A stretch of 64,000 nt of DNA from Paramoeba atlantica (lineage: Eukaryota; Protista; Discosea). The stretch's first letter is position 1; each line of letters opens with the position of its first letter. The stretch lies in contig CDRNVI010000083.1 of the NCBI GenBank assembly GCA_977017575.1, forward strand, positions 186,001-250,000, written 5' to 3'. Of this stretch, positions 1 through 64,000 are shown piece by piece. The notes under the pieces are model-generated. The model did not search any database. It saw only the letters and a program-made list of their open reading frames with translations, and was not told where the DNA came from. The translations under genes and the position numbers were made by a program.

Positions 1-163
1 AATGATAAGAAGCCGAACATAAATCACGTATCTGGTGCAATTCACGGAGAATGGTGCGTATGATATGGTTTCAAGAATCGAGGCGTGGATAAAACGATTT
101 GTATGACATCCCTTGATGAGAGGACATCCACGGTCCTAGTTTGCGTTACTTGATTTCTTGCTT

Positions 164-1381
164 TCATAGAGTTTTTGGGATATTCTTTTCCAAGGACTTC
201 TTTTTACGAAGATCTTTCGTACGATTTTGAGCGCCGTGAGTGCGCCTCGTTGCCCCTCGTACTGTCCGAAGTAAATGACAATAACGGACCAAATCGACAT
301 CGGTGAGCTTTTTCACCTTTCGAAGCACAGCGGGGCTCACACACGGATAGGTAAGGTGCCGGAAAATGGAGTCCTGTTTGCCACGCGCTCCATGTTGCAT
401 AAGAATTCGTAAGAAGTTCTTTTCGTCAATGGTTTTTGACTTCCTTGCCTTTCGCACAAAATCGGGAACAGGGCAGAATCTCTCGTTTTTGAATAGCGGA
501 AATTCCTCATGTAGAGTGGAAAGAAGAACGTTATCACGGAATCGCTTATCCATGACATAACGCTCAGGCGACCCGGAACGTACTTCCTTGCTGCATCTCG
601 GGAGATTGTCCGTTGGATCTCCTTTGAGCGCTTGACATTCGTTCAATCGATCCACCGGCCAGTTGAATGCACGTTCCACCTCGGAACGATTTACAAACCA
701 CTCGCGATCTCCAGGGCGATAGAGCGCCGTGTTTCGACTTGTAGGAAACAGAGCAAAAACTTGGAATAGATCCTTATCAGTGGAGAACACGGTGGCGTGT
801 ACTTTTGGACCCAGTCGAGAACGTACCGTATAGATCACATCATCCCCCTCTGCCTGTTTTTTGCCATTCTCAGGGAAAACATTTATCTTCAACGCTTGAC
901 ACATTTCACGAGCCAGCGCTTGTGCTTGCTGGATGAGCCTTTTATGTTTCTTGCTGCGGGGCTTCTTTTCAAACTTGTATTTTTTGTGAATACCCAAGCG
1001 CCATGGAGCAGGACCCACCTGGTCTAAAGTCACCACCACTTTGTTTAATTTTGCCGATTCCCTATTCCCTGCGGTAAGTTTTTTGGTCACGCACTGTTCG
1101 TGGGGAGGATGTAGTGTGCTCGATTTAAGAAGGAGGATACCAAAGAGAGAAAGTGCGTTGCGTAAATCGCCTGTAGCATACACGTAGCGATGAAGTAGAT
1201 TACTGCCATCTATAATCACAACCCGCTTTTCCGGAATCTTTTTGGGTGTTAGACTAGGTACATCTTTTCGGGGTACACGAATGTGTTGACCAACCCACCT
1301 GGGCGCTGATGTGAAAAGACCACCCTTTGGCTTCAACGAGGGTAAAACCGTGATGTGAGGAAGAAAGGATCGGTTAAGCAT
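164..1381 (-). CDS. 5'-3' exonuclease / flap endonuclease (Pol I 5'-nuclease fold), probably mitochondrial; similar in type to kinetoplastid structure-specific endonuclease
   Basis: Motifs IIDGSNLLHR, VVVTLD, EGDDVIYT, STDKDLFQ and LKGDPTDNLP match the 5'-nuclease acidic sites and H3TH. The N-terminus MLNRSFL resembles a mitochondrial presequence. Confidence 0.75.
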   Translation of the reverse strand: MLNRSFLPHITVLPSLKPKGGLFTSAPRWVGQHIRVPRKDVPSLTPKKIPEKRVVIIDGSNLLHRYVYATGDLRNALSLFGILLLKSSTLHPPHEQCVTKKLTAGNRESAKLNKVVVTLDQVGPAPWRLGIHKKYKFEKKPRSKKHKRLIQQAQALAREMCQALKINVFPENGKKQAEGDDVIYTVRSRLGPKVHATVFSTDKDLFQVFALFPTSRNTALYRPGDREWFVNRSEVERAFNWPVDRLNECQALKGDPTDNLPRCSKEVRSGSPERYVMDKRFRDNVLLSTLHEEFPLFKNERFCPVPDFVRKARKSKTIDEKNFLRILMQHGARGKQDSIFRHLTYPCVSPAVLRKVKKLTDVDLVRYCHLLRTVRGATRRTHGAQNRTKDLRKKKSLEKNIPKTL

Positions 1382-1687
1382 AAAAATATTTTTCCGTATT
1401 TATGGTAATTTGTGTAAAAAGGTTTTCTATTTTTTGTGTTTCTACGCCCCCTAATTTTTCTAAGTGAGCATAAATAAGTACAACATAAATGTAAATTTAG
1501 ACTTACATGTAATTATTGTGTAGTCGCCGTGCACGAGTGTGATATGCATTCTGCAGTCAAAATATTTGCATTGTGTTTGTTCACACGCATTCGTTGCTTT
1601 TCCTTATCCACAAACAATGATGTATCAATGAGCAATGAGAGCCCCACCTTATGTCACATAAGGTGGAGTGTCTTGTGACATAAATAT

Positions 1688-2083
1688 TCATCCTCCGTGC
1701 AGCGTGGAAATAAATGTTACTTTTCCTACACCTTGAGAGATTTCGGCATCCAACCCGCCTACAATTTCCCAATCTACATCGTCAAGAAGTACAAGAATGC
1801 CGGGACGAACAGTGTAAGGGTACGAGTGAACTTTGCTCGTTGTCTTCGAATCCTCAACGTGAGGAACTGCAAACAAATCTCTCTTGGCTTCAAGCCGCTC
1901 TTGTGTAAGCCATGCGATCAGATGACCTACGGTGATTTTTTGAACCGGTTCTTGCAGATTCATTTGTTTTGAAGACACGCAAGAATCAGGTAATAACTGC
2001 ACTTCGTCATTCGTTAAGGATATAAATCCCTTGCCCCCAAAGACAAGCTCGCAACCTCCACATAACTCAACTTGCAGTGGCAT
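1688..2083 (-). CDS. URM1: Ubiquitin-related modifier 1
   Basis: GGCELVF, RPGILVLLDDVDWE and C-terminal FISTLHGG. First ATG at 2083; the ORF track starts at a TTG. Confidence 0.9.
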   Translation of the reverse strand: MPLQVELCGGCELVFGGKGFISLTNDEVQLLPDSCVSSKQMNLQEPVQKITVGHLIAWLTQERLEAKRDLFAVPHVEDSKTTSKVHSYPYTVRPGILVLLDDVDWEIVGGLDAEISQGVGKVTFISTLHGG

Positions 2084-2515
2084 GTGTTGTTCTGTTATAA
2101 GCTCTAATGTAAATTTACGCTTATCCAATATACCGGAATATGCGAAAACACCTTCTAACGTCTAACCCTGCGCTTTAAAATTTTTAAAACTTTATTCTAG
2201 ACCTACCTGTGTGACAAGGTAAATTACATAAAACAATGCACATACCATTGAATGTACATGATGAATGTGTACAATCCTGTACTTCCCTTTCACCTCTTCA
2301 CTTTATTATTTCATAAAATAGCAATCTAATTCAGAACAAAAACAACGGCAAACGTCGTAAAAAACATGACACCTCATACTAAGAACATTGATAATACCCG
2401 CAAAGGTATGTTTAGTTAAGCAACACGTTTTGTTGTTTAAAAATACGAATACACACCTTAAAGATATTTTCAAAATGACAATAAAAACATTTGCCAGCTA
2501 GTACACAGCGTACAG

Positions 2516-4174
2516 CTAGTACGTCACGGGGGGAGGGCTGGTAGGGGGTGGCGGGGTGTATGGGGTCCCTGGATGCTGTGTGGGCGGCATATTGGGGTTA
2601 TACGGAGGTGCGGGGTGGCCGTACCCTCCAGGGGGCACCGCGGGGTTCACGGGATAACCTTGGCCGGGATATCCATAGGGTTGCTGGGGTGGCTGCTGGG
2701 GCTGTTGCGGTGGGGGTGGGGGTGGGGGCGCGCCCGGGGGAGGTACTCCCCCTTGCGTAGGGACGGAGCCGTAGGGGTGGGAGGGTGGAGGAGGTGGAGG
2801 AGTCGTACTGTACATTGGTGGAGTGCCCATCGGGGGTGCGTAGCCCTGTGGCATGGCCGTGTTGGGGGGCACTCCTGTACTGGGGACGGGTGTAACCGGG
2901 GTGTTGGCAGGGGGAGGGGGAGGGGCGGTCGGTGGCTGAGGAGTTGGAGCCGTCGGGGCAGGGGCGGGGGGTACGGGAGGGATCTCCCCGGTTGCAGGAG
3001 TGGGTGTGGTCTCTTCTTTGACTCGACGTGCAGGAGCGGATTCTGGGGCCTCGGTGGGATTAGTCACGGAGTGCCGTCGTCTTCGTTCCCGTCGTCCTTC
3101 GCGGTCCTTGCTCCGTTTGGGGTCCACACGTGCTCCATAGTCATACTCCTCTCGATAGTCCCGTCGCCGGACATGACGCTCGTCGTCGAAGTCACGACGG
3201 TACCGTGAACGGCGATCCTCCTCCTGACTGCCTTCCTCATCTCCGTCGTCATAATCTGCATATTCGTCCCCGTCATACATGTCGTCGTAGAGATCCTTTC
3301 CCTTCTTCATCCTCTCTTCCTTGCGCCGCGCGAGTTCCTCTTCTCGCTTTTTTTCGTCCTCCGCGTATTGTTTTTGCCGACGCTCAAAATCCTCCTGGCT
3401 GTATTTCTCTGCTTCAGGATGGGCATGGCGTTTACGTTCCCGTTCGTCATGTCCTCGGATAAAGTCATGAATGTCGTCGATGCTGTGACGGTTGAGCTGC
3501 TCATAAGAATAATGCCCAGGTAAGGTGGTTAGGTAGAACCCTGTGAGGTACCACCGGTTGTCTTTACCTGCATCCGGAGAGCCCTGGGCTCCAAAGTGAT
3601 ACCCTGTGGCAAGCTGCGCCTGGGTTTCCAGGCATTTGATCTCCTCCTCCCCGGTGGTTACCGTAAGCGTCCCTTTCTTGCGTGAATCGTAGGACACGGA
3701 AATCTCCATCTCTCCAGATGGAAGGGACCGCCCCTGATACGTTCCCTCGGCCGCCGTGACGTTCAACCCCCCCGCCTTAATCACGTGTGGATATACCTCT
3801 AGCCATAGGAACGGGTAATTCCCATTCATTGTGCTGTAGGTCAGAACAAGAGGGGTTGTGGGGTTACCTTTGTGGGTGACACGCACGATAAAACGCCAGT
3901 CAGCCATTTCCTTCCGTCGTGCGTTACGAATCCATCCCCCGCTTAGACTGATAGCCTCGTTTGTGATAACCGTGGAGGCACCAAAGTCCCAGTGGTGTAA
4001 CCCTCCGTCCCAGTAAGACTCCAAAAACGGTGGTTCCAGAGAGTGGGCTGAGATGAGCTCCGTATTTTTTTGACGGTCCTCATTGGATGCACTGCATCCC
4101 ACTTGAAGAGTCGCGGCTAGAATTAAAATTATGAAACGACAGCTCGTGAACATAATAGAAAAGCTTTTTGTCAT
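2516..4174 (-). CDS. Secreted L-type (ERGIC-53/VIP36-like) lectin with charged and proline-rich tail
   Basis: Hydrophobic signal peptide, then HSLEPPF...WDFGASTVIT typical of the Lectin_leg-like N-terminus, an E/R/D-rich stretch and a P/G/Y/Q-rich C-terminus with no TM helix. Confidence 0.65.
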   Translation of the reverse strand: MTKSFSIMFTSCRFIILILAATLQVGCSASNEDRQKNTELISAHSLEPPFLESYWDGGLHHWDFGASTVITNEAISLSGGWIRNARRKEMADWRFIVRVTHKGNPTTPLVLTYSTMNGNYPFLWLEVYPHVIKAGGLNVTAAEGTYQGRSLPSGEMEISVSYDSRKKGTLTVTTGEEEIKCLETQAQLATGYHFGAQGSPDAGKDNRWYLTGFYLTTLPGHYSYEQLNRHSIDDIHDFIRGHDERERKRHAHPEAEKYSQEDFERRQKQYAEDEKKREEELARRKEERMKKGKDLYDDMYDGDEYADYDDGDEEGSQEEDRRSRYRRDFDDERHVRRRDYREEYDYGARVDPKRSKDREGRRERRRRHSVTNPTEAPESAPARRVKEETTPTPATGEIPPVPPAPAPTAPTPQPPTAPPPPPANTPVTPVPSTGVPPNTAMPQGYAPPMGTPPMYSTTPPPPPPSHPYGSVPTQGGVPPPGAPPPPPPPQQPQQPPQQPYGYPGQGYPVNPAVPPGGYGHPAPPYNPNMPPTQHPGTPYTPPPPTSPPPVTY

Positions 4175-4665
4175 GTAAAAAGAAGAGAAAAGTTTTTATT
4201 TTCGCAAAAAGTAGGATCAGATTAGGGCACATTTTTACCGCATAATAGCCAAAAACTCAATATCAATCGAAGAGGGCGGCAAGGACGGATAATATGGCTT
4301 CCTGCCCTAATTCATTCTCCTACCTTCATCCTTCGTTCCCCATTGTGCCTAGGAGCAAATAAGAGGATGCCTAGGAGCAAATAGCCCAAAGGGGGAGTCC
4401 AAGTATTATCCACATCCATTTACTATTCACAAACAATTATTTATGGGAAATAAGAAGAAAAGTTCTTCGCCCAATTTTTTGTCTCTACTAAAGGGGGGGC
4501 TCTGAGGAGAGGTCTCTACTAAAGGGGGGTCGCAGTACATGTACAGTGCAGTGTATGTAAGTGGGGGGTACTCCGCGGCACTATAGTAAGGGGGATAATT
4601 TTCAAAATTGAGGACTTATCTGTTCTTCTAGATTAGAAGAACAGATATGTACGGATAGGTGGTAG

Positions 4666-5391
4666 TTAAACGAAGTCCCCCACTAGTCTAGTAGGAACCT
4701 TTCTCGAATAATATTTTCCAAAAGTGCGACGAAATCCTGTGGCCTTCAAAATTTCCACATATGATTCCGAAAAGTTTATCCACTCCACATTGGGAGGTAA
4801 CAAGGAAAGTTCCACACATCCGTGCACGGCGTTATAAGATAAATCTATTGCTGTTAAAGAGTTAGGCATGCTACAGAAGTCCAACAACCCAGAAAACCGA
4901 TTCTGCTCCAAACGAAGCTCGCGCAGTGTTGTCGGCAGAGTGGTAAAGTCCAACGAACCGGAAAAAAAGTTTATCTGAAGATCGAGAATTTCGAGTTTAT
5001 TGGGGAGACAAGTCAAATCAACTTTTCCACTAAATTTATTGTCCCCTAAATTCAAGACTCGTAGCTCTAAGGGCAGATCATCCCAAGAAACAATGCCGCA
5101 AAATGTGTTACACCAAAGGTTGACCTCTTGCGTAGTTGGTGGAAGTACTCCCCAGCGAAGTGATCCGCTCCAAGAACTTGAAGGCCAGTTAATGCAATTC
5201 ACGGTTTCGTTCACTACTTTTAATCCATACCAAAAACCCAATTCCGTATCCATTGTCCACGTGTCATGTTTCTTTACAAGGTCAGCGACAAATAACAACA
5301 TGTCATCTCTGTGAGAGAGACAATGACCGCGCACTCGAGCTGCTCTTACCGTATCAGCAGCGTAAAAGAGCATCAAAATCCCGAAGTACAT
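4666..5391 (-). CDS. Short LRR protein with N-terminal signal (family member 1)
   Basis: Repeats of LPxxLxxLxLxxNxFSGxxDLxx. The N-terminal AAD..ARVRG motif is shared with three other ORFs in the window. Confidence 0.85.
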   Translation of the reverse strand: MYFGILMLFYAADTVRAARVRGHCLSHRDDMLLFVADLVKKHDTWTMDTELGFWYGLKVVNETVNCINWPSSSWSGSLRWGVLPPTTQEVNLWCNTFCGIVSWDDLPLELRVLNLGDNKFSGKVDLTCLPNKLEILDLQINFFSGSLDFTTLPTTLRELRLEQNRFSGLLDFCSMPNSLTAIDLSYNAVHGCVELSLLPPNVEWINFSESYVEILKATGFRRTFGKYYSRKVPTRLVGDFV

Positions 5392-5732
5392 AAAAAGAAA
5401 TTATCTTAATTCTAAAATAACTTGCAGACCTCACTACTGCAACTGCAAACACGTAGGACGAGCGGTAATACAACCCCGTTCATCAAAAATGGGACTAACC
5501 TTTAGAGAGCTACGCGTCTTGTTTTTTGATAATTTTTTTCAGGCTTCCTCACATTACTACAGAGAAGACCGCAAAAATTGTGTCGAAAGGCGCAAAAGAC
5601 TAATATTTTAATTATTTGTATTTTATCCTCTTTTTTGTGCATTTAATGTGACTTTTGGAGTTTTCGTAAGAATTATTGAGAAAATTTAACCAGTTTTTAA
5701 CATTACTCCCGATCTTTTTCCTTTAACGACAT

Positions 5733-6383
5733 ATGAATTCTAGCGATAGCGAAGAGCTGTCGAGCGGGGTCACTCTTTCGGATGAAAATGATTCTGATTG
5801 GAACCCATCAGATGAAATGGAATCAGATTTCTCTGAATCACAAGAATCGTCTTCTTTTTCGTCGAATGGTTCGTGTGCTTCTCTAGGATATGATTCGCCG
5901 CACGACGACGTACGTGTATTGTCTAGTTTATCCAGCTACTCAACTTCCAGTGGCTCGGAATCTTCGTATTCTTCTTCTTCGGAATCTTCGTATTCTTCTT
6001 CGGAATCTTCGTATTCTTCTGCTAGCGAAAGTAACGTTTCCTCCCCTCTCCCACTTTCCCCTCTCTTACTTTCTCCTGCACGCCGTGTTTGCTCTTCGAC
6101 CCGCTCTCGCATTCCATCTTTTTCACCAGACCGTTTTCAAAGAAGTGGATCGTTGTCTCCAGGATTTGATGCCAAGCTGTTGGAAGCGATACGTGATATT
6201 AAGGACGTTCACTCCGATATATCCCACCCAGCTGTTGACAACACCTTCTCTAATAGTTTACCCCCTGAAATGGAAGAACCAGATTCCAAACAACCAACCA
6301 ATCAGTTAATTCCAGATCCAAGAGATGATCAATTAAAATCTTTGGAGAAAAAAAATCTTATGATATTTTTAGACCATTGCTAA
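5733..6383 (+). other. Ser/Asp-rich low-complexity ORF at the edge of a repeat island, possibly transposon-derived
   Basis: Opposite strand to the host genes. Contains three tandem copies of TCGGAATCTTCGTATTCTTCT; no recognisable domain. Confidence 0.25.
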
Positions 6384-7827
6384 AAATTATACTCAGAAAA
6401 GTTCATTTTTTAAAGGGAATTTTGACTTTTCAGGGTACTTTTTAAGGTAATATTATATATTTGTTTTGTCTACAAGTATTTTTCCGGTGGTACCCTCAAC
6501 TAGATCTGCACGAATACACCGTTCTTTTGCCCTTTCTCTCATATACATGAATGTGGGGATAGTCCCAAAACCACTGGAACGGGGTTGTAGTAGTCTTTCA
6601 TAAGTAATTGAGGGGCTGCGGGTGGGGATTCGGTGCGGTCTCTGTGCGGTGTACCTACTTACAGTGGTTTCAATTGAACTTCCCCCCCGCGGAAGTTTTA
6701 GTTTTTTTGTCCGTTTTTCCTCATTTTTGTTGCGAATGAGAGATCTCGTTCCCCTAGTGAAGCGCTTTGGCACCTTTTTTCCACAGAGACCCCCTAGTGC
6801 TCGTATAGTGACCTGAAAAATAGTCAAAACAATATTTTTGATAAATACGAACCTTGGAAGGTAGTACAAAACCATGTACAAGGGTGTACAGAAATCTTGC
6901 CCCCCCCCCCCGCGGAAATTTGATTTTTTTTATCCGTTCGGGTAAAAACAAGATTTTAGAAAACTCATATTTTGAAACTTACGTGAGAAAATCCAGAAAA
7001 TGACGATCAGTACGTACTAATACGTGATTTAAGCTTTGTAGAATAGTACTCAGAATGTCCGTTGTCGCTTTTTAATACTATTCTGAGTCGTTTGAGGACT
7101 GAGCTAATTTGTCTTGTTTTCATAGTTCCACAAAATGAAAAAAATGTACGTGAGGGTGAAAATTTGCTAAAAATAATGTTTTTTATCCCATGAGATCTCT
7201 AAGGAGTCATTAAGAAGGAAATACAGCAAGACTATTCGCTATGAGAACGAGACCCATGAAACGCGATTAAAACGAGCCAAAATGCGAAGGAAATGATCTC
7301 ATAAAACATAAAAAAATACAAAAAAAGGGATGTGCTCCTGAAAAATACTATCAAAAAACCATGTTTTTTGGACCCAAGGGGTCCCAAGGGGTCGCTATGA
7401 AAAAAAGGCGGCAAAGCGCTTCGCTGGAAAGCGAGATCTCTCCAATGCTGCAAAGATGAGCAAAAACGGATAAAAAAATCAAAATTCCGAGGGGGGGGGG
7501 GCAAGATTTCTGTTCACCCCTGTATTTTGGACCCAGGGGGTATCTACAAAAAAAAGCAGCAAAGCGCCACCAGGGAAACGAGATCTCTCCAATGCTGCGA
7601 AAATGAGAAAAAAACTCAAAATTACGCGGGGGGAAGATATCTTGAAACCACTGTATCTCAGTGCAAGTACAGTAAATTACTGTGCGAAGTGTAGAATGGG
7701 CGGGGTGGCAGGGACGTAGAAGGTGAAGGCGAGGCTTCATGAATCCTGACTTCGTTGGAGAACAAATCTCAATGAAATTTACGGTTAGTAACAAATCACG
7801 AATGATTTTTCTTGAGATTATTATTAT

Positions 7828-8300
7828 CATTGCGGTGGCTGTGTAACTACCGCTCTACCCTCGATTATTGAAAAAAAAGTAATCAAAAACAATGAAAATA
7901 TAAAAAAGAACATCCCGAAAGGAAAACTTTTGGGATGACCCAAAAATAAATTATTTTTGACCAAAAAAACGTAAAACTACTATTTTTCCACAATCGATTA
8001 CTATTACGTATTTTGGGAGTTTGGGACCTCAGTTACCATTCTACGACGTTTGTTTCGACAGATTCGCCTCCTACCCCTACTGGTATAAAAAACGACCCGA
8101 ATTTGGGGTAAAATTTCGCAATTTTCCCCTAAAAAAGTTGTTCATTCATGGTGGTTTGGTAATTTTTCTTTTTTAGTGCGTTCGTTAAGCGCTGAGGTAG
8201 TTTTCAACGCGAAGCGCGCAGCATGAATGAATTCTACGTTGAAAACAACCACCGCGTTTGACGAAGAACCTAAAAAATCATTGCGGTGGTTGTATAACTA
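7828..8300 (+). repeat. Hairpin-bounded dispersed element (HINE/Helentron-like), one copy plus head of a second
   Basis: Starts CATTGCGGTGGCTGTGTAACTACCGC, ends in a long palindrome ...GTTGAAAACAACCACCGCGTTTGACGAAGAACCT-A6, followed directly by another head at 8279. Confidence 0.75.
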
Positions 8301-9656
8301 CTGCCCCCCCCACTTAAACGCAACCAGGTTTTGGCCTAAAATTGCGCATAAGTAGCCAGGTCAAAAAAAGGGGTGAAAAACTTTTTCGCGCCGATTCGCG
8401 GCGCGTGTTTCTATCATGAATTATATACGCAGGGTACCCTTCCGTGCTGCTTTTTATATACATGAGGCGCTGCGGGTGTGCATCACCGAACCGGCACCTT
8501 TTCGTCGAACCTTTTGAGGTCGAACGAGGTCTATTTTAGCCCAAAAAATGGATTGTACACGTACAAAGTAGCTTAAAGTGTAGTTTTTTTAGTTTGTTAC
8601 CGTACATAGCCGCCTTACTGTGAAAATACGGTGTACGCTGTATACGGTGCTGTATACGAACGGTGTATGCATTACACAAATCAAATGTACAATTAATATA
8701 CCCTCCACAATACATGCATAATTCTTTTACATTATCCTCCTTTTTATATGATGAGCCCTGTTGAGAGCAACGAAGATTTCACTTCACGTATGAAGGTAAC
8801 ATCTGCGAGGGATGATGACGTATACGACGTCATTGTCGCATCGCTTATGCGCACCTTCACGAAGCGCAAAACTCCTTTCGCAAAACTCCTTTATCGCGCA
8901 CGATGGACAGCTACTTACATGCCACACGCTCTGTGTGTGGCGTGGAGGTTAGCTCCCAAGTGCTGCAGCGTGTCATCTTCCACCTTGTGGAGCGCCGAGG
9001 ACACCTTCTCTTGGATTGTCTGCCACGAGGGGTCTACTTCCTTGCAGAGGCGACGCGTGATCTGGAAGCTTTCTTGGAACAGAACCCTCTCTACGCCCCT
9101 CCTCATGAAGGAGCTGTGGGGGAGTTCGTGGAGAACGTGTGGCGTTCTGTTTCAGAAAAGCGTTCCAGATCATGTACTCTGTGGCGCAAACGGAAGAGTG
9201 GCTAGGGTAAAGAAAACGTAGCAGAGGAATCCCTTTCTTCTACGGTGATCTCTTCACCCAACTTGCGCACTCAACCTTCCTCGCTCCCTCAACCTTCGCT
9301 TGGGGAAGCCTCTTTGAGGCCACGTTCCTCTCGCGTGATGCGCTTTCCTTCCCTTTAGTTTTCCCTCGCAGAAGCGAACGTTTCCCCCACAAAGCGTACG
9401 TAAGAGAAAAAGAGTTGTAATTCAAGAGAAGTGATAAGCTCGTTTTTTTTGAAGTTTGAAGTGCTAACCTTTATATATCATTTTTTTTAGATATCATGCA
9501 TATTGTATCATGAATAAGTTAGGTATCTTACCCATGAATGTCATCTTATATGTATCATGAATAAGTTAGGTATCTTACCCATGAATGTCATCTTACTTTT
9601 TGTTTTCTCTCTAGGCGATATTTTATCCTGCAATTCTATTTATCCTGCATTCTATC

Positions 9657-10273
9657 ATGTACGGCATTACCAGACAGCAATTCACAGATTTTTTTCTTGA
9701 GCTACAGAGAGCAAGTCCTCTTGTCGCCACGGACACTGATCTCAGACGCCTTAGCTCTTCCTTAGCTACGTGCGCTTTGAACTGCACATGGGAGAAACTG
9801 TATGATTTACAGCCCATGTGGATTGCTCCCGAAACTCCTCCTCTATCCATCAGGACTCTCCGCGATGACTTTAGCCGCATCGCTGATCTTTGCCGCTCTC
9901 CTGCTTTAATGAATCCGAAACTTCGTTTCAAGCATGGGGTATCTTGGATGCCTGACGTGACATGTATGATGGACGTCACGACAATGCGACAATTACACTT
10001 GCCGGAGTCCCTATTTTTTTTCGCGGACCCGTTCCGGGCAGTGTACATGATGCGAAAATTTATAAAGAAAGAACCACGCACGGAACATTTCTTTTTGACC
10101 ATCATGAAGATGAAATATTTTTGGCGGATCTAGGATACGTGGGTTGCAACCACTGTTTTGTTCCATTCAAGGCACCACGCAAAGGTTGCCTTGATGAACA
10201 CCAGGATCGGTTCAACCGCATGCATTCTTGGATTCGTTCAAGAATCGAGCGTTGTTTTGCTCATTTCGATTGA
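9657..10273 (+). pseudogene. PIF/Harbinger (IS5-like, DDE_Tnp_4) transposase, internally deleted and frameshifted
   Basis: CMMDVTT (D1) in one frame; GPVPGSVHD, FLADLGY (D2) and RSRIERCFA (E) in the next frame. The segment normally between D1 and GSxHD is missing. Confidence 0.8.
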
Positions 10274-11796
10274 TGAACGGAGGGATTGTCTCAAAGAACA
10301 CATATACGATGTGGGATATGTTCCCAAGAAACCACAGCATGGATCAAAAACTAAATAAAATTAAGTATCTAGTCGTTTTCCATGAATTGCGAAATGTAAA
10401 CTACGTAGTCATATCGTATACATGGCTTATAAATTTTTGTTATTATCGTATATTATGTACACTATGTATGTCACACATTATGATTTCTCCTTCGATCTAA
10501 CTATTTTTCTCCTTCAATGTCTGCCGCTCCGACTAATTTCGCATGCTTTCAGAGGATTTTTTTTCCAACCCGCGCCGAACCCGCGACCCGCAGCCCCTCA
10601 CATGTACTATCCCCCCCTAGCAATTCGCCTGCTGCTTTTTGCCTTGCTCCCACTTCTTCCTCTACGGCCCTCCAAAGTTGATATCAAAAGCGATGTCCCA
10701 TTCTTCTGACACGGGTCGTTGCATGTATAAGAATGATTTATGTGGCGCGATAGTGTCTGAGGTACATGAATGGGTTGGAACCAAAATTCGGCCATTCCAA
10801 AAGCCAAAGTTTCGAATGTATTCCGCGTGAACTTAGAAGAAGTTTTTATCAAGGGTCGTCAAGGTAACTGCGATAAAGACAGCAAGGAAGCCTGGAAAAC
10901 AAACTTAGCTTCATAAAGGGTGATGAGTATTATATGCTAATTGTTGAAGATTTTTGTCACAGACAAAGCAGGAATGAGATCCTGGCCTCTATCTACCCCC
11001 GTTCACCCTGTTTTGCCCGGCATTATGTACCTCGAAAAAATGATTGAAACTGTGTAAAAAGTGGTTATTCGGCGTTTCTAGGAAGACTTCTACTCAGGAA
11101 AAATCTTTTTTTCCATGACAACCCCATTGTACTCGTTTGCGAGGGGGCGTAACTTTCAATTTTTTTTGGCATGCAGTGCAGTTTTTTTCTATCTTCGTTT
11201 CAAGACGTTTGACTTTTCTTGACAAACGTCGAATTTTTTTCACATCTGCATATTTTCTTTGCGTGTTATGTTGCGGAGCCTTGTGAAAGTCAAGCGACCC
11301 ACTTGCCTCTGAAGCAGGAATTGGATCAATACTGCCCTCTCCCACGCGGGTTCCGACTGAAGTGGTGATAATCGGTTTATCGTAGTCGGAGAGCTCACCG
11401 ACAGCAATCACACCGGCGATTTCCTTTTCCACGCGGGTTGCAACTGATGTTGTAATTCTCGGGGTCGTACAGCCTACAGTCAGAAGCCTCATTCTGTGTA
11501 ACCTGTGGGGCATCATACCCGTCTACATCAAGACGCGTGAGTTTTCCATTCAGAAGGCGGATTAGACCATCCTCTGGATGATACATTGGTCAATTGGCGT
11601 ACGAAATAAAGTTTTATAGCAAAAAAATGCGGAAATCTAGAAAAATACGAAATGTGAACGTAGAAACATGGATAAAAATCACGTATATTCTAGCTGCATT
11701 AATGTGAATAATGAACTAAAACGCATTTTTCTAAGGTGCACAACGGACGTCCATGTCGTATCGCGAAGGAATTAGTTAAAAAGCTCGGCACGCGCA

Positions 11797-11883
11797 CCCT
11801 TATAACGCATATTGTAACCTGATAACGCATATTGTACCCTTTATAATGCATATTGTAACCTTTATAATGCATATTGTAACCTT
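11797..11883. repeat. About 20-21-bp minisatellite (core ATAA[CT]GCATATTGTAACC), 4 copies
   Basis: Direct reading. Related arrays at 12280-12412, 12805-12885 (reverse) and 52830-52920. Confidence 0.85.
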
Positions 11884-12280
11884 TATTGCGGTGGTTGTAA
11901 AACTACCGCTCTACACTCAATTATTGAAAAAAAAGTGAACAAAAACAGTGAAAATATAAAGAAGAACACAGTAATATAATAGAAGAAAAAAATATTAAAG
12001 GGGGCTCCGGTGGTCCAAAACTGAAAAAAAAAAATTGAAAAAAATGGGGGGTCCATGGGGGGGGGTCCAGGGGGTGGTCCAGGGGGGGGTCATGGTCGAG
12101 CAATTTTTTTCGAAAAAATTAGTTTTCGAAAAAAAAACGCAGAAAGGGTAGCCGGGGTCTTGGCGAGCATTTTCCACCCCCCTACTTTCGCTTTTCCGCC
12201 CCCCTACAACGCGAAGCGCGCAGCATGAGTGACTTCTAAGTTGAAAACAACCACCGCGTTTAACGAAGAGCTTAAAAAAT
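11884..12280 (+). repeat. Hairpin-bounded dispersed element (HINE-like), internally deleted copy
   Basis: Head TATTGCGGTGGTTGTAAAACTACCGC, GGGGGGTCCA repeats, right half of the terminal palindrome. Confidence 0.8.
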
Positions 12281-13953
12281 AATGCATATTGTCCCACTGA
12301 TAATGCATAAAACTCACACCCTTATAATGCATAGAAACTCGCACCCTTATAATGCATATTGTAACCTGATAACGCATAATGTAACCTAATAACGCATAAT
12401 GTAACCTGATTGCAAAAATATGGTGGAAATGCTGGGCTTCGTAAATTGCTTGGGTGTGGTGGAAAAGTTGGGCTTCGCAAATTGCTTCCCACTAACGTCA
12501 GACTCAGTGGCCCGGCCGGCCCCTCCGTGCGTTCGGCCTCTCATATTCCCCAAAACAACTACCACCTTCCCCCCACTCATCAGGGGTCGCTCGCGCGACC
12601 CCCGCTAAATAGGGGGGAAGGTGGTAGTTGTGGGGTATGGAGGCCTCTCGCAACTCCGGGGCCTCACCGGGAGCAGGAATGAAATACTAGCGCTCTTTAA
12701 CTTATTTCTCCTCTCCACTTTTTTTTTCTTTTTAACTTATTTCTCCCCTCCACTTTTTTTGTGGGGTCGTTTTTTCGAGGGGGTGGGCCACTTTTTTTTA
12801 AGGGCTCGCAAAAAACATGCATTATAAGGGTGCGAGTTTTATGCGTTATAAGGGTGCGAGTTTTATGCGTTATAAAGGTGCGAGTGGCCTCCCACGAGCC
12901 GCTCAATCAATTGCGGGCAATAAATGTGAACGGGGGTGTATGCATGCGAATGCATGCATAGATAGAATGGCCTATCTATGCATGCGAAGGGCAAAAGTAA
13001 ACATTACTCCGTCCTTGTAGAAGAGAGAACCCCACATCTAGGCGGCGCGCTGGTGCACTGATCATTTCGAAAGCGTACAGTACGTAGCAGGAGAGTTTCT
13101 CTGATGTACAGTATGCAAAGACTCGCCGTACAGATCGGTGGATGTCAGTGTGGATCAGAGTTCTCTAGAGATCGATGAAGATAATTCTCGAACGCCCCAA
13201 AGGGACTACCTGCAGATTCTCCATTTCAACAGCGGCGAAAATCTGTACAAAAATTCGTCCCAAAAAAAATCCTGCCCATACGAGGGAGGGCCACCCCCGG
13301 GTATGGGGGTGGAAAATACGCGCCAAGGCCCCGGCTACCCCTTCTGAGGGTTTTTTTGGTACCGCCGCGGTGTACGGGGATAGCTGGGAGGGGGGTTCAA
13401 GGGGGTAGGGACAAAAAAAAGTTTTTTTTTCGAAAAATAATATTTTTCAAAAAACATTTCGTGCGGTATGCCCCCCTGGACACCCCCCCCTAGACCCCTC
13501 ATTAGACCGCCCATTTTTTATTCAGTTTTTAATCAGTGATCGAGAAGTCACGGAAAAATACAACAATCATAGTTTCGCGCAACTTGAGGCCTACCCACTT
13601 GCGTAAACGGTCATAAGTGGGTGAAGAAGAGCTAGCATACTTGTCTTCAAGGAACACAGTGTGGTCAGGTGGAAGATCCATAAAAGGATTTGTAAGGTTA
13701 AAGTAAATTTTGGAACTATTTTTTTAGGATACATTTTGACTACATTTCATCAAAATTTCACTTCACTAAAAGTAACGGGAACGTGTACCTCTCAAAATTC
13801 AGAACTGGTAAGAGGGTATATAAAATTGTTCAACTCCTGAATATCTAGGAGTGATCTTTTTCGGGGCACTGTATTTTTACTTTGAGCCGCACCCGACCGC
13901 ACCCGGACGCACCCGCTCGCACCGAGCCCGGTTCACCCCTCTTAATTTAAAAG

Positions 13954-14441
13954 AAAACTACGAAGTTCATTGTCTTGGACTTGTGGAGAGACCATATTCA
14001 GGATGCAACTGTACTCACGTGCACTTAGAAATACGATCAAAGATATGTCCTTAAAAAATCGAATAAGAATATGAATACTCAAAAACAAACAGCGATACAG
14101 AAGAACTATGCTACAGATCATTGATCTGTATGATATTCCGCTAAGGGACCCAAATAAGCGTTTTTGACACGTTTTCAGAAGAATAAATAAGAAAGAATTG
14201 TCAAAAAAGTCGGGAGAACAGAGAAAGTTGGCCGAAAAAGCTTATCCCACCAGTAAAGAGAAAAAAAACTACGAAATTAATTATCTTGGACTTGTGGAGA
14301 GACCATACTCAGGATGCAACTGTGCTCACGCGCACTTAGAAATACGATCAAAGATATGTCCTTTGAAAAATCAAATAAGAATATGAATACTCAAAACTAA
14401 AGTGATATGGGAGAACTATGGTACAGTTCAATGATCTGTAT
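13954..14441. repeat. Two about 178-bp direct repeats (13954-14132, 14265-14441)
   Basis: Near-identical blocks ...TCTTGGACTTGTGGAGAGACCATA.TCAGGATGCAACTGT.CTCACG.GCACTTAGAAATACGATCAAAGATATGTCC... Confidence 0.85.
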
Positions 14442-14850
14442 AAATTTCCGCCCACGGAACTGTATAGCTTTCAAAACGACTGTGTATTCCTATGAGACGA
14501 CGCTGAGCAAGAAAAATTTCAAAATCATTTTCTCGTAATGGTACATAAAAAACGAGATCTTATTCATTCATATTTTCATGTTTTTTTTATATTGACATTA
14601 AGGAACAACATAAAGATCACATAGCAACATGATATGGATTACTATGCTACAGATAAAAATATCTGCTATGATTGAAGATTGGAACGCTTCTATTAATTCG
14701 TACTAGACAAATCGGAGCAAGAACAAGTAATTTCCAATATAAAATCCCAATATAAAATATAAATTCCAATATAAAAGGATTTCTGATTTCGCCAGCACAT
14801 TGTCGTCCATTTCATTGTTATTTAATTCAAGACAAATATTTGAGCGATAT

Positions 14851-16392
14851 TTAAAGTTCTGAGACAGGTTTTTCCAAAAGTTTAGCATGCAAACCATCTC
14901 CGGCGTGCACTGCCAATGTCCGTAGAGCAAATTCTGGTCCCTGTTGAGCATTAAGACAGAACATGGCGGTTCCCTGTTCCACCCATTGCAGCTGCCCTTT
15001 GAGAGACACGCAACGAGCCTCCACGTCGGAGTATCCCCAAGCCACTGGGTAGGATATCTCTATCACGTCAAATTCCGGTACCCATAAGAATGAGGGAATG
15101 TGCGGGCTTTCGATCTCTGCTTTAGCGGCGGCAACGTGTGCTGATATTGTGTTACCCCCGAACCGGGCCCCCACGTTTATAGCATAGAGAGAGCGAAATA
15201 GGGGGAAGACATTCTGACATGCAGCAAGGGTTTGTAACGAGAGCTCTTCCCGAAGGCAAAGGTAGACGTAACCCGCGCACAGGGCATCGTATCCTGCCTC
15301 ATGGGCAAGAGCCCCATAGAGAGTCTTCCCCGCCGCCTTCATGCGAAGAGCCTCAGCGTACCGATCGAATCCAAGAGGAAAAGTAACATTGGCCATCTTT
15401 TTTTGTGTGCTATCCATGTAGTACTCTGCAACCATTTGAAGCCCCCGGGAGCGAAATTTGGATTCCCAGTCCGGTATGTAGGAAGCTAAAAGTCGAGTGT
15501 CGTAGATATGCGGAAAATAACGCTGCATGAGAATGGCAAAATCTTGGCTCTTTTTGGGAAGATCCGCATCCATAGCCGCAATGAGAAATAAGTAGTCACT
15601 TAGACAGTGATGCCCGATGACAGGCTTTTTGGAGGCTACCATCAAGTTGAACACTTTACGAAATCCTACGAAGTCGAGTATTTGCGACTCCACCTGTTCC
15701 GCTGCGGCCTCTTGCGAAGTCTTCCCTCGGACCACCAACGAGAGACGTCCACGGTTGGTGAAGGTAAGCTCCAGGTCTCGGAGCTGGGATTGGACAAAGA
15801 GTCGTACCCGACGCTCTGCTTTCTGAGGCAAGACGTACTCGGAGGAACCATTCTTGTCGGCGTACCACTCTTTCACTTTACGTTCAAGTTCCGCAGCTAC
15901 TTTCTTATCGATAGGGTCAGTGAGTTGACTTGTCGGTGCGGGAGCCGTGAATTGCTCTAGTTTGCGTGCTCGATAGCGGTCTTCCTGTGCTGCATTGCAA
16001 TACCCGACCCCTTCGTAGAACCACTTTTGAAAATCCATTTGGTTGCGCTTGTTAAATGAAATTCCATCTGGCTCCAGCACCAGAGTTCTTCCGGGACAAA
16101 GTCGCTCGTCGCTGCTTGGAAAAACGAAAAAGTTAAACGGTCGGGCAACGTACCGTGGTCCTGGGCCGGAGTTTTCCTGAAACAAACATATACCGAATTG
16201 AATAAAACTGTAAGTCTCCGCCACACGGCATTTCTTTTCAAAAGCAACCTCAGGCTCATCGCATACATGTCCCCGTGATGAAGGAATTTCGATTCCAGTC
16301 ATTTCGCCATCGATCGCATAAAATTCGCACTGTTCAAGGAGATTACCGAATTCCGGAAGGACGGAGGGGAAATTAGCCTTAGTGACGTTCAT
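14851..16392 (-). CDS. PARN: Poly(A)-specific ribonuclease (CAF1/DEDD family)
   Basis: MNVTKANF..., AIDGEMTGI, FQFGICLF, FNFFVFP, IGHHCLSD, DTRLL and AHEAGYDA. Confidence 0.92.
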   Translation of the reverse strand: MNVTKANFPSVLPEFGNLLEQCEFYAIDGEMTGIEIPSSRGHVCDEPEVAFEKKCRVAETYSFIQFGICLFQENSGPGPRYVARPFNFFVFPSSDERLCPGRTLVLEPDGISFNKRNQMDFQKWFYEGVGYCNAAQEDRYRARKLEQFTAPAPTSQLTDPIDKKVAAELERKVKEWYADKNGSSEYVLPQKAERRVRLFVQSQLRDLELTFTNRGRLSLVVRGKTSQEAAAEQVESQILDFVGFRKVFNLMVASKKPVIGHHCLSDYLFLIAAMDADLPKKSQDFAILMQRYFPHIYDTRLLASYIPDWESKFRSRGLQMVAEYYMDSTQKKMANVTFPLGFDRYAEALRMKAAGKTLYGALAHEAGYDALCAGYVYLCLREELSLQTLAACQNVFPLFRSLYAINVGARFGGNTISAHVAAAKAEIESPHIPSFLWVPEFDVIEISYPVAWGYSDVEARCVSLKGQLQWVEQGTAMFCLNAQQGPEFALRTLAVHAGDGLHAKLLEKPVSEL

Positions 16393-16653
16393 AAGGGTTT
16401 AATCAAGTTTCGATGAAAATAGTTAGATAGAAAATTAAGAAATCGTTAGGAGTTGGAAATCAAAATCTACAAAATAGATATTTTATTTAGAAAAATGCAT
16501 CATATTTGTTCGGATACGTTGATAACCCTATAGGTAATGGGGCTCAACAACATTGTGCATATTAAAATTTAATGTGCAGTATGCAGGTAGGGAATTAAAG
16601 TTAAGGGGAAACGAAAAAAATAAGAAAGAATATAAGGGGCATTGATTGTGACC

Positions 16654-16939
16654 TCACAGGAACTCAGCCTGCTCCCCACATGAATGCGAAGAACACACGA
16701 AGAGGGTCACTGCACATAGATGTCTTTGTTGCAAAGCCTGCAAAACGCCGTTTTTAAGCCAATTAATAAAGAGTTTGCATTCCTCTGATGTGCCAATTAG
16801 GGAATGTATTTTAAAGCCGTTTGCAGTATGAACCGTCAAAAAAATTTCTTTCATATGCCACGGTTGAAACACCGAACCTCAATAGATTCCGTTCGAGTAC
16901 AGTGCTATCACTAGCATCAATGAGTTTTCTGCGATTCAT
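16654..16939 (-). pseudogene. HOP1/HORMAD-like HORMA-domain fragment, frameshifted and truncated
   Basis: From ATG 16939: ...STVLERNLLRFGVSTVAYERNFFDGSYCKRL*, then a frame change to GFKIHSL...EECKLFINWLKNGVLQALQQRHL...*. Both pieces resemble the Hop1 HORMA N-terminus (RNLLR...Y.R..F; W...GV..AL...L). Confidence 0.6.
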
Positions 16940-17279
16940 CGAAACATATCCTTATGCACATCTGGCTCCTGCAAAATTTTATTGATATACTGAAGTTCCA
17001 AGTACATACCCCTGCCGGGTAAATGGGTAATTACCCGCATGGTGGTAAACAAGGGTAATTTACCCGGGTCATTGACCCATTTACCCGCTTTCACCCTGAT
17101 TTGCCAACCAATCATACGATCCCGTACTACAATGAAGCTCGATGAGTGTGCCAACTTTGCTGAGCAAGTTGTCGCTACAGAAACAGTATCTCAATCCATA
17201 GAGGGAAAAATCCATCCTACATCCGGTTTCCCCCTTTTTCTATCCCCTAAACCAAACAACCTTTTTTTTTTGCATTTTT

Positions 17280-18215
17280 TTTAAAAACGAACTCGTGCGA
17301 GGCGGAGTGGAACAGAATCAGGGACCCGATACCCCGTACTCTGCACGACAATCGCTTCTTCTCCATTCAAGTAATCTCTCCGCAACCACACTTCCTCTCT
17401 TCATGCCCACAGAATCTCGTGTTTGTCCCGTGGACGGATGCACTTGAAGTACAACGTCCCATGGAGCGCAGTGGCAGGCCTTCTACAATCACGTCGCCCT
17501 CCGACACGGTGACGCGGGAACAGTGGTGGGATGAACAAGGTCACTGCCTCTGCAGGTCATGTAGAAAAAATTACGTATGTGGAAAAAAAATGTTTCAAAG
17601 CAGGTCTCACACCTTGAAACGTGCAAATTCCGAAATCACGCCTCTCCTCACCCCACTGACCCCTCCCAGTCGCCAGCACTTAAATGTGCAGCACTTAAAC
17701 TGCGAGCGCAAGCCATCATTCGCGGCACACAATACGGCGTCGCGATTCCTGCAGGGTCGGAACGGCTCAGACTTTAGAGTCTATCTGGCTTGGTGAATAT
17801 TCCGTTCCACGGATTTTGACACATCCCAATAACTCAGCGCACGGGTTCTGGGATAACGATGTCCTTACAATCGTGGACACCGTTCCTGTTTACCCTCACG
17901 ACACTCGCGAACATGATTATGGTAGTCATTTTTGAATCGGCAATGCAATTGAAACGTGCAACCCTATGTAGTGCACACAAAGTGTATTTTTTGTTTAAGG
18001 GCGTCTGTGAGAATATCCGCATGTTCATGTGGACAGTTTGGCGGGCAACGAGCCAAATTGAAATGTCCAGACAAAGACTTCGCCGTCATCTTGTGCCGCT
18101 CGTTCCGCTTTGATCGCTTTGGGTCCGGGACCACTATCTCACCTTCAGAGCTTGATTCAGATGAAGAGAGCGGTTCGGGCGCCCTGATTGTCGATGATCT
18201 TCGTTTGGACATGTA
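17280..18215 (-). pseudogene. Degenerate Cys/His-rich reading frame downstream of a HINE-like palindrome
   Basis: ATG near 18215: MSKRRSS...CPPNCPH...VCTT*GCTFQLHCRFKNDYHNHVREC..., with several in-frame stops; family not recognised. Confidence 0.25.
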
Positions 18216-19081
18216 ATTTCCTTTTTTAGGCTTTTCGTTAAACGCAGTGGTTGTTTTCAACTTAGAAGTCACTCATGCTGCGCGCTTCGCGTTGAAAACT
18301 ACCACCGCGTTTAACGAAGAGCCTAAAAAAGGAAAATTAGCCAGGGACGCTGAAGAAAACGGAAGGATTTGAGCCAAAAATAGCCGATTTTTAGGTAAGA
18401 ATGGGGTGCTTTTTGGGTATTTTTGCTCTCAGAGCACTGCATCCGACATTTACGCGTGGGAAATCACTCATAGGCATGTATTCGAGGTTACATAACATAT
18501 TGGGTAGAGAATGCGACTCCAACCACACTATTCTTTCGACACAAAAAGGCCCCTTGGGATCCGAAAAATACTTTTTCACCTTTTTTAGTCAAAAATGGGT
18601 CATTTTGGTAGGCGTACCATGGCTTCAAGAAGCGACATCTCGCGAAAACAATGGCGTGGAAAGCTAGAATAGGTCCCAAACTATCAAACTATCAAAATAC
18701 AATAGGGGAAACAATTTTGTAAAAATACTTTTTTTACCATTTTTTTCGTCAAGTTGAAAAGTTTTTCAAAAAAAAATTCCGAAAAAATCCGAACTTGTCG
18801 GACCCATCCTGCGCATACGAGGGGGGGGTCACCCCCTGGTAGGGGGGTGGAAAATTATTTTTTCGAAAAATATTTTTTTCAAAAAAAATTCGTGCGGTAT
18901 GCACCCCCCCTGGACCCCCCAAGGGCCCAATTTTTTTAGAAATTTTTTGGACTACCGGAGCCCCTTTTATATATTTTTCTTCTATTATATTACTGTGTTC
19001 CTTATTATATTTTCACTGTTTTTGTTCACTTTTTTTTCAATAGTCGAGGGTAGAGCGGTACTTATACAACAACCGCAATAA
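18215..19081 (-). repeat. Hairpin-bounded dispersed element (HINE-like), longest copy (about 0.86 kb)
   Basis: Reverse complement of 58984-59828. Complete palindrome of about 130 bp at about 18215-18345. Confidence 0.85.
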
Positions 19082-19356
19082 ATAGAAGATAAGAATGCAG
19101 CGCTATCAGCAAAGTAAATGATATTATCATTGAAGGAAAAAGAATCTAAGAATTTTCCGATAGCAATGGAGAGTCTGCAGATGGGCTAGGTTGGGGTTCA
19201 AAAAAAACCTACGCGAACCTACACGGATCTGCACGAATTCACACAGACTTACACAGAACCACTTTTTTTCCGATTTCTAGTAGTTTTACTTTAGTTCATT
19301 TTTAATCCTTTTCATTTTTAGGCTCTTCGTTAAACGCGGTGGTTGTTTTCAACTTA

Positions 19357-19712
19357 CAGTAGTGTTCAGCCTCTTTTACCCCCCCTCCCTACAGGTCTTG
19401 TATTTTGTCCGATTTTGGAAATATTTTGTTTGGGACTGTTTTTCGACCCAATCGTTCCGAATCCGAGGTCCTTTTCACTCGTGGACACCCGTATCATACC
19501 TAAACCGGAAAAAGTAACCGCAAAAAAGTAGATTTATTTTTCACAGAGTACATTTTTTTTTAAATTGGTACATTTATTGGTGATTCATGACGAAGAAGTA
19601 CCGCTCCCTGTGCTTACCTTCCTCCCGCGTGTGCCCCGAGATGCGCACGGCACTCGTGATCGATTAAGAGCGACTTAAGTCCTATAAGACACTCGCAAAA
19701 CTTCATAAACTT
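19357..19712 (+). mobile_element. Left end and N-terminal ORF fragment of Tc1-like family B
   Basis: TA|CAGTAGTGTTCAGC...TTTACCCCCCC..CTACAGGTCTTGTATTTT matches 57172 onward. ATG 19587 MTKKYRSLCLPSSRVCPEMRT.. aligns with MVKRYRASSLPNQRISPERRT.. at 57399. Confidence 0.65.
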
Positions 19713-19801
19713 AACCCGGGTCCATCATTGAAATTTTTCGCTTTTTTTTTGTCCGGGTTAATATTCCTTTACCCTCGTATTATTCCTACCAGGAATATTA
19801 A

Positions 19802-20443
19802 GAGGGGTGACTCCTGCCCAGGCGCTCCTAGGCGCTCCCAGTAAACTTCTACGGAGATCCGACTTGGTGAAATGATGTTCGCAAAGAGGTCCGGAATCCT
19901 CAATGTCCCTTGGATGGAACATGCTGGGCTAACATGACAAAGAGTTAGAAAGGGAGACCGGCGTTGGGCTGTCGTCGGTGATGGGGCGTGTCGACTCCAG
20001 CCTTCCGAAGTAAGAAATTCCAGCTAGCTGCAGCCCGCCGGTTGGACAGTCTTAACGTTAGGTGTATTGCGGTGGTTGTTTAACTACCATTGTACCATCG
20101 ATTATTGAAAAAAAAAGTGAACAAATTTTCCATCCCCACGTGGGGTTGACCCCCCCCCCCTGGTATCCGCCAGATGGGTCCGCCGAGTTCGGAATTTTGA
20201 CGAAAAAAAGTTGAAAAACATCCTAGGCGGGATCCTAGGCGCTCCCACCCAGAGTCATCCCTCTAAGCACAATGTATTATTAACGTGTATTACATACCGA
20301 AACCCTCGTTTAAGCTCTGCAAAATAACAATTCCCGTAACATGATTTCTGCATTTTCAGATTGAAACAAAAAAATATTAAGAAACTAAAGAAGAAAATTT
20401 TGACGAAAGATATCCTAGGCGCTCCCACCCAGAGTCACCCCTC
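19802..20443. mobile_element. Tourist-like MITE (PIF/Harbinger-type ends)
   Basis: 12-bp TIR GAGGGGTGACTC / GAGTCACCCCTC with TAA on both sides; a second right-end copy at 20252-20263 is also followed by TAA; contains a HINE-like head at 20065. Confidence 0.7.
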
Positions 20444-20924
20444 TAAGTGTCCCAATGGTGCTTAATATTCCTATGTATGATATCATACGCTCGAGGCGCA
20501 GAGATACGTCTCTCTGTGTGACGGCCAATACCATCGACGCATGACCCGCATACGACGGGTGTCACACAGAGAGTGGAGTGCGAGGTAGGAGACGAGTCGC
20601 CCATCGGTCATGCTACAGCACGTATAGCCATGGTTCATGCTGCAACACAGTCAAGCCGTGGGTTCATGCTGTCAGATGGTCTATCGTGGATCATGATGCA
20701 TCATAGGGAGGTCCGTTACCGCCGCACTCGCTACAGCATGTAGGGAGAGAGGGGTGCAAGTTCGCATCCCCTATACACGCATAGAACGTGTCCTCCCGCT
20801 GTAGAACGCCCAGTGGCCCTCAAGGGAGGCCACCATGGCGCATAGCTCCCGGGAAGAGACAGACGCGAGAAGAAGAGAGCCGGGGAGGGAAGCCCGGATG
20901 TTCAACTCCAGTGCACCACCCCAT

Positions 20925-22309
20925 TGTCAACTCCAGCGCACCACTTTTTTCACCATAGTCGACCGTCATTCCTTTTTTCTGCGCCTCACCATAGTTGAAC
21001 ATCGTTCCTTTTTCCTTTCAACATAAAAACTTATCCAGAGTATTTAAAGAAAGTGTAATACAAGTGTAAGATCTGAGTAAGAAACTTTATTAGACAAGAA
21101 TTTCTTCACCTTTACAAAATGCTTAAATTTAATGTCATTAAATTTCCAATACTAGCAGACTAACTTTACAAGCTTTCTCACGTACCTTTGCTTACTTAGC
21201 TTCTTTTACTTACGCAGTTCATTCACAAAATCCATTGGAGAACGATAATTTAATAATTTCCGAGGACGAGTGTTCAATTCCAATGCTGTTTTGTTTAATT
21301 CACTTTGGTTCAAATTCTCAAAAGATTCGGTTTTCTGATGGAATTGTCGGATCAAACCGTTTGCATGTTCCACAGACCCTTTCTCCCACGAATGATATGG
21401 AGCGCAAAAGAAAGACTTGCATTTTAATTTTTTGTTTACTTCTTCATGGTGCCAGAATTCTGTTCCGTTGTCGTATGTGATTGTTTGAACCTTGTAATTC
21501 TTTAACCCGTCTACAATTTGTTTGCTTACCCCCTTCGCGTGCTTAGATTCCAACTTGCGAAGAACAAGGAAGCGACTCTTACGCTCGCACAGGGTAAGAA
21601 TATATCCGGTATGTCCTCGACCCTCGACCAAGTCTGCTTCCCAATCGCCGTAGCGCCGACGCTTATTAACAATTTCTGGTCGATTTTCAAGTGGCGTTCG
21701 GTTGGGAATCGCGCTGCGATCAGGTCTGGTGCGACGACGGTATGGCCTCTTTCGCCGGATCCGCAAATGGGTGTACAACTTGCCGCCTAAGGACGCGTTG
21801 CGACGAATATGGCGATATATGGTAGAAGTCGAGGCGGTACGACAGCTACGGATCGTATTTGCAATCTGTTCCGGGCTGTGCTTCTTTTGAAGTCGAGAGC
21901 TGACTTCCTCTTCCAAAAGGCCTTGTATCTTGTGAGGCTTGACCTTTTTACACGAGAGGCGTCTTTTCGAAATGCGCTGTGCCCTCGTCCCCTCATAGCG
22001 CTGACCCCTTCTTGCATTACGCGCCAACTCGCGACAAACAGTGCTGTGACTTTTGCCAATTATGCGAGCTATGCTTCGCCGACTCTCGCCAGATGTAAAG
22101 AGTGATTGAATACGATTACGATCGTAATGACTGAGTCTTGAATAACGGCGCATTTGTAGTGTAGATCCGAAGGATATTATAAAATAATTCTTCTTTAAAT
22201 AATTGATGGTGCATTGGAAATGAGAATACAGTTTTTAAGAAAAAGTGGTGCACTGGAAATGACAAGAAAATTATTTTTTGGGAAAAAAAGTGGTGCGTTG
22301 GTGTTGACA
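20925..22309 (-). mobile_element. IS30-family insertion sequence (1385 bp)
   Basis: 26-bp TIRs TGTCAACTCCAGCGCACCACTTTTTT (20925-20950) and 22284-22309 match at 24/26; 2-bp flanking duplication AT; single transposase ORF. Confidence 0.9.
21206..22153 (-). CDS. IS30-family transposase, intact (315 aa)
   Basis: N-terminal HTH (SRRSIARIIGKSHSTVCREL), SPEQIA, STIYR, GDWEADLV (D), ITYDNGTEF (D), PYHSWEKGSVEHANGLIR (E; D-33-E spacing), LNTRPRKLLNYRSP. Confidence 0.95.
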   Translation of the reverse strand: MRRYSRLSHYDRNRIQSLFTSGESRRSIARIIGKSHSTVCRELARNARRGQRYEGTRAQRISKRRLSCKKVKPHKIQGLLEEEVSSRLQKKHSPEQIANTIRSCRTASTSTIYRHIRRNASLGGKLYTHLRIRRKRPYRRRTRPDRSAIPNRTPLENRPEIVNKRRRYGDWEADLVEGRGHTGYILTLCERKSRFLVLRKLESKHAKGVSKQIVDGLKNYKVQTITYDNGTEFWHHEEVNKKLKCKSFFCAPYHSWEKGSVEHANGLIRQFHQKTESFENLNQSELNKTALELNTRPRKLLNYRSPMDFVNELRK

Positions 22310-22737
22310 ATCCGCCAAGTAAACTCACTCGAGGAGTGAGCCGGGGAGGGGTGAAGAGTCGGAAGTACGTCCCCTACTTCCACGACAAAGAGGGACAGTT
22401 TCGGCCTTAGTGCCGGCCGGCAACGGGCATAAAAATACAGTAAGAGTATACCCGTTGCCGGGGAAACAAAGATGAACTAAGGAAAAAGTACCAACAAGGT
22501 ACAGAAGCTGCATCTTTATCTTCTCCTCTCCCCGACAACTACCGTGTCTTTGCTTGAGATCCACACAACTCACCCCTCGAAAATCCCCTTTTTGTATGAT
22601 TCTTTCATCAAAATAGCAAGCCCCAAGCACACACAAGACCCAAACGAGCACAAGATCAAAGATCGCGCCCCGTCGCGGCGCGAAAGATGTTTTGGCCCTT
22701 TTCTGCTAATTTTCTAATATTCCTATACCTCGTTATA

Positions 22738-23445
22738 CACCCCCGCCAAAAAGTATTGTAATTTATTAGTATCGACCAAATATTCGTGGTCGATACTAAT
22801 AAATACAATACTTTTTGTCGATTTCCACGAGTTGCTACTGGCTTCCAAAAAGTTGGACTTTATCATATGGGATCCTGCTATTTTCAAAATAGCACCAATT
22901 TCAGCCTTCCACCGTCGCTTGTAGTAGAGCCTGGGGTGCTCTTTTCTTTGATGCCATGCGCGGCGCCCGCCACTAAAGATGCACGTACGGCAGTTCCAGT
23001 TTCTCGAAGCTTTAGAAAAGCACTGAGTAAAAGTTCATTTTCAGATGGAGAAAGCATAGGGGCACGACCTCGATTTCCAACTTTATTTAATGAATCCAAG
23101 CCTTTGTAGAAACTTATTATTGAGGCAGAAACGTTGCGCTTGAATTTTTTCTCGAACGTAACCTTCACGTTGTCGCGGTTGAAGTTTCCACGGGTCTGCG
23201 CGAACAACCATTCGCGGTGATCATCACTCAGCTGCCCTCGAGATGAAGTTGCGTCTTGGATAAGCTCTGAAACGACGCTCTCCACGATCAAGTGGCCGCG
23301 TATATCAGAACTCATTATGTAAATTTCTGGAAAGTTCGAGAAAAAAATAAAATTCTGGTCAAAACTCAAAAAAATGGTCGATACTAATAAATACAATGAT
23401 TTTTGTGTCGGCCATTTTTGTGGACAGTACTTTTTGGCGGGGGTG
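22738..23445 (-). mobile_element. pogo/Tigger-like non-autonomous element retaining the DNA-binding N-terminus
   Basis: Perfect 18-bp TIR CACCCCCGCCAAAAAGTA, TA on both sides, subterminal GTCGATACTAATAAATACAAT repeats. The ORF has RGRAPMLSPSENELLLSAFLKLRETGTAVRASLVAGAAHGI (CENP-B-like HTH) but no DDE. Confidence 0.75.
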
Positions 23446-24203
23446 TATTCCTGTACCTTCTTAATATTCCTACCAGGAATATTAACCCGGACAGTAGTTT
23501 AATTCGGTATACTTTACCTACATGCAATCATCCTAGCGGCCGAGCCAAATAACCTTCTCAAAAAATGTCAAAAAAACCTACACGAACCTACACGGATTAC
23601 CACGAACCTACACGTACCTACACAGCTCGTCACGGACCAACACGAACTTACACAGACCTACTGCACACTCTCCAATACAAAAAGAAATGAATCAAAATCA
23701 TTTAAGGTACAACTTTTCAGTTCCTGTCATCGAGCGGGTAAACGTGGGTAAAGCGGGTAAGTTCAGTAACTTGACTGAAGTGCAACGACTTTTAAAGTTA
23801 ATTTAAAAATATGTTACTGAATGGCATTCAGTAAGCCAAATACAGTAAGCCGAATAATTTTTCATAATGTGATAATGGACTACTCACTCAATCCTGTAAA
23901 AAAATTCCGAGCAAAAGTTACAAAGTGGTGCCCAACCGCGAAGCATTCCCAAACTGCTCATTCTGTTTCACATGCAAGTAAAGGAACACGCCTTGCCGTT
24001 TATTCGGTGAAGCATTCTTTATTTTCCTTTTACAGGCGTTTGTCTACACCTCTTTAAGAGTAGTCTGGTAAGAGTCTTACCACTGCTATCATTTTTACAA
24101 TTTTTGCACCATGCAAAAGTAAACGAGTTCACAAAGTGTCACTCGTAACCTTTCGTACATGAGCGAGGTAGGACAGAAAACAGCTATTCGTTAAACTCAC
24201 TAG

Positions 24204-25583
24204 TTATAGCATCACAAGACCTATCCGAGATGGAGGCAGTTGAGGCAGATGCCAGTTAAAAAGATAGTATTGAAGGTATCCATCACCCATTCCGAACTTG
24301 AGGTCTTCAAAAACTCTCGCATTATCCATCATATCAAGTGCGTTATACACATCACAACGCTCCTTAGAGGCTCGTATCAAAGCTTCCTGAAAAAGCTCTT
24401 TTAAACTCACTGTGTTCGCGACGTGGTAGTACGAATACGCCACGCGAAGCTCCTCATGTTTGGCATTCCCCGTAATGGTGCTGGGCAGGACATAAAAGCT
24501 CATCAGATCCGTGACCCCCTCCCCCGGTACTTCCCGTACGTACGTGTGTAACACATTACCCACAGGAAGCAGCCAGTGCGCGACCTCCTCTTCTGAGAAG
24601 TGTGGCGTGAGAGCGTACTTTTTTAAGTCATTCTGCAGCACCCGTTGAACAGCGCTAACATCACCCGGGCGCATTACCCGGAGATACGACACTGTCCCCT
24701 GTGCGGGGAGAGCATAATGTCGCCGTGTCATCCCCAGCGGGTTCTTAAACCGTTTCATAAAAGCCTCTGGAATCTTCGAGAACCCCACCTCCAGGAGTTT
24801 CTCCGGGTGCAGCGGTCGGTGCCAGTACCGACACTTGGCCACAGGTACCGTCAGGGGGGTACCGCTGGTGAATACGGCATAGAAAATACCCCGGTGGTTC
24901 ACACGCCGCGTGATCTCTTTGATAAGAATTGGTGCCAGTCGTTTCTCACGTAGTTTGTGGTGAATACACAGAAAGTTAATCTCCACTACGGTGTGGATGC
25001 GGTCCCCGAGCCGTACCGTACACGGCACCGCGGTGATACTCGCGAGCAGGGTGCCATCGAAGACACGACGTACCCCGATGTGCCAGCTGGGGTCATACCG
25101 CGGCGGGGTCAGCGCCCAGCGTAGGAACGCGGTGGGGTACTGAAACCGAAACATCGCGTCGTCGTCCTCCACGTAGTGGTGGAGCAGCAGCTCGTGTAGC
25201 TCAGAGAGGTGGGTGGGGTTGTGTACGACATCGAGTGTGCACCAGTGGAGGGTGTTGGCGAGGGGGTAGGGATCCGCGCGTAGGGCTGCGGGGTCGACGG
25301 TTCGCATAGGACCTTCGTGGGGAACAGCCTCGCCTGCGCGTGTCACGGGTTGGGTGTCCCAAAACAAGTGAGGTCGGCTGGAGTTTGCGGATTCAGTTTC
25401 CATGTTGTGTTTCTCAATCTCTTTTTTCTGTCGAGCCCATATGGAGGTATAGGTAGGTTCATCGGGGTGGGAACCTGTGGTGAGAAATTTTGTTTCTGGC
25501 TCGCTTGTTGATTGTTTTACGGTAAGGGATTCTAGAGGCAGAATTACGTTGGTAACGTCTTGTTTTTTCTCAGGTACACTCAT
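24204..25583 (-). CDS. NMT: Glycylpeptide N-myristoyltransferase
   Basis: HLFWDTQPV, HYVEDDDAMFRFQY, VEINFLCIHHKLREKRLAPILIKEITRR, KFGMGDG.LQYYLFNW. Confidence 0.97.
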   Translation of the reverse strand: MSVPEKKQDVTNVILPLESLTVKQSTSEPETKFLTTGSHPDEPTYTSIWARQKKEIEKHNMETESANSSRPHLFWDTQPVTRAGEAVPHEGPMRTVDPAALRADPYPLANTLHWCTLDVVHNPTHLSELHELLLHHYVEDDDAMFRFQYPTAFLRWALTPPRYDPSWHIGVRRVFDGTLLASITAVPCTVRLGDRIHTVVEINFLCIHHKLREKRLAPILIKEITRRVNHRGIFYAVFTSGTPLTVPVAKCRYWHRPLHPEKLLEVGFSKIPEAFMKRFKNPLGMTRRHYALPAQGTVSYLRVMRPGDVSAVQRVLQNDLKKYALTPHFSEEEVAHWLLPVGNVLHTYVREVPGEGVTDLMSFYVLPSTITGNAKHEELRVAYSYYHVANTVSLKELFQEALIRASKERCDVYNALDMMDNARVFEDLKFGMGDGYLQYYLFNWHLPQLPPSRIGLVML

Positions 25584-25984
25584 AGAACAAGGAAAAAGTC
25601 AGTGAAAAAATGAAACACTACAGGAGACTGTTGAGTATCTTGACTAATTTTTCTACAGGTTAGTATACGAAAAATTTAATACTGCCACTGATTCCTAAAA
25701 AGGCTAATTCACGTCGGCATGCGCCCACGCAAGAAACTTGTGTAAACAATTTTTACTGTATACTACTCGTACAATTACAAGTCCGTGTGATGAGTCAAGA
25801 ACTCAATATTACGATGACGGTCTTCGCGAAATACTAATGGTCCCTCATGTACAGAGGCAAGATACACCGACCAAAGATAAGCTAAATTCTGTCGCCAGAT
25901 TCTGTGCCGGGTGGTTCCCCAATACACAACATGTGAGCATATTACCACACACTCGTTAAACCACATGGCTCAGTAAAAGAAAAA

Positions 25985-28348
25985 CTACGTTTTGACGACA
26001 AGGGTCATTTCCTCTTTCAGTGGCTGTGCCTCACGTGCTTTGGCCTGTCGTATCTTCAGCACAGTCAAGCGCCAGGCCACACCCCACGCCGCGGCACACA
26101 GCAGCAGAAAACACATAATAATAATCAGCGCGTTTCGGGTCTGCAGACGGTTCATACAGACACTCTCCTCACTGGCGTGGGAGGCTCGAATCCAGTGACA
26201 CCCATTGGCGACACACTCGGACTCGTTCTGGCCCAGGGCTCGGCACTGACGGTTGAACCGATCCGCAAGGGCTCCCGCTATCACGGGACTGGGGAAATCC
26301 CCCAGCAGGTGGATGAGAAACACTGAGAAGGACATGGCATACGTCCGTAGAGCGGGGCTCACAGCACTAAGCGTGGCAGCATTCACCGGAGCCGAGGTCC
26401 CGAAGATCAGCAACTCCCCAAGAAACATAAGGACAAAGAAAGCGTAGGGGTTCGTACACATCAACGCTCCCAAACCCAACGGAAAGGCCAACACAATAAG
26501 CACGACATCAATACGGTGACAGTTTCGCAGTCCGTAAAGTCCATTCGACCCCCCAAGCCAGTCCACGAGTTTCCCCCCCATTGCGGTCCCCACGAGCCCC
26601 GTGACGGCGGTGCATATCCCAAAGAACACGGAGGCGGACCACTCATCCAGCTGCAGCGGTCCCTCCTCGAGGTACGTGATCGTCCACACCGCAATCCCCC
26701 CAATCACAAAGGTAAACAGCGCGTACCCCAGCACGGTGAAGTTCCACACGGAGTTCGTCACCAGCGCGGTGATCGCCTCCCACGGGTGCAGCGGGGGGGC
26801 CACGAGCGAGACCGCGGTGACCGAATCCAGAGAAGAGGAAGCAGAAGAGGAAGAGGAGCCCATCCCCCCGTCCTCGTGATCCGTGAACTCGGCCTCCCCC
26901 CGCGGGGTCTGCGGGGAGATATCCAGTGAGGTGCGGGAGGACTGGGACTCCAGCAAGGGGTCGCGTGCGACAGGGTGCGGCCGGGGTCGTGTGCCCCAGG
27001 CGGGGGTGGGCTGTGGTGGATCGTGTCGCCGGGGTGTTGCATAGGGGGTGAGTGTGACCTCTTTATGGGAGGAAACCGCTCCTCGGGGGGAGATGGTACG
27101 GGTGGAGGGGGTGTGCTGCCCTTTTGTTGGGAGCTCGGGGAGCTCCAACTGTGGCACTTCCTCACACGAGGGTTCCGGCGACTCCTCAAAGGAATACCGC
27201 CAAGTCTCGTGATCCCCCGTCACGGGGGGACGCTCCACGGAAAACGCCTTACGCTGGGGGACTTGAGGGGAGCGCAGTGGGGTGTTCTCCGTCTCGGGGC
27301 GTGGGGTCGAGCGCACCCGCTCCCGTCGCCGTTCCCTACGTGCGGTGCGAAGTACCTCGAACTCCTCCTCCGCTTCCTGCTCCTTCTGCACCGCAATGTA
27401 GTCCATCGGCTCTCCCACGAGGTGGTGCACGAAATCGGGTTCCGCCACCACATGGGAGGTGACATGGTGACGCGCGGGGTTGTAGGACAGCGGCAGGAGA
27501 AAGACAAGAACGAGAATGGGAAGCATGGCGATACCCTCGGTGAGGAAAGCCAAGCGCCACCCCGTGAAGCTCCCCGCGGTGACTTGGCTAATGATACCTC
27601 CCATGGCCATCCCGGCGGCCTGGCCTACGGCGAGCATAGAAAAGTAGAGCCCAATCCAGAGCGTTCGGGAGGATTTCGGGGCCATGTCGTCGATGATGGT
27701 ACACGCAAAGCCCGCATAGGCCGCCTCACCGATCCCAACCAGACCCCGGGCCACCGCGAGTCCGGAGAAGGTGGTGACCATGGCACAAGACATGGCAGCC
27801 ATGGTCCATATCAATAACCCAAGGGATACGATCCGGGTGGGTCGCATCCACCGTTCCCCCATTGCGAAGATGGGGCACATAGCCATATACCCCGCCATGA
27901 AGATACTCACTAGACTCCCTCCCTGGACACTGCTGAGAATGCCGTACCGGGCGATGTAGTGATCTGTTTTAATGTGAGGCAGAGCGGCGGCCAGTACCCC
28001 GCGGTCATAATAGGTAAGAAAATTCATTGTCATAAAAAGCCCCAAGACGAATCGGGGGGTGTACAATCGTGTCCGAAAAGATTGTATCCTCTGTTTTGTC
28101 TTTTCGCTTACCCAAGCGCCAGTTGTCCGAGCGCACTGCTCTTGGTATTGTTTTAGCATGTTTCCCATCTTGCAACGGAACTTGCGATGAAAAGACGTAG
28201 ATTTTCGAGTACTGGTAGGACTGCGGGTACTTGTCCGGCCTGTCGGACTACTATCGTGCGACACTAGCACAAAAGTCGAATAATTTCGAGTGTGATCACC
28301 CTCGAAGACACTACTGGGTTTATGCAGCGTGGAAGACTCCGAATTCAT
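25985..28348 (-). CDS. MFS transporter, Spinster family, with a large low-complexity central loop
   Basis: MNFLTYYDRG, ARGLVGIGEAAY, TIIDD.AP...R..W, HLLGDFPSP; 12-TM-like pattern. The true start may be a downstream ATG. Confidence 0.88.
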   Translation of the reverse strand: MNSESSTLHKPSSVFEGDHTRNYSTFVLVSHDSSPTGRTSTRSPTSTRKSTSFHRKFRCKMGNMLKQYQEQCARTTGAWVSEKTKQRIQSFRTRLYTPRFVLGLFMTMNFLTYYDRGVLAAALPHIKTDHYIARYGILSSVQGGSLVSIFMAGYMAMCPIFAMGERWMRPTRIVSLGLLIWTMAAMSCAMVTTFSGLAVARGLVGIGEAAYAGFACTIIDDMAPKSSRTLWIGLYFSMLAVGQAAGMAMGGIISQVTAGSFTGWRLAFLTEGIAMLPILVLVFLLPLSYNPARHHVTSHVVAEPDFVHHLVGEPMDYIAVQKEQEAEEEFEVLRTARRERRRERVRSTPRPETENTPLRSPQVPQRKAFSVERPPVTGDHETWRYSFEESPEPSCEEVPQLELPELPTKGQHTPSTRTISPRGAVSSHKEVTLTPYATPRRHDPPQPTPAWGTRPRPHPVARDPLLESQSSRTSLDISPQTPRGEAEFTDHEDGGMGSSSSSASSSLDSVTAVSLVAPPLHPWEAITALVTNSVWNFTVLGYALFTFVIGGIAVWTITYLEEGPLQLDEWSASVFFGICTAVTGLVGTAMGGKLVDWLGGSNGLYGLRNCHRIDVVLIVLAFPLGLGALMCTNPYAFFVLMFLGELLIFGTSAPVNAATLSAVSPALRTYAMSFSVFLIHLLGDFPSPVIAGALADRFNRQCRALGQNESECVANGCHWIRASHASEESVCMNRLQTRNALIIIMCFLLLCAAAWGVAWRLTVLKIRQAKAREAQPLKEEMTLVVKT

Positions 28349-28616
28349 AGTACAGCACGAAAACTATTGACCACTTAAAAAATAAGAAATGCAGAAAATA
28401 TGGTGTACAAGAAATTAATGCAGTGATAATAAATATATCGAAAATAAAATAAGAGTGTATTAAGAAATGTCGATATCGTATCCTATCAAGTATTCGTGTT
28501 TTTCAAAGAGTTTCAAAAAAAAATGCAAGTTGTGAGCTTCAACTAAATAAGAAGTTTTGGAGGGTTATCGTGGAAGCATATGACTGGTTTCATTCGAGCA
28601 CTTATCAATAGAAAAT

Positions 28617-29213
28617 TCAATACGTTGGATTAATCGGAGTCATTCCCGGTAGTGGCTTCGGGGGTGGAGGCTTGCGTGGGACTCCTAACCGCCCAGCATT
28701 GCCTGCTCTTCCCGGCGCAGATGGAGGGAATATCATCAGTAGCACAATCCGCATGGTGACGTACAGAGAAGACCACAGAAGAACAAGACGAAACCACGCC
28801 TGAACTCGTGGATTCGCACCTACGTAATTTCGCTTGCGACTTCCACCCATCAGGACCTCGTCATCATCTTCTGCGGGGCGTGTGCGTCCGGTGTGCATCT
28901 CTTTGTAGAAATCCTCGTAGGAACGCGCTCGACTCGAACCGGAGGTAGTGTATCGAAAGTGACTGTAGCGATCGGTGTTTCCGCCGCCCCCTGAGCTGTC
29001 TCCCTTCGGAATCCATATACCGTCCTTTACCTGCTCGTAGGCCATGGAAATCCTTTGAAAACTTTCATGAGATCCACCTGGGGCATCAGGGTGGTGCTCG
29101 CGTGCAAGCCTACGGTAAGCTTTTTTAACTTCCTCTTTTGAAGCTCCGGGGCGAATCCCCAGTACTTTGTACGGGTTTTCTGCGGTATAACGAAGAAAAG
29201 CCCGACGAAACAT
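28617..29213 (-). CDS. J-domain (DnaJ) protein, probably mitochondrial, with one TM helix
   Basis: NPYKVLG...KKAYRRLAREHHPD; presequence-like MFRRAFLR; hydrophobic helix near the C-terminus. Confidence 0.9.
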   Translation of the reverse strand: MFRRAFLRYTAENPYKVLGIRPGASKEEVKKAYRRLAREHHPDAPGGSHESFQRISMAYEQVKDGIWIPKGDSSGGGGNTDRYSHFRYTTSGSSRARSYEDFYKEMHTGRTRPAEDDDEVLMGGSRKRNYVGANPRVQAWFRLVLLWSSLYVTMRIVLLMIFPPSAPGRAGNAGRLGVPRKPPPPKPLPGMTPINPTY

Positions 29214-29549
29214 ATGGACCTAAGTGGAATAATATCACTGTTACTATAAATCTTCTCTGCAGTTGATTAAAAATCTCTCAATTCATAATATACAATACTT
29301 TATACAACATTCAGTTTACATTGTTTTGTTTGTTTCAAAAAATTCCCAAAAGCAACACCAATGAGGGGGGGTACCAGGGCAACGCTAGGATAAGGGGGAT
29401 GATAGACTGATCTAAACGGTGTGTCTAAGCGCTCCTGAAATTTTCATAGCCATACAGGGTCCAAGACATCGAAGCGTACTTTTCCCCCAAAGTGAGATGC
29501 ACTTAAATGGAAGGGTGCAGTAAAGTTTACCGCATTGGGTAAACATTGA

Positions 29550-30470
29550 TTAAGCACTGAAAAGATCTATCGCGTATGTCTCATACAATCTCGGAGAGAG
29601 TATTCTTTCTACGTTCTCAGAGTCTTGTAATTCACGAGATTCAATATTCGGAATTGGAAGCGAAGCACGTTTCTCTGTAACGTCAACAAATATTCTGCTT
29701 TCAGAAAATTGGTAGTACCAACGCACATCACGGAGAATTACGACCACATTCTCGATTCTCAAATAGTATCGTAAACGTATGAAAAGACAGTTCGACATCA
29801 CGCGGTACCGAAGTGTCATGCACACCATCCCGCAATCGTGTAAATCATCTTCAAATAGCTCAACAGTGTCTTGTAGTATAATATTGCCATCCGTTTTTCG
29901 TAGATCTTCATATTTGATTCCAGTAACTTTTATTGGAACCAAGAAATTTGAATCTACGTTAGAATATTCTTTCTTGGTAGAACCTTTACTTGGAATTCGC
30001 CGCCAATCTCCCATGTATTTGCCACGAAAGGTCCAATCAATCCCTGGATTATATGGTGTTACTGTTTCATCATCTATGCCTTCTGTGAAGGTGTTGGACT
30101 CGTCATTGCTGTGCGTCACACGTTTTTTGTTCCACGCTGATGCTTGGGAAACGTGGAGAGGATCCTTCGCATACGACTCGTCACTGTGATATTTTGCAGC
30201 ATTTTTTAATGCCCCACGTAGAGTAAAGCGAAGCGAAAATATAGGATGTGTACGACTTTCCTGATTTGAAGGGTTTTCAGAATAAAAGTCAAAGTGTGCA
30301 AAATTCTGGTCAAAGCACATTTCCGGGATTTGAGATATTTTATACTTCCTCTCTATCTCATGGCAAACTCTCGAGGATTCGATAGGAGAGCGACCTTGGC
30401 TTGAAACTCCGACGTTCTTGATAACCAATGTTTTAGGGGAAGCGAAAGTGGTGAAACGGTCGGCAACCAT
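29550..30470 (-). CDS. TIP41: TIP41/TIPRL-like PP2A regulator
   Basis: IPEMCF, DWTF...Y.G, LFEDDLHDCG, FIRLRYYLRIENV; first ATG at 30470. Confidence 0.85.
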   Translation of the reverse strand: MVADRFTTFASPKTLVIKNVGVSSQGRSPIESSRVCHEIERKYKISQIPEMCFDQNFAHFDFYSENPSNQESRTHPIFSLRFTLRGALKNAAKYHSDESYAKDPLHVSQASAWNKKRVTHSNDESNTFTEGIDDETVTPYNPGIDWTFRGKYMGDWRRIPSKGSTKKEYSNVDSNFLVPIKVTGIKYEDLRKTDGNIILQDTVELFEDDLHDCGMVCMTLRYRVMSNCLFIRLRYYLRIENVVVILRDVRWYYQFSESRIFVDVTEKRASLPIPNIESRELQDSENVERILSPRLYETYAIDLFSA

Positions 30471-30789
30471 TCTCGTGAAAACACGAAAACTATTTCTTAA
30501 AGCCAATTTACTCAATTTTTACTCAAATTTACTCAATTTTTAGGTTTGCGCATATAACAAAGTATTGAACAGCAAATTATTTAGTTTATACAACATACGA
30601 TGTATGTTGCATGGTAATTAAGCATATGAGGACAACATAAGTATAACATACTATTCCTCTCCTTAATTTCTATACATATAAATTAACCCCCTCTCAAAAC
30701 CCTGTAGAAATAGGTGGCTGTGATTGTTTTTAGTTTGCCCTATCCCCTAATGAGTGAAGAACTTTGTCTAAGAAAGGAAGAACCCGATA

Positions 30790-31638
30790 TCAATCAAAAT
30801 AGTCACAAAGCAAAATTTTTGGAAACGGAGTTGGAGCCACAGACGTAATGTTGTTACCAAGAAGATCTACGCGAAAGAGAGAAGCCGGCGCATTGGAGAG
30901 GTCTACGTGTCCGAAAATCTTATTGTTACGTAAATACATAAAATTCAGCGATGGTGGGAGAGATGACAAATCTATTTCTCCGCACAGATTGTTATTAGAC
31001 AGATCAATGTATATTAACGTGTTTGGCAGATGCGTCAGATCTATGCCCTCACTGAACATATTATTCGCCATGAAAAGGCGTTCCAAGTTCGAAGGCAAAT
31101 TCACTAAGTTTAGCTCCCCTGAGAAAAGATTCATATGAAGATCTAATCTCAGTAGTGTCACAGGAAGTTCATGAATTGATACTGTGCCTTCGAAGGAATT
31201 TTGAGAAGCCTCAAATGATACTAAGTTGGCGGGCAGATATTCCAGAGACACTTCACAGCAAAATTCATTGTGAATAATGTTAAACGTTTTGAGTAACGGT
31301 GGTAAATCAGGAATCGATAGAGATCCTGTGAGACTATTCTTGTCCGATGATGAGTAGAAATGTCCTAAAATGAGAACTCGAAGTGTTCGGGGGAGATCTC
31401 TCCATGAAATCGTTCCCTCAAGGCCCCTGAAACTCCAGTCTATCTCAGTAACCTGTAGGTCAGAGTCACATTTTACGCCTTTCCACTTACATGCAGAATT
31501 ATCTGTAGTCCACGTGGACTGAAGATTCGAAGCATTACGCAGTGCCCGAGATAGATCGTATTCTTGCGGCAGCAGAGCCCCACGAACTCGAGAAGCTTTT
31601 CCTACAGACAAATTGTCCGCAGCACTTAAGAGAAACAT
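30790..31638 (-). CDS. Short LRR protein with N-terminal signal (family member 2)
   Basis: MFLLSAAD..ASRVRGALLPQEYDL, W....ACKWKGVKC cap, about 8 LPxxL LRRs. Confidence 0.88.
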   Translation of the reverse strand: MFLLSAADNLSVGKASRVRGALLPQEYDLSRALRNASNLQSTWTTDNSACKWKGVKCDSDLQVTEIDWSFRGLEGTISWRDLPRTLRVLILGHFYSSSDKNSLTGSLSIPDLPPLLKTFNIIHNEFCCEVSLEYLPANLVSFEASQNSFEGTVSIHELPVTLLRLDLHMNLFSGELNLVNLPSNLERLFMANNMFSEGIDLTHLPNTLIYIDLSNNNLCGEIDLSSLPPSLNFMYLRNNKIFGHVDLSNAPASLFRVDLLGNNITSVAPTPFPKILLCDYFD

Positions 31639-31829
31639 AAAGATATGGAATATGGACAAAAAATTAGCACGAAGATATTAGACCATGAAGGAATAGAGAA
31701 GCTACAATATTATCATATAGGGGGATTCCAATAGAGGTTTGGCCATTTTGGTCCAAAACATACCTCTATTACTGGGGGGATATACGGTACAGCGATATTT
31801 CATGTTTCGGTATTATCGCGAAACAAATT

Positions 31830-33704
31830 TTACATCGCGAACACCCCCTTAAATCTAGCATCACAAAGGAGCAATCTCGTGCAACTAAAAATTGGCTGAT
31901 TGCTCTGGGTAAATAAGTCTTTGTTATTTAGAGTGGTAAGATCCACAGTCCGAGGCATCACGGGAAGCCTATATGAAGCGATGTGAGATCCAGAGGGAAT
32001 GTGAAAATAGGAAAGCGTTGCCTCAGAAGACTCTCGTAAAGGTGAAGCAACTGAAAGTATCGAATCTTGCAGTGATACATCAAGCGCAACATGTTGGAGG
32101 GCCCGTGATCTGTCACCTGTGGTGTAAATGTGAACGGGATATTGTGATTTTCGTATGTCAAACAGACAGCATTCCCCGTCACGTGATCGAGTAAGGAAAG
32201 TACAGTCTTCAAGTGCTTTCATCTCTAGGAAGCCAGAGTTATGGTGCGTACTCAAGACATGCATTCTTTTATGATGCATTTCGTACGCCGTGCATATTCT
32301 ATTTTCAACTGAGTACGTGTGAGAAAGAAGATTAAGATTCTCGCGCTGCACATAACACATTGACCCATCGCATCGTCCAAGTATAAAGCCGTTTGAAGAT
32401 ACGAAAGGTCGACACACGGCGGTCGGATTCAGCAGAAAATCTGTTTTGTTGCATCGTCTTCTGCGAACTGCAATAAATACCATCTGCTCATTCCAGAGCG
32501 GATCGACACAAACACACACCTCGCGCTTTGTTGTAAGTGCAAAAAACCGTTCTTGATCACAAACGTGTAAGGGCGCGCTTGAGGGATTCGCTGTGCGTAC
32601 CATTGGCTTCCGAATCTCATCGAGAGACGAATCCTCATCTACACCTAATGGATAATTGGAAAAGTCATTTGTTAGTACCATATCTGCGCCGTGGTGAAAA
32701 ACAATGTAAGGATATTGCCCCTTCCACCCAACATTAAACAAGATTTCAGGAAACGTATGCTGTGTTGTCAAGGAATCAACTCTTTTCTGTGAGTGCGCGA
32801 AAATATGTTGCGAATTTATTTGAAGGGTAGATCCGTTATCCAGCATAGCCGTTCTGAGGCAGTCGTCATTGTATGTGGAAGACATTCCAAGCAGAGCCGA
32901 TCGAAAATTTCGAAAATTATGATCCTTTCTTAGTCCGCATGGAACCAGTAAAGTTTGGTGGTTTAAGTTCATACCTTCAGCATAAAATTTTTGATTCGTG
33001 CGCCATAGCATTAATCTTGCCAAGCAAATATCCTGCACTGCTGTGCAATAAGATGAATCATGCATCGCCGGTACCTTGTGATTCACGTGTCCACTGATTT
33101 GGGACGAAAAATTAGAAGTTTGCGAGGGACTAGAGGAAGCTACTAAACAGTCTCGTGATTGATTCATTGATGCTGCTAGCGGATCGCTGAACACCGCACC
33201 AGGTAAGAAGTAAGAGGTATTATGCATCGGAACATTGTCTTTTCTCAATTTTTTAGATGTAAAATTGACCATCCGCATGTTCTCAAGTGTGTGGAATACA
33301 TTTGCGGAGCAGAAAACATGCCCGATAGAAAATCTCCGAGAAGCACAGTAACCTGGACTTCTGGTATTATTTAAAGAATTTTGATGATGCATATGTTTCC
33401 CTTTTCTGCCCGGTTTATGACACTGTACGCCATATTGCTTTTTCTTCAGTAAAACCTTTTGCGAGCCTACACTAGGAACACTAGGAGCGTTGTTTCTGGA
33501 TCTCCAGAAAGTAGGATCTGTTTTTCCATGGGGCAGGCAAAGATAAAAACGATCACCACGTAGACATGAAGCTGAAATAGTTTCATCAGCTACTGTGTCA
33601 TAAAAATAGTGACTCCGTAGCGCCGGATGCAAGGAGGACACCTTGAAGTACTCACCACGTACCAGATCATAATAAAAACCAATTAAAGGGGGTATGGAAT
33701 CCAT
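31830..33704 (-). CDS. Divergent WD40 protein, DCAF4/WDR21-like
   Basis: N-terminal PPLIGFYYDLVRGEYFK resembles the DCAF4 PG.Y.D.E..RYF motif; C-terminal RSRDGECCLFDIRK is WD-like. Confidence 0.5.
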   Translation of the reverse strand: MDSIPPLIGFYYDLVRGEYFKVSSLHPALRSHYFYDTVADETISASCLRGDRFYLCLPHGKTDPTFWRSRNNAPSVPSVGSQKVLLKKKQYGVQCHKPGRKGKHMHHQNSLNNTRSPGYCASRRFSIGHVFCSANVFHTLENMRMVNFTSKKLRKDNVPMHNTSYFLPGAVFSDPLAASMNQSRDCLVASSSPSQTSNFSSQISGHVNHKVPAMHDSSYCTAVQDICLARLMLWRTNQKFYAEGMNLNHQTLLVPCGLRKDHNFRNFRSALLGMSSTYNDDCLRTAMLDNGSTLQINSQHIFAHSQKRVDSLTTQHTFPEILFNVGWKGQYPYIVFHHGADMVLTNDFSNYPLGVDEDSSLDEIRKPMVRTANPSSAPLHVCDQERFFALTTKREVCVCVDPLWNEQMVFIAVRRRRCNKTDFLLNPTAVCRPFVSSNGFILGRCDGSMCYVQRENLNLLSHTYSVENRICTAYEMHHKRMHVLSTHHNSGFLEMKALEDCTFLTRSRDGECCLFDIRKSQYPVHIYTTGDRSRALQHVALDVSLQDSILSVASPLRESSEATLSYFHIPSGSHIASYRLPVMPRTVDLTTLNNKDLFTQSNQPIFSCTRLLLCDARFKGVFAM

Positions 33705-34005
33705 ACTTTGAAAGAGAAAAATTTATATACAAAAAATGGTATTCGGAAAATCGAAACAACGATTCCTACGGTCTGCGTCGTAACCGTCCCCTCTCAGGAA
33801 ATTTTTGCGTTTATCGACCTCTTGTATTGACGTCCAGTTTAATACTATCCTTCCTGTGAAGGAAGAAAAAGATTATACACAAAAATACATGTATAAGAGA
33901 CATCCTGATAATTCATTTTAATGGCAATTCGACTGCTAGAGAACAAAAATACTACCGCTGCTTCTTGTGTTTCGTGGGATATCACGCTGTCCTCTTGGTG
34001 AATCT

Positions 34006-34605
34006 TTATACGTCTACAATTATCTGTGTGCCATCCTTTACTAAATCAAAATTTATAGGAAGCTTGCCTCTGGAAAAACGACCACAGAGGTCTTTATTGT
34101 CGGGCACATAGAGCAACCATAAACTCTTAGGGAATTCAGAGGGGTCGACAATACCGGAAAAGCGATTGTACGATAAGAAAAGATTTTTCATTGTATCTGG
34201 CAGATCCTTGAGCAAAAGAGGCCCTGAAAATCTATTTGCAGTTACGTTCAGAACGGTCATTTGACGGGGAATTCCATTAAAGGGAATATCCCCAGAGAGT
34301 TCATTGAAAGCCAGACGAAGATAGGTCAGCGAACTGGGTATATAATCCCAGTTAAGTTCTCCTTCCATTTTTCGATCTCCCCAATCCATAGTACTGACAA
34401 TTCCTTCTACACACACTACACCTTTCCATTTACACGCGGGGACGCTTGTACTCCATGAGCTGTCCTTTTTGCTAGCGTCTTCGATAAATCGCGCAAGTTC
34501 GTATTCTACTGGAAGATTTGCTCCGCGAAGTTTTCCTAATTTGGTCCCAGATGAAATTTTATCAGCGGAAGCAACTCCCAATGCCAAGAACACAGCAGAG
34601 AGCAT
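34006..34605 (-). CDS. Short LRR protein with N-terminal signal (family member 3)
   Basis: MLSAVFLALGVASAD..KLRGANLPVEYEL, ACKWKGVVC cap, LRRs. Confidence 0.88.
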   Translation of the reverse strand: MLSAVFLALGVASADKISSGTKLGKLRGANLPVEYELARFIEDASKKDSSWSTSVPACKWKGVVCVEGIVSTMDWGDRKMEGELNWDYIPSSLTYLRLAFNELSGDIPFNGIPRQMTVLNVTANRFSGPLLLKDLPDTMKNLFLSYNRFSGIVDPSEFPKSLWLLYVPDNKDLCGRFSRGKLPINFDLVKDGTQIIVDV

Positions 34606-34925
34606 GTGGTAAAGTACCACAAAAGATAGCAACTCAAACAAATGCTACAAAAGTGTTCCAAAAAAAGTGTTCCAGAAAACCTGTGCCTGGTTCAATATTG
34701 AGCTATGAAATAAATAGAAAGAGCTTTCCCAATTCCTTCCTAAGGAAGTAACTACTTTATGGTATTTTTGACTGTATGTACACATACAAAAAATCTCTAA
34801 ATTCATAAACTTCATTCTTTTAACGCAGAGGAGCAAGTAATACATCCCGTACACTCGCTCATATGACGCCATATGATAGTTCGCAGTGCTAATTACTATT
34901 CTTGTTTGTTATCTCTGAACTAAAT

Positions 34926-35372
34926 TTATTTCTCCCGCATTTGCTCCATGACGGCTTTGAACTCATCAAAAGAAACCTTACCATCTCCGTCCCGATCGGC
35001 TTCTTTTATCATATCCTGTAATATTTTGGTATCTGTGCTCTCTCCAAGCATTAGTGATACCGCCTTTAAATTCTCCAGTGTGATGGCCCCTTGGTGATCC
35101 AGGTCAAAGAGCTCAAAAGCCTTTCTAATTTCCTCAGGTGAATCTTTCGCCACCATTTTCAATTTTACTAGCCTCATAAACGATTCAAGATCCAGGCTCT
35201 TTGAATCAGTCAATCCAATTTCTTGTATCCAGGATTCAAGCGACTCATTCTGTGGAAGATCAATGCCCAGTCCTCGAAGTGCAAAATTAATCGATTCGAT
35301 ATCCAATTCTCCTCTTCGTTCATAGTCAAATAATTGAAAAGCTTCCGAGATTTGTTGATCTGTCAAGGACAT
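34926..35372 (-). CDS. Centrin (EF-hand protein)
   Basis: EAFQLFD, EEIRKAFELFDLDHQGAIT..NLKAVS..LGE, MIKEADRDGDGKVSFDEF. Confidence 0.9.
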   Translation of the reverse strand: MSLTDQQISEAFQLFDYERRGELDIESINFALRGLGIDLPQNESLESWIQEIGLTDSKSLDLESFMRLVKLKMVAKDSPEEIRKAFELFDLDHQGAITLENLKAVSLMLGESTDTKILQDMIKEADRDGDGKVSFDEFKAVMEQMREK

Positions 35373-36044
35373 TCTCAATATACAAGGTAAACAACGTTAA
35401 AATATGAACTCTTCTTTTTTTAATGTTAAGATTCATGGCCTTCCGCACCCACAATCTGGAAAGCTTAATAATAAGTTAGATTAAGGAAAGTGTGGTACTA
35501 CACTTTCCTAAATACAAGACTAAATACGGTATGCGTACATTTTTTGTACGCATACCGCCAACGAAACCCGTATGCCCCTAAATGTGCAAAACTATGAAAA
35601 GTACGTGAGAACGAATTTAAGAAAATGACGCCAAAAACGGTAGTCCATTAGTTTCTCCATTTTTGAAGCAAGTACCTAAAGTATAGGAGTTCGTGCAAGT
35701 AATTCAATTCAAATTTCAGGCCTTACCCATCGAAGTGATACGTAAGAAGGATTGCCACGCCATCGTACTTTAAGTACTTCATGCTACTTAAGCCAGGTCA
35801 GCAAACTATTCCTTACTTCATGCGGCATGTTTCATGTACTGATAAGTACATGCCCATCGATGACAATCTCCGTGTCTCTAGGACTGTATACAATGCCCCA
35901 TGAATCGTATCGCCACAGATCCTCCGTAAGGCCAATCCTTTGGGCAAGCCGCAAAAGTAACAAATACAAGTGCCCAATTAGCACGTGAGTCAGAGACCAC
36001 GGATCTCATTACCCCACCGTACCACAACACTAAACCACATCTCC

Positions 36045-37967
36045 TTATTCTCCCGACACTTCAGTTCCCCAATACACCTCTTCCAACTCCCCCTTTGTGA
36101 GCACCAGTACGCGACACGAGCACTGTGTCACGGCGGAGTACTCACAACAACTCCCCGTCTCACCCCACCCCGCAACACTCGGATCCGTCCCCCTCCCCTC
36201 CCCCTCCCGTCCCCCCCTCCGGCCTCTCCCCAGCACCAGGGTCTCCAGCGGGGTTCCGCGGTCCCCTTCTGCGATCTCCACCGGCAGCGTGGAGCACCGG
36301 CGTATCGGGGAGGGGGCGGCCCCGGGGGGCGTGTCGTCGGGGGAGACACCCCCGCCGGGGAGGCACGCGGTCCCCAGCACCCCCCACGCCCCCATCTCCG
36401 CCCGCACCCGCTCCGCCCCGACGGTGAGCCCCACGCGGCCGGAGAGGAGGAGCGTGAAATGCCGCAGCGGGGCGCCCCGGCGGTAGAGGACGTACCCCGC
36501 GGTGACGTCCAGCACGAGCGCGTGCCGCAGCAGCCCGGAGAGCGCAGACTCCGGGAGCCCACGGAACCCGTCGAGGGTGTCGCGGAGGAAACTGTGGACC
36601 ACGGAGCACTGGGCGGGGGTGAGGGTGGCGAGCTTCCCGCGGGAGTAGCGGAACTCGGCCAGGGAGATGTGGTAGGCGTGGGCGGTGTCCCCGGCCGCCT
36701 CGCGGTCTTTTTCGTCTTGGATGTCACGTTTGATAAGGGTCTCCATGACGTCCTCGAGGGTGATGACACCGATGACGGTGGGGGATTTGCTGGGTAAGGG
36801 AGGAGTTCGGTCGCGTTGTTGGACCAGCGCGAGGTGAGTACGACCACTGGAGAAGCGTTTTAACATTTCGCACAGTTTAGTGTCCTCAAAGGTGAAGTGC
36901 AAATGTCGCGATTTGCTGGAAAGTCGAAGGACCATCCCAAGAGTGAGGCGGTCATCCGCGTCCCAGAAGAGCAGATCTTTTACAAAGATGATACCCACAA
37001 TATTGGATCGCTTTCCCTCATACACCGGAATGCGAGAGTAGCCCACTTCCCAGATCCGCATCATAACGTCCTCTTGAAGACGTGTGTCAACGGATAAGGC
37101 GAAAACCTCTTGGATCGGAGTCATGCAGTCTTTCACCATTTTCCCCTGAAAATCCATCGCACCAGCCATGAGGTTAAACTCCTCAGGGTTTAAGCCACTC
37201 TCAAGGCTGTGCTCTTTGGCGTGCACGGAAATTAGCTTTCGTAACATGTTTCGATCGTAAATTTGGCCCGGGTCGTTTCCAAGGGTTAGGTCCAGAAGAA
37301 GAGAAATGGGTTTCGCCACAACATAGAGCAAGACAATGAAAAAGTTGACAAGGGGTACAGATTTCGCTCCGAAAAACAAGGCATATCGGGAACAAACGGC
37401 TTGTGGAATAATCTCACCTACCAGAAGAATAATTGCTGTAGATATGCAAAATCCCGAAATTCCACTTGTGAGACGATCCGTGAGTAGAGAGATGAGAACG
37501 TTTGTCATCACGTTACCAAGTAACAATGTGCAAAGTAACTGATTCCCATTCTTGCGCAGCGGAAGAATGACTTGCGCGTAGGATCGGTCGGGCTGAGGAG
37601 CGCTGGTCGCAATCACGTCGAGTGATAACGTATCTAAGCCAAGGACCCCGAGAGTTAATCCGGAAAAGAGCGCAGAGAGTAATACCAGCACAGCCGTAAG
37701 CGACAACCTCCATGCCAATTCCTGGGTACTGTTTTTCACTGAAGATGTCGAATTAGCTGCAGATGGTGGCGCGACGTCCGATACATTCTGCATTGCCTTT
37801 TTCAAGTTATGCTTTGGATTTTTCTGATGGTGTGCGTATTTGTGCGTGACTACATCGACCGTGTTCTCCCCACAATGTGCAACGGAGAGTGGAAGCTTAA
37901 AAGGAAACGGTTTCGCATGGTTGGTTGGCAGCAAAAGAATCAAGATCACGTACAAAACGTAGCACAT
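36045..37967 (-). CDS. CNNM/DUF21-CBS metal transporter with cyclic-nucleotide-binding-like C-terminus
   Basis: LSALFSGLTLGVLGLD, LLCTLLLGNV, GEIIPQAVC, MTPIQEVF, GYSRIPVY, IGVITLEDVME. Confidence 0.93.
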   Translation of the reverse strand: MCYVLYVILILLLPTNHAKPFPFKLPLSVAHCGENTVDVVTHKYAHHQKNPKHNLKKAMQNVSDVAPPSAANSTSSVKNSTQELAWRLSLTAVLVLLSALFSGLTLGVLGLDTLSLDVIATSAPQPDRSYAQVILPLRKNGNQLLCTLLLGNVMTNVLISLLTDRLTSGISGFCISTAIILLVGEIIPQAVCSRYALFFGAKSVPLVNFFIVLLYVVAKPISLLLDLTLGNDPGQIYDRNMLRKLISVHAKEHSLESGLNPEEFNLMAGAMDFQGKMVKDCMTPIQEVFALSVDTRLQEDVMMRIWEVGYSRIPVYEGKRSNIVGIIFVKDLLFWDADDRLTLGMVLRLSSKSRHLHFTFEDTKLCEMLKRFSSGRTHLALVQQRDRTPPLPSKSPTVIGVITLEDVMETLIKRDIQDEKDREAAGDTAHAYHISLAEFRYSRGKLATLTPAQCSVVHSFLRDTLDGFRGLPESALSGLLRHALVLDVTAGYVLYRRGAPLRHFTLLLSGRVGLTVGAERVRAEMGAWGVLGTACLPGGGVSPDDTPPGAAPSPIRRCSTLPVEIAEGDRGTPLETLVLGRGRRGGREGEGRGTDPSVAGWGETGSCCEYSAVTQCSCRVLVLTKGELEEVYWGTEVSGE

Positions 37968-38124
37968 TCTACGGCACTGGCGCTTGCTGTAGACTTACAA
38001 CGCCAAGACTGGCAGAGCTTGTGCTAAATTCCATATTCCAAAACTATATGTTGACTAAAAAAACGATAAAGCTAGACATAAAGAGTGCTCGTGCAAAAAA
38101 ATCGTTGTGAAGAATATATAAATA

Positions 38125-38185
38125 CAGTGGTGTTCAGCGTCTTTTACCCCCCCCCCCTACAGGTCTTGTATTTTGACAAAAACAA
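38125..38185 (+). mobile_element. Truncated left end of Tc1-like family B
   Basis: TA|CAGTGGTGTTCAGCGTCTTTTACCCCCCCCCCCTACAGGTCTTGTATTTT, same family as 19357 and 57172. Confidence 0.7.
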
Positions 38186-38216
38186 GCTGTATATTCTTGT
38201 ATATTTTGACAAAAAC

Positions 38217-38430
38217 AAGCTTAGAGCATGTCTACATGAGCTACATTAGCACATCTAGAGCACGTCTACATTACTCTTGCTGAATACCACTTTCTATACA
38301 CGAGACCCAAAATCCATCCAGAGAGTATTGCGTAGGAACGCAAAGAATATCTCGATGGACTAACGAGAGTGGCTTAAAGATACAACTGTACAAATGTACT
38401 TGTATCTGTATGCTTAAAAGGAAATTGGTT
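38217..38430 (-). pseudogene. Diverged duplicate of the EMG1-like 3' end and downstream sequence
   Basis: Translates ..ATLVSPSRYSLRSYAILSGWILGLV.. versus ..STLVSISRYSLRSYIILSRWISGLV.. at 40842-40930. Confidence 0.75.
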
Positions 38431-38433
38431 AAT

Positions 38434-39858
38434 GACGGGTTATATTGCACCCAAAAAATAATTCCTTGCTTTTATCACCTCTTTCGGCTTGTGAAACATT
38501 GTTATTTTGATTTCAGTTAAAAATCTATGTCCGAGTGCGCTTGCAAAGACCTAAGCTGTATCCTTACCTGGCGCAATGATGGGCATATTCCATCAAATTT
38601 TATAAAGTTTCTGATTTCGCACAAGGTTGTGCACGAAGAAGTTTGCTCTGAGCATAGAGCGAGTGGAACCCCAGGAAAGACAAACCCTATGCCAAACATA
38701 TGCTGGAAAAGGAAGGGCAACAATAAGTGTAGGAAGCGCCTTTCTCGTCTTTCACCGTATTTTTCTTCAAAGCAAAAACGAGCCAAAGAAAAATTCTTGT
38801 TCTGGATTAAGATCTACCAAAAAGTCGATGCACAAGCATCTGCTTCGCAACTTTGCGTCAATAGGGACACAATAACAGAGTGGAAGCGTGAACTGTTGCG
38901 CTGTGTGTGGAAGTCTTCAAAGGTGCAGAATGAGACTGTCTTGTTTTCTCGATGTGCGGTGGATGAAACATTTTTCTTTAAGCGGAAGTATAATGTGGGG
39001 CGAAGGACTCGAAGTCAATCCTTTTGGATGCTCACAATCACTGGAATAGCGCGCGGAGGTGGTTGCACTTCGACAATATGGTACCGCGTGGCGAAAAGGG
39101 ACGCTGTAACACTGCAAAATCTAGCGAAAAAACACACTGTGCAGAGTAAAAGAACAGTAGTGTACACCGATGGATGACGTGCTTATAGAGGCCTGGGCCC
39201 TTATACAGTGCGACATCGAACTGTGAACCATTCCAGAAGCGGAAAATACCGGTTTGTCACAGAGGAGGGGGTGCACACGAATCATGCAGAATCAGCTCAC
39301 TCGTCGGTGAAGCGCTCAGTCCGAAGACAAGGAAGGTTGTCTATGAAGCCGAGAGAAGCAGAGAAATGCATTGCCCTATATACACTTTGGTTCAAAAGAA
39401 CCACGTGGCAGGAACGTCTGCAATCATTACTTCTCTGTCTAAAATTTGGGCAATGCCTGCCGAATATAGAAGAAGAGGACAATGAAAGTGAAACAGAAGA
39501 AGAGGAACAATGTGAGCAATTTATGGAAGAGGAGGAAGCAGCAGCAACGGAGGCAGACGACACAGAAACATGGAACATGATCCAGAGTTTCATGAATCTG
39601 TGAAGGAATGTATGAAGTGAGTGGGGTTTTAAGGAGTGTTGTTAAGTTAAGGAGTGTGAATTAGGATGTATGGTGAAAACGTGGTCAATTTTTATGATTT
39701 TCATAATTATTTGTGACAGAAGTCAAGTCCTAAGGAGGTTTGTACTCGAAAATACGGTATAAAACAAAGTTTTGTGTTAAAAGATGAAATTATGTCTGAA
39801 AAATGCATGATCAGGTTTTTTTATATTTTTTTTAGGAATGGGTGCAATATAACCCGTC
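38434..39858 (+). mobile_element. Merlin / IS1595 (ISXO2-like) DNA transposon
   Basis: Perfect 20-bp TIRs GACGGGTTATATTGCACCCA (38434-38453; 39839-39858); no 8-9-bp TSD visible. Confidence 0.85.
38527..39603 (+). pseudogene. Merlin/ISXO2 transposase with a single in-frame TGA
   Basis: AVDETFF..RKYNVGR, VYTDG*RAYRGL, H.TVNHS...FV..EGVHTNHAES. Confidence 0.88.
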
Positions 39859-39871
39859 TGTAGCCAGGAAA

Positions 39872-40522
39872 TTATAAAATAGCAAAATGTGGGACTTGTG
39901 ATGTTACGTGAATATTATTTCCTCGTAAATGAATGTGTTTCATTGTCACTGGAAGTCTTGACAAATTTACCGAACCTTCGAAACGATTACCTTCAAGTAA
40001 TAAAACACCCATTCTTGCGGGGAGAGACATTAGATCCAGTGCACCGCTGAACTGATTATCCTTAAGGTTTAATCTGTGCATATTAGGTGGCAACACTGTC
40101 AAGTCTACGGGACCAAACATATTGCACATCGTGAGAGCAAAAGAAGTTAACGAGGTCGGGAGATCTGCAACAGGTAATGTTCCTGTAATACCTGCTTGCG
40201 AAGCCATAAAAAAAGATTTGATGGTATCTGGCATGTAGATCCATGCAAAAGTGCCAGAATAGTTATCTTCTTCCTCAGCACCGAAAAGATCGAAGGGATT
40301 TAATCCAAAATATTCCACTTGTTCATCCGTATTGCACTCTACTCCTTTCCAGTCACATGCTCTTATGTTAGTTGTCCATGTCACCCCAGGATTAGAAATA
40401 TTGGCTACAAATCGTGCTAGATTGTATTCCTGAGGAAGAACAGCACCTTTAACTTTAGCCGGACGAGGCAAATTTTGGTCCTTACTAAGAATCGGTGAAA
40501 CGCTTCTATGACACTGAATCAT
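39872..40522 (-). CDS. Short LRR protein (family member 4); signal peptide unclear
   Basis: PAKVKGAVLPQEYNL, ACDWKGVEC cap, LRRs. Start uncertain (ATG 40522 chosen; the frame is open further upstream). Confidence 0.75.
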   Translation of the reverse strand: MIQCHRSVSPILSKDQNLPRPAKVKGAVLPQEYNLARFVANISNPGVTWTTNIRACDWKGVECNTDEQVEYFGLNPFDLFGAEEEDNYSGTFAWIYMPDTIKSFFMASQAGITGTLPVADLPTSLTSFALTMCNMFGPVDLTVLPPNMHRLNLKDNQFSGALDLMSLPARMGVLLLEGNRFEGSVNLSRLPVTMKHIHLRGNNIHVTSQVPHFAIL

Positions 40523-40841
40523 ACAGTATGGTGAACACACTATATAGTAAAGGTGTAAGAAAAACAAAACAAAGCTAAGGTGTTTTTGAAATACAAAATA
40601 AGAGTTAATTGAAGAATAAAATTGTCCTTTCTGACCGAATTCGAAAGGTAATACAAAAACAGGAATTTTTAAAATTTGGTACATGATTGTACATAATTGG
40701 GTATAAGATGCCTGTACCAGAACATAAAAGGAAAAGACAAGTTTAAAGCGCATTGTGCTCGTAAGGATCTTCTATTTTTGACAAAAATACAACATTTTCA
40801 GAATGAGCTTAGAGCACATTTACGGAAACGAAGAGCTAGGG

Positions 40842-41879
40842 TTAAGGCTTTCCATGCACGAGACCCGAAATCCATCGAGAGAGTATTATGTAGGAACGCA
40901 AAGAATATCTTGATATACTAACGAGCGTGGATGGCTTTCTACATGCAGTAAGCTCTGAAGGTATGTCAACTGCTCCTTCGGTTGAACATTGGGTCAAAAA
41001 CAGTTGAACAACAGTGACTTGTGGAATGATTACATGCTCACCATTAACGCTGCGTAATGTGTTTGAATTTACAATAGTATCATTTTTTACAATTCCGGAA
41101 GTCCAAGAAGTCGTTTTCTCGTTCTCATTGTTTTCGTGCCGCAAAACGGAACCGAATTCCTCCGGATTTAAGAGGCGGAATCCAGATGGGAAGGGAGGAT
41201 CAATGTTACATAAAGTGTAGCACAGAACTGTACCAGTTTTCAATTTCGCATCTTGAGTTGTCGAACGTTTATTCTGCACTTCATTCAAGTAGCAATTCAA
41301 AGTTTCATCCGTTACCAGTTCGATATATTGTGATGATTCATTGCTGGAAGTATTCTCCATGCAAGAACTATTTACCAAAACAGATTGAACTAACCCTTCA
41401 AAACGAGCCAACGTACGAGGAATTCTGGTTTTTGGTGAAATTCTCACCCACATCCTTTTCTTTTGAATATTTTCCACAGGTGTCCCATTGCAAAGCTTTG
41501 AGTCTACTTCTAAAAATATGTTACGAACAACGCCAGGACAGGATGCCTCATCCAACACAGCTAATAGGCATTGATGTAGCGTGGCATAGTGATCTTCCCC
41601 CGAATTTGCGGGATTCGGTGTGTCAGTAACGTTACCAAAATGCTTTCTTCTTGCCGTACGGCCTTTTTCGACACGTGAGCCTGAGGTAAGAGCTTGTCGC
41701 AGAATCAAAACCACAGAAGCCGTGTCAGAAGGAGGGGAATGGGAATCCGATGGGGGTGATGGAAGACGCGCACTCTCTGCATTGGATAAGCGACTTTCAC
41801 ATGCTCGTTCCTTGATTGCCAAGTCTCGCTTTTTACTTTTTCTGGTTCCTTGCAATTGCTTTGACTGTTCCGTTGTCAT
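40842..41879 (-). CDS. EMG1: Divergent EMG1/Nep1-like SPOUT rRNA methyltransferase
   Basis: TLHQCLLAVLD..C, VRISPKTRIPRTLARFEGL and C-terminal VSISRYSL resemble Nep1 motifs. Confidence 0.65.
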   Translation of the reverse strand: MTTEQSKQLQGTRKSKKRDLAIKERACESRLSNAESARLPSPPSDSHSPPSDTASVVLILRQALTSGSRVEKGRTARRKHFGNVTDTPNPANSGEDHYATLHQCLLAVLDEASCPGVVRNIFLEVDSKLCNGTPVENIQKKRMWVRISPKTRIPRTLARFEGLVQSVLVNSSCMENTSSNESSQYIELVTDETLNCYLNEVQNKRSTTQDAKLKTGTVLCYTLCNIDPPFPSGFRLLNPEEFGSVLRHENNENEKTTSWTSGIVKNDTIVNSNTLRSVNGEHVIIPQVTVVQLFLTQCSTEGAVDIPSELTACRKPSTLVSISRYSLRSYIILSRWISGLVHGKP

Positions 41880-42032
41880 TTTACAGTTTAGACCCACTAA
41901 TAGAAAAACCTAGGATAAAAAGTAAAAGTCGTTTTGCGGTTCACTCTTAACCGCATGTTCGTTCTTTAAAAAAAACATGTACCGCGGTATAAAAAATTGT
42001 TGAATCGAACTGTTGAGAATCGAATTTCGGCG

Positions 42033-44462
42033 TTACGTACCCTTCCTTGTAGGTGTTGGCCTCCCCGTGTGCAACCCGGTCACGATACCCAACCCCTTGG
42101 TCCTACCCTCCCGGAAAACGAGTTTCTGCCCCAGCTTCATAAACTCTGGACGATACAGAAACACAAACCGAACGTTAGCCTTATCCCCCGTACGCAGCAC
42201 CTCCCCGGCATCCAGCTGAATTCTTGCGGCCTGTCGTACCGTGGAGGAATGGATTACGGGCTCGTAGTTTGTACTGATCGTTGTACTGTGGTACAAAATC
42301 GTCACATCCGCGTCAAACGACCAATACGCCACCCCTCCCTTTGCCAGCACCTCTCGCGAGCCCTCCCCGCCCAACACCACCATCCCTTTTCGTACCTGGG
42401 ACCGTTTTTCCCTTTTCAGTGCGAAACAGGCGTCACATCCCGCACACACCCGGGCGACATCCATGCGCTTGGAGTGGATACTCTTAATCTGCGTGGCCCG
42501 GAAGTGACCGCTGCCGTCGGGTCCCAGCGCCACGGCGTCGGACACCCGGAACGTGCCCTGGGTCACGATCCCCGCCACCACGGTCCCGACCCCCGGGACG
42601 TGGAACGTGTTGTCCACCACGAGCTCGGGGGTGGGGAGGTCGCGGGCCGAGAGCCACGGGTACCGCGGCGGGAGGAGATTCAGCAGCGCGTAGAGCAGCG
42701 GGAGGCGATCCCCGGTGACGTTGCTGACCTCGAGGATCGGGACCAGGCGGTCGAGTTTAAGACTGCGTGCGCTGATGGTGACGTCCGAGAGGGATTGGAT
42801 GTGGAACGGGACTTTGCGTACGGTACTGTGGCGCAGGGTACGGAGAATGGTGCGTAGGGTGTCCTGACGTACGTTTTGGGGTGTACTGTCGATACGGGTT
42901 ATGATGACCATAAAAGGTATTTTAAGCGCAAGACACAGTGCGAGGTGCTCCTTGGTCATGCGCTGTATGCCGTTGTTGGCGGAGATCACCAACAGAGCGT
43001 AGTCGGGAAGAGACCGGGTCATACCTAACACCGTGGTTTTAAGGTACCTCTCATGTCCTGCGAGATCAAAGAAGGTAATCACTTTTCGACTCAATCCCTT
43101 GGTTTCCTCCTTTGTGAGAACGTGGGAGTAGTAATTTACCGCAGAGCCATTCTCGTCGAATCCAAGGTATTGTTCACTGATACTGCTTGTGCGTCCACTC
43201 TCTGCCTCGTGGCGGTGCTTAAATACCTTTGAGCGAGCCAGACCTCTGCCGTCGTCCATCTGTTGTCGAGTCAAAACGGAGGTTAGAGTGCTTTTCCCGC
43301 TATCTACGTTGCCACACACAGCAAAACGCATCTCAATGCAGGGGTAGTCCGATATACTGCGAACTAGAACATCCATGGTGGATCGCTCAGGACTGTCGAC
43401 CAGAATTTGCACCTTCGCGCCACATCGGCGAGCGGCTTCTTCAAGTTCTTCTAACTGAGTCTTTATACTCTTTGTTGTGTTTTCCTCGCTAAGCGAGAGC
43501 AACACTTCACCTTGTCCCTCCTGTAACTGAGTTTGAAGGAAGGATGGCTTGTTGACCAAAATTTGAGTATCATGCGTACTCACTGGGTTAGATGTTGATA
43601 ACGAACTAGCTACAGCGGAAGACGTCTTTGCAGTGTGAACGATGTCAGTACTAGCACTGGATCGACTTTCATCCAGCGTGGATTCTGTTTCCTCCACAGA
43701 TTTCTCGTCTAATGGAATTTCTTTGGAGCGAAACAGTGAACTCAGTTTTTTCTCAATCGCCCTCATAATGTTGCTCTTCACTTCCACAATAGAAAATGTT
43801 GATGCGTTGTTCTGAACTGAACTGTTCAAGCCGTTCGATGTATTGTCTTTGTTTATGTAATAAGAATGATTTCCCTTTTTCGCATTTAGAAACTGAACTA
43901 CAATGCGATGCTGTCCATATGAGGAGTGCTCATGATCATAAGGTGATCTTGTTGTAGACGTATTCGAAGATTTCGATTCAGAAGTTGAAGAAAAAGCGTT
44001 TTTACGGAGCGCATTTACCCAGGATTTAACCTGATCTATCTCTTCAACAGTTTTATGTGATGCGCCATCCCATATGGCAATGATGAAAAGGTGAAGCTCA
44101 ATGAGATCTGTTCTGGACGCAGTTTTTGGAGGCGCACGGTTTTCGACGCTGTTGATATTCAAAATTTCCATATTCTTATTGAAATCATTAGATGTGTGTG
44201 ACAGTTCGGGAGACAATGTGCTGGGAGCCTCTGAATTCGCAAGATCATCTTGTAGGTTTTCAAGAAGACTTTTGGTTGGTATCAGTTCCCTTTTCCTTAC
44301 AGAGGGAAGCGCTATTGAAAATTCTTTTTCAAGGTGGCTAAGAAATTCTTTGCACACCCATTCACCGAGCAAGTTCGCCGATGGATCGCTCAAAAGGTGT
44401 AACGTCCATCGGTGTTGTCCAGAGGAATCCTCCAATACAGACCCCCTTTCGGCAGAATTCAT
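42033..44462 (-). CDS. GTP-binding protein 1/2 (GTPBP1-like translational GTPase) with long N-terminal extension
   Basis: AVCGNVDSGKSTL, HRHEAESGRTSS, FFDLAGHERYLKTT, ITRID, VSNVTG, FLYRPEF, FREGRTKGLG. Confidence 0.93.
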   Translation of the reverse strand: MNSAERGSVLEDSSGQHRWTLHLLSDPSANLLGEWVCKEFLSHLEKEFSIALPSVRKRELIPTKSLLENLQDDLANSEAPSTLSPELSHTSNDFNKNMEILNINSVENRAPPKTASRTDLIELHLFIIAIWDGASHKTVEEIDQVKSWVNALRKNAFSSTSESKSSNTSTTRSPYDHEHSSYGQHRIVVQFLNAKKGNHSYYINKDNTSNGLNSSVQNNASTFSIVEVKSNIMRAIEKKLSSLFRSKEIPLDEKSVEETESTLDESRSSASTDIVHTAKTSSAVASSLSTSNPVSTHDTQILVNKPSFLQTQLQEGQGEVLLSLSEENTTKSIKTQLEELEEAARRCGAKVQILVDSPERSTMDVLVRSISDYPCIEMRFAVCGNVDSGKSTLTSVLTRQQMDDGRGLARSKVFKHRHEAESGRTSSISEQYLGFDENGSAVNYYSHVLTKEETKGLSRKVITFFDLAGHERYLKTTVLGMTRSLPDYALLVISANNGIQRMTKEHLALCLALKIPFMVIITRIDSTPQNVRQDTLRTILRTLRHSTVRKVPFHIQSLSDVTISARSLKLDRLVPILEVSNVTGDRLPLLYALLNLLPPRYPWLSARDLPTPELVVDNTFHVPGVGTVVAGIVTQGTFRVSDAVALGPDGSGHFRATQIKSIHSKRMDVARVCAGCDACFALKREKRSQVRKGMVVLGGEGSREVLAKGGVAYWSFDADVTILYHSTTISTNYEPVIHSSTVRQAARIQLDAGEVLRTGDKANVRFVFLYRPEFMKLGQKLVFREGRTKGLGIVTGLHTGRPTPTRKGT

Positions 44463-44706
44463 AAAAAATATGGCAAGACTTCGTACGTAAAAATAAAAAT
44501 TTGCTTGTCTCTAAAAAGGTACTTTTTTCCTACCCGCATTCAAATGTTTCTTTTTTACCATTTACTATACACAATGTCATAACCACACGAATACTTCAGT
44601 TGCTCCCGCTTTGCCTCGCTGTGGCTGGATTTTCTCAATCAAATCAAAAAGATAGTTGCGCTTGGCTAACCTGCTTGACATACCATGACTTCTTCGAATG
44701 AAGAGT

Positions 44707-47619
44707 TTAAAGATACAACGAGGAGGCGAACACAATATCACGCTTTATCATCTGAATGCCAAGCATCATTTTATCGTGTATGAGCTCAGAACCTACGGCC
44801 GGGGATCGAGCGGCGGACGCCAACTGCCGCAACAACTCCTCAAGTCGCCGCATCATTCGCACAATGTCCCCCTCATAGGCATCTGTGCTGTTGACGACAT
44901 CTATAAACTTGCACCCTTTCGCCCACTTGTACGTAACTTCAATAAGAGAGGGCTTAATTTTTTCTGCTCCAGTGTTGGGAGACCCGTCAGCTGAGGTCTC
45001 AGACAAGAGACCCGCATCTTGACATACTTTATGGATACGTGCATTCACGTCGTAGAGCTGACGCAGTGTTTGGTGAAATTTCTCTTCTGGGTCAAAGTTG
45101 TCTGGCGTCTTGTGCACATTCACTAGACAACTTAAGAGAGCAACAATCATTTCAGTTTCCATGTCGTTAAAGATACCACGAAAGAGAAGCTCGGTGAGGA
45201 GAAGCTCGTCTTGGTCGGTGGTGGTGATCTCGCATGCAATGCGTCCCTTTCGCAAAAGCAGATTATTCTCATCAAGATAGTCCAACCGGCGCAGAACACG
45301 CATCATTTTGTGAAGCTCTTCGGTGAGAACTACATGTTTGAGTTGATTTAGATCACTTTGCAACTGCTGTATGTCCATCTCGATGGATTTCTTCAACTCG
45401 AATGCCCGATACGAGGTCACCAGAGCTTCAGATATTTTTCCCTCTCCTGCTGCCAGAGGATTCTTTGCCAGCTGCGCTTCGAGCTTTGAGATACGCTCGC
45501 ATACAGTGTACATTTTCCTATCGGAAATTTTCATCTCCCCAACAGGATCAAGAATTGGCAACTCACCTTTGTATCTCGCAACTACTTTCTTGAGATTACG
45601 ATGCTGCTTCTGACGTTCTTCTAGCGGAAAGCTCGCGTCTTCGGGCATTTTAACGCGAAGCTTGGTAACCTGCGCTATGTCGCCCAGGTCAAATGCCACT
45701 TTCATGAACTCCGTCGGTTCCGATTCCTGGCCTGTAGGGAACGACGCTGGCTCGGGAAAAGCTCCAGATTGATCACTGCGCGCGTCCACCAAAACCTCCA
45801 CGGAATACGAGGTGGGGAGCGATCGGTCGGAAGTCGGTGTGCGGAGCTGACACCCGACAACAATACCAAAGCTGTAATCCGTATTGGGCACTACACTGCG
45901 ACGCACAATCTCAACCACACGACCACGTTGCAGGTAGGGTATGATGTGTGCAGGTTGGATAAGTATCTCATGTTTTTGTTCGCGAAGTTTGTGGAGCACT
46001 TTTTGCGCAGTCCAGTACTGCTCACACACGGCTGGCTGTTCAATACGAAGGGTCTCCATCTTCCGCTGCGCCTCCTCCAATTTCCCCTCAACCACGGGAC
46101 GGTTCCCCTCCTGTTGAAATTGGTAAAAGGATCGCATCATCATGTAGGTCGGATCCGCGTCCTCTACCCGTAGCAGGTTGAGCACCATGTTGTAGGTGAG
46201 GTAGAAGGTGCTGTTGAGCTTGTCAGCCTGTCCACTTACCATAGACCGGAACAGTCCCACCTCCACGGGCTCATCCATTAACACGACCACGACGCCGTTG
46301 CGGTCAAGCCCTCGACGTCCCGCGCGACCACTCATTTGGATGTACTCCCCGCTGGTAAGAAACCGCTTCTCGGAGCCGTCGAATTTCCGCACGCTGGAGA
46401 ACACCACCGTGCGGGCCGGCATATTGAGTCCCATGCTGAACGTCTCGGTGCTAAACAGACACTTGACGAGCCCTGCCTGGAAGAGAAGCTCCACGACCTC
46501 CTTGAGCACAGGGAGCAGCCCGCTGTGGTGAATCCCCACCCCACGCTGGAGCAGCGGGAGGAGATGCTGTACTGCGGGGAGTCGCCGGTCATCCTCACTG
46601 AGACTGTCCATGGCGTTAGTATAGGTCTCGGTGACAAACGCCTCCTCCTGCTCCGTGTTGAATGTTTTCTTGGCGAGTGCCAGCGCCAGGGTCTCACACT
46701 CCGCCTTGGCAAACACAAACACAATACACGGGTGCATGTCGTTTTGGATGATGTGCGTCATGACCTGCATGACCTGGACGTTCATATTCCGGGAGTTTTC
46801 CGCGGGACCGCGCCCTCTTCGGCCGCGGGACTCACCCGTGGGGTCGGGACCGGCCGTGTTCTCCTCGGCCTGTGTGAAGACACTCATCGCTCGGGTATAG
46901 TTCTCCTCTACGAATTTATTCGCGTCCACAATCAACGTAAGCCCGGACCCCCCCTGCGGGAACAGATAATGCCGCAGCGGAACGGGACGCTTATCGGTGT
47001 GCACCACATGACACGTCAACCCGGGGTGGATGGACATTACCCACGCCGCGAACTGGGGACCATTCGGAATCGTCGCACTTAAAAACACATACTGGCACTT
47101 CTCCGGGAGCAGGATAATCGTCTCCTCCCACACCACCCCGCGGCTCTTGTCCCGCATGTAGTGGACCTCATCGAACACCACGCACCCCACCTCGCGCAGC
47201 ATCTCCGTCCCGCGGTACAGCATACTCCGCAGAATCTCTGTCGTCATGACGAGACAGTCCGCGCTGGGCTTCACCGTCGTGTCCCCCGTCATCAGCCCCA
47301 CGCTCTCGAACGTGTCGCTGAACTCGCGGAACTTCTGGTTCGAGAGGGCCTTGATCGGGGAGGTGTAGATCACGCGGCGCCGGGCCCGCAGGTGCATCGC
47401 GATCGCGTACGTCGCGACGGTCGTCTTGCCCGCGGAGGTGTGGGCGGAGACCAGCACGCTGTCGCCGCGCTCCAGGTGCGCGATGGAGTCCTGCTGGAAC
47501 GGGTCCAGGGGGTAGGGGAACGTGAAGGCGGGGGTGGGGGCGGCAGCGCGCTGGGGGGGAACAGGGGGGGCCGGGGAGGTTGTGGGGTGGCAGAGGGCGT
47601 CGACTTCTGTGGTACTCAT
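44707..47619 (-). CDS. MTR4: DExH RNA helicase MTR4
   Basis: AHTSAGKT, YTSPIKALSNQK, DEVHYM, LSATIPN, TETFSMGLN, YIQMSGRAGRRG, IVFASSLYL. Likely start is ATG 47619, after a pyrimidine tract. Confidence 0.95.
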   Translation of the reverse strand: MSTTEVDALCHPTTSPAPPVPPQRAAAPTPAFTFPYPLDPFQQDSIAHLERGDSVLVSAHTSAGKTTVATYAIAMHLRARRRVIYTSPIKALSNQKFREFSDTFESVGLMTGDTTVKPSADCLVMTTEILRSMLYRGTEMLREVGCVVFDEVHYMRDKSRGVVWEETIILLPEKCQYVFLSATIPNGPQFAAWVMSIHPGLTCHVVHTDKRPVPLRHYLFPQGGSGLTLIVDANKFVEENYTRAMSVFTQAEENTAGPDPTGESRGRRGRGPAENSRNMNVQVMQVMTHIIQNDMHPCIVFVFAKAECETLALALAKKTFNTEQEEAFVTETYTNAMDSLSEDDRRLPAVQHLLPLLQRGVGIHHSGLLPVLKEVVELLFQAGLVKCLFSTETFSMGLNMPARTVVFSSVRKFDGSEKRFLTSGEYIQMSGRAGRRGLDRNGVVVVLMDEPVEVGLFRSMVSGQADKLNSTFYLTYNMVLNLLRVEDADPTYMMMRSFYQFQQEGNRPVVEGKLEEAQRKMETLRIEQPAVCEQYWTAQKVLHKLREQKHEILIQPAHIIPYLQRGRVVEIVRRSVVPNTDYSFGIVVGCQLRTPTSDRSLPTSYSVEVLVDARSDQSGAFPEPASFPTGQESEPTEFMKVAFDLGDIAQVTKLRVKMPEDASFPLEERQKQHRNLKKVVARYKGELPILDPVGEMKISDRKMYTVCERISKLEAQLAKNPLAAGEGKISEALVTSYRAFELKKSIEMDIQQLQSDLNQLKHVVLTEELHKMMRVLRRLDYLDENNLLLRKGRIACEITTTDQDELLLTELLFRGIFNDMETEMIVALLSCLVNVHKTPDNFDPEEKFHQTLRQLYDVNARIHKVCQDAGLLSETSADGSPNTGAEKIKPSLIEVTYKWAKGCKFIDVVNSTDAYEGDIVRMMRRLEELLRQLASAARSPAVGSELIHDKMMLGIQMIKRDIVFASSLYL

Positions 47620-47900
47620 GGAAGAAAGGAGGGAAGGAAAGGAAAGGAAGAAAAAATATAGGAAAGAGTAAAGAGGGGAGCAGATGCATAATAAAGATTC
47701 AGAAAAGAAAAGCTTACCCATTTCGATCATATCCATCAGATTATGATTTTTTTGTACATCGTAAATTACGGGGTCAAAATATTTGGACACACGAGACATT
47801 TACACGGCGAGACATTTGCTCCATCACAGCTACACGTTGCGTAGCTGTAGGAAGAGGGCGAAACAAACAAACTCTGAAAGCTAATCCAAACCACATATTC

Positions 47901-48116
47901 CTAAATAACGTTCGACCTGCCGTCCATAATGGAAGGCTTCACAAGGGCTGGATCCATGATTTGATCATACGTGATCATACCGGCTACAATAATAAGCGCC
48001 ATCCAGGTGGAATGTGCCTGCTTCGTAAATTCGACGTTGTAGTACTGCTGACGATGCCCCATAGCTGCGGGGTCCCGCCGTTTCATGTAACAAAGAAGGC
48101 GGGCAAAACGCCCCAT
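47901..48116 (-). CDS. Small single-TM hypothetical protein (71 aa)
   Basis: Co-oriented ORF between RPS4 and MTR4, preceded by a pyrimidine tract; one hydrophobic helix (TWMALIIVAGMITY). Confidence 0.55.
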   Translation of the reverse strand: MGRFARLLCYMKRRDPAAMGHRQQYYNVEFTKQAHSTWMALIIVAGMITYDQIMDPALVKPSIMDGRSNVI

Positions 48117-48342
48117 GAATCGTGGTGAAAAGTATAGGGGAAAGAAATAGGAAGACACACCAATAAACGAATAAAAGATACCACAAAAATATACAACCCA
48201 GCACAATAAGATGGTTCCAACCCTAACTACTTTTTTTACATGTATCCGATTTATTTCAACTTCATTTCCATGCACGAACTTTTTCTTTTACATTCCCACA
48301 CTTTCCTTCACTTTCTCTTCCCTTCCTTCTTCCGTTCCTCCA

Positions 48343-49137
48343 TTACACCTTCCCCGCGGCCTTCTTCAACTTCGCCTCCCTCTCCGTGATCACGTTCGCC
48401 CGCACCCCTTCCCCCTTCGGCAGCCCCACCAACGCGTCCCCCTCCCCCTTCCCAATCACAAACACGTTCGCCTCCCGGGTCGCGAACGTGTTCTCCGCCT
48501 TGTCCCGGATGTGGACAATGTTAAACGACCCGGGGTGTTTCTCCACGTCCACCACCACCCCCACCCGCCCCATGTTCTTCCCCCCCGTCGTCATCACCAG
48601 CGTCCCGGGGCGGAACTTGGCGAACCCCGTGATCTTCTGCGTGCTCGTGTCCAGCACCACCGTGTCCCCGGCCGCGATGCTGGGGTGGGGGTAGCGCAGG
48701 GTACGGCCGTCGTGGGTGACGAGCGCGGGGACGCGGTTGCTCTGCGTCACCCGCCGCACCACCTTGCACAGCTTCGTGACCCCCTCTGCGGGATCGACCC
48801 GGACCAGCGCGAACCGCCCCTTCTGGTCGAGCAGGATGCGGAACAGGTCCTTGGTCTTCGGGATCTGCAGCACGTCCATGAACCCGCAGGGGTACTTCGG
48901 GTCAATGCGCACCCGGCCGTCGACCTTCACGTTGCGCTGCCGCAGGATGAATTGCGTCTCCCGGGCATTCAGCGCGTACTTGAGTCGGTTGCGGAGGAGC
49001 ACGACCAGGGGGATGCACTCACGGAGCTTGTGGGGCCCCGCACGGGGTCGGGGGGCGTAGACCCCTTTGAGTTTGGATAACATCCAGCTGCGGGGGGCAT
49101 AGAGCCGTTTCAGGTGTTTCTTCGGGCCTCGGGCCAT
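48343..49137 (-). CDS. RPS4: 40S ribosomal protein S4 (eS4)
   Basis: MARGPKKHLKRLYAP...GPHKLREC...RNRLKYAL...YPCGFMDV...GGKNMGRVG. Confidence 0.98.
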   Translation of the reverse strand: MARGPKKHLKRLYAPRSWMLSKLKGVYAPRPRAGPHKLRECIPLVVLLRNRLKYALNARETQFILRQRNVKVDGRVRIDPKYPCGFMDVLQIPKTKDLFRILLDQKGRFALVRVDPAEGVTKLCKVVRRVTQSNRVPALVTHDGRTLRYPHPSIAAGDTVVLDTSTQKITGFAKFRPGTLVMTTGGKNMGRVGVVVDVEKHPGSFNIVHIRDKAENTFATREANVFVIGKGEGDALVGLPKGEGVRANVITEREAKLKKAAGKV

Positions 49138-49294
49138 GGGAGAGGATGCGTTTAAAGAAGAGTATGGAAATTTGAGAGCAGAAATAAATTTTGTGTTTGG
49201 AAGGATATTCTCTTGTTCTGGTCGTACAAAAAAAAGAGATTCACTTGACAAGCCATCAGTAACGTAAATAAAAAATAAATAAGAAAAGAAAGCT

Positions 49295-50401
49295 TCAAAG
49301 TCGAAATAGCTTAATTGTGTTGGCACGCACAGTCAACTTAAACGAGTCAAGACCTCTTGTTATCTCACTAACGGCACATTTGGTACCTTGTGGGGAAGTT
49401 TGCGTCGCCTGATCCGTACGAACACGGGGTCCCGAATTTCGTATGGAGTATGCGGCCTCACATACTTGAGACAGTGTAGAGGGTTCATTTCGTCTTTTCA
49501 TGATGGTACGCGATAGAAACTGGAGTCGCTCTAGCAGGACCTCGAAGCTTTTTATAGTTGTTAGACCTCGTATCTCTTGTAGGTAATGCTCCTTTTTTAA
49601 TGATCTGAAAAAAGTGGAGACACCACCGTAGGAAGCATGAGAAGGACGGATTTCACAGTAAGGGGAATCTGTCTCCAACAAAAGCCGATCGAGCGGTATC
49701 TGTGATACAACGGCGCAATTTTCCTCCGTCTTCATCGAGCACCCGTTCACTCCGATATATAGCCCCAGATTTACAAGTTGCTTCATTTCCTCCAGCCCCC
49801 CTGTGAAGGAGTGAACCACACCTCCCGCGCTCAAGGAAGGCATTTCCCGTTCCATAATACGCACGAAGTCGCCACCCGTGTTGCGGTTGTGCAAAAACAA
49901 TGGGAGATCGAATTCCCGAGCCAAATCGAAGTGGGGAGGGAAAACTTTGTGCTGTACATCAATTGGACAATACCCCGTACGATCGTAGTCGAGTCCACAT
50001 TCTCCCACCGCAACAACAACGTCTCGGTTTTCCGCGATAAGCTGACGCAAGCGTTCGAAGTACTTTTGATGTGTGACCTCTGTAGCGCGACAGGGGTGAC
50101 AGCCTACAGTGGCCCGTAATCGAATTCGACGAAGATCCTTTTCAATGTCATCCACGGAGTTGCTTGCGTCAAAAACAGGAAAAGATTTCCCGTCATAACT
50201 TTTGGCAAGAGCAATCGCCTTAACACTATCTTCCTCGCTTCCACCGGTAAGAATCAAATCAGTAACGCCCACACGAGCACATCGGTGCAGCACCCATTCC
50301 ATATCCGAGTAGGGGATGTGATGTAACAAGCAAGGTCCCGGTTTGAACAGTGCTTCTGAAAGAAAGGAATCATCTACTAAATTTGCCCCAATGTCAATCA
50401 T
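49295..50401 (-). CDS. TatD-family DNase
   Basis: MIDIGANL, TVGCHP, AVGECGLDYDR, PLFLHNR, VVHSFTG, LLLETDSPY. Confidence 0.93.
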   Translation of the reverse strand: MIDIGANLVDDSFLSEALFKPGPCLLHHIPYSDMEWVLHRCARVGVTDLILTGGSEEDSVKAIALAKSYDGKSFPVFDASNSVDDIEKDLRRIRLRATVGCHPCRATEVTHQKYFERLRQLIAENRDVVVAVGECGLDYDRTGYCPIDVQHKVFPPHFDLAREFDLPLFLHNRNTGGDFVRIMEREMPSLSAGGVVHSFTGGLEEMKQLVNLGLYIGVNGCSMKTEENCAVVSQIPLDRLLLETDSPYCEIRPSHASYGGVSTFFRSLKKEHYLQEIRGLTTIKSFEVLLERLQFLSRTIMKRRNEPSTLSQVCEAAYSIRNSGPRVRTDQATQTSPQGTKCAVSEITRGLDSFKLTVRANTIKLFRL

Positions 50402-50483
50402 CTGTCAAAACAGCTTAATTTTGAACCGCAACATATTTCAAAGAAGTACTTGGTAAGCATCCAAATGTTACACAGTAGAAAAA

Positions 50484-53300
50484 AATGCGGCGGTTGTATA
50501 ACTACCGCTCTACCCTCGATTATTAAAAATACGTGAACAAAAACAGTGAAAATATAAAGGGGAACACAGTAATAAAATAATAGAAGATAAAAACAGGGTT
50601 CGCAGAAACTATAATATAGTAAAATATAGTTTTTTTCATTGAATATAGTTACTATATAGTACTATATTTACTATATTTTACTATAAAACTATAAGAAAAC
50701 TATAAAGTTTTTTTCACTTTACAAGTGATATTTTTTGAGTCCTCTCCGCTTGTGAAGGACACACACACGCCTCTACATGCGTTCTTACACGCTTGCATAC
50801 GTATGATATGACAAGAAATTCTGAAAAAAATGTAACCCAAGATAAAGTGGACGAGGGAGATACTAAAAGCACCTTTGGCAAACCACCATAAAAATGGAAG
50901 GGTATGTCCCTTAAAGATTCTTTTGGCACGTCGGAATCCTTTACAAACCGGGAGATATCATTCCATTTTTGTGGTGGTTTAAAGGTGCTTTTAGAACCTC
51001 CCTCGTCCACTTTATCCGGGGTTACATAGCTATCGAAACATCCTCCCTCTTCCCCGAGATTACATCACCGCCGAAAAATATCATCAACTAGTGTGTCATC
51101 TCCTCGGAAATAGCAATGAAACGCATGCGAAAGGAGTGACGATAGGAAGTACAAACTCTCCACTCGACAACACACCGCGTAATTTATTCAGACTCATATG
51201 ATTGTATTTATTCAAACTCATAGAATTGTGAGCAGCAGTTATTCAGTCCCAAGACATAACGTCGGTGGCTCCAGCCAACGCGCGGTGACAGCGATGCAGT
51301 GAGAAGATGTTCGGGACGCAAGATTCGCACAAGGCAATCTGTCAAGACCACGCGATTTCTTTATCATAAAAATATAAAAGGGGGCCCCGGTGGTCTAAAA
51401 TTGAACAAAATATTGAAAAAAATGGGGGGTTCAGGGGGGGGTCCAGGGGGGGCATACCACACGATTTTTTTAAAATTATTTTTTAATTAGTCCCGCAGAA
51501 GGGGTAGCCAGCGTCTTGGCGCGTATTTTCCACCCCCCTACCCGGGAATGTGGTAGGGAAGTGGTAGAGTATGCCGCGGCGATAATTTTTCACTCTCCCA
51601 CCTGGGGGTTCACCTCCCTGGTACGCGCAGGAGGGGTCCGACAAGTTCGAAAATTCCGAAATTTTTGGGCTGACCCTCCAAAAAAAATTGACCAGAAAAG
51701 GAAAAATATTATTTTTCCAAACTCTACTACTAAAACGTTTTTTAAGAGTTTGGGACCCCAGCTAACATTCTACGACGTTTTTTTCGATAGATTCGCCTCC
51801 TACCCCTACTGGTAAGGCATGAAAAACGGCCCAAATATGTGGTAAAATTTATCAATTTTCGCCAAGGACTCGAGCTTTTTCACCCAAAAAAATTGATTAT
51901 TATTCATAATGTTTTGGCAATTTTTCTTTTTTAGTGGCTTCCTTCTGCCAGGGACCCCTTTAACGAAGCCACTGAAAAAATATTGCAGTGGTTGTAAACT
52001 ACCGCTCTACCCGCTGGTTAATGCGGTGGTTGTATAACTACCGCTCTACGCTCGATTATTGCAAAATAAAAACAGTTAAAATATACAGAGGAACACAGTA
52101 CTAAACCCCCGTCCGGGTTAATATACCCCCCAGTACAATAACTAGCTATAGGTACAATACGTAGCTATAGGTACAATAAAAATTCCGAAAAATAACGAAA
52201 ATAGTGCAAAATGTCTTCGCTGGTAAAAATGGTAAAATTGTAATCAAATTTAAGAAGAAAATCAGTAAAAAGGCAAAAAAAATTGGCTCACTCTTTTGCG
52301 CAGGGGGGTACAATAAAACCAAGCGTTCCCACTTATTGTACCCCCCCCCCCCCGGTACAATAGCGAGCTACAGGTACATTAAACCGGAACGGGGTTTATA
52401 ATAAAGGAAAAAAATATAAAAGGGGGCTCCGGTGGCCCAATTTTGAAAAACTAAAAAAATGGGGGGTCTAGGGGGGGTCCATGGGGGGGGTATACGTCGC
52501 GACCCCCCATGGGTGTCCATGGGGGGGTCTATGGGGGGATCCAGGGGGGGGCATACCGCACGAAATAGGGAGCAAACATAGCTAAAAATCACCCCATTTT
52601 TACCCGAAAATCGACTATTTTTTGCTATAATCTTTCCGTTTTCTTCGGCTTTCCAGGCCAAATTTTCTTTTTTAGGCTCTTGGTTAAACGCGGTGGTAGT
52701 TTTCAACGCGAAGGGCGCAGCATGAGTGACTTCTAAGTTGAAAACAACCACCGCGTCTAACGAAGAGCCTAATTTACTACCGCTCTACCCTCGATTACTG
52801 AAAAAAAAGTGAACAAAAACAGTGAAGATGCGTCATGGTTACATTATGCATTTTAAGGATGCGAGTTTTATGCGTTATATTATAACGCATAAATAATATA
52901 ATTTTTTACCCCTTATAATATATGGGTGCTCGTGCCTACCGCTCTACCCTCGATTGTTGAAAAAAGGTGAACAAAAACAGTAAAAATATAAAGAGGAACA
53001 CAGTAATGTAATAGAAGAAAAAAATATCCAAGGGGGCCCCGGTGGTCCGAAACTGAAAAAAAATTGAAAAAAATGGGGGGTCCATTGGGGCGGGTCCGTG
53101 GGGGGGCGTCCATGGGGGGGTCCAGGGTGGGCATGCGTCGCGATTTTTTTCCGATTTTTTTGCTTTTCAAAATCGAGCGCCGGGAAGTGGTAGAGTATGC
53201 CGCGGCGATGGGTACGCGCAGGGGGGGGTCCGATAAGGTGAAATTTTCCGATTTTTTTTGGATGACCAAAACGTTTCTTTTTTTTGACCCAACACACAAC
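50484..53300 (+). repeat. Cluster of partial and tandem HINE-like copies
   Basis: Heads at about 50484, 51981, 52019, about 52776 (truncated) and about 52937 (truncated); full palindrome at about 52674-52772. Confidence 0.8.
52104..52396. mobile_element. TA-flanked MITE inserted in a HINE-like copy
   Basis: Ends AACCCCCGTCCGGGTTAAT / ATTAAACCGGAACGGGGTT, TA on both sides, internal TAGCTATAGGTACAATA repeats. Confidence 0.7.
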
Positions 53301-53399
53301 ACAATAAAGACACTGATATTGAAATATCAGTTAACGGATTTGTAGCTCATACTAGTAACGAAACATACAAAAATACAATATCACCTAGAATTTGCGCGG

Positions 53400-54354
53400 T
53401 GAAGCACCTTCCACAGCCCTGTCATCCATGTATCCTAGTTACTTTCCTTGGAAATGCCTCTTTAGGGCGAATGTGTCTTCCAGCAACTCGCCTTCATATT
53501 CATTTGACCTTCTGACCTGTTGGCTCTATACCTCTGTTTTTGCCTAGGGCACAGAGCGAGACGCGTTGTTAATTCAAAACCTTGTTTACGCAACCAGTGT
53601 ATATAAAAAGGGTATGTATATTTTGAAAAGAAAGAAAATAATAATGAGCCCATTCAAACACCTCCCTATGCATGAAAATTCAGTCCTCATTTGTTCAATC
53701 AGAACTCCTCGTAGATTTTTGTGTTGTACATTCCTCCTCACAATGTAATCGTTTAATTTGTGGAGTGCGCGTCGTAACTGTAGGTACGAAAACCTTGGTT
53801 TTACGTTGTACACGTTGTTTTTCATTATTCTGGAGCCTTTTTGGGCAAACTTTCTCATTGGATCTTGTTTGCTTGGCCTTTGATCGAGCACGTTTGTGCG
53901 TTTCTGATTTAGAATTTCTACTATTTGATTCCTTCGCGGATCTATTTATTGGTTGTACGGGGCTGGGGTTTATGTCTTTGGCCGTAACCTGTGGGAGCGC
54001 GAAAGCTGGCAAAGTGCGTTTTTGCAAAGTTTTAATTTTCTTATCAGTACTCAATGGAATGGGGTCTCTCCTTTTCGTGTGTGATTTATCATCAAAGCCA
54101 CGGTAACAGAAGGAGCAATTTTCTTCAACTTGTTGCGAGGCGCGTTTCGCAAGCCAATCCGATGTGGCATTGTGCGGATTACCTTCATGACCCCTGACTT
54201 TAATGCAGTAAATATTATGATTCTCCTCTATCTGAAAGCAAATCCGGGTTATTTTTGATAAAAGTTCCGAATTTTCGAATGACTGAAATCCGATTAAAGA
54301 AAACCTCTTCCGAATTACGTGAAAGAAGTCCCAGACACTGTTTTTTTGACCCAA
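53400..54354 (-). pseudogene. Retroelement-like relic with RNase H C-terminal motif (possibly ingi-clade)
   Basis: KVRGHEGNPHNATSDWLAKRA (54139-54201) matches RNase HI V.GH.G...N..AD.LAK.A; a downstream frame has EQMRTEFSC (LRTG-like). No RT seen. Confidence 0.5.
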
Positions 54355-57300
54355 AAAACAGTAAATATACTATTTTTCCAAAATCGACTCCTAAAGCGTA
54401 TTTTAGGAGTTTGGGAGCTCAGCTGTATGCTGAAGATTAAAAGAAATCATTTCGAAGGTGATAATTTCCTATTTTTGCATGAACATGATACTGTGATCCC
54501 CCTTTTATACTTTGTTTTTCGTGCGCCCCCCGAAGGGGGGACGATTTTATTTTTAATTTCGTAAATTTTCTAACCTTAGAAAAAGGAGCCTCTAAGTCTT
54601 CCCTTCTAGAAAGGGAAAGTGATATAAAAGGAAAGACGAGAACTGGATGAGCCGCGCCGAGAAATGGCGCGGCCTTTTTACAGCGGGGAAAAAAATTCGG
54701 ACCCTACCCTTTATACTTCGTTACTGCTCAAAATGGGCGAAGTATAAAGGAGGGGGGATCACAGCACCGCAAAAATTGAATGAAAAAAAATAAAAAAATA
54801 AAATTGGCGCTTCGAGGCAGGGTATATTCTCTTCAAAAGCAACGCTAATAGGGGGGGGGTACCGGGGCAACGCTAGGATAGGGGGGATAGTAAGTAGTAA
54901 TCCAGGGATGGGGGGAGATGGGGAATCATCTGGAGCGTTAACGTTTTCTGGAAGAGAGAGAGAGATGAAGGGAAGTTAACGGAAGGGTTACCATTTTCGA
55001 AAGGGGAAGAGATGAAAGGGATTGGCTGGGCTGGTTAGTAATCATACCTGCCCGCAATCGGCTCCTACTTCGGAGAACCATCAGTAAAAAATGAGTCAAA
55101 TATTGTGTAACAAGATGTAGCAAGGTGCTCGTAGGACGTATAGTACATTATACTAGAAAATGAAAAAATGAAAAAAAAATACGCCGCCGCTTCGCGGCGC
55201 CCCGTGTCCAAGGTTTTGTCAAAAAGGACAATTAAATAGGGGGGAGGGGTCGAGGGGTGACAATTAAGTAGCGGGGTACAGTAATTATAAATACGCCTCG
55301 AACTAGCACTTTTACTCCCTTGTGACTCATAATTCCTATGCCTTTCATAAGTAACTATAAATGCAACTTCGATCAATTCGATCGATAATTTTTTTGGCCT
55401 CGTATTTTTTTTGTTTTCTCTTTTTTGTTATTTCTATTTGTTTTCAGCGGCCTGTCACTACTTAATCCTTTTCAATGATGTCTCGAAAACGGTCATCGAG
55501 CGGGTCTTCCTCAATAGCCGACTTTTCCTCGGTTGGCGGTAGACCATCAAAAAGGTGGGTTGAGAAAAAGGTTCTCTTGTTTCACTCCATATTCGAAGTG
55601 AGTGAAAGTGACCGAGAGCACGCTCTGAATGAGATTCTGAAGTTCAATGAACTCATTTTTGAGCACGAATTCATTCTACGCCAAACACTTGTAGGAGCTC
55701 TAGAAACCCACTTTGGCAGTGATAGGCAATATACGGTCTGAATAATCACTAGAACGGGCTATTCTAGTAACCCGTATTTGTTTTGCATTGGGGACAATTA
55801 ATGCCAACGGGGTCCCAAGATTATGGAATCCTGTTACTGAGAGTCTTCCTTTTTCGATTCATATACTAGTAGTTTGGTGTGACGAAAAAAAACTCCAAGA
55901 GAATCGGAGGTAACTTACTCACTACCACTGGCCGAAGGCATTGGACCGCATCGAGGTTGCTGGGCGACCGATAAAGATCCGTTATACCCCCTCGAAAATG
56001 TGGCTGCAATGCAAGTATCGCATCCAGCACTCCGAAAGCGTACGTTTACTCGAGAGGCTTCTTACTCGAGACGAGTTCTTACACGCTTACATACAGGGGT
56101 GAAAACTTCCATCTGGGGGGGGTCTAAAATTTACAAAAAAAATTCAATTTCGGAAATTAATAGCGCATTGGAGAGCTCTCGCAGAGTTGTATGTCTTTGC
56201 ACTGGTAGCTTTTAATATATCAAATTAGAATTATAAATACCGAATATAATAATATTTTGGAATAATAAAAAACGCGGGGTATATAAGGTTAGTGACCAAG
56301 TGTTGGAGGACATAATGCCCGAAAACTGAGATCTGTAAAATGCCACTGAAATTACCTCAAACAAGCAAAAGTGACCCCCAAACAATAAGTACTCCACAAA
56401 CAATAAGTGACCCCCCCTTATTTTTAGCACAGGGGGCGTGGGTGGGTTATCATACCACTTTGTCGTTCAGAATTTCGAGATCTGCACGTTCCCGCTATTT
56501 CTAGCTCATTTTAAAATGTTAAAAAAATTACAAAAAAAGGAATTGTTTTTTTCGAAAAAATGCCTAAATCCGCATACCGACTGCCGAAAGGGGGGCTTAC
56601 GAATAGCGGGAAGGTTCTTTTGAGGATGAGAGACGGGCAAGGAGTCTCAAAAAAGCAATTGTCCCGCGATTTCAATGTTTCAGCTAAAATGGTAAGAAAA
56701 TATTTGAAAGAAAAAAAACCCACCCCACAGTACACAATGAGTCCCGAACGCAAAAAAAGTATTCAGTATCGAAGAGAAAAAATTAAGAAAGTTCTTGATC
56801 CTCTCGACCCCGCCGGTGTTCCAAAAGTGAATTCAGCTCGTCGAATAAAAGCAAAACTAAATAAAAGTGGCATAAAAGTGTCAAAAAATACGGTACTCAA
56901 TGATCTAGAGGCCATGGGATATAATTACGGCGCTCGGCCTTTGTGCCAAGGCCTCACGGAGCTACAAAAAATAAAAAGAGTACGATTTTCTCAAAATTGC
57001 AACATGGACACATCCAGTGTTGTGTTCACTGATGAAAAAATATTCGACACTAATGACAGTCGAAAAAATATGTGGGTAGCGCCCGGTCAAACAGCGGCCC
57101 CACGTCAAAAAGTACACTGGGCGCCGAAATGTCAAGTTTGGGGGGCTATAGGTGTAGGTTGGAGACACCTACACCCCTGGGCAGCTTCATTTACCCCCCC
57201 CCCCCCTACAGGTCTTGTATTTTGTTCGATTTCGGAAATATTTAGTATGGGACTGTTTTTCGCTCCGATCGTCTCGAATCCGCGGTCGTTTTCACTCGAG

Positions 57301-57665
57301 CGACCTTGATTTGCTCCGAGACCTTAAAATTTTTGTCCAAAAAGTCAATTTTTTTTGCCCACCCTAGAAAAATCTACTTTTTTTCTGTTTTTTCCTCAAT
57401 GGTCAAACGATATCGGGCTTCTTCCCTCCCGAATCAGCGTATTTCACCAGAAAGGCGAACTCTCATCATAGCACGCTACAAGGAACTAAAATCCCTACGT
57501 GCTGTAGCTAATGAGCTCAAAATCTCCAGGAATGGAGTAAGATATTGGGTGCGGCACTTTGAAAAGCACCAACACGTTTCCACCCCACCTCGCCAAAAAC
57601 GGCGTACGGTAGACTTCCGCAAACGACTTAAATTGGTGGTAGAAAAGAAAGGTTATCACATTGGT

Positions 57666-59828
57666 TATTGCGGTGGTTGTAAAACTACCGCTCTACCCTC
57701 GATTATTGCGGTGGTTGTAAAACTACCGCTCTACCCTCGATTATTGAAAAAAAAGTGAACAAAAACAGTGAAAATATAAAGAGGAACACAGTAATAAACC
57801 CCCGCTCACGAAAAGTGACCCCCCTCTTTTTTTTCGTACAAATGTCCGTTTGAGCTGATTTTTGTTGCATTTTGTAGATCTCAACACAAGGACTTTGCGC
57901 GTGAAGAAATGAGACAAAAAGAAACGAATACGCACAATTTAGAGAATAATTAACATTTTTTCACTTTTTCGCCCTTCAATCTTATACACTCCTTAGGTCG
58001 AGAATCAAAACTTAATACTGTTTTGTCGATCACTTTTTGAGTTAAAGAAGACCATGCTTTACGTACACATCGGATAAGTGAAGGCTTGTCCGATGGCGTT
58101 TGTTCGTCTACCGCCTCTTGGACCATAGACCAGACGTTTTCTATGGGGGAAAGGTCGGGCGAGTTGGGGGGCCAGTTTCTTAGAACATCACTCATTCGAT
58201 TCTCAATATACTCTTTGGAGGCACGGGCAGTATGTGCCGTTGCCCCATCCTGTTGAAATACACTATTAGGGGGGAAATCTACCTGTTTTGATGTTTCTAT
58301 GTACGTCTTACTTGTAATAGATGTGTCATTTGGTAGAATAACGAAATACCTCCACCCACAGGACTCAAAGTGTATTCCCCGCTAGATTTTTTTCGTTCAG
58401 ATATTTTTTGATTATCCTTCTAGAGACGTTAAAATCACGGGATAATTGTTTTATCGGAACACCTTCTCCATGTCTCATCTTCAAAAGAACCTTACCACTA
58501 TCCGTAAGCGCCCCTTTTGGAAACCGATATGGTGATTTGGTCATTTTTGGAAAAAAAAGTTGAAAAGCCAATTATTTTTTTTGACTAAATTTTAAAATTT
58601 TAAAATGAGCTAAAAACAGCGGGAACGTGCAGATCTCGAAATTTTGAACGAAACAGTGGTATGATAACCCACCCACGCCCCCATGTGCTAAAAATAAGGG
58701 GGGGTCACTTATTCGTGAGCGGGGGGTTATAATAGAAAAAAAAATATAAAAGGGGGCTCCGGTGGTCCAAAACTGAAAAAAAAAATTGAAAAAAATGGGG
58801 GGTCCAGGGGGGGGTCCAGGGGGGGGGTCCAGGGGGGGGCGCCCGCACATTGATAATGTATACTAAGCGGCACATTGATAATGCATATAGCACATTGATA
58901 ATGTATACTAAGCGGCACATTGATAGTGCATATAGCACATTGATAATGCATATAGCACATTGATAATGCATATAGCACATTGATATTGCGGTAGTTGTAA
59001 AACTACCGCTCTACACTCGATTATTGAAAAAAAGTGAACAAAAACAGTGAAAATATAAAGGGGAACACAGTAATATAATAGAAGAAAAAAATATAAAAGG
59101 GGGCTCCGGTGGTCCAAAACTGAAAAAAAAAATTGAAAAAAATGGGGGGTCCATGGGGGGGGTCCAGGGGGGGGGCATGGTCGAGCAAATTTTTTCGAAA
59201 AAATTAGTTTTCGAAAAAAAACCGCAGAAAGGGTAGCCGGGGTCTTGGCGCGCATTTTCCACCCCCCTACCCGGGGGTGACCCCCCCGCGTATCCGCAGG
59301 ACGGGTCCGCCAAGTTCTGATTTTTTCGGAAAAAATTTTTTGAAAAAAATTTCAACTTGGCGAAAAAAATGACAAAAAAAATATTTTTCCAAAATCGTTT
59401 CCCCTATTGTATTTTGATAGTTTGGGACCTACACTAGCTTTCTACGCAGTTGTTTTCGCAAGGTATCACTTCTTCGAACTGTGGTGCGCCCCCCAAAATG
59501 ACCCATTTTTGACTAAAAAAGGTGAAAAAGTATTTTTCGGACCTAAAGGGGCATTTTTGTGTCGAAAGAATGGTATGGTTGGAGTCGCATTCTCTACCCA
59601 ATACGTTCGGTAGGCTTTCATTCATGCCTACGAGTGATTTCCCACGCGCAAATGTCGGATTTAGTGCTCTGAGAGCAAATGTACGCGAAAATCACCCCAT
59701 TTTTACCCGAATTTCGGCTATTTTTGGCTATAATCTTTCCGTTTTCCAGGCTAAATTTTCTTTTTTAGGCTCTTCGTTAAACGCGGCGGTAGTTTTCAAC
59801 GCGAAGCACGCAGCATGAGTGACTTCTA
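57666..59828 (+). repeat. Tandem HINE-like copies with a 20/25-bp minisatellite (58845-58983)
   Basis: 38-bp head duplicated (57666, 57704); second copy 58984-59828; GCACATTGATAATG-based array between the copies. Confidence 0.85.
57797..58727 (-). mobile_element. Internally deleted Tc1/IS630-like family A copy
   Basis: TIR A[AC]CCCCCGCTCACGAA.AAGTGACCCC with TA TSD; N-terminal MTKSPYRFPKG.. and C-terminal QQDGATAH..WPPNSPDLSPIE fragments. Confidence 0.85.
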
Positions 59829-60826
59829 ATAATAATATACACCATCAAAAATTGTCTAGTCATTTTAGTAAAAAAATATTGTTTCAATCATGAAAAGGAC
59901 CGCGGATTCGAGACGATCGGAGCGAAAAACAGTCCCATACCAAATATTTCCGAAATCGAACAAAATGCAAGACCTGTAGGGGGGGGGTAAATGAAGCTGC
60001 CCAGGGGTGTAGTTGTTCTGGATAAGGACTAGTCGATCACGAGCATATCTTATGTAAAGACGTTGAAGAAAGTACAATTTACACAGAATTGTATCTTTCA
60101 ACAAGATGGGGCTACAGCACACACTGCCCGTGCCTCTATGGAGTACATTACGGGTAGAATAAATGATGTACTTAAAAATTGGCCCCCCAATTCACCTGAC
60201 CTTTCCCCCATAGAAAACGTTTGGTCCATGGTCCAGGATGCGGTGGACGAAAAGACTCCATCGGATAAACCTTCACTTATCCGATGTATACGCAAAGCGT
60301 GGTCTCGTTTGCCACAAAAGGTGATCGATAAAACTTTTTTGAGTTTTGATGCTCGCCTTAAGAAGTGTATAGAACTCAAAGGCGAAAAAGTGACAAAATG
60401 GTAATTGTAATCTAGAAACGCTAGTTGATCTTTGTTTCAGCCCACTCTTAGGTGCACAAAGTTCCTATGGTGAGATCTTCAAAATGCAACAAAAATGAGC
60501 TCAAACGGCCACTTGGCCAAAAAAAAAGTGGGGGGTGACTTTTCGTTGGGCGGGCTTTATAAAAAATGAATAACTACGGGAAACGACCTTTCCACCAGAG
60601 GGATTTGCGAGAGCTCTCAAATGAGCTATTATTTTCCAAAATTGGCGAAGATATACGAATTTGGATCCCCTGAGATTTAGCTGCACCCCCCTGTAAGTGG
60701 GGGGGGTATATTACATGTAAAAAAATGGCTAGCACGTGACGATCCATGACGATTCGTGGCACCCAAGACTTGCAGTCTAACCCTATCACTATGAAGCCTA
60801 TTTTGAAACCACTTTCATCCAAATTA

Positions 60827-61345
60827 TCAGGCGCTAAGATACCCCTTTTTCACCAGTGCTGCTCGCTGATTTTTAGTAAGTGTTGCTTCATCAATTACCC
60901 CAGGCTGGCCCCTTGACCACGCGAACATTCCCTTTCCTATTAAATACCTCGAAGGATTGCGAAACTGGTGACATATCGGATAGCGTCGAATGCGGAATTG
61001 AACACCGGAAGTGACGTGGCGTAGGGTATACATTTGATGATGATCAACAAAAAACTTTTGTGTCCAGTCTCCAGTAATATAATTCGAACCAGGAACCCAG
61101 CCAGTTGTATTCTTGCTCACATGTCTAGACCAGTAATTTTGGGGATTCAGAGAGACTGCACGTGAAAGAGCAAAATTATGCGGGTGCCGATAAGGAGGAA
61201 ATTTCCGAGTCCCGTACTTATTCAAGTAGAAAGCGAATCGACTGTGATTTGTTTTCAGATAATGGCGGTGGCTAAAAAGGAATAATGGCGCCCGTAGAGG
61301 CAATATGGTACGATAAGGCAGAGGAGGTACATGCATCTCAATCAA
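60827..61345 (-). CDS. Conserved-looking basic hypothetical protein, possibly mitochondrial
   Basis: Co-oriented with host genes, complex basic sequence (YGTRKFPPYRHPHNF...); family not recognised; start uncertain. Confidence 0.6.
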   Translation of the reverse strand: MIEMHVPPLPYRTILPLRAPLFLFSHRHYLKTNHSRFAFYLNKYGTRKFPPYRHPHNFALSRAVSLNPQNYWSRHVSKNTTGWVPGSNYITGDWTQKFFVDHHQMYTLRHVTSGVQFRIRRYPICHQFRNPSRYLIGKGMFAWSRGQPGVIDEATLTKNQRAALVKKGYLSA

Positions 61346-61420
61346 AATATTTATCTAGTAAAAATTACCGAGTTTAATATGAAAAACCTACTTAAAGTAA
61401 ACACTAAAACTTTTGCTGTA

Positions 61421-61734
61421 CCCCCCCCCGTTTATAATAGCCTCGCTTTTGCCCAAATAAACCTATAAAGGGGGGGGGCGATTAAAGGTTGGCACAGAAA
61501 TCGCCCTACATTTGGGAGCGAGGAACCAATAATTACCCAATCGCTAAGTGGGCCCCGGCACTCTGGCAAAGTAAAATGACCAACACGACTCCGCGCCATA
61601 CCTCGAAGAACCATGTGAAAATATCAAAATATTTAAGACGGCGCAAGAAAATTAAAAAAAACATTTGCTCGGTTTGCCCAAAAAAAGAACCTATAAAGGG
61701 GGGGAGGGGTCGAGGCTATTATAAACAGGGGGGG
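61421..61734. mobile_element. TA-flanked MITE (Stowaway-like)
   Basis: TA|C9-GTTTATAATAGCCTCG ... CGAGGCTATTATAAACA-G7|TA, with internal AACCTATAAAGGGGGGG repeats. Confidence 0.7.
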
Positions 61735-61961
61735 TACAGTATATATTTTATTACTGTACCCCCCTACTTAGGGGGTTGAAACCTTCCCAGGCTTCCCTCA
61801 ATACTTTGAAACACTATATAGAAACTATATAAAAACTATATTTTTTTACTATTTTTCTGAGTAGCTTTTTTCTGAAAGTATTGTTTGAAATGCCGACTCG
61901 ACGCAATTTCTTTTTATCACTCACGTTTTCTTGAAAGATTTCTCACTATTTTTCTCATCAT

Positions 61962-62535
61962 ATGCCCAACAAACGTCGCAACGACGAGAGTCAGGCCGGG
62001 TTTGTAGCTACTCACTTTCTTGAAGTCGATAAGGAAGCTCACATATTTGAATGTCAGAAGTGCTCTGGTCCAGACAAAAGGCGTTTTGCTTGCGAAAAGG
62101 GCATCCGAGTTTCGTACGCAGCTGCTTTGACACATCTCATTAAAAATCATAGCTTGACGTACGTATGAAGAGTGGCTTCATACAACACAGCAACGGAAGC
62201 GGTCTGAGCAAGGCACCCTGGTAGCATTCACTGTGCGGCCACAGCTCCAGGAATTTGAACGGCTTCTTCTTTGGAAGTGTGATCACGGTATTCCTAACGC
62301 TGCTATTCAGGATCCGAATTTCAAATCGATAGTAACGAAAGGGCTTCGTTGCGTTCCAGGGGAAAATACCATAAATGATTTGACCTTGGACCTAAAGGAC
62401 AAGTGTCGCTCCGAAATTTGTTCACATCTTCGCGGTCGATTTGTCAGCCTCGCAGTCGACTCCGGAGCGATACATCGAAGAACAACCTCTGCAGTATGCG
62501 TTCTGTCAGAAGGCCCTGGAATGCAGTTGAGATGA
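61962..62535 (+). pseudogene. hAT transposase N-terminal relic with BED-type zinc finger
   Basis: CQKC...HLIKNH, then after a 4-bp frameshift HGIPNAAIQDPNF and FVSLAVDSG (first catalytic D). Confidence 0.7.
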
Positions 62536-62773
62536 ATGATGGGTGCACATCCGAGGCGTATAAGAGGGCTGAAACTAGAGATTTACGATCCCGGCCGATC
62601 CCACCGGTCCTGGTTGAATTTATATGGAAGAAAAGACTTGGTGAAAACGCGAGTTCTAGAAATTCAACGAAAGAAATAGCGACCACTTTTTTTACAGAAA
62701 CTCATTCAATTGTTAAAAATCAAAAACAATGTTAACATGAAGGTAGGAGAAACTAAACAAACATTTACTATTA

Positions 62774-62977
62774 AACCCAGATTGAAAGGGGCGAGGGAGA
62801 TACGAAGCAACAGGCGTGGCAGATTCCCACTGAAAAGAAATGGTATCTCCCCGCACGAGAAAAGCCTTTGTGCTTTCTAGCTCGGAGACAAACTTCGTGC
62901 GGGAGATACCATTTCTTTTCAGTGGGAATCTGCCACGCCTGTTGCTTCGTATCTCCCTCGCCCCTTTCAATCTGGGT
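62774..62977. repeat. Foldback element, about 84-bp arms and about 36-nt loop
   Basis: 62774-62858 is the reverse complement of 62895-62978 except for one C indel; TA on both sides. Confidence 0.9.
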
Positions 62978-62982
62978 TATAC

Positions 62983-63542
62983 GGCGGGCCGTTCGAGGCG
63001 GTGCAGACCCGCTGGCGCGGGGAGTGCTTTACCTCGTGACAAGTAATCTTGAAGGAAACAAGCTTCTGAAATCTTTTTTTTGAGGGGCCCGCCCGGCGGG
63101 CCCTTCGAGGCGGTGCAGACCCGCTGGCGCGGGGAGTGCTTTACCTCGTGACAAGTAATCTTGAAGGAAACAAGCTTCTGAAATCTTTTTTTTGAAGGGC
63201 CCGCCCGGCGGGCCGTTCGAGGCGGTGCAGACCCGCTGGCGCGGGGAGTGCTTTACCTCGTGACAAGTAATCTTGAAGGAAACAAGCTTCTGAAATCTTT
63301 TTTTTGAAGGGCCCGCCCGGCGGGCCCTTCGAGGCGGTGCAGACCCGCTGGCGCGGGGAGTGCTTTACCTCGTGACAAGTAATCTTGAAGGAAACAAGCT
63401 TCTGAAATCTTTTTTTTGAAGGGCCCGCCCGGCGGGACCTTCGAGGCGGTGCAGACCCGCTGGCGCGGGGAGTGCTTTACCTCGTGACAAGTAATCTTGA
63501 AGGAAACAAGCTTCTGAAATCTTTTTTTTGAGGGGCCCGCCC
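62983..63542. repeat. Tandem array, 5 x 112 bp, with palindromic junctions and a T8 run
   Basis: Unit starts at 62983, 63095, 63207, 63319 and 63431; near-identical units. Confidence 0.95.
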
Positions 63543-64000
63543 GGCTAACATTTTGCCTCTGGGAGGTCTATGTTCGAGTCTACTTACGTCTTGTTTATGT
63601 TAAGCATTGAGCCCTTTATGTTGTACTTTAATAATGCAAAAGTGCACCTATGGGCACGTTCACTGGCTCAGTGAGACGGAACCGAGGTTCCCCCAACACT
63701 TACACCAGGTCGTGCATACGGAACATTTCGTTCGTTGACAGTTCTTTATGTATCTCTGCTTGGTTAGCCAACAGGCATTAAGCTCAGACGCCACGTCAAG
63801 GCGAGAGATAATTGTCTGAGGACCCTCTTCTCACGAAGAAGGTATTCAAAATGAATGTGATTTTCGTATCAATTTACTCTAATTTTTTTTCTATTTTCCA
63901 CTGTACATTTCTTGTTCCACTGTATTTCTTGTTCTTCGCTCTTTTGCCCATACCGCTTCTACCGATTCCCGGCTGACGATCTGAGCAAGTTCCGTACGAG

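Follow-up and report, generated by a model that had tools for sequence, protein, structure and literature searches.

Cut-and-paste transposons of several superfamilies in the gene spacers of a probable prokinetoplastid

The window analysed here, a stretch of 64,000 nucleotides, contains an array of host genes (164-50401) that lie on the minus strand throughout and show no visible introns, as delineated from the list of open reading frames (ORFs), Pfam matches, and the homologues and tree of MTR4. Pfam assigns to this array a 5'-3' exonuclease, LRR proteins, CAF1, NMT, an MFS transporter, DnaJ and TIP41, together with an EF-hand protein, CNNM, an EMG1-like protein, an HBS1/eRF3-like GTPase, MTR4, RPS4 and TatD. 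Host ORFs account for 40% of the window and non-ORF sequence for 60%; the intergenic spacers are kilobases long, and transposon islands occur both within and upstream of the same-strand array.

The MTR4 protein is 67-71% identical to its homologues from the free-living prokinetoplastids PhM-4 and PhF-6 (EukProt PhM_4 and PhF_6), 56% identical to that of Perkinsela, and 48-50% identical to those of Diplonema and Euglena. A maximum-likelihood tree of MTR4 places the host within Kinetoplastea (100/100) and within Prokinetoplastina (100/100), where it groups with one further ENA protein, the pair being sister to the Perkinsela clade (97/95). This placement is that of a single protein, RPS4 and NMT having been compared to PDB chains only, which hold no resolving power for the question. 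The kinetoplastid affinity proposed in the preliminary description is supported by MTR4, and the host appears to be a deep-branching kinetoplastid within Prokinetoplastina, but not Perkinsela. The sister relationship would also suit the further proposal that the host is a Perkinsela-like endosymbiont of an amoeba, in which transposons spread during genome reduction. We consider this unlikely, as no sign of such a history was found: MTR4 is just 56% identical to that of Perkinsela, the host branch is short and the Perkinsela stem long, the spacers extend over several kilobases in a window of which 60% is non-ORF, and the 538 windows listed for this genome are far above what a 9.5-Mb genome would yield.

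A complete IS30-type element of 1425 bp occupies positions 20893-22317 on the minus strand, and was recognised by the NCBIfam IS30 profile, its terminal inverted repeats (TIRs) and its target site duplication (TSD). Its intact transposase (315 aa, 21206-22153) matches the NCBIfam IS30 equivalog NF033563 at 245.3 bits (cut-off 80) over profile positions 1-267 of 267, and comprises HTH_38 (E 1e-13) followed by rve at 30.6 bits, slightly below the Pfam cut-off of 32.6. The TIRs are imperfect and measure ~27 bp, with the TIR doubled in tandem at the 20893 end, while the TSD is the dinucleotide AG at 20891-2 and 22318-9. Copies elsewhere in the genome are 99.86% (L001, TSD GA) and 97.97% (L005, TSD CC) identical. 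Furthermore, a read joint across the site skips 1427 bp, corresponding to the 1425-bp element plus 2 bp, and the element is nested in another, eukaryotic repeat, the empty form of which is contained in the reads. Judged from these sequence features, IS30 is among the elements that seem to have moved recently. Identity to bacterial and metagenomic IS30 elements is 40-49%. The earlier suggestion that elements of this locus were acquired from bacteria is plausible for IS30 only, and even here the link is remote, with the best non-self relatives at 45-49% identity; an amoeba donor, the other source suggested, finds no support in these data.

A Merlin (IS1595-type) element, complete and 1441 bp long, lies at 38426-39866 on the plus strand, antisense to the host gene array, and was identified by its TIRs, a flanking repeat and the DDE_Tnp_IS1595 domain. 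The TIRs are 28 bp long and match at 25 of 28 positions. Merlin TSDs are usually 8 bp in length; the flanks of this copy carry an exact direct repeat of 6 bp, GGAAAT, and an 8-bp reading yields 7/8 matches and needs a left boundary shifted by 2 bp. The ORF (38527-39603) is interrupted in the window by a TGA codon at 39175-39177, where the sister contig reads TGG and encodes an intact protein of 358 aa. A nonsense allele of Merlin is segregating, one haplotype being intact and the other bearing the stop codon. The intact allele (L002) scores 36.1 bits for DDE_Tnp_IS1595 against a Pfam cut-off of 27, while the C-terminal piece of the window copy alone scores 19.1 bits against the same cut-off; the domain is carried by eight of the nine HMMER matches that were checked. 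The right end of the element is confirmed by a 94.9% identical paralogue (L003), which stops at exactly the same terminus. In all, the element has at least two paralogues, with 94% and 54% amino acid identity.

Conserved Merlin ORFs that have neither TIRs nor TSDs and lie antisense to gene clusters were reported in 2021 from Perkinsela and Bodo, and were suspected to be domesticated (PMC8101967). Given this precedent, and as the Merlin of the window is likewise antisense to the array and intact in one haplotype, the transposase ORFs could be viewed as domesticated host genes that are not mobile. This appears very improbable to us, since Merlin possesses TIRs and a flanking direct repeat, a close paralogue with an identical terminus and a segregating nonsense allele, and since IS30 and the TA-inserting elements show TSDs and empty sites.

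Upstream of the array, an outer MITE-like element (56145-60644), bounded by 39-bp TIRs at 56145-56183 and 60606-60644, encloses an entire nest of Tc1 elements; TIR-like copies of it occur in L003, and no TSD could be resolved for it. Within this nest, a Tc1-type (DD35E) element on the plus strand (56384-60562; Pfam HTH_Tnp_Tc3_2 and DDE_3, NCBIfam IS630) is split by a second element into one half with the HTH and the first D (56384-57171) and another with the second D and the E (60010-60562). An uninterrupted paralogue, 93-97% identical, is present in L004. The interrupting element (57172-60009, plus strand, 2838 bp) is Tc1/IS630-like and non-autonomous, with ~120-bp TIRs (94-97% identical) and a TA TSD, and its ORF at 57306-57758 encodes an HTH only, with matches to HTH_23, HTH_28 and HTH_SB that are all weak. 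This element has TA on each side, and in L004 the paralogous site is empty and bears TA once, which confirms the insertion into the Tc1 copy. It has itself received MITE-like repeats and another Tc1 derivative. An internally deleted Tc1 relative of 937 bp, with 47-bp TIRs and ~79% identity to the split element, is located at 57794-58730 on the minus strand. DDE_3 was matched at 57953-58381 (minus) and 60033-60401 (plus), with E-values of 2e-10 and 7e-9, and the HTH at 56515-57306; the catalytic spacing is 35 residues in both Tc1 copies (hence DD35E), and TA would fit the ends of the Tc1 copies.

Three additional types, of which the pogo-like and hAT ones are probable, are represented by relics or by a non-autonomous copy. 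A frameshifted PIF/Harbinger transposase relic on the plus strand (9600-10270) carries DDE_Tnp_4 at 9956-10270 (E 3.6e-12, 46.6 bits, cut-off 24.8); no TIR or TSD was recognisable for it, and neighbouring ORF pieces gave no Pfam match that would represent the second, Myb-like ORF. A pogo-like, non-autonomous element of 708 bp (22738-23445, minus strand) has TIRs of 45-67 bp and a TA TSD (22736-7 and 23446-7), and its empty site is seen as a read joint from 22735 to 23446 that skips 710 bp in four of four runs. In an Atlas search, its HTH ORF piece was matched to HTH_Tnp_Tc5/psq/CENP-B_N at 0.92-0.93 and to clusters including Tigger at 0.88-0.93, while searches of this piece against Pfam, NCBIfam and PDB returned nothing and DDE_1 (pogo/Tigger) was not matched among the ORF pieces of the window scanned with Pfam. 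The element is too short to encode DDE_1. Finally, the 5' relic of a probable hAT transposase on the plus strand (61935-62732) consists of a BED-like zinc finger, discerned by eye as a CxxC...HxxxxH motif at 61935-62165, followed by an RNase-H-like N-terminal piece. Its Atlas matches (ZBED1_RNase-like, DUF659, DBD_Tnp_Hermes and zf-BED, 0.83-0.94, with the first three reaching 0.94) belong to one clan in all of the top 10; no Pfam, PDB or word-seeded match and no TIRs or TSDs were found for the relic. From 62774 onwards, a palindrome and a tandem array stand in place of the 3' part, no ORF runs on past 63545, and neither Dimer_Tnp_hAT nor the catalytic core was matched in the window. The pogo and hAT assignments are probable ones, drawn from language-model matches and motifs and not from E-value-based support. 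The original claim of six or more cut-and-paste types at this locus largely holds, with at least five kinds between the genes. IS30, Merlin, the Tc1/IS630-like elements (two TA-inserting families) and PIF/Harbinger stand firmly, and the pogo-like and hAT types are probable.

The MITEs mentioned in the same description were also recovered, as short TIR-bounded (MITE-like) elements accompanied by other interspersed repeats. A MITE-like element of 346 bp (61405-61750) has ~40-bp TIRs and a possible TA flank. An unclassified interspersed repeat family, defined by self-BLAST and end alignments, is represented by a full-length copy at 18213-19080, one end of which begins ATTGCGGTGGTTGT while the opposite end has a ~110-bp hairpin and terminates CTAAAAAA; the family is also present, in full or in part, at 7823-8278, 11883-12280, 13270-13530, 50484-53122 and 58984-59829. 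Self-BLAST further revealed a stretch at 12300-12885 that is delimited at both ends by inverted arrays (~60 bp, 92% identity) built from a ~25-bp unit; it represents a MITE-like element or, alternatively, an inverted minisatellite. Demonstrated repeats and elements amount to 19.4 kb, or 51% of the non-ORF space. As a lower bound, this makes up 30% of the window, and the "roughly half" first estimated seems too high. The mobile fraction extends beyond this locus: DDE_3, DDE_Tnp_4, IS1595 and HTH_23 also occur in L003, and DDE_3 in L004, both being contigs from the ENA assembly to which the window belongs. In four runs, word depth was 7-190 times as high over the transposons as over the unique NMT gene; these values are sums across Logan contigs and do not represent copy numbers.

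Such islands could, in principle, be prey, host amoeba or bacterial sequence joined to kinetoplastid genes by misassembly or contamination. The runs do appear mixed, their contigs numbering in the hundreds of thousands, IS30 is typically bacterial, and the short-read contigs end at every repeat so that none bridges the stretch under study. Against this, ctg3887l, a contig assembled on its own, aligns collinearly for 22.5 kb with 99.78% identity; there, too, these insertions, Merlin and the islands at 50.4-57.2 kb among them, stand between the same kinetoplastid genes. This contig and the window come from one ENA assembly, so that ctg3887l probably represents a haplotig, as opposed to independent data. 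In run X1, moreover, one contig links a repeat edge to NMT. IS30 has exact 2-bp TSDs at three loci and lies within a eukaryotic repeat that the reads also show in its empty form; no non-self IS30 exceeds 49% identity to it. The islands are consequently taken as correctly assembled, and an artefactual origin as very improbable.

The reading we favour, with a probability of about 0.85, is that the window is nuclear DNA of a prokinetoplastid, sister to the Perkinsela clade, whose spacers are filled by class II transposons and their non-autonomous derivatives, many of them nested. The families may have entered the genome or multiplied over several waves, relics of Harbinger and hAT being old, Merlin and Tc1 (inter-copy identity 87-97%) of intermediate age, and IS30 (98-99.9% between copies) very recent. 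The spacers of polycistronic units would have served as tolerated landing sites, and full-length partners elsewhere in the genome may mobilise the non-autonomous copies in trans. More tentatively, at somewhat less than an even chance, the class II mobilome of this deep-branching kinetoplastid may be both diverse and still active, with an undescribed IS30 ("IS30EU"-type) transposing in a eukaryotic nucleus and the first TIR-bounded, apparently autonomous kinetoplastid Merlin.

To our knowledge, kinetoplastid genomes are the textbook example of eukaryotes without class II elements. In line with the preliminary description, no DNA transposons were found in 57 trypanosomatids (PMC12278014), and in the literature searched the kinetoplastid record of DNA transposons consists of Merlin alone, from Bodo and Perkinsela (PMC8101967); the transposons described here thus belong to known kinds and occur in a lineage where they were not expected. 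This picture would change with a prokinetoplastid that harbours four or more superfamilies on firm evidence, together with near-identical copies, empty sites and insertions nested in one another. If so, DNA transposons persisted or re-invaded after the origin of kinetoplastids, and their absence from trypanosomatids would be a later loss and not an ancestral state. Polycistronic arrays would then tolerate transposon islands of multi-kilobase size, IS30 would newly connect the insertion sequences of bacteria with the transposons of eukaryotes, and the IS30, Merlin and Tc1 transposases would be natural enzymes already working in a kinetoplastid-type nucleus and thereby possible genetic tools.

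The Merlin element resembles those of Perkinsela and Bodo in its DDE_Tnp_IS1595 transposase, kinetoplastid host, antisense position and similar protein size (358 aa), but differs from the published copies, which are without TIRs or TSDs, in its 28-bp TIRs, flanking direct repeat, paralogues and segregating nonsense allele (PMC8101967). IS30 shares with its bacterial family the full-length equivalog match, one ORF combining HTH_38 and rve, a 1.4-kb length, and ~27-bp TIRs framed by a 2-bp TSD, yet it lies in a eukaryotic nuclear contig amid kinetoplastid genes, has been amplified there, and is just 40-49% identical; IS30 does not figure among the connections that PMC10045372 lists from insertion sequences to transposons of eukaryotes. 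Within Tc1/mariner (ITm), compared here at the level of the superfamily, the DD35E-type Tc1 such as Traveler (PMC7093834) gains a new host lineage. The closest parallel in organisation that we considered is Diplonema papillatum (PMC10161547), likewise a euglenozoan with unidirectional gene clusters between which lie repeats with DNA-transposon ORFs. Here, in contrast, the host is a kinetoplastid, IS30, Merlin, Tc1, Harbinger and hAT take the place of the MULE and Helitron elements of Diplonema, and the islands lie inside a same-strand array.

The nuclear genome of a prokinetoplastid carries a real and diverse class II transposon load in this window: the evidence is firm for four superfamilies and makes two more probable. 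The ORF list and Pfam place all long conserved ORFs on the minus strand between 164 and 50401, where they encode a 5'-3' exonuclease, LRR proteins, CAF1, NMT, an MFS transporter, DnaJ, TIP41, an EF-hand protein, CNNM, an EMG1-like protein, an HBS1/eRF3-like GTPase, MTR4, RPS4 and TatD. These host ORFs occupy 40% of the window, and the G+C content rises to 53-61% in coding stretches and lies at ~40-42% in spacers. Host-gene G+C is itself uneven (25985-28348 versus 30790-34641): it is ~61% for the MFS transporter and ~40-42% in the 2-kb bins that hold LRR and WD40 (DCAF4-like) ORFs. The RPS4 ORF (48343-49326) has ~63 additional N-terminal codons ahead of the conserved start, and in this extended form it shares 32 bp with the end of the TatD ORF (49295-50401); hence, an internal Met is probably the true RPS4 start.

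The host was placed by means of MTR4. One ENA protein is 100% identical to this ORF, and identity amounts to 67-71% with the EukProt entries PhM_4 and PhF_6, clones of the free-living prokinetoplastids Papus ankaliazontas and Apiculatamorpha spiralis (PMC7859406), 56% with Perkinsela sp. CCAP 1560/4, 54-56% with trypanosomatids and Bodo, and 48-50% with Diplonema and Euglena. A maximum-likelihood tree of 26 taxa (LG+C20 PMSF) puts the window MTR4 within Kinetoplastea (100/100) and within Prokinetoplastina (100/100); it is the sister of an ENA protein, and this pair is the sister of the Perkinsela clade (97/95), the window branch being short and the Perkinsela stem long. By its position in the tree the host is therefore a kinetoplastid, as the preliminary description had supposed, but it is not Perkinsela, given the 56% identity and the difference in branch length. 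Comparison of RPS4 and NMT with PDB chains indicates a euglenozoan-like eukaryote and no finer placement. A diplonemid host was weighed since the best PDB match of RPS4 is from Euglena, and was ruled out by the MTR4 tree. The exact-protein look-up of NMT returned no record, and a 624-aa host ORF, WD40/DCAF4-like according to the Atlas search (a language-model match to protein clusters, without E-values), gave no taxonomic signal in that search.

The IS30 element proposed from the first inspection of the sequence was borne out by a full-length match to the NCBIfam IS30 equivalog (245 bits, cut-off 80), by terminal inverted repeats (TIRs), and by target-site duplications (TSDs) at three loci. 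Its intact ORF (21206-22153, minus strand) encodes 315 aa and combines HTH_38 with rve. A second contig, L001, also encodes this protein; its DNA matches the window at 99.86% identity along a stretch of exactly 1425 bp (20893-22317 in the window) and is unrelated beyond it; a third copy, on contig L005, is 97.97% identical. Each of the three copies has a 2-bp TSD, namely AG for the window, GA for L001 and CC for L005, and the termini are imperfect TIRs of ~27 bp, with the one at the 20893 end doubled in tandem. Contigs in three of the sequencing runs join 20889 to 22317, skipping the 1427 bp of the element and its TSD; these are insertion-free copies of the repeat around IS30. A more distant IS30-like ORF (58% aa identity) is present on contig L006, and the best relatives beyond this genome are IS30 transposases, 40-49% identical, that are carried by plasmids or by short metagenomic contigs. 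With relatives at this distance, any bacterial origin would not be recent, or the donor would be unsampled.

Four public runs (X1-X4) contain the stretch 20001-26000, and in them the surroundings of IS30 are repetitive: the depth of 20001-23800 is 5-190 times that of the unique NMT region (where word depth is flat, at 57.9 in run X1), these depths being sums over contigs that do not imply copy numbers. Read joints near 20467-20473 with sides below 30 nt were left out of the interpretation. At 22401-22600, a stretch that includes a hairpin (22417-22461), the summed depth is ~190 times that of unique NMT in X1 and comparably high in the other three runs, which suggests a very high-copy short repeat adjoining the IS30 insertion.

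For part of the window, a comparison is provided by L002 (ctg3887l of ENA assembly ERZ24900291), which is collinear with window 57200-34707 and 99.78% identical to it (36 mismatches and 12 gaps across 22.5 kb, a 0.22% difference), and which shares with it Merlin and the repeat island upstream of TatD. This contig is probably the other haplotype, and is therefore a separately assembled copy, yet no independent data set. Transposon domains are also present on four other contigs of the same ENA assembly.

The Merlin ORF (38527-39603, plus strand) is interrupted in the window by a TGA at 39175-39177, where L002 reads TGG and the ORF is intact (358 aa); one of the two haplotype-like contigs, the window, thus carries a nonsense allele of the transposase. 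The earlier assignment to Merlin stood, on the DDE_Tnp_IS1595 domain of the L002 protein (36.1 bits versus a cut-off of 27; motifs AVDETFF, YTDGW and NHAES). TIRs of 28 bp (25/28 matching) at 38426-38453 and 39839-39866 enclose the ORF. The TIRs are flanked by a direct repeat, GGAAAT, which is exact over 6 bp and matches at 7/8 positions when read as 8 bp; the usual Merlin TSD is 8 bp. On ctg4010l (L003) lies a paralogue with 94.9% identity across 1321 bp, its homology ending exactly at window 39866, and a further paralogue shows 54% protein identity. The N-terminal piece, used as query in an exhaustive HMMER search, gave 64 relatives; the IS1595 domain was found in eight of the nine checked, one of which also has a Ulp1 protease domain. 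P0127, a match to the Merlin piece from an ENA contig, is a 776-aa protein in which the IS1595/Merlin domain is fused to Ulp1 (Peptidase_C48). Merlin and an LRR ORF are bracketed by an 83-bp direct repeat (38290-38372 and 40848-40930, 88% identical), one copy of which overlaps the 3' end of the EMG1-like ORF; a segmental duplication is one possible reading of the pair, a gene-end fragment another.

Between 56145 and 60644, elements are nested. A Tc1-type element is present in two parts, the first (56384-57171) with the HTH_Tnp_Tc3_2 domain and the first D, the second (60010-60562) with the remainder of the DDE_3 domain. Its paralogue on contig L004 is uninterrupted and 93-97% identical, reading ...GACACC-TA-GTTGTT... 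where the window reads ...GACACC-TA-[2838 bp]-TA-GTTGTT.... Judged by this empty site, which also sets its ends, the 2838-bp insert (57172-60009) is a mobile element with a TA TSD. Its TIRs of ~120 bp (94-97% identical) and an ORF with an HTH only, together with the TA TSD, uphold the second Tc1/IS630-like family that had been proposed. When the relic pieces were compared with the other fetched loci by tblastn, only HTH matches were returned, all of them for this insert. The insert in turn contains an internally deleted Tc1 relative (57794-58730), which has 47-bp TIRs and shows 79% identity with the split copy, as well as copies of an abundant repeat. Around the nest as a whole stand the 39-bp TIRs of another short element (56145-56183 and 60606-60644), for which no TSD was resolved.

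PIF/Harbinger, also named in the preliminary description, is confirmed as a relic by a DDE_Tnp_4 match well above threshold at 9956-10270 (plus strand). The upstream part runs on in another reading frame; TIRs were looked for and none were found, and the piece is therefore an old relic. A second DDE_Tnp_4 ORF is present on L003.

Two further assignments were upheld in part. At 22738-23445, a 708-bp element has TIRs of 45-67 bp with TA on either side, and contigs in all four runs join 22735 to 23446, skipping 710 bp, and so represent the empty form. Its ORF piece has no match in Pfam, NCBIfam or PDB; since only the Atlas search (CENP-B, Tc5, psq and Tigger HTH clusters, 0.88-0.93) points to a pogo-type HTH, the element is probably a TA-inserting, non-autonomous derivative of pogo, for which proven pogo membership is not claimed. 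At 61935-62732 (plus strand), a BED-like CxxC...HxxxxH piece is followed by one matched in the Atlas search to ZBED1_RNase-like, DUF659, Hermes and zf-BED clusters (0.94), the best ten hits belonging to one clan. The alignment-based tools (Pfam, PDB phmmer and a word-seeded homologue search) gave it no support, and it is a probable hAT relic, truncated by a palindrome and a 5 x 112-bp array from 62774 on. PDB phmmer searches with the hAT and pogo pieces returned nothing relevant, and single-sequence AlphaFold2 models were unusable (pLDDT 40 and 33, respectively).

The remaining repeats include an unclassified family at more than 10 places (among them 7823-8278, 11883-12280, 18213-19080, 50484-53122 and 58984-59829), with a fixed 5' end that starts ATTGCGGTGGTTGT and a 3' end that carries a ~110-bp hairpin and terminates in CTAAAAAA. 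It has no clear TSD and is not called a MITE; Rfam and tRNA scans were empty, and the family is therefore not visibly tRNA-derived. Two copies adjoin a ATAATGCATATTGTAACCTTT-like minisatellite. Short TIR or foldback elements occur at 61405-61750, 50830-51027 (also in L001), 62774-62978 and 6682-7497. At 62774-63545, a palindrome with perfect 78-nt arms is followed directly by the five 112-bp tandem units (98-99% identical), and it resembles the foldback element at 50830-51027 in its termini. The sole hint of a retroelement is an ORF piece at 53698-54369 (minus strand) that has a lysine-rich tail and matches the C-terminal part of RNase H at a below-threshold E of 7e-5; a reverse transcriptase was not found in its vicinity, and the piece may derive either from a retroelement or from a pseudogene. 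Another 30 spacer ORF pieces had no Pfam match. When merged, the demonstrable repeats and elements amount to 19.4 kb, which corresponds to 30% of the whole window, or to 51% when its non-ORF space alone is counted. The initial estimate of roughly half the window is too high on present evidence.

In the literature searched, Merlin is the only DNA transposon reported from kinetoplastids (PMC8101967), none is reported from 57 trypanosomatids (PMC12278014), the prokinetoplastid genome survey makes no mention of transposons (PMC7859406), and no later paper on transposons in prokinetoplastids was found. IS30 does not figure among the links from insertion sequences to eukaryotic transposons that were listed in 2023 (PMC10045372). 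Of the elements in the window, at least IS30 has near-identical copies at different loci. The published Merlin copies of Bodo and Perkinsela are without TIRs and TSDs (PMC8101967), in contrast to the window element with its TIRs and flanking direct repeat. The kinds of element are already known; what is unexpected is the host lineage, the intact IS30 and the TIR-bounded Merlin.

What the first reader, a model, noticed from the sequence alone, without database searches (positions are those of the whole stretch)
20925..22309. Intact bacterial-type IS30 transposon embedded in a eukaryotic (kinetoplastid-like) chromosome
Seen: complete 315-aa DD33E IS30 transposase, 26-bp TIRs (24/26), 2-bp AT duplication, flanked by this window's own repeat families. 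No Shine-Dalgarno is visible before the ATG. The ORF is co-oriented with the host polycistronic strand and preceded on that strand by pyrimidine tracts and AG dinucleotides (e.g. TTTTCTTGTCATTTCCAG at about 22270-22253, though an out-of-frame ATG follows that AG; another AG lies near 22193). Knowledge: IS30 is a prokaryotic family. Eukaryotic offshoots are known for IS630, IS5, IS256, IS1595, IS3 and IS481, but I know of no established eukaryotic IS30 lineage. Inference: a horizontally acquired IS30 that may be expressed through SL trans-splicing, possibly a new eukaryotic superfamily.
Basis: partly seen in the sequence, partly recalled or inferred. Interest (0 to 1): 0.9.

Follow-up and report, generated by a model that had tools for sequence, protein, structure and literature searches.

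The report
IS30-type transposon living in a kinetoplastid genome
A small jumping gene of a kind known only from bacteria (IS30 family) is integrated in the nuclear genome of a kinetoplastid-like protist, where it has multiplied and split into subfamilies, which would make it a new bacteria-to-eukaryote transposon lineage.

Summary
The ORF is real: 315 aa, an IS30-family transposase (NCBIfam NF033563, 245 bits against a cut-off of 80; D174-D228-E262).

**True ends.** Four copies, the window's and three on other contigs of ENA assembly ERZ24900291, place the element at 20893-22316 (1424 bp). Each copy has its own 3-bp target duplication: CTT, CCT, GAT, TTT.

**Host and integration.**
- The host is eukaryotic and kinetoplastid-like.
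- All four copies lie among eukaryotic genes.
- Contig depth of the element core is about 7-9 times single-copy depth in two runs whose depths differ 20-fold.
- An uninterrupted copy of the flanking host repeat runs straight through the insertion point.

Contamination and chimera are therefore rejected.

**Origin.** The nearest prokaryotic relatives are Verrucomicrobiota IS30 elements at only 42-49% identity. They share the end tip GGCGGATT and 3-bp duplications. Six transposases from the protist fall into three subfamilies and form one clade (100/100).

**Reading.** An old transfer from bacteria, diversification inside the eukaryote, and recent jumping: two copies differ by 2 nt, and pN/pS is 0.16.

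**Untested.** Expression by SL trans-splicing could not be tested.

**Prior notes.** No paper found describes a eukaryotic IS30 lineage. First-stage notes already flag IS30-type genes on at least 8 other pieces of this genome.

The parts
20890..20892 (-). Target-site duplication, copy beside the right (3') end. It reads CTT on the minus strand and AAG on the plus strand.
   Evidence: The four copies carry matching flanking triplets CTT, CCT, GAT and TTT. The read laying joint 20889->22317 skips 1427 nt with 3 shared letters. An uninterrupted paralogue in L087 has a single AAG at this point.
20893..22316 (-). Whole IS30-family element, 1424 bp. If the duplication is 2 bp rather than 3 bp, the element is 1425 bp and ends at 22317.
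   Evidence: Homology among the four copies stops exactly here. The left tip GGCGGATT is identical to the tip of the Verrucomicrobiota relative L030.
22290..22316 (-). Left terminal inverted repeat, 27 nt, beginning GGCGGATTGTCAAC.
   Evidence: The tip is shared with the bacterial relatives L030 and L089.
22201..22265 (-). Two further direct copies of the end motif inside the left arm (22240-22265 and 22201-22226). The second overlaps a pyrimidine tract followed by AG.
   Evidence: the repeat finder family D1; motif scan.
21206..22153 (-). Transposase ORF, 315 aa: N-terminal HTH followed by a DDE core (D174, D228, E262).
   Evidence: An identical protein is encoded in L003 and a 98% identical one in L001.
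20950..21016 (+). Two direct copies of a second 31-nt motif in the 3' non-coding arm (20950-20980 and 20986-21016).
   Evidence: the repeat finder family D3. The motif is conserved in all four copies.
20924..20944 (+). Inner copy of the end motif at the right arm.
   Evidence: It matches the left repeat better than the true terminus does, but it lies 31 bp inside the element.
20893..20919 (+). True right terminal inverted repeat. It reads CCCGGATGTTCAAC inward from the end and matches the left repeat at 20 of 27 positions.
   Evidence: In run X2 a diverged copy's contig also starts at 20895 (table 8).
22317..22319 (-). Target-site duplication, copy beside the left (5') end (CTT on the minus strand).
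20813..20889 (.). Host high-copy repeat interrupted by the insertion, low-coordinate half. The high-coordinate half continues at 22320-22400.
   Evidence: Contig depth is 1,000-11,700 against 58 for single-copy DNA. L087 3466-3697 is an 88% identical uninterrupted paralogue.

Best explanation
This is an autonomous DNA transposon of the IS30 family that lives in the nuclear genome of a kinetoplastid-like protist.

Shown:
- The 1424-bp element encodes one 315-aa HTH + DD(33)E transposase.
- It ends in imperfect 27-nt inverted repeats and is flanked by a 3-bp target duplication.
- Near-identical copies sit at four or more different eukaryotic loci, each with its own duplication, so the element has transposed inside this genome, and recently.

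Inferred:
- An IS30 from a bacterial lineage related to those now found in Verrucomicrobiota entered an ancestor of this protist once.
- It then diversified into at least three subfamilies.
- Along the way it lost the ribosome-binding site and gained longer non-coding arms carrying two or three tandem copies of the end motif. These copies probably act as extra transposase-binding sites.

Inferred from the IS30 prototype, not shown here:
- The transposase binds the end motifs through its N-terminal HTH.
- It joins the two ends into a circular or dimer junction and inserts the junction with a 3-bp staggered cut.

Not shown:
- How the gene is transcribed in this host. Read-through polycistronic transcription with SL trans-splicing is possible for sense-oriented copies such as this one.
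For: - **Family:** NF033563 scores 245 bits against a cut-off of 80. HTH_38 and rve domains are present. The DDE residues are aligned with bacterial relatives.
- **Ends and duplications:** four-copy alignments define both.
- **Empty site:** the read laying joint skips 1427 nt with 3 shared letters. The uninterrupted repeat paralogue in L087 passes through the insertion point.
- **Eukaryotic context:** NMT, CAF1, MTR4, CNNM, TIP41 and DnaJ lie in the window. Piwi/PAZ, uS13, cobW and LRR genes lie beside the other copies. The uS13 on IS-bearing contig L003 scores 213-218 bits against Leishmania and Trypanosoma ribosome chains, 181 for the next best and 176 for Euglena.
- **Stoichiometry:** core depth over single-copy depth is 393-476 / 57.9 in X1 and 20-25 / 2.7 in X2, about 7-9 fold in both.
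- **No bacterial twin:** the best non-self hits among 5.8 billion protein clusters are 49% identical or less. The best match in bacterial and archaeal genomes is 42-47% over the full length, in Verrucomicrobiota.
- **One clade:** six sequences from this protist are monophyletic at 100/100. They sit inside a 62-row clade (100/99) dominated by Verrucomicrobiota.
- **Shared end tips and 3-bp duplications with bacterial relatives:**
- **Shared end-motif architecture in subfamily C:**
- **Recent activity and constraint:** the window and L003 copies differ at 2 of 1425 nt. Window against L001 shows 9 synonymous and 5 non-synonymous changes, pN/pS 0.16, binomial p = 9e-4.
Against: - Both junctions of this particular copy lie in high-copy repeats. 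No independent contig was shown to bridge them: ERZ24900291 contigs L004 and L090 stop at about 18478 and about 23550.
- ERZ24900291 and runs X1-X3 may come from the same culture and the same reads as the window, so support from different loci is not support from independent samples.
- There is no RNA evidence at all.
- One of the four copies (L005) is frameshifted, and the subfamily B copy in L002 is truncated before the catalytic E.
- No second eukaryotic species carrying the lineage was found.
- The donor is unidentified. The sister relation to the bacterial clade is weakly resolved (78/79).
- The organism's name is coded. 'Kinetoplastid' rests on one ribosomal protein, on gene organisation, and on unchecked first-stage notes about spliced leaders.
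Confidence: 0.8

Rival explanations
1. Assembly chimera or contamination: a bacterial IS from a food or co-cultured bacterium was stitched into a eukaryotic contig.
For: Free-living kinetoplastids are grown on bacteria. The junctions lie in repeats, where assemblers err. No independent contig bridging this copy's junctions was seen.
Against: Four copies at different eukaryotic loci each carry a clean 3-bp duplication. The depth ratio to single-copy host DNA is constant in runs that differ 20-fold in depth. An uninterrupted paralogue matches the predicted empty site. No prokaryotic sequence is more than 49% identical.
Confidence: 0.03
2. Several independent, fairly recent transfers from related but unsampled bacteria, rather than one old transfer followed by diversification in the eukaryote.
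For: The subfamilies are as far apart as 1.3 substitutions per site. Bacterial IS30 diversity is far from fully sampled. Only one host species is known.
Against: All six sequences form one clade at 100/100 on a long stem of 0.64. Subfamilies A and C share derived end features absent from the bacterial relatives examined: a GT insertion in the tip (GGATTGTCA) and tandem subterminal copies of the motif.
Confidence: 0.12
3. A dead relic: the family transposed in the past but this copy no longer moves or is expressed.
For: There is no RNA evidence. One of four copies is frameshifted. Two of four lie antisense to their neighbours.
Against: The ORF is intact with all catalytic residues. Both ends and the duplication are intact. 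It differs at 2 of 1425 nt from a copy at another locus. The transposase shows purifying selection.
Confidence: 0.2
4. A domesticated transposase now serving as a host gene.
For: There is purifying selection on the ORF, and the ORF is co-oriented with host genes in this window.
Against: It is multi-copy, with terminal repeats and target duplications at every copy. The copies lie in different, non-syntenic contexts and in both orientations. Some copies are decaying.
Confidence: 0.02

Closest known systems
Prokaryotic IS30 family (prototype IS30 of E. coli; here the Verrucomicrobiota-associated subgroup, e.g. loci L022-L025, L030 and metagenomic L089)
   Same: Both have a single transposase of about 315 aa with an N-terminal HTH and a DD(33)E core, above the curated family cut-off. 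Both have terminal inverted repeats of about 27 nt with the same tip (GGYGGATT). Both make 3-bp target duplications.
   Different: - The host is a eukaryote.
- Protein identity is only 42-49%.
- The element is 1424 bp, against 1083-1216 bp in the three bacterial relatives measured.
- It has 164-nt and 313-nt non-coding arms carrying 2-3 tandem copies of the end motif.
- It has no Shine-Dalgarno motif.
IS481EU of parabasalids (Kojima and Bao 2023, PMC10045372) and the other 'ISxEU' minor superfamilies (ISL2EU, IS3EU)
   Same: It is a eukaryotic cut-and-paste-type family that nests close to one prokaryotic IS family, is restricted to one protist group, and is explained by transfer from prokaryotes.
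   Different: The parent family is different (IS30, not IS481, IS3 or IS5). The target duplication has a fixed short length. So far it is seen in one organism only.
IS607-like sequences in eukaryotes (Gilbert and Cordaux 2013, PMC3673617)
   Same: It is a prokaryotic IS family found integrated next to eukaryotic genes, with about 40-50% identity to the nearest bacterial copies.
   Different: For IS607 no terminal repeats or target duplications could be found, so transposition in eukaryotes could not be concluded. Here the ends, the duplications and the empty site are all seen. That screen, which used all IS families against 430 eukaryote genomes, recovered no IS30.
Merlin (IS1595-related) in Bodo saltans and Perkinsela (Lopes et al. 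2021, PMC8101967)
   Same: It is a DNA transposon with prokaryotic IS relatives in non-trypanosomatid kinetoplastids.
   Different: Merlin is an old, widespread eukaryotic superfamily, and those kinetoplastid copies looked inactive. This family is IS30-derived, multi-copy, and has near-identical copies.

Membership tests
IS30 family (ISfinder/NCBIfam sense) | The transposase scores above the curated cut-off of the family model. | tested here: met
   NF033563 scores 245.3 bits against a cut-off of 80, E 8.8e-73, covering profile positions 1-267 of 267. IS481 and IS21 models score far below their cut-offs.
IS30 family (ISfinder/NCBIfam sense) | [quoted passage not shown] | tested here: met
   D174 (GDWEAD), D228 (TYDNG), E262 (VEHANG) and R269 align with the bacterial relatives.
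IS30 family (ISfinder/NCBIfam sense) | An N-terminal helix-turn-helix DNA-binding region. | tested here: met
   PF13936 HTH_38 at residues 3-46, E 1.1e-13, above its cut-off. A weak second HTH lies at 88-118.
IS30 family (ISfinder/NCBIfam sense) | Terminal inverted repeats of about 20-30 bp. | tested here: met
   The 27-nt ends match at 20 of 27 positions. The tip GGCGGATT is identical to that of bacterial relative L030.
IS30 family (ISfinder/NCBIfam sense) | A short (2-3 bp) target-site duplication. | tested here: met
   The four copies carry CTT, CCT, GAT and TTT. A 2-bp reading with a conserved T is not excluded. The relatives L022-L024 make 3-bp duplications.
IS30 family (ISfinder/NCBIfam sense) | A compact element of about 1.0-1.25 kb, almost filled by one ORF. 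| tested here: inconclusive
   There is one ORF, but the element is 1424 bp with 476 nt non-coding and repeated subterminal motifs. The relatives measured here are 1083-1216 bp.
IS30 family (ISfinder/NCBIfam sense) | Transposition through joined ends (circle or dimer with a short spacer). | not testable with these tools
   Only assembler contigs could be laid, and no end-to-end joint was listed.
IS30 family (ISfinder/NCBIfam sense) | A prokaryotic host. | tested here: not met
   All four copies lie among eukaryotic genes in a kinetoplastid-like genome.
New eukaryotic IS-like superfamily ('ISxEU' in the sense of Kojima and Bao 2023) | Eukaryotic copies form their own clade apart from the prokaryotic family members. 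| tested here: met
   Six sequences form one clade at 100/100 with a stem of 0.64.
New eukaryotic IS-like superfamily ('ISxEU' in the sense of Kojima and Bao 2023) | Several families with defined ends and target duplications in eukaryotic genomes. | tested here: inconclusive
   Subfamily A is fully defined. Subfamily C has matching inverted repeats, but its duplications could not be read. Subfamily B has only a left end motif.
New eukaryotic IS-like superfamily ('ISxEU' in the sense of Kojima and Bao 2023) | Present in more than one eukaryotic species. | tested here: not met
   Every relative more than 50% identical comes from the single ENA assembly ERZ24900291. The searched collection also holds EukProt and MMETSP proteins, but it under-samples free-living kinetoplastids.

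The most novel reading that the evidence does not exclude
This is the first member of a self-sustaining eukaryotic lineage of IS30-derived transposons (an 'IS30EU'). It would have been founded by one bacterium-to-kinetoplastid transfer, remodelled with multiple subterminal binding sites, and still be transposing. It would then be expressed from polycistronic transcripts by SL trans-splicing. A 315-aa transposase with 27-nt ends that works in a kinetoplastid nucleus would also be a candidate genetic tool.
Probability: 0.5. Interest if true: 0.8.

Novelty: new variant of a known kind. Interest (0 to 1): 0.72.

Why it matters
Links between prokaryotic IS families and eukaryotic transposon superfamilies are few: IS630, IS1595, IS256, IS5, IS1380, ISAzo13 and IS3/IS481. 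IS30 is not among them.

A systematic screen of all IS families in 430 eukaryotic genomes found only IS607, and it could not show transposition. Here the whole chain is visible in sequence: ends, target duplications, an empty site, near-identical copies, purifying selection and subfamily radiation.

This would add a new case of a bacterial mobile element crossing into a eukaryote and persisting there. It also shows which features changed on the way:
- the ribosome-binding site was lost;
- the arms grew longer;
- the end motifs were multiplied.

It occurs in kinetoplastids, a group long thought to lack DNA transposons. Their promoter-poor, polycistronic transcription makes the question of how such an element is expressed directly testable.

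Tried and rejected
- **RNA evidence.** The only RNA-labelled run (X5, 2015) covered neither the element nor the NMT control gene. It says nothing about expression or trans-splicing.
- **Independent confirmation of this copy's junctions.** ERZ24900291 contig L004 is 99.6% identical to window 4985-18478 but ends at 18478. Contig L090, which carries NMT, ends about 650 nt past the gene, near 23550. Neither reaches the element.
- **Spliced-leader search.** A conserved kinetoplastid SL core pattern, recalled from memory, had no match in the window or in the loci then held.
- **Rfam and tRNA scans of the window.** Nothing was found.
- **End-motif pattern scan of JGI metagenome contigs.** There were 55 single matches, none next to an IS30 transposase, so they are chance matches.
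- **IMG/VR scan for a viral vector.** One distant relative (31% identity) was found. This gives no support for a viral route.
- **Non-autonomous copies in the window.** None were found.
- **Target duplications of subfamilies B and C.** They could not be read from the two copies of each.
- **Naming the organism.** The NMT protein's best non-self hit is only 53% identical, in a prokinetoplastid culture transcriptome, clone PhF-6. Two recent free-living kinetoplastid papers do not mention transposons.
Rejected, as explained under the observation check.

Full report
**What is at the coordinates**

The minus strand of 21206-22153 carries an uninterrupted 315-aa ORF. It scores 245.3 bits on NCBIfam NF033563 (IS30 family transposase, cut-off 80). 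The IS481 and IS21 models fall far below their cut-offs. Pfam finds an N-terminal HTH_38 domain (residues 3-46) and an integrase core.

**The ends were misplaced**

The same element also occurs on three other contigs of ENA assembly ERZ24900291: L001, L003 and L005, at 97-99.9% identity.

- In the four-copy alignments, homology begins at GGCGGATTGTCAAC on the left and ends at GTTGAACATCCGGG on the right. This corresponds to window 22316 down to 20893.
- Just outside these points each copy has its own direct repeat: CTT (window), CCT (L001), GAT (L003) and TTT (L005).
- The element is therefore 1424 bp with a 3-bp target duplication.
- A 2-bp duplication plus a conserved T cannot be excluded from these four sites alone.
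- Two observations favour 3 bp. The Verrucomicrobiota relatives L022-L024 make 3-bp duplications (CTG, ATA, GTT). Relative L030 starts with the same GGCGGATT.

The right arm holds two tandem copies of the end motif. The outer copy (20893-20919) is the real terminus. The left arm holds three copies.

**Integration is real**

The window is eukaryotic. Intron-less ORFs lie almost all on the minus strand, and they encode N-myristoyltransferase, a CAF1 deadenylase, MTR4, CNNM, an HBS1/eRF3-like GTPase, TatD, TIP41, DnaJ and EMG1. The other copies lie beside Piwi/PAZ genes, uS13, cobW and LRR genes.

The uS13 on the IS-bearing contig L003 scores 213-218 bits against Leishmania and Trypanosoma ribosome chains. 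The next best eukaryote scores 181 and Euglena 176. With the gene organisation, this supports a kinetoplastid. First-stage notes on spliced-leader-capped retrocopies in the same genome point the same way, but I did not check them.

Laying Logan contigs of three DNA-like runs gave the following:

| Run | Transposase-core depth | Single-copy NMT contig depth | Ratio |
|---|---|---|---|
| X1 | 393-476 | 57.9 | about 7-8 |
| X2 | 20-25 | 2.7 | about 7-9 |

The ratio is the same at 20-fold different depth. That is expected for a multi-copy resident of the same genome and not for a co-cultured bacterium.

The same call lists a joint from 20889 to 22317 that skips 1427 nt with three shared letters. 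This equals the element plus one duplication.

The flanks are a high-copy host repeat, with depth up to about 11,700. A copy of that repeat in L087 (3466-3697, 88% identical) runs uninterrupted through the insertion point with a single AAG. Chimera and contamination are therefore very unlikely.

The caveat is that no independent contig was shown to bridge this copy's own junctions. ERZ24900291 contigs L004 and L090 break at about 18478 and about 23550, on either side of the repeat-rich stretch.

**Where it comes from**

Among 5.8 billion protein clusters, the only close relatives come from the same ENA assembly. All other hits are 49% identical or less. In one genome per bacterial and archaeal species, the best full-length matches are 42-47% identical and overwhelmingly from Verrucomicrobiota MAGs.

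Searching with a second, 56-58% identical copy from L002 found two more divergent groups in the same assembly, in L086/L087 and L088.

In maximum-likelihood trees the six protist sequences form one clade (SH-aLRT 100 in the quick tree; 100/100 in the careful tree). The clade sits on a stem of 0.64 substitutions per site, inside a 62-row clade (100/99) dominated by Verrucomicrobiota. Its internal depth reaches 1.3 substitutions per site. Its sister relation to the bacterial rows is only weakly resolved (78/79).

The closest metagenomic relative (L089, 49%) is a compact 1083-bp IS. It has near-perfect 28-nt repeats starting GGTGGATTCAA and a GAGGAA ribosome-binding site. The four identical Verrucomicrobiota copies L022-L025 are 1214 bp.

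The protist elements share the tip but have several differences:
- a GT insertion in the tip (GGATTGTCA);
- tandem subterminal copies of the motif, also present in subfamily C;
- non-coding arms of 164 and 313 nt;
- no ribosome-binding site.

I read this as one old transfer from bacteria followed by diversification and remodelling in the eukaryote. Repeated transfers from unsampled donors are the main rival.

**Activity**

The window copy and L003 differ at 2 of 1425 positions, although they sit at different loci. Between the window and L001 the ORF has 9 synonymous and 5 non-synonymous differences. That gives pN/pS 0.16, with a binomial p of 9e-4 for such an excess of synonymous changes. Non-coding divergence is 3.1%. 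L005 has two frameshifting indels. The L002 copy of subfamily B is truncated before the catalytic E.

This mix of intact, constrained copies and decaying ones is the usual picture of a family that was active very recently. Present-day activity is not shown.

**Expression**

GC and GC3 of the ORF (both 46%) lie within the range of the window's host genes, whose GC3 runs from 39 to 69%.

The ORF here is sense to the surrounding gene array, and pyrimidine tracts followed by AG exist in the left arm. However, the L001 and L005 copies are antisense to their neighbours and L003 is ambiguous. Co-orientation is therefore not a family rule.

The single RNA-labelled run covered neither the element nor the control gene. 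Trans-splicing remains a hypothesis.

**Mechanism**

By analogy with the IS30 prototype (established knowledge, not tested here), the HTH region should bind the end motifs. The DDE core should then join the two ends into a junction and insert it with a short staggered cut. The 3-bp duplications fit that model. The extra subterminal motif copies probably serve as additional binding sites. That arrangement is commoner in eukaryotic transposons than in the bacterial relatives examined here.

**Literature**

Full-text searches found no eukaryotic IS30 lineage.
- Gilbert and Cordaux (PMC3673617) screened representatives of all IS families against 430 eukaryotic genomes. They recovered only IS607, without repeats or duplications.
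- Kojima and Bao (PMC10045372) list the known IS-to-eukaryote links without IS30. They predict that further minor "ISxEU" superfamilies will appear.
- Lopes et al. (PMC8101967) reported Merlin as the first DNA transposon in kinetoplastids.

The scan's own first-stage notes flag IS30-type transposases on at least eight other pieces of this genome. This agrees with the copy number and subfamilies found here, but the notes are not independent evidence.

**Verdict**

The core interpretation is supported and sharpened. This is a resident, diversified, recently mobile IS30-derived transposon family in a kinetoplastid-like genome. I class it as a new variant of a known kind.

The read-laying run used 5901 letters.

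Noticed in passing
window 22364-22560 (also 20000-20196 and 20788-20984): This is a very high-copy host repeat. Summed contig depth is about 11,700 in X1 against 58 for single-copy DNA, roughly 200-fold. It contains a 15-nt hairpin (22417-22431 paired with 22447-22461). The IS30 element is inserted into a member of this repeat family.
   Followed up: partly
L003 16198-20470; L004 8206-8517; L087 1152-2111; L088 4146-4616; window 56560-57309: The same genome carries other DNA-transposon genes: Tc1/mariner-type (DDE_3, HTH_Tnp_Tc3_2), pogo-type (DDE_1), Harbinger-type (DDE_Tnp_4) and Merlin-type (DDE_Tnp_IS1595). This is unusual for kinetoplastids, where DNA transposons were first reported only in 2021.
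   Followed up: no
L002 15474-20704: Reverse-transcriptase (RVT_1) ORFs of retroelements lie a few kb from the subfamily B IS30 copy.
   Followed up: no
L005 237-2983 and 13152-15499: Two Argonaute-type genes (PAZ + Piwi) flank a frameshifted IS30 copy on one contig. One appears split into three ORFs.
   Followed up: no
L086 5861-5943 versus L087 5916-5943: The number of tandem end-motif copies differs between two copies of subfamily C: three in L086 and one in L087 at the left arm. The subterminal repeats therefore expand or contract.
   Followed up: partly
window 20985-21181: The 3' non-coding arm of the element has about 2.5 times the contig depth of the transposase core in X1 (1135 against 393-480). 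This hints at non-autonomous derivatives or at arms shared between subfamilies.
   Followed up: no
L090 5125-6505 versus window 24204-25583: In ERZ24900291 the NMT gene is called as two ORFs (342 + 119 aa) on a 7-kb contig. In the window it is one 459-aa ORF. The ENA assembly is more fragmented and may carry indel errors or another haplotype. L004 is 99.6% identical to the window.
   Followed up: partly
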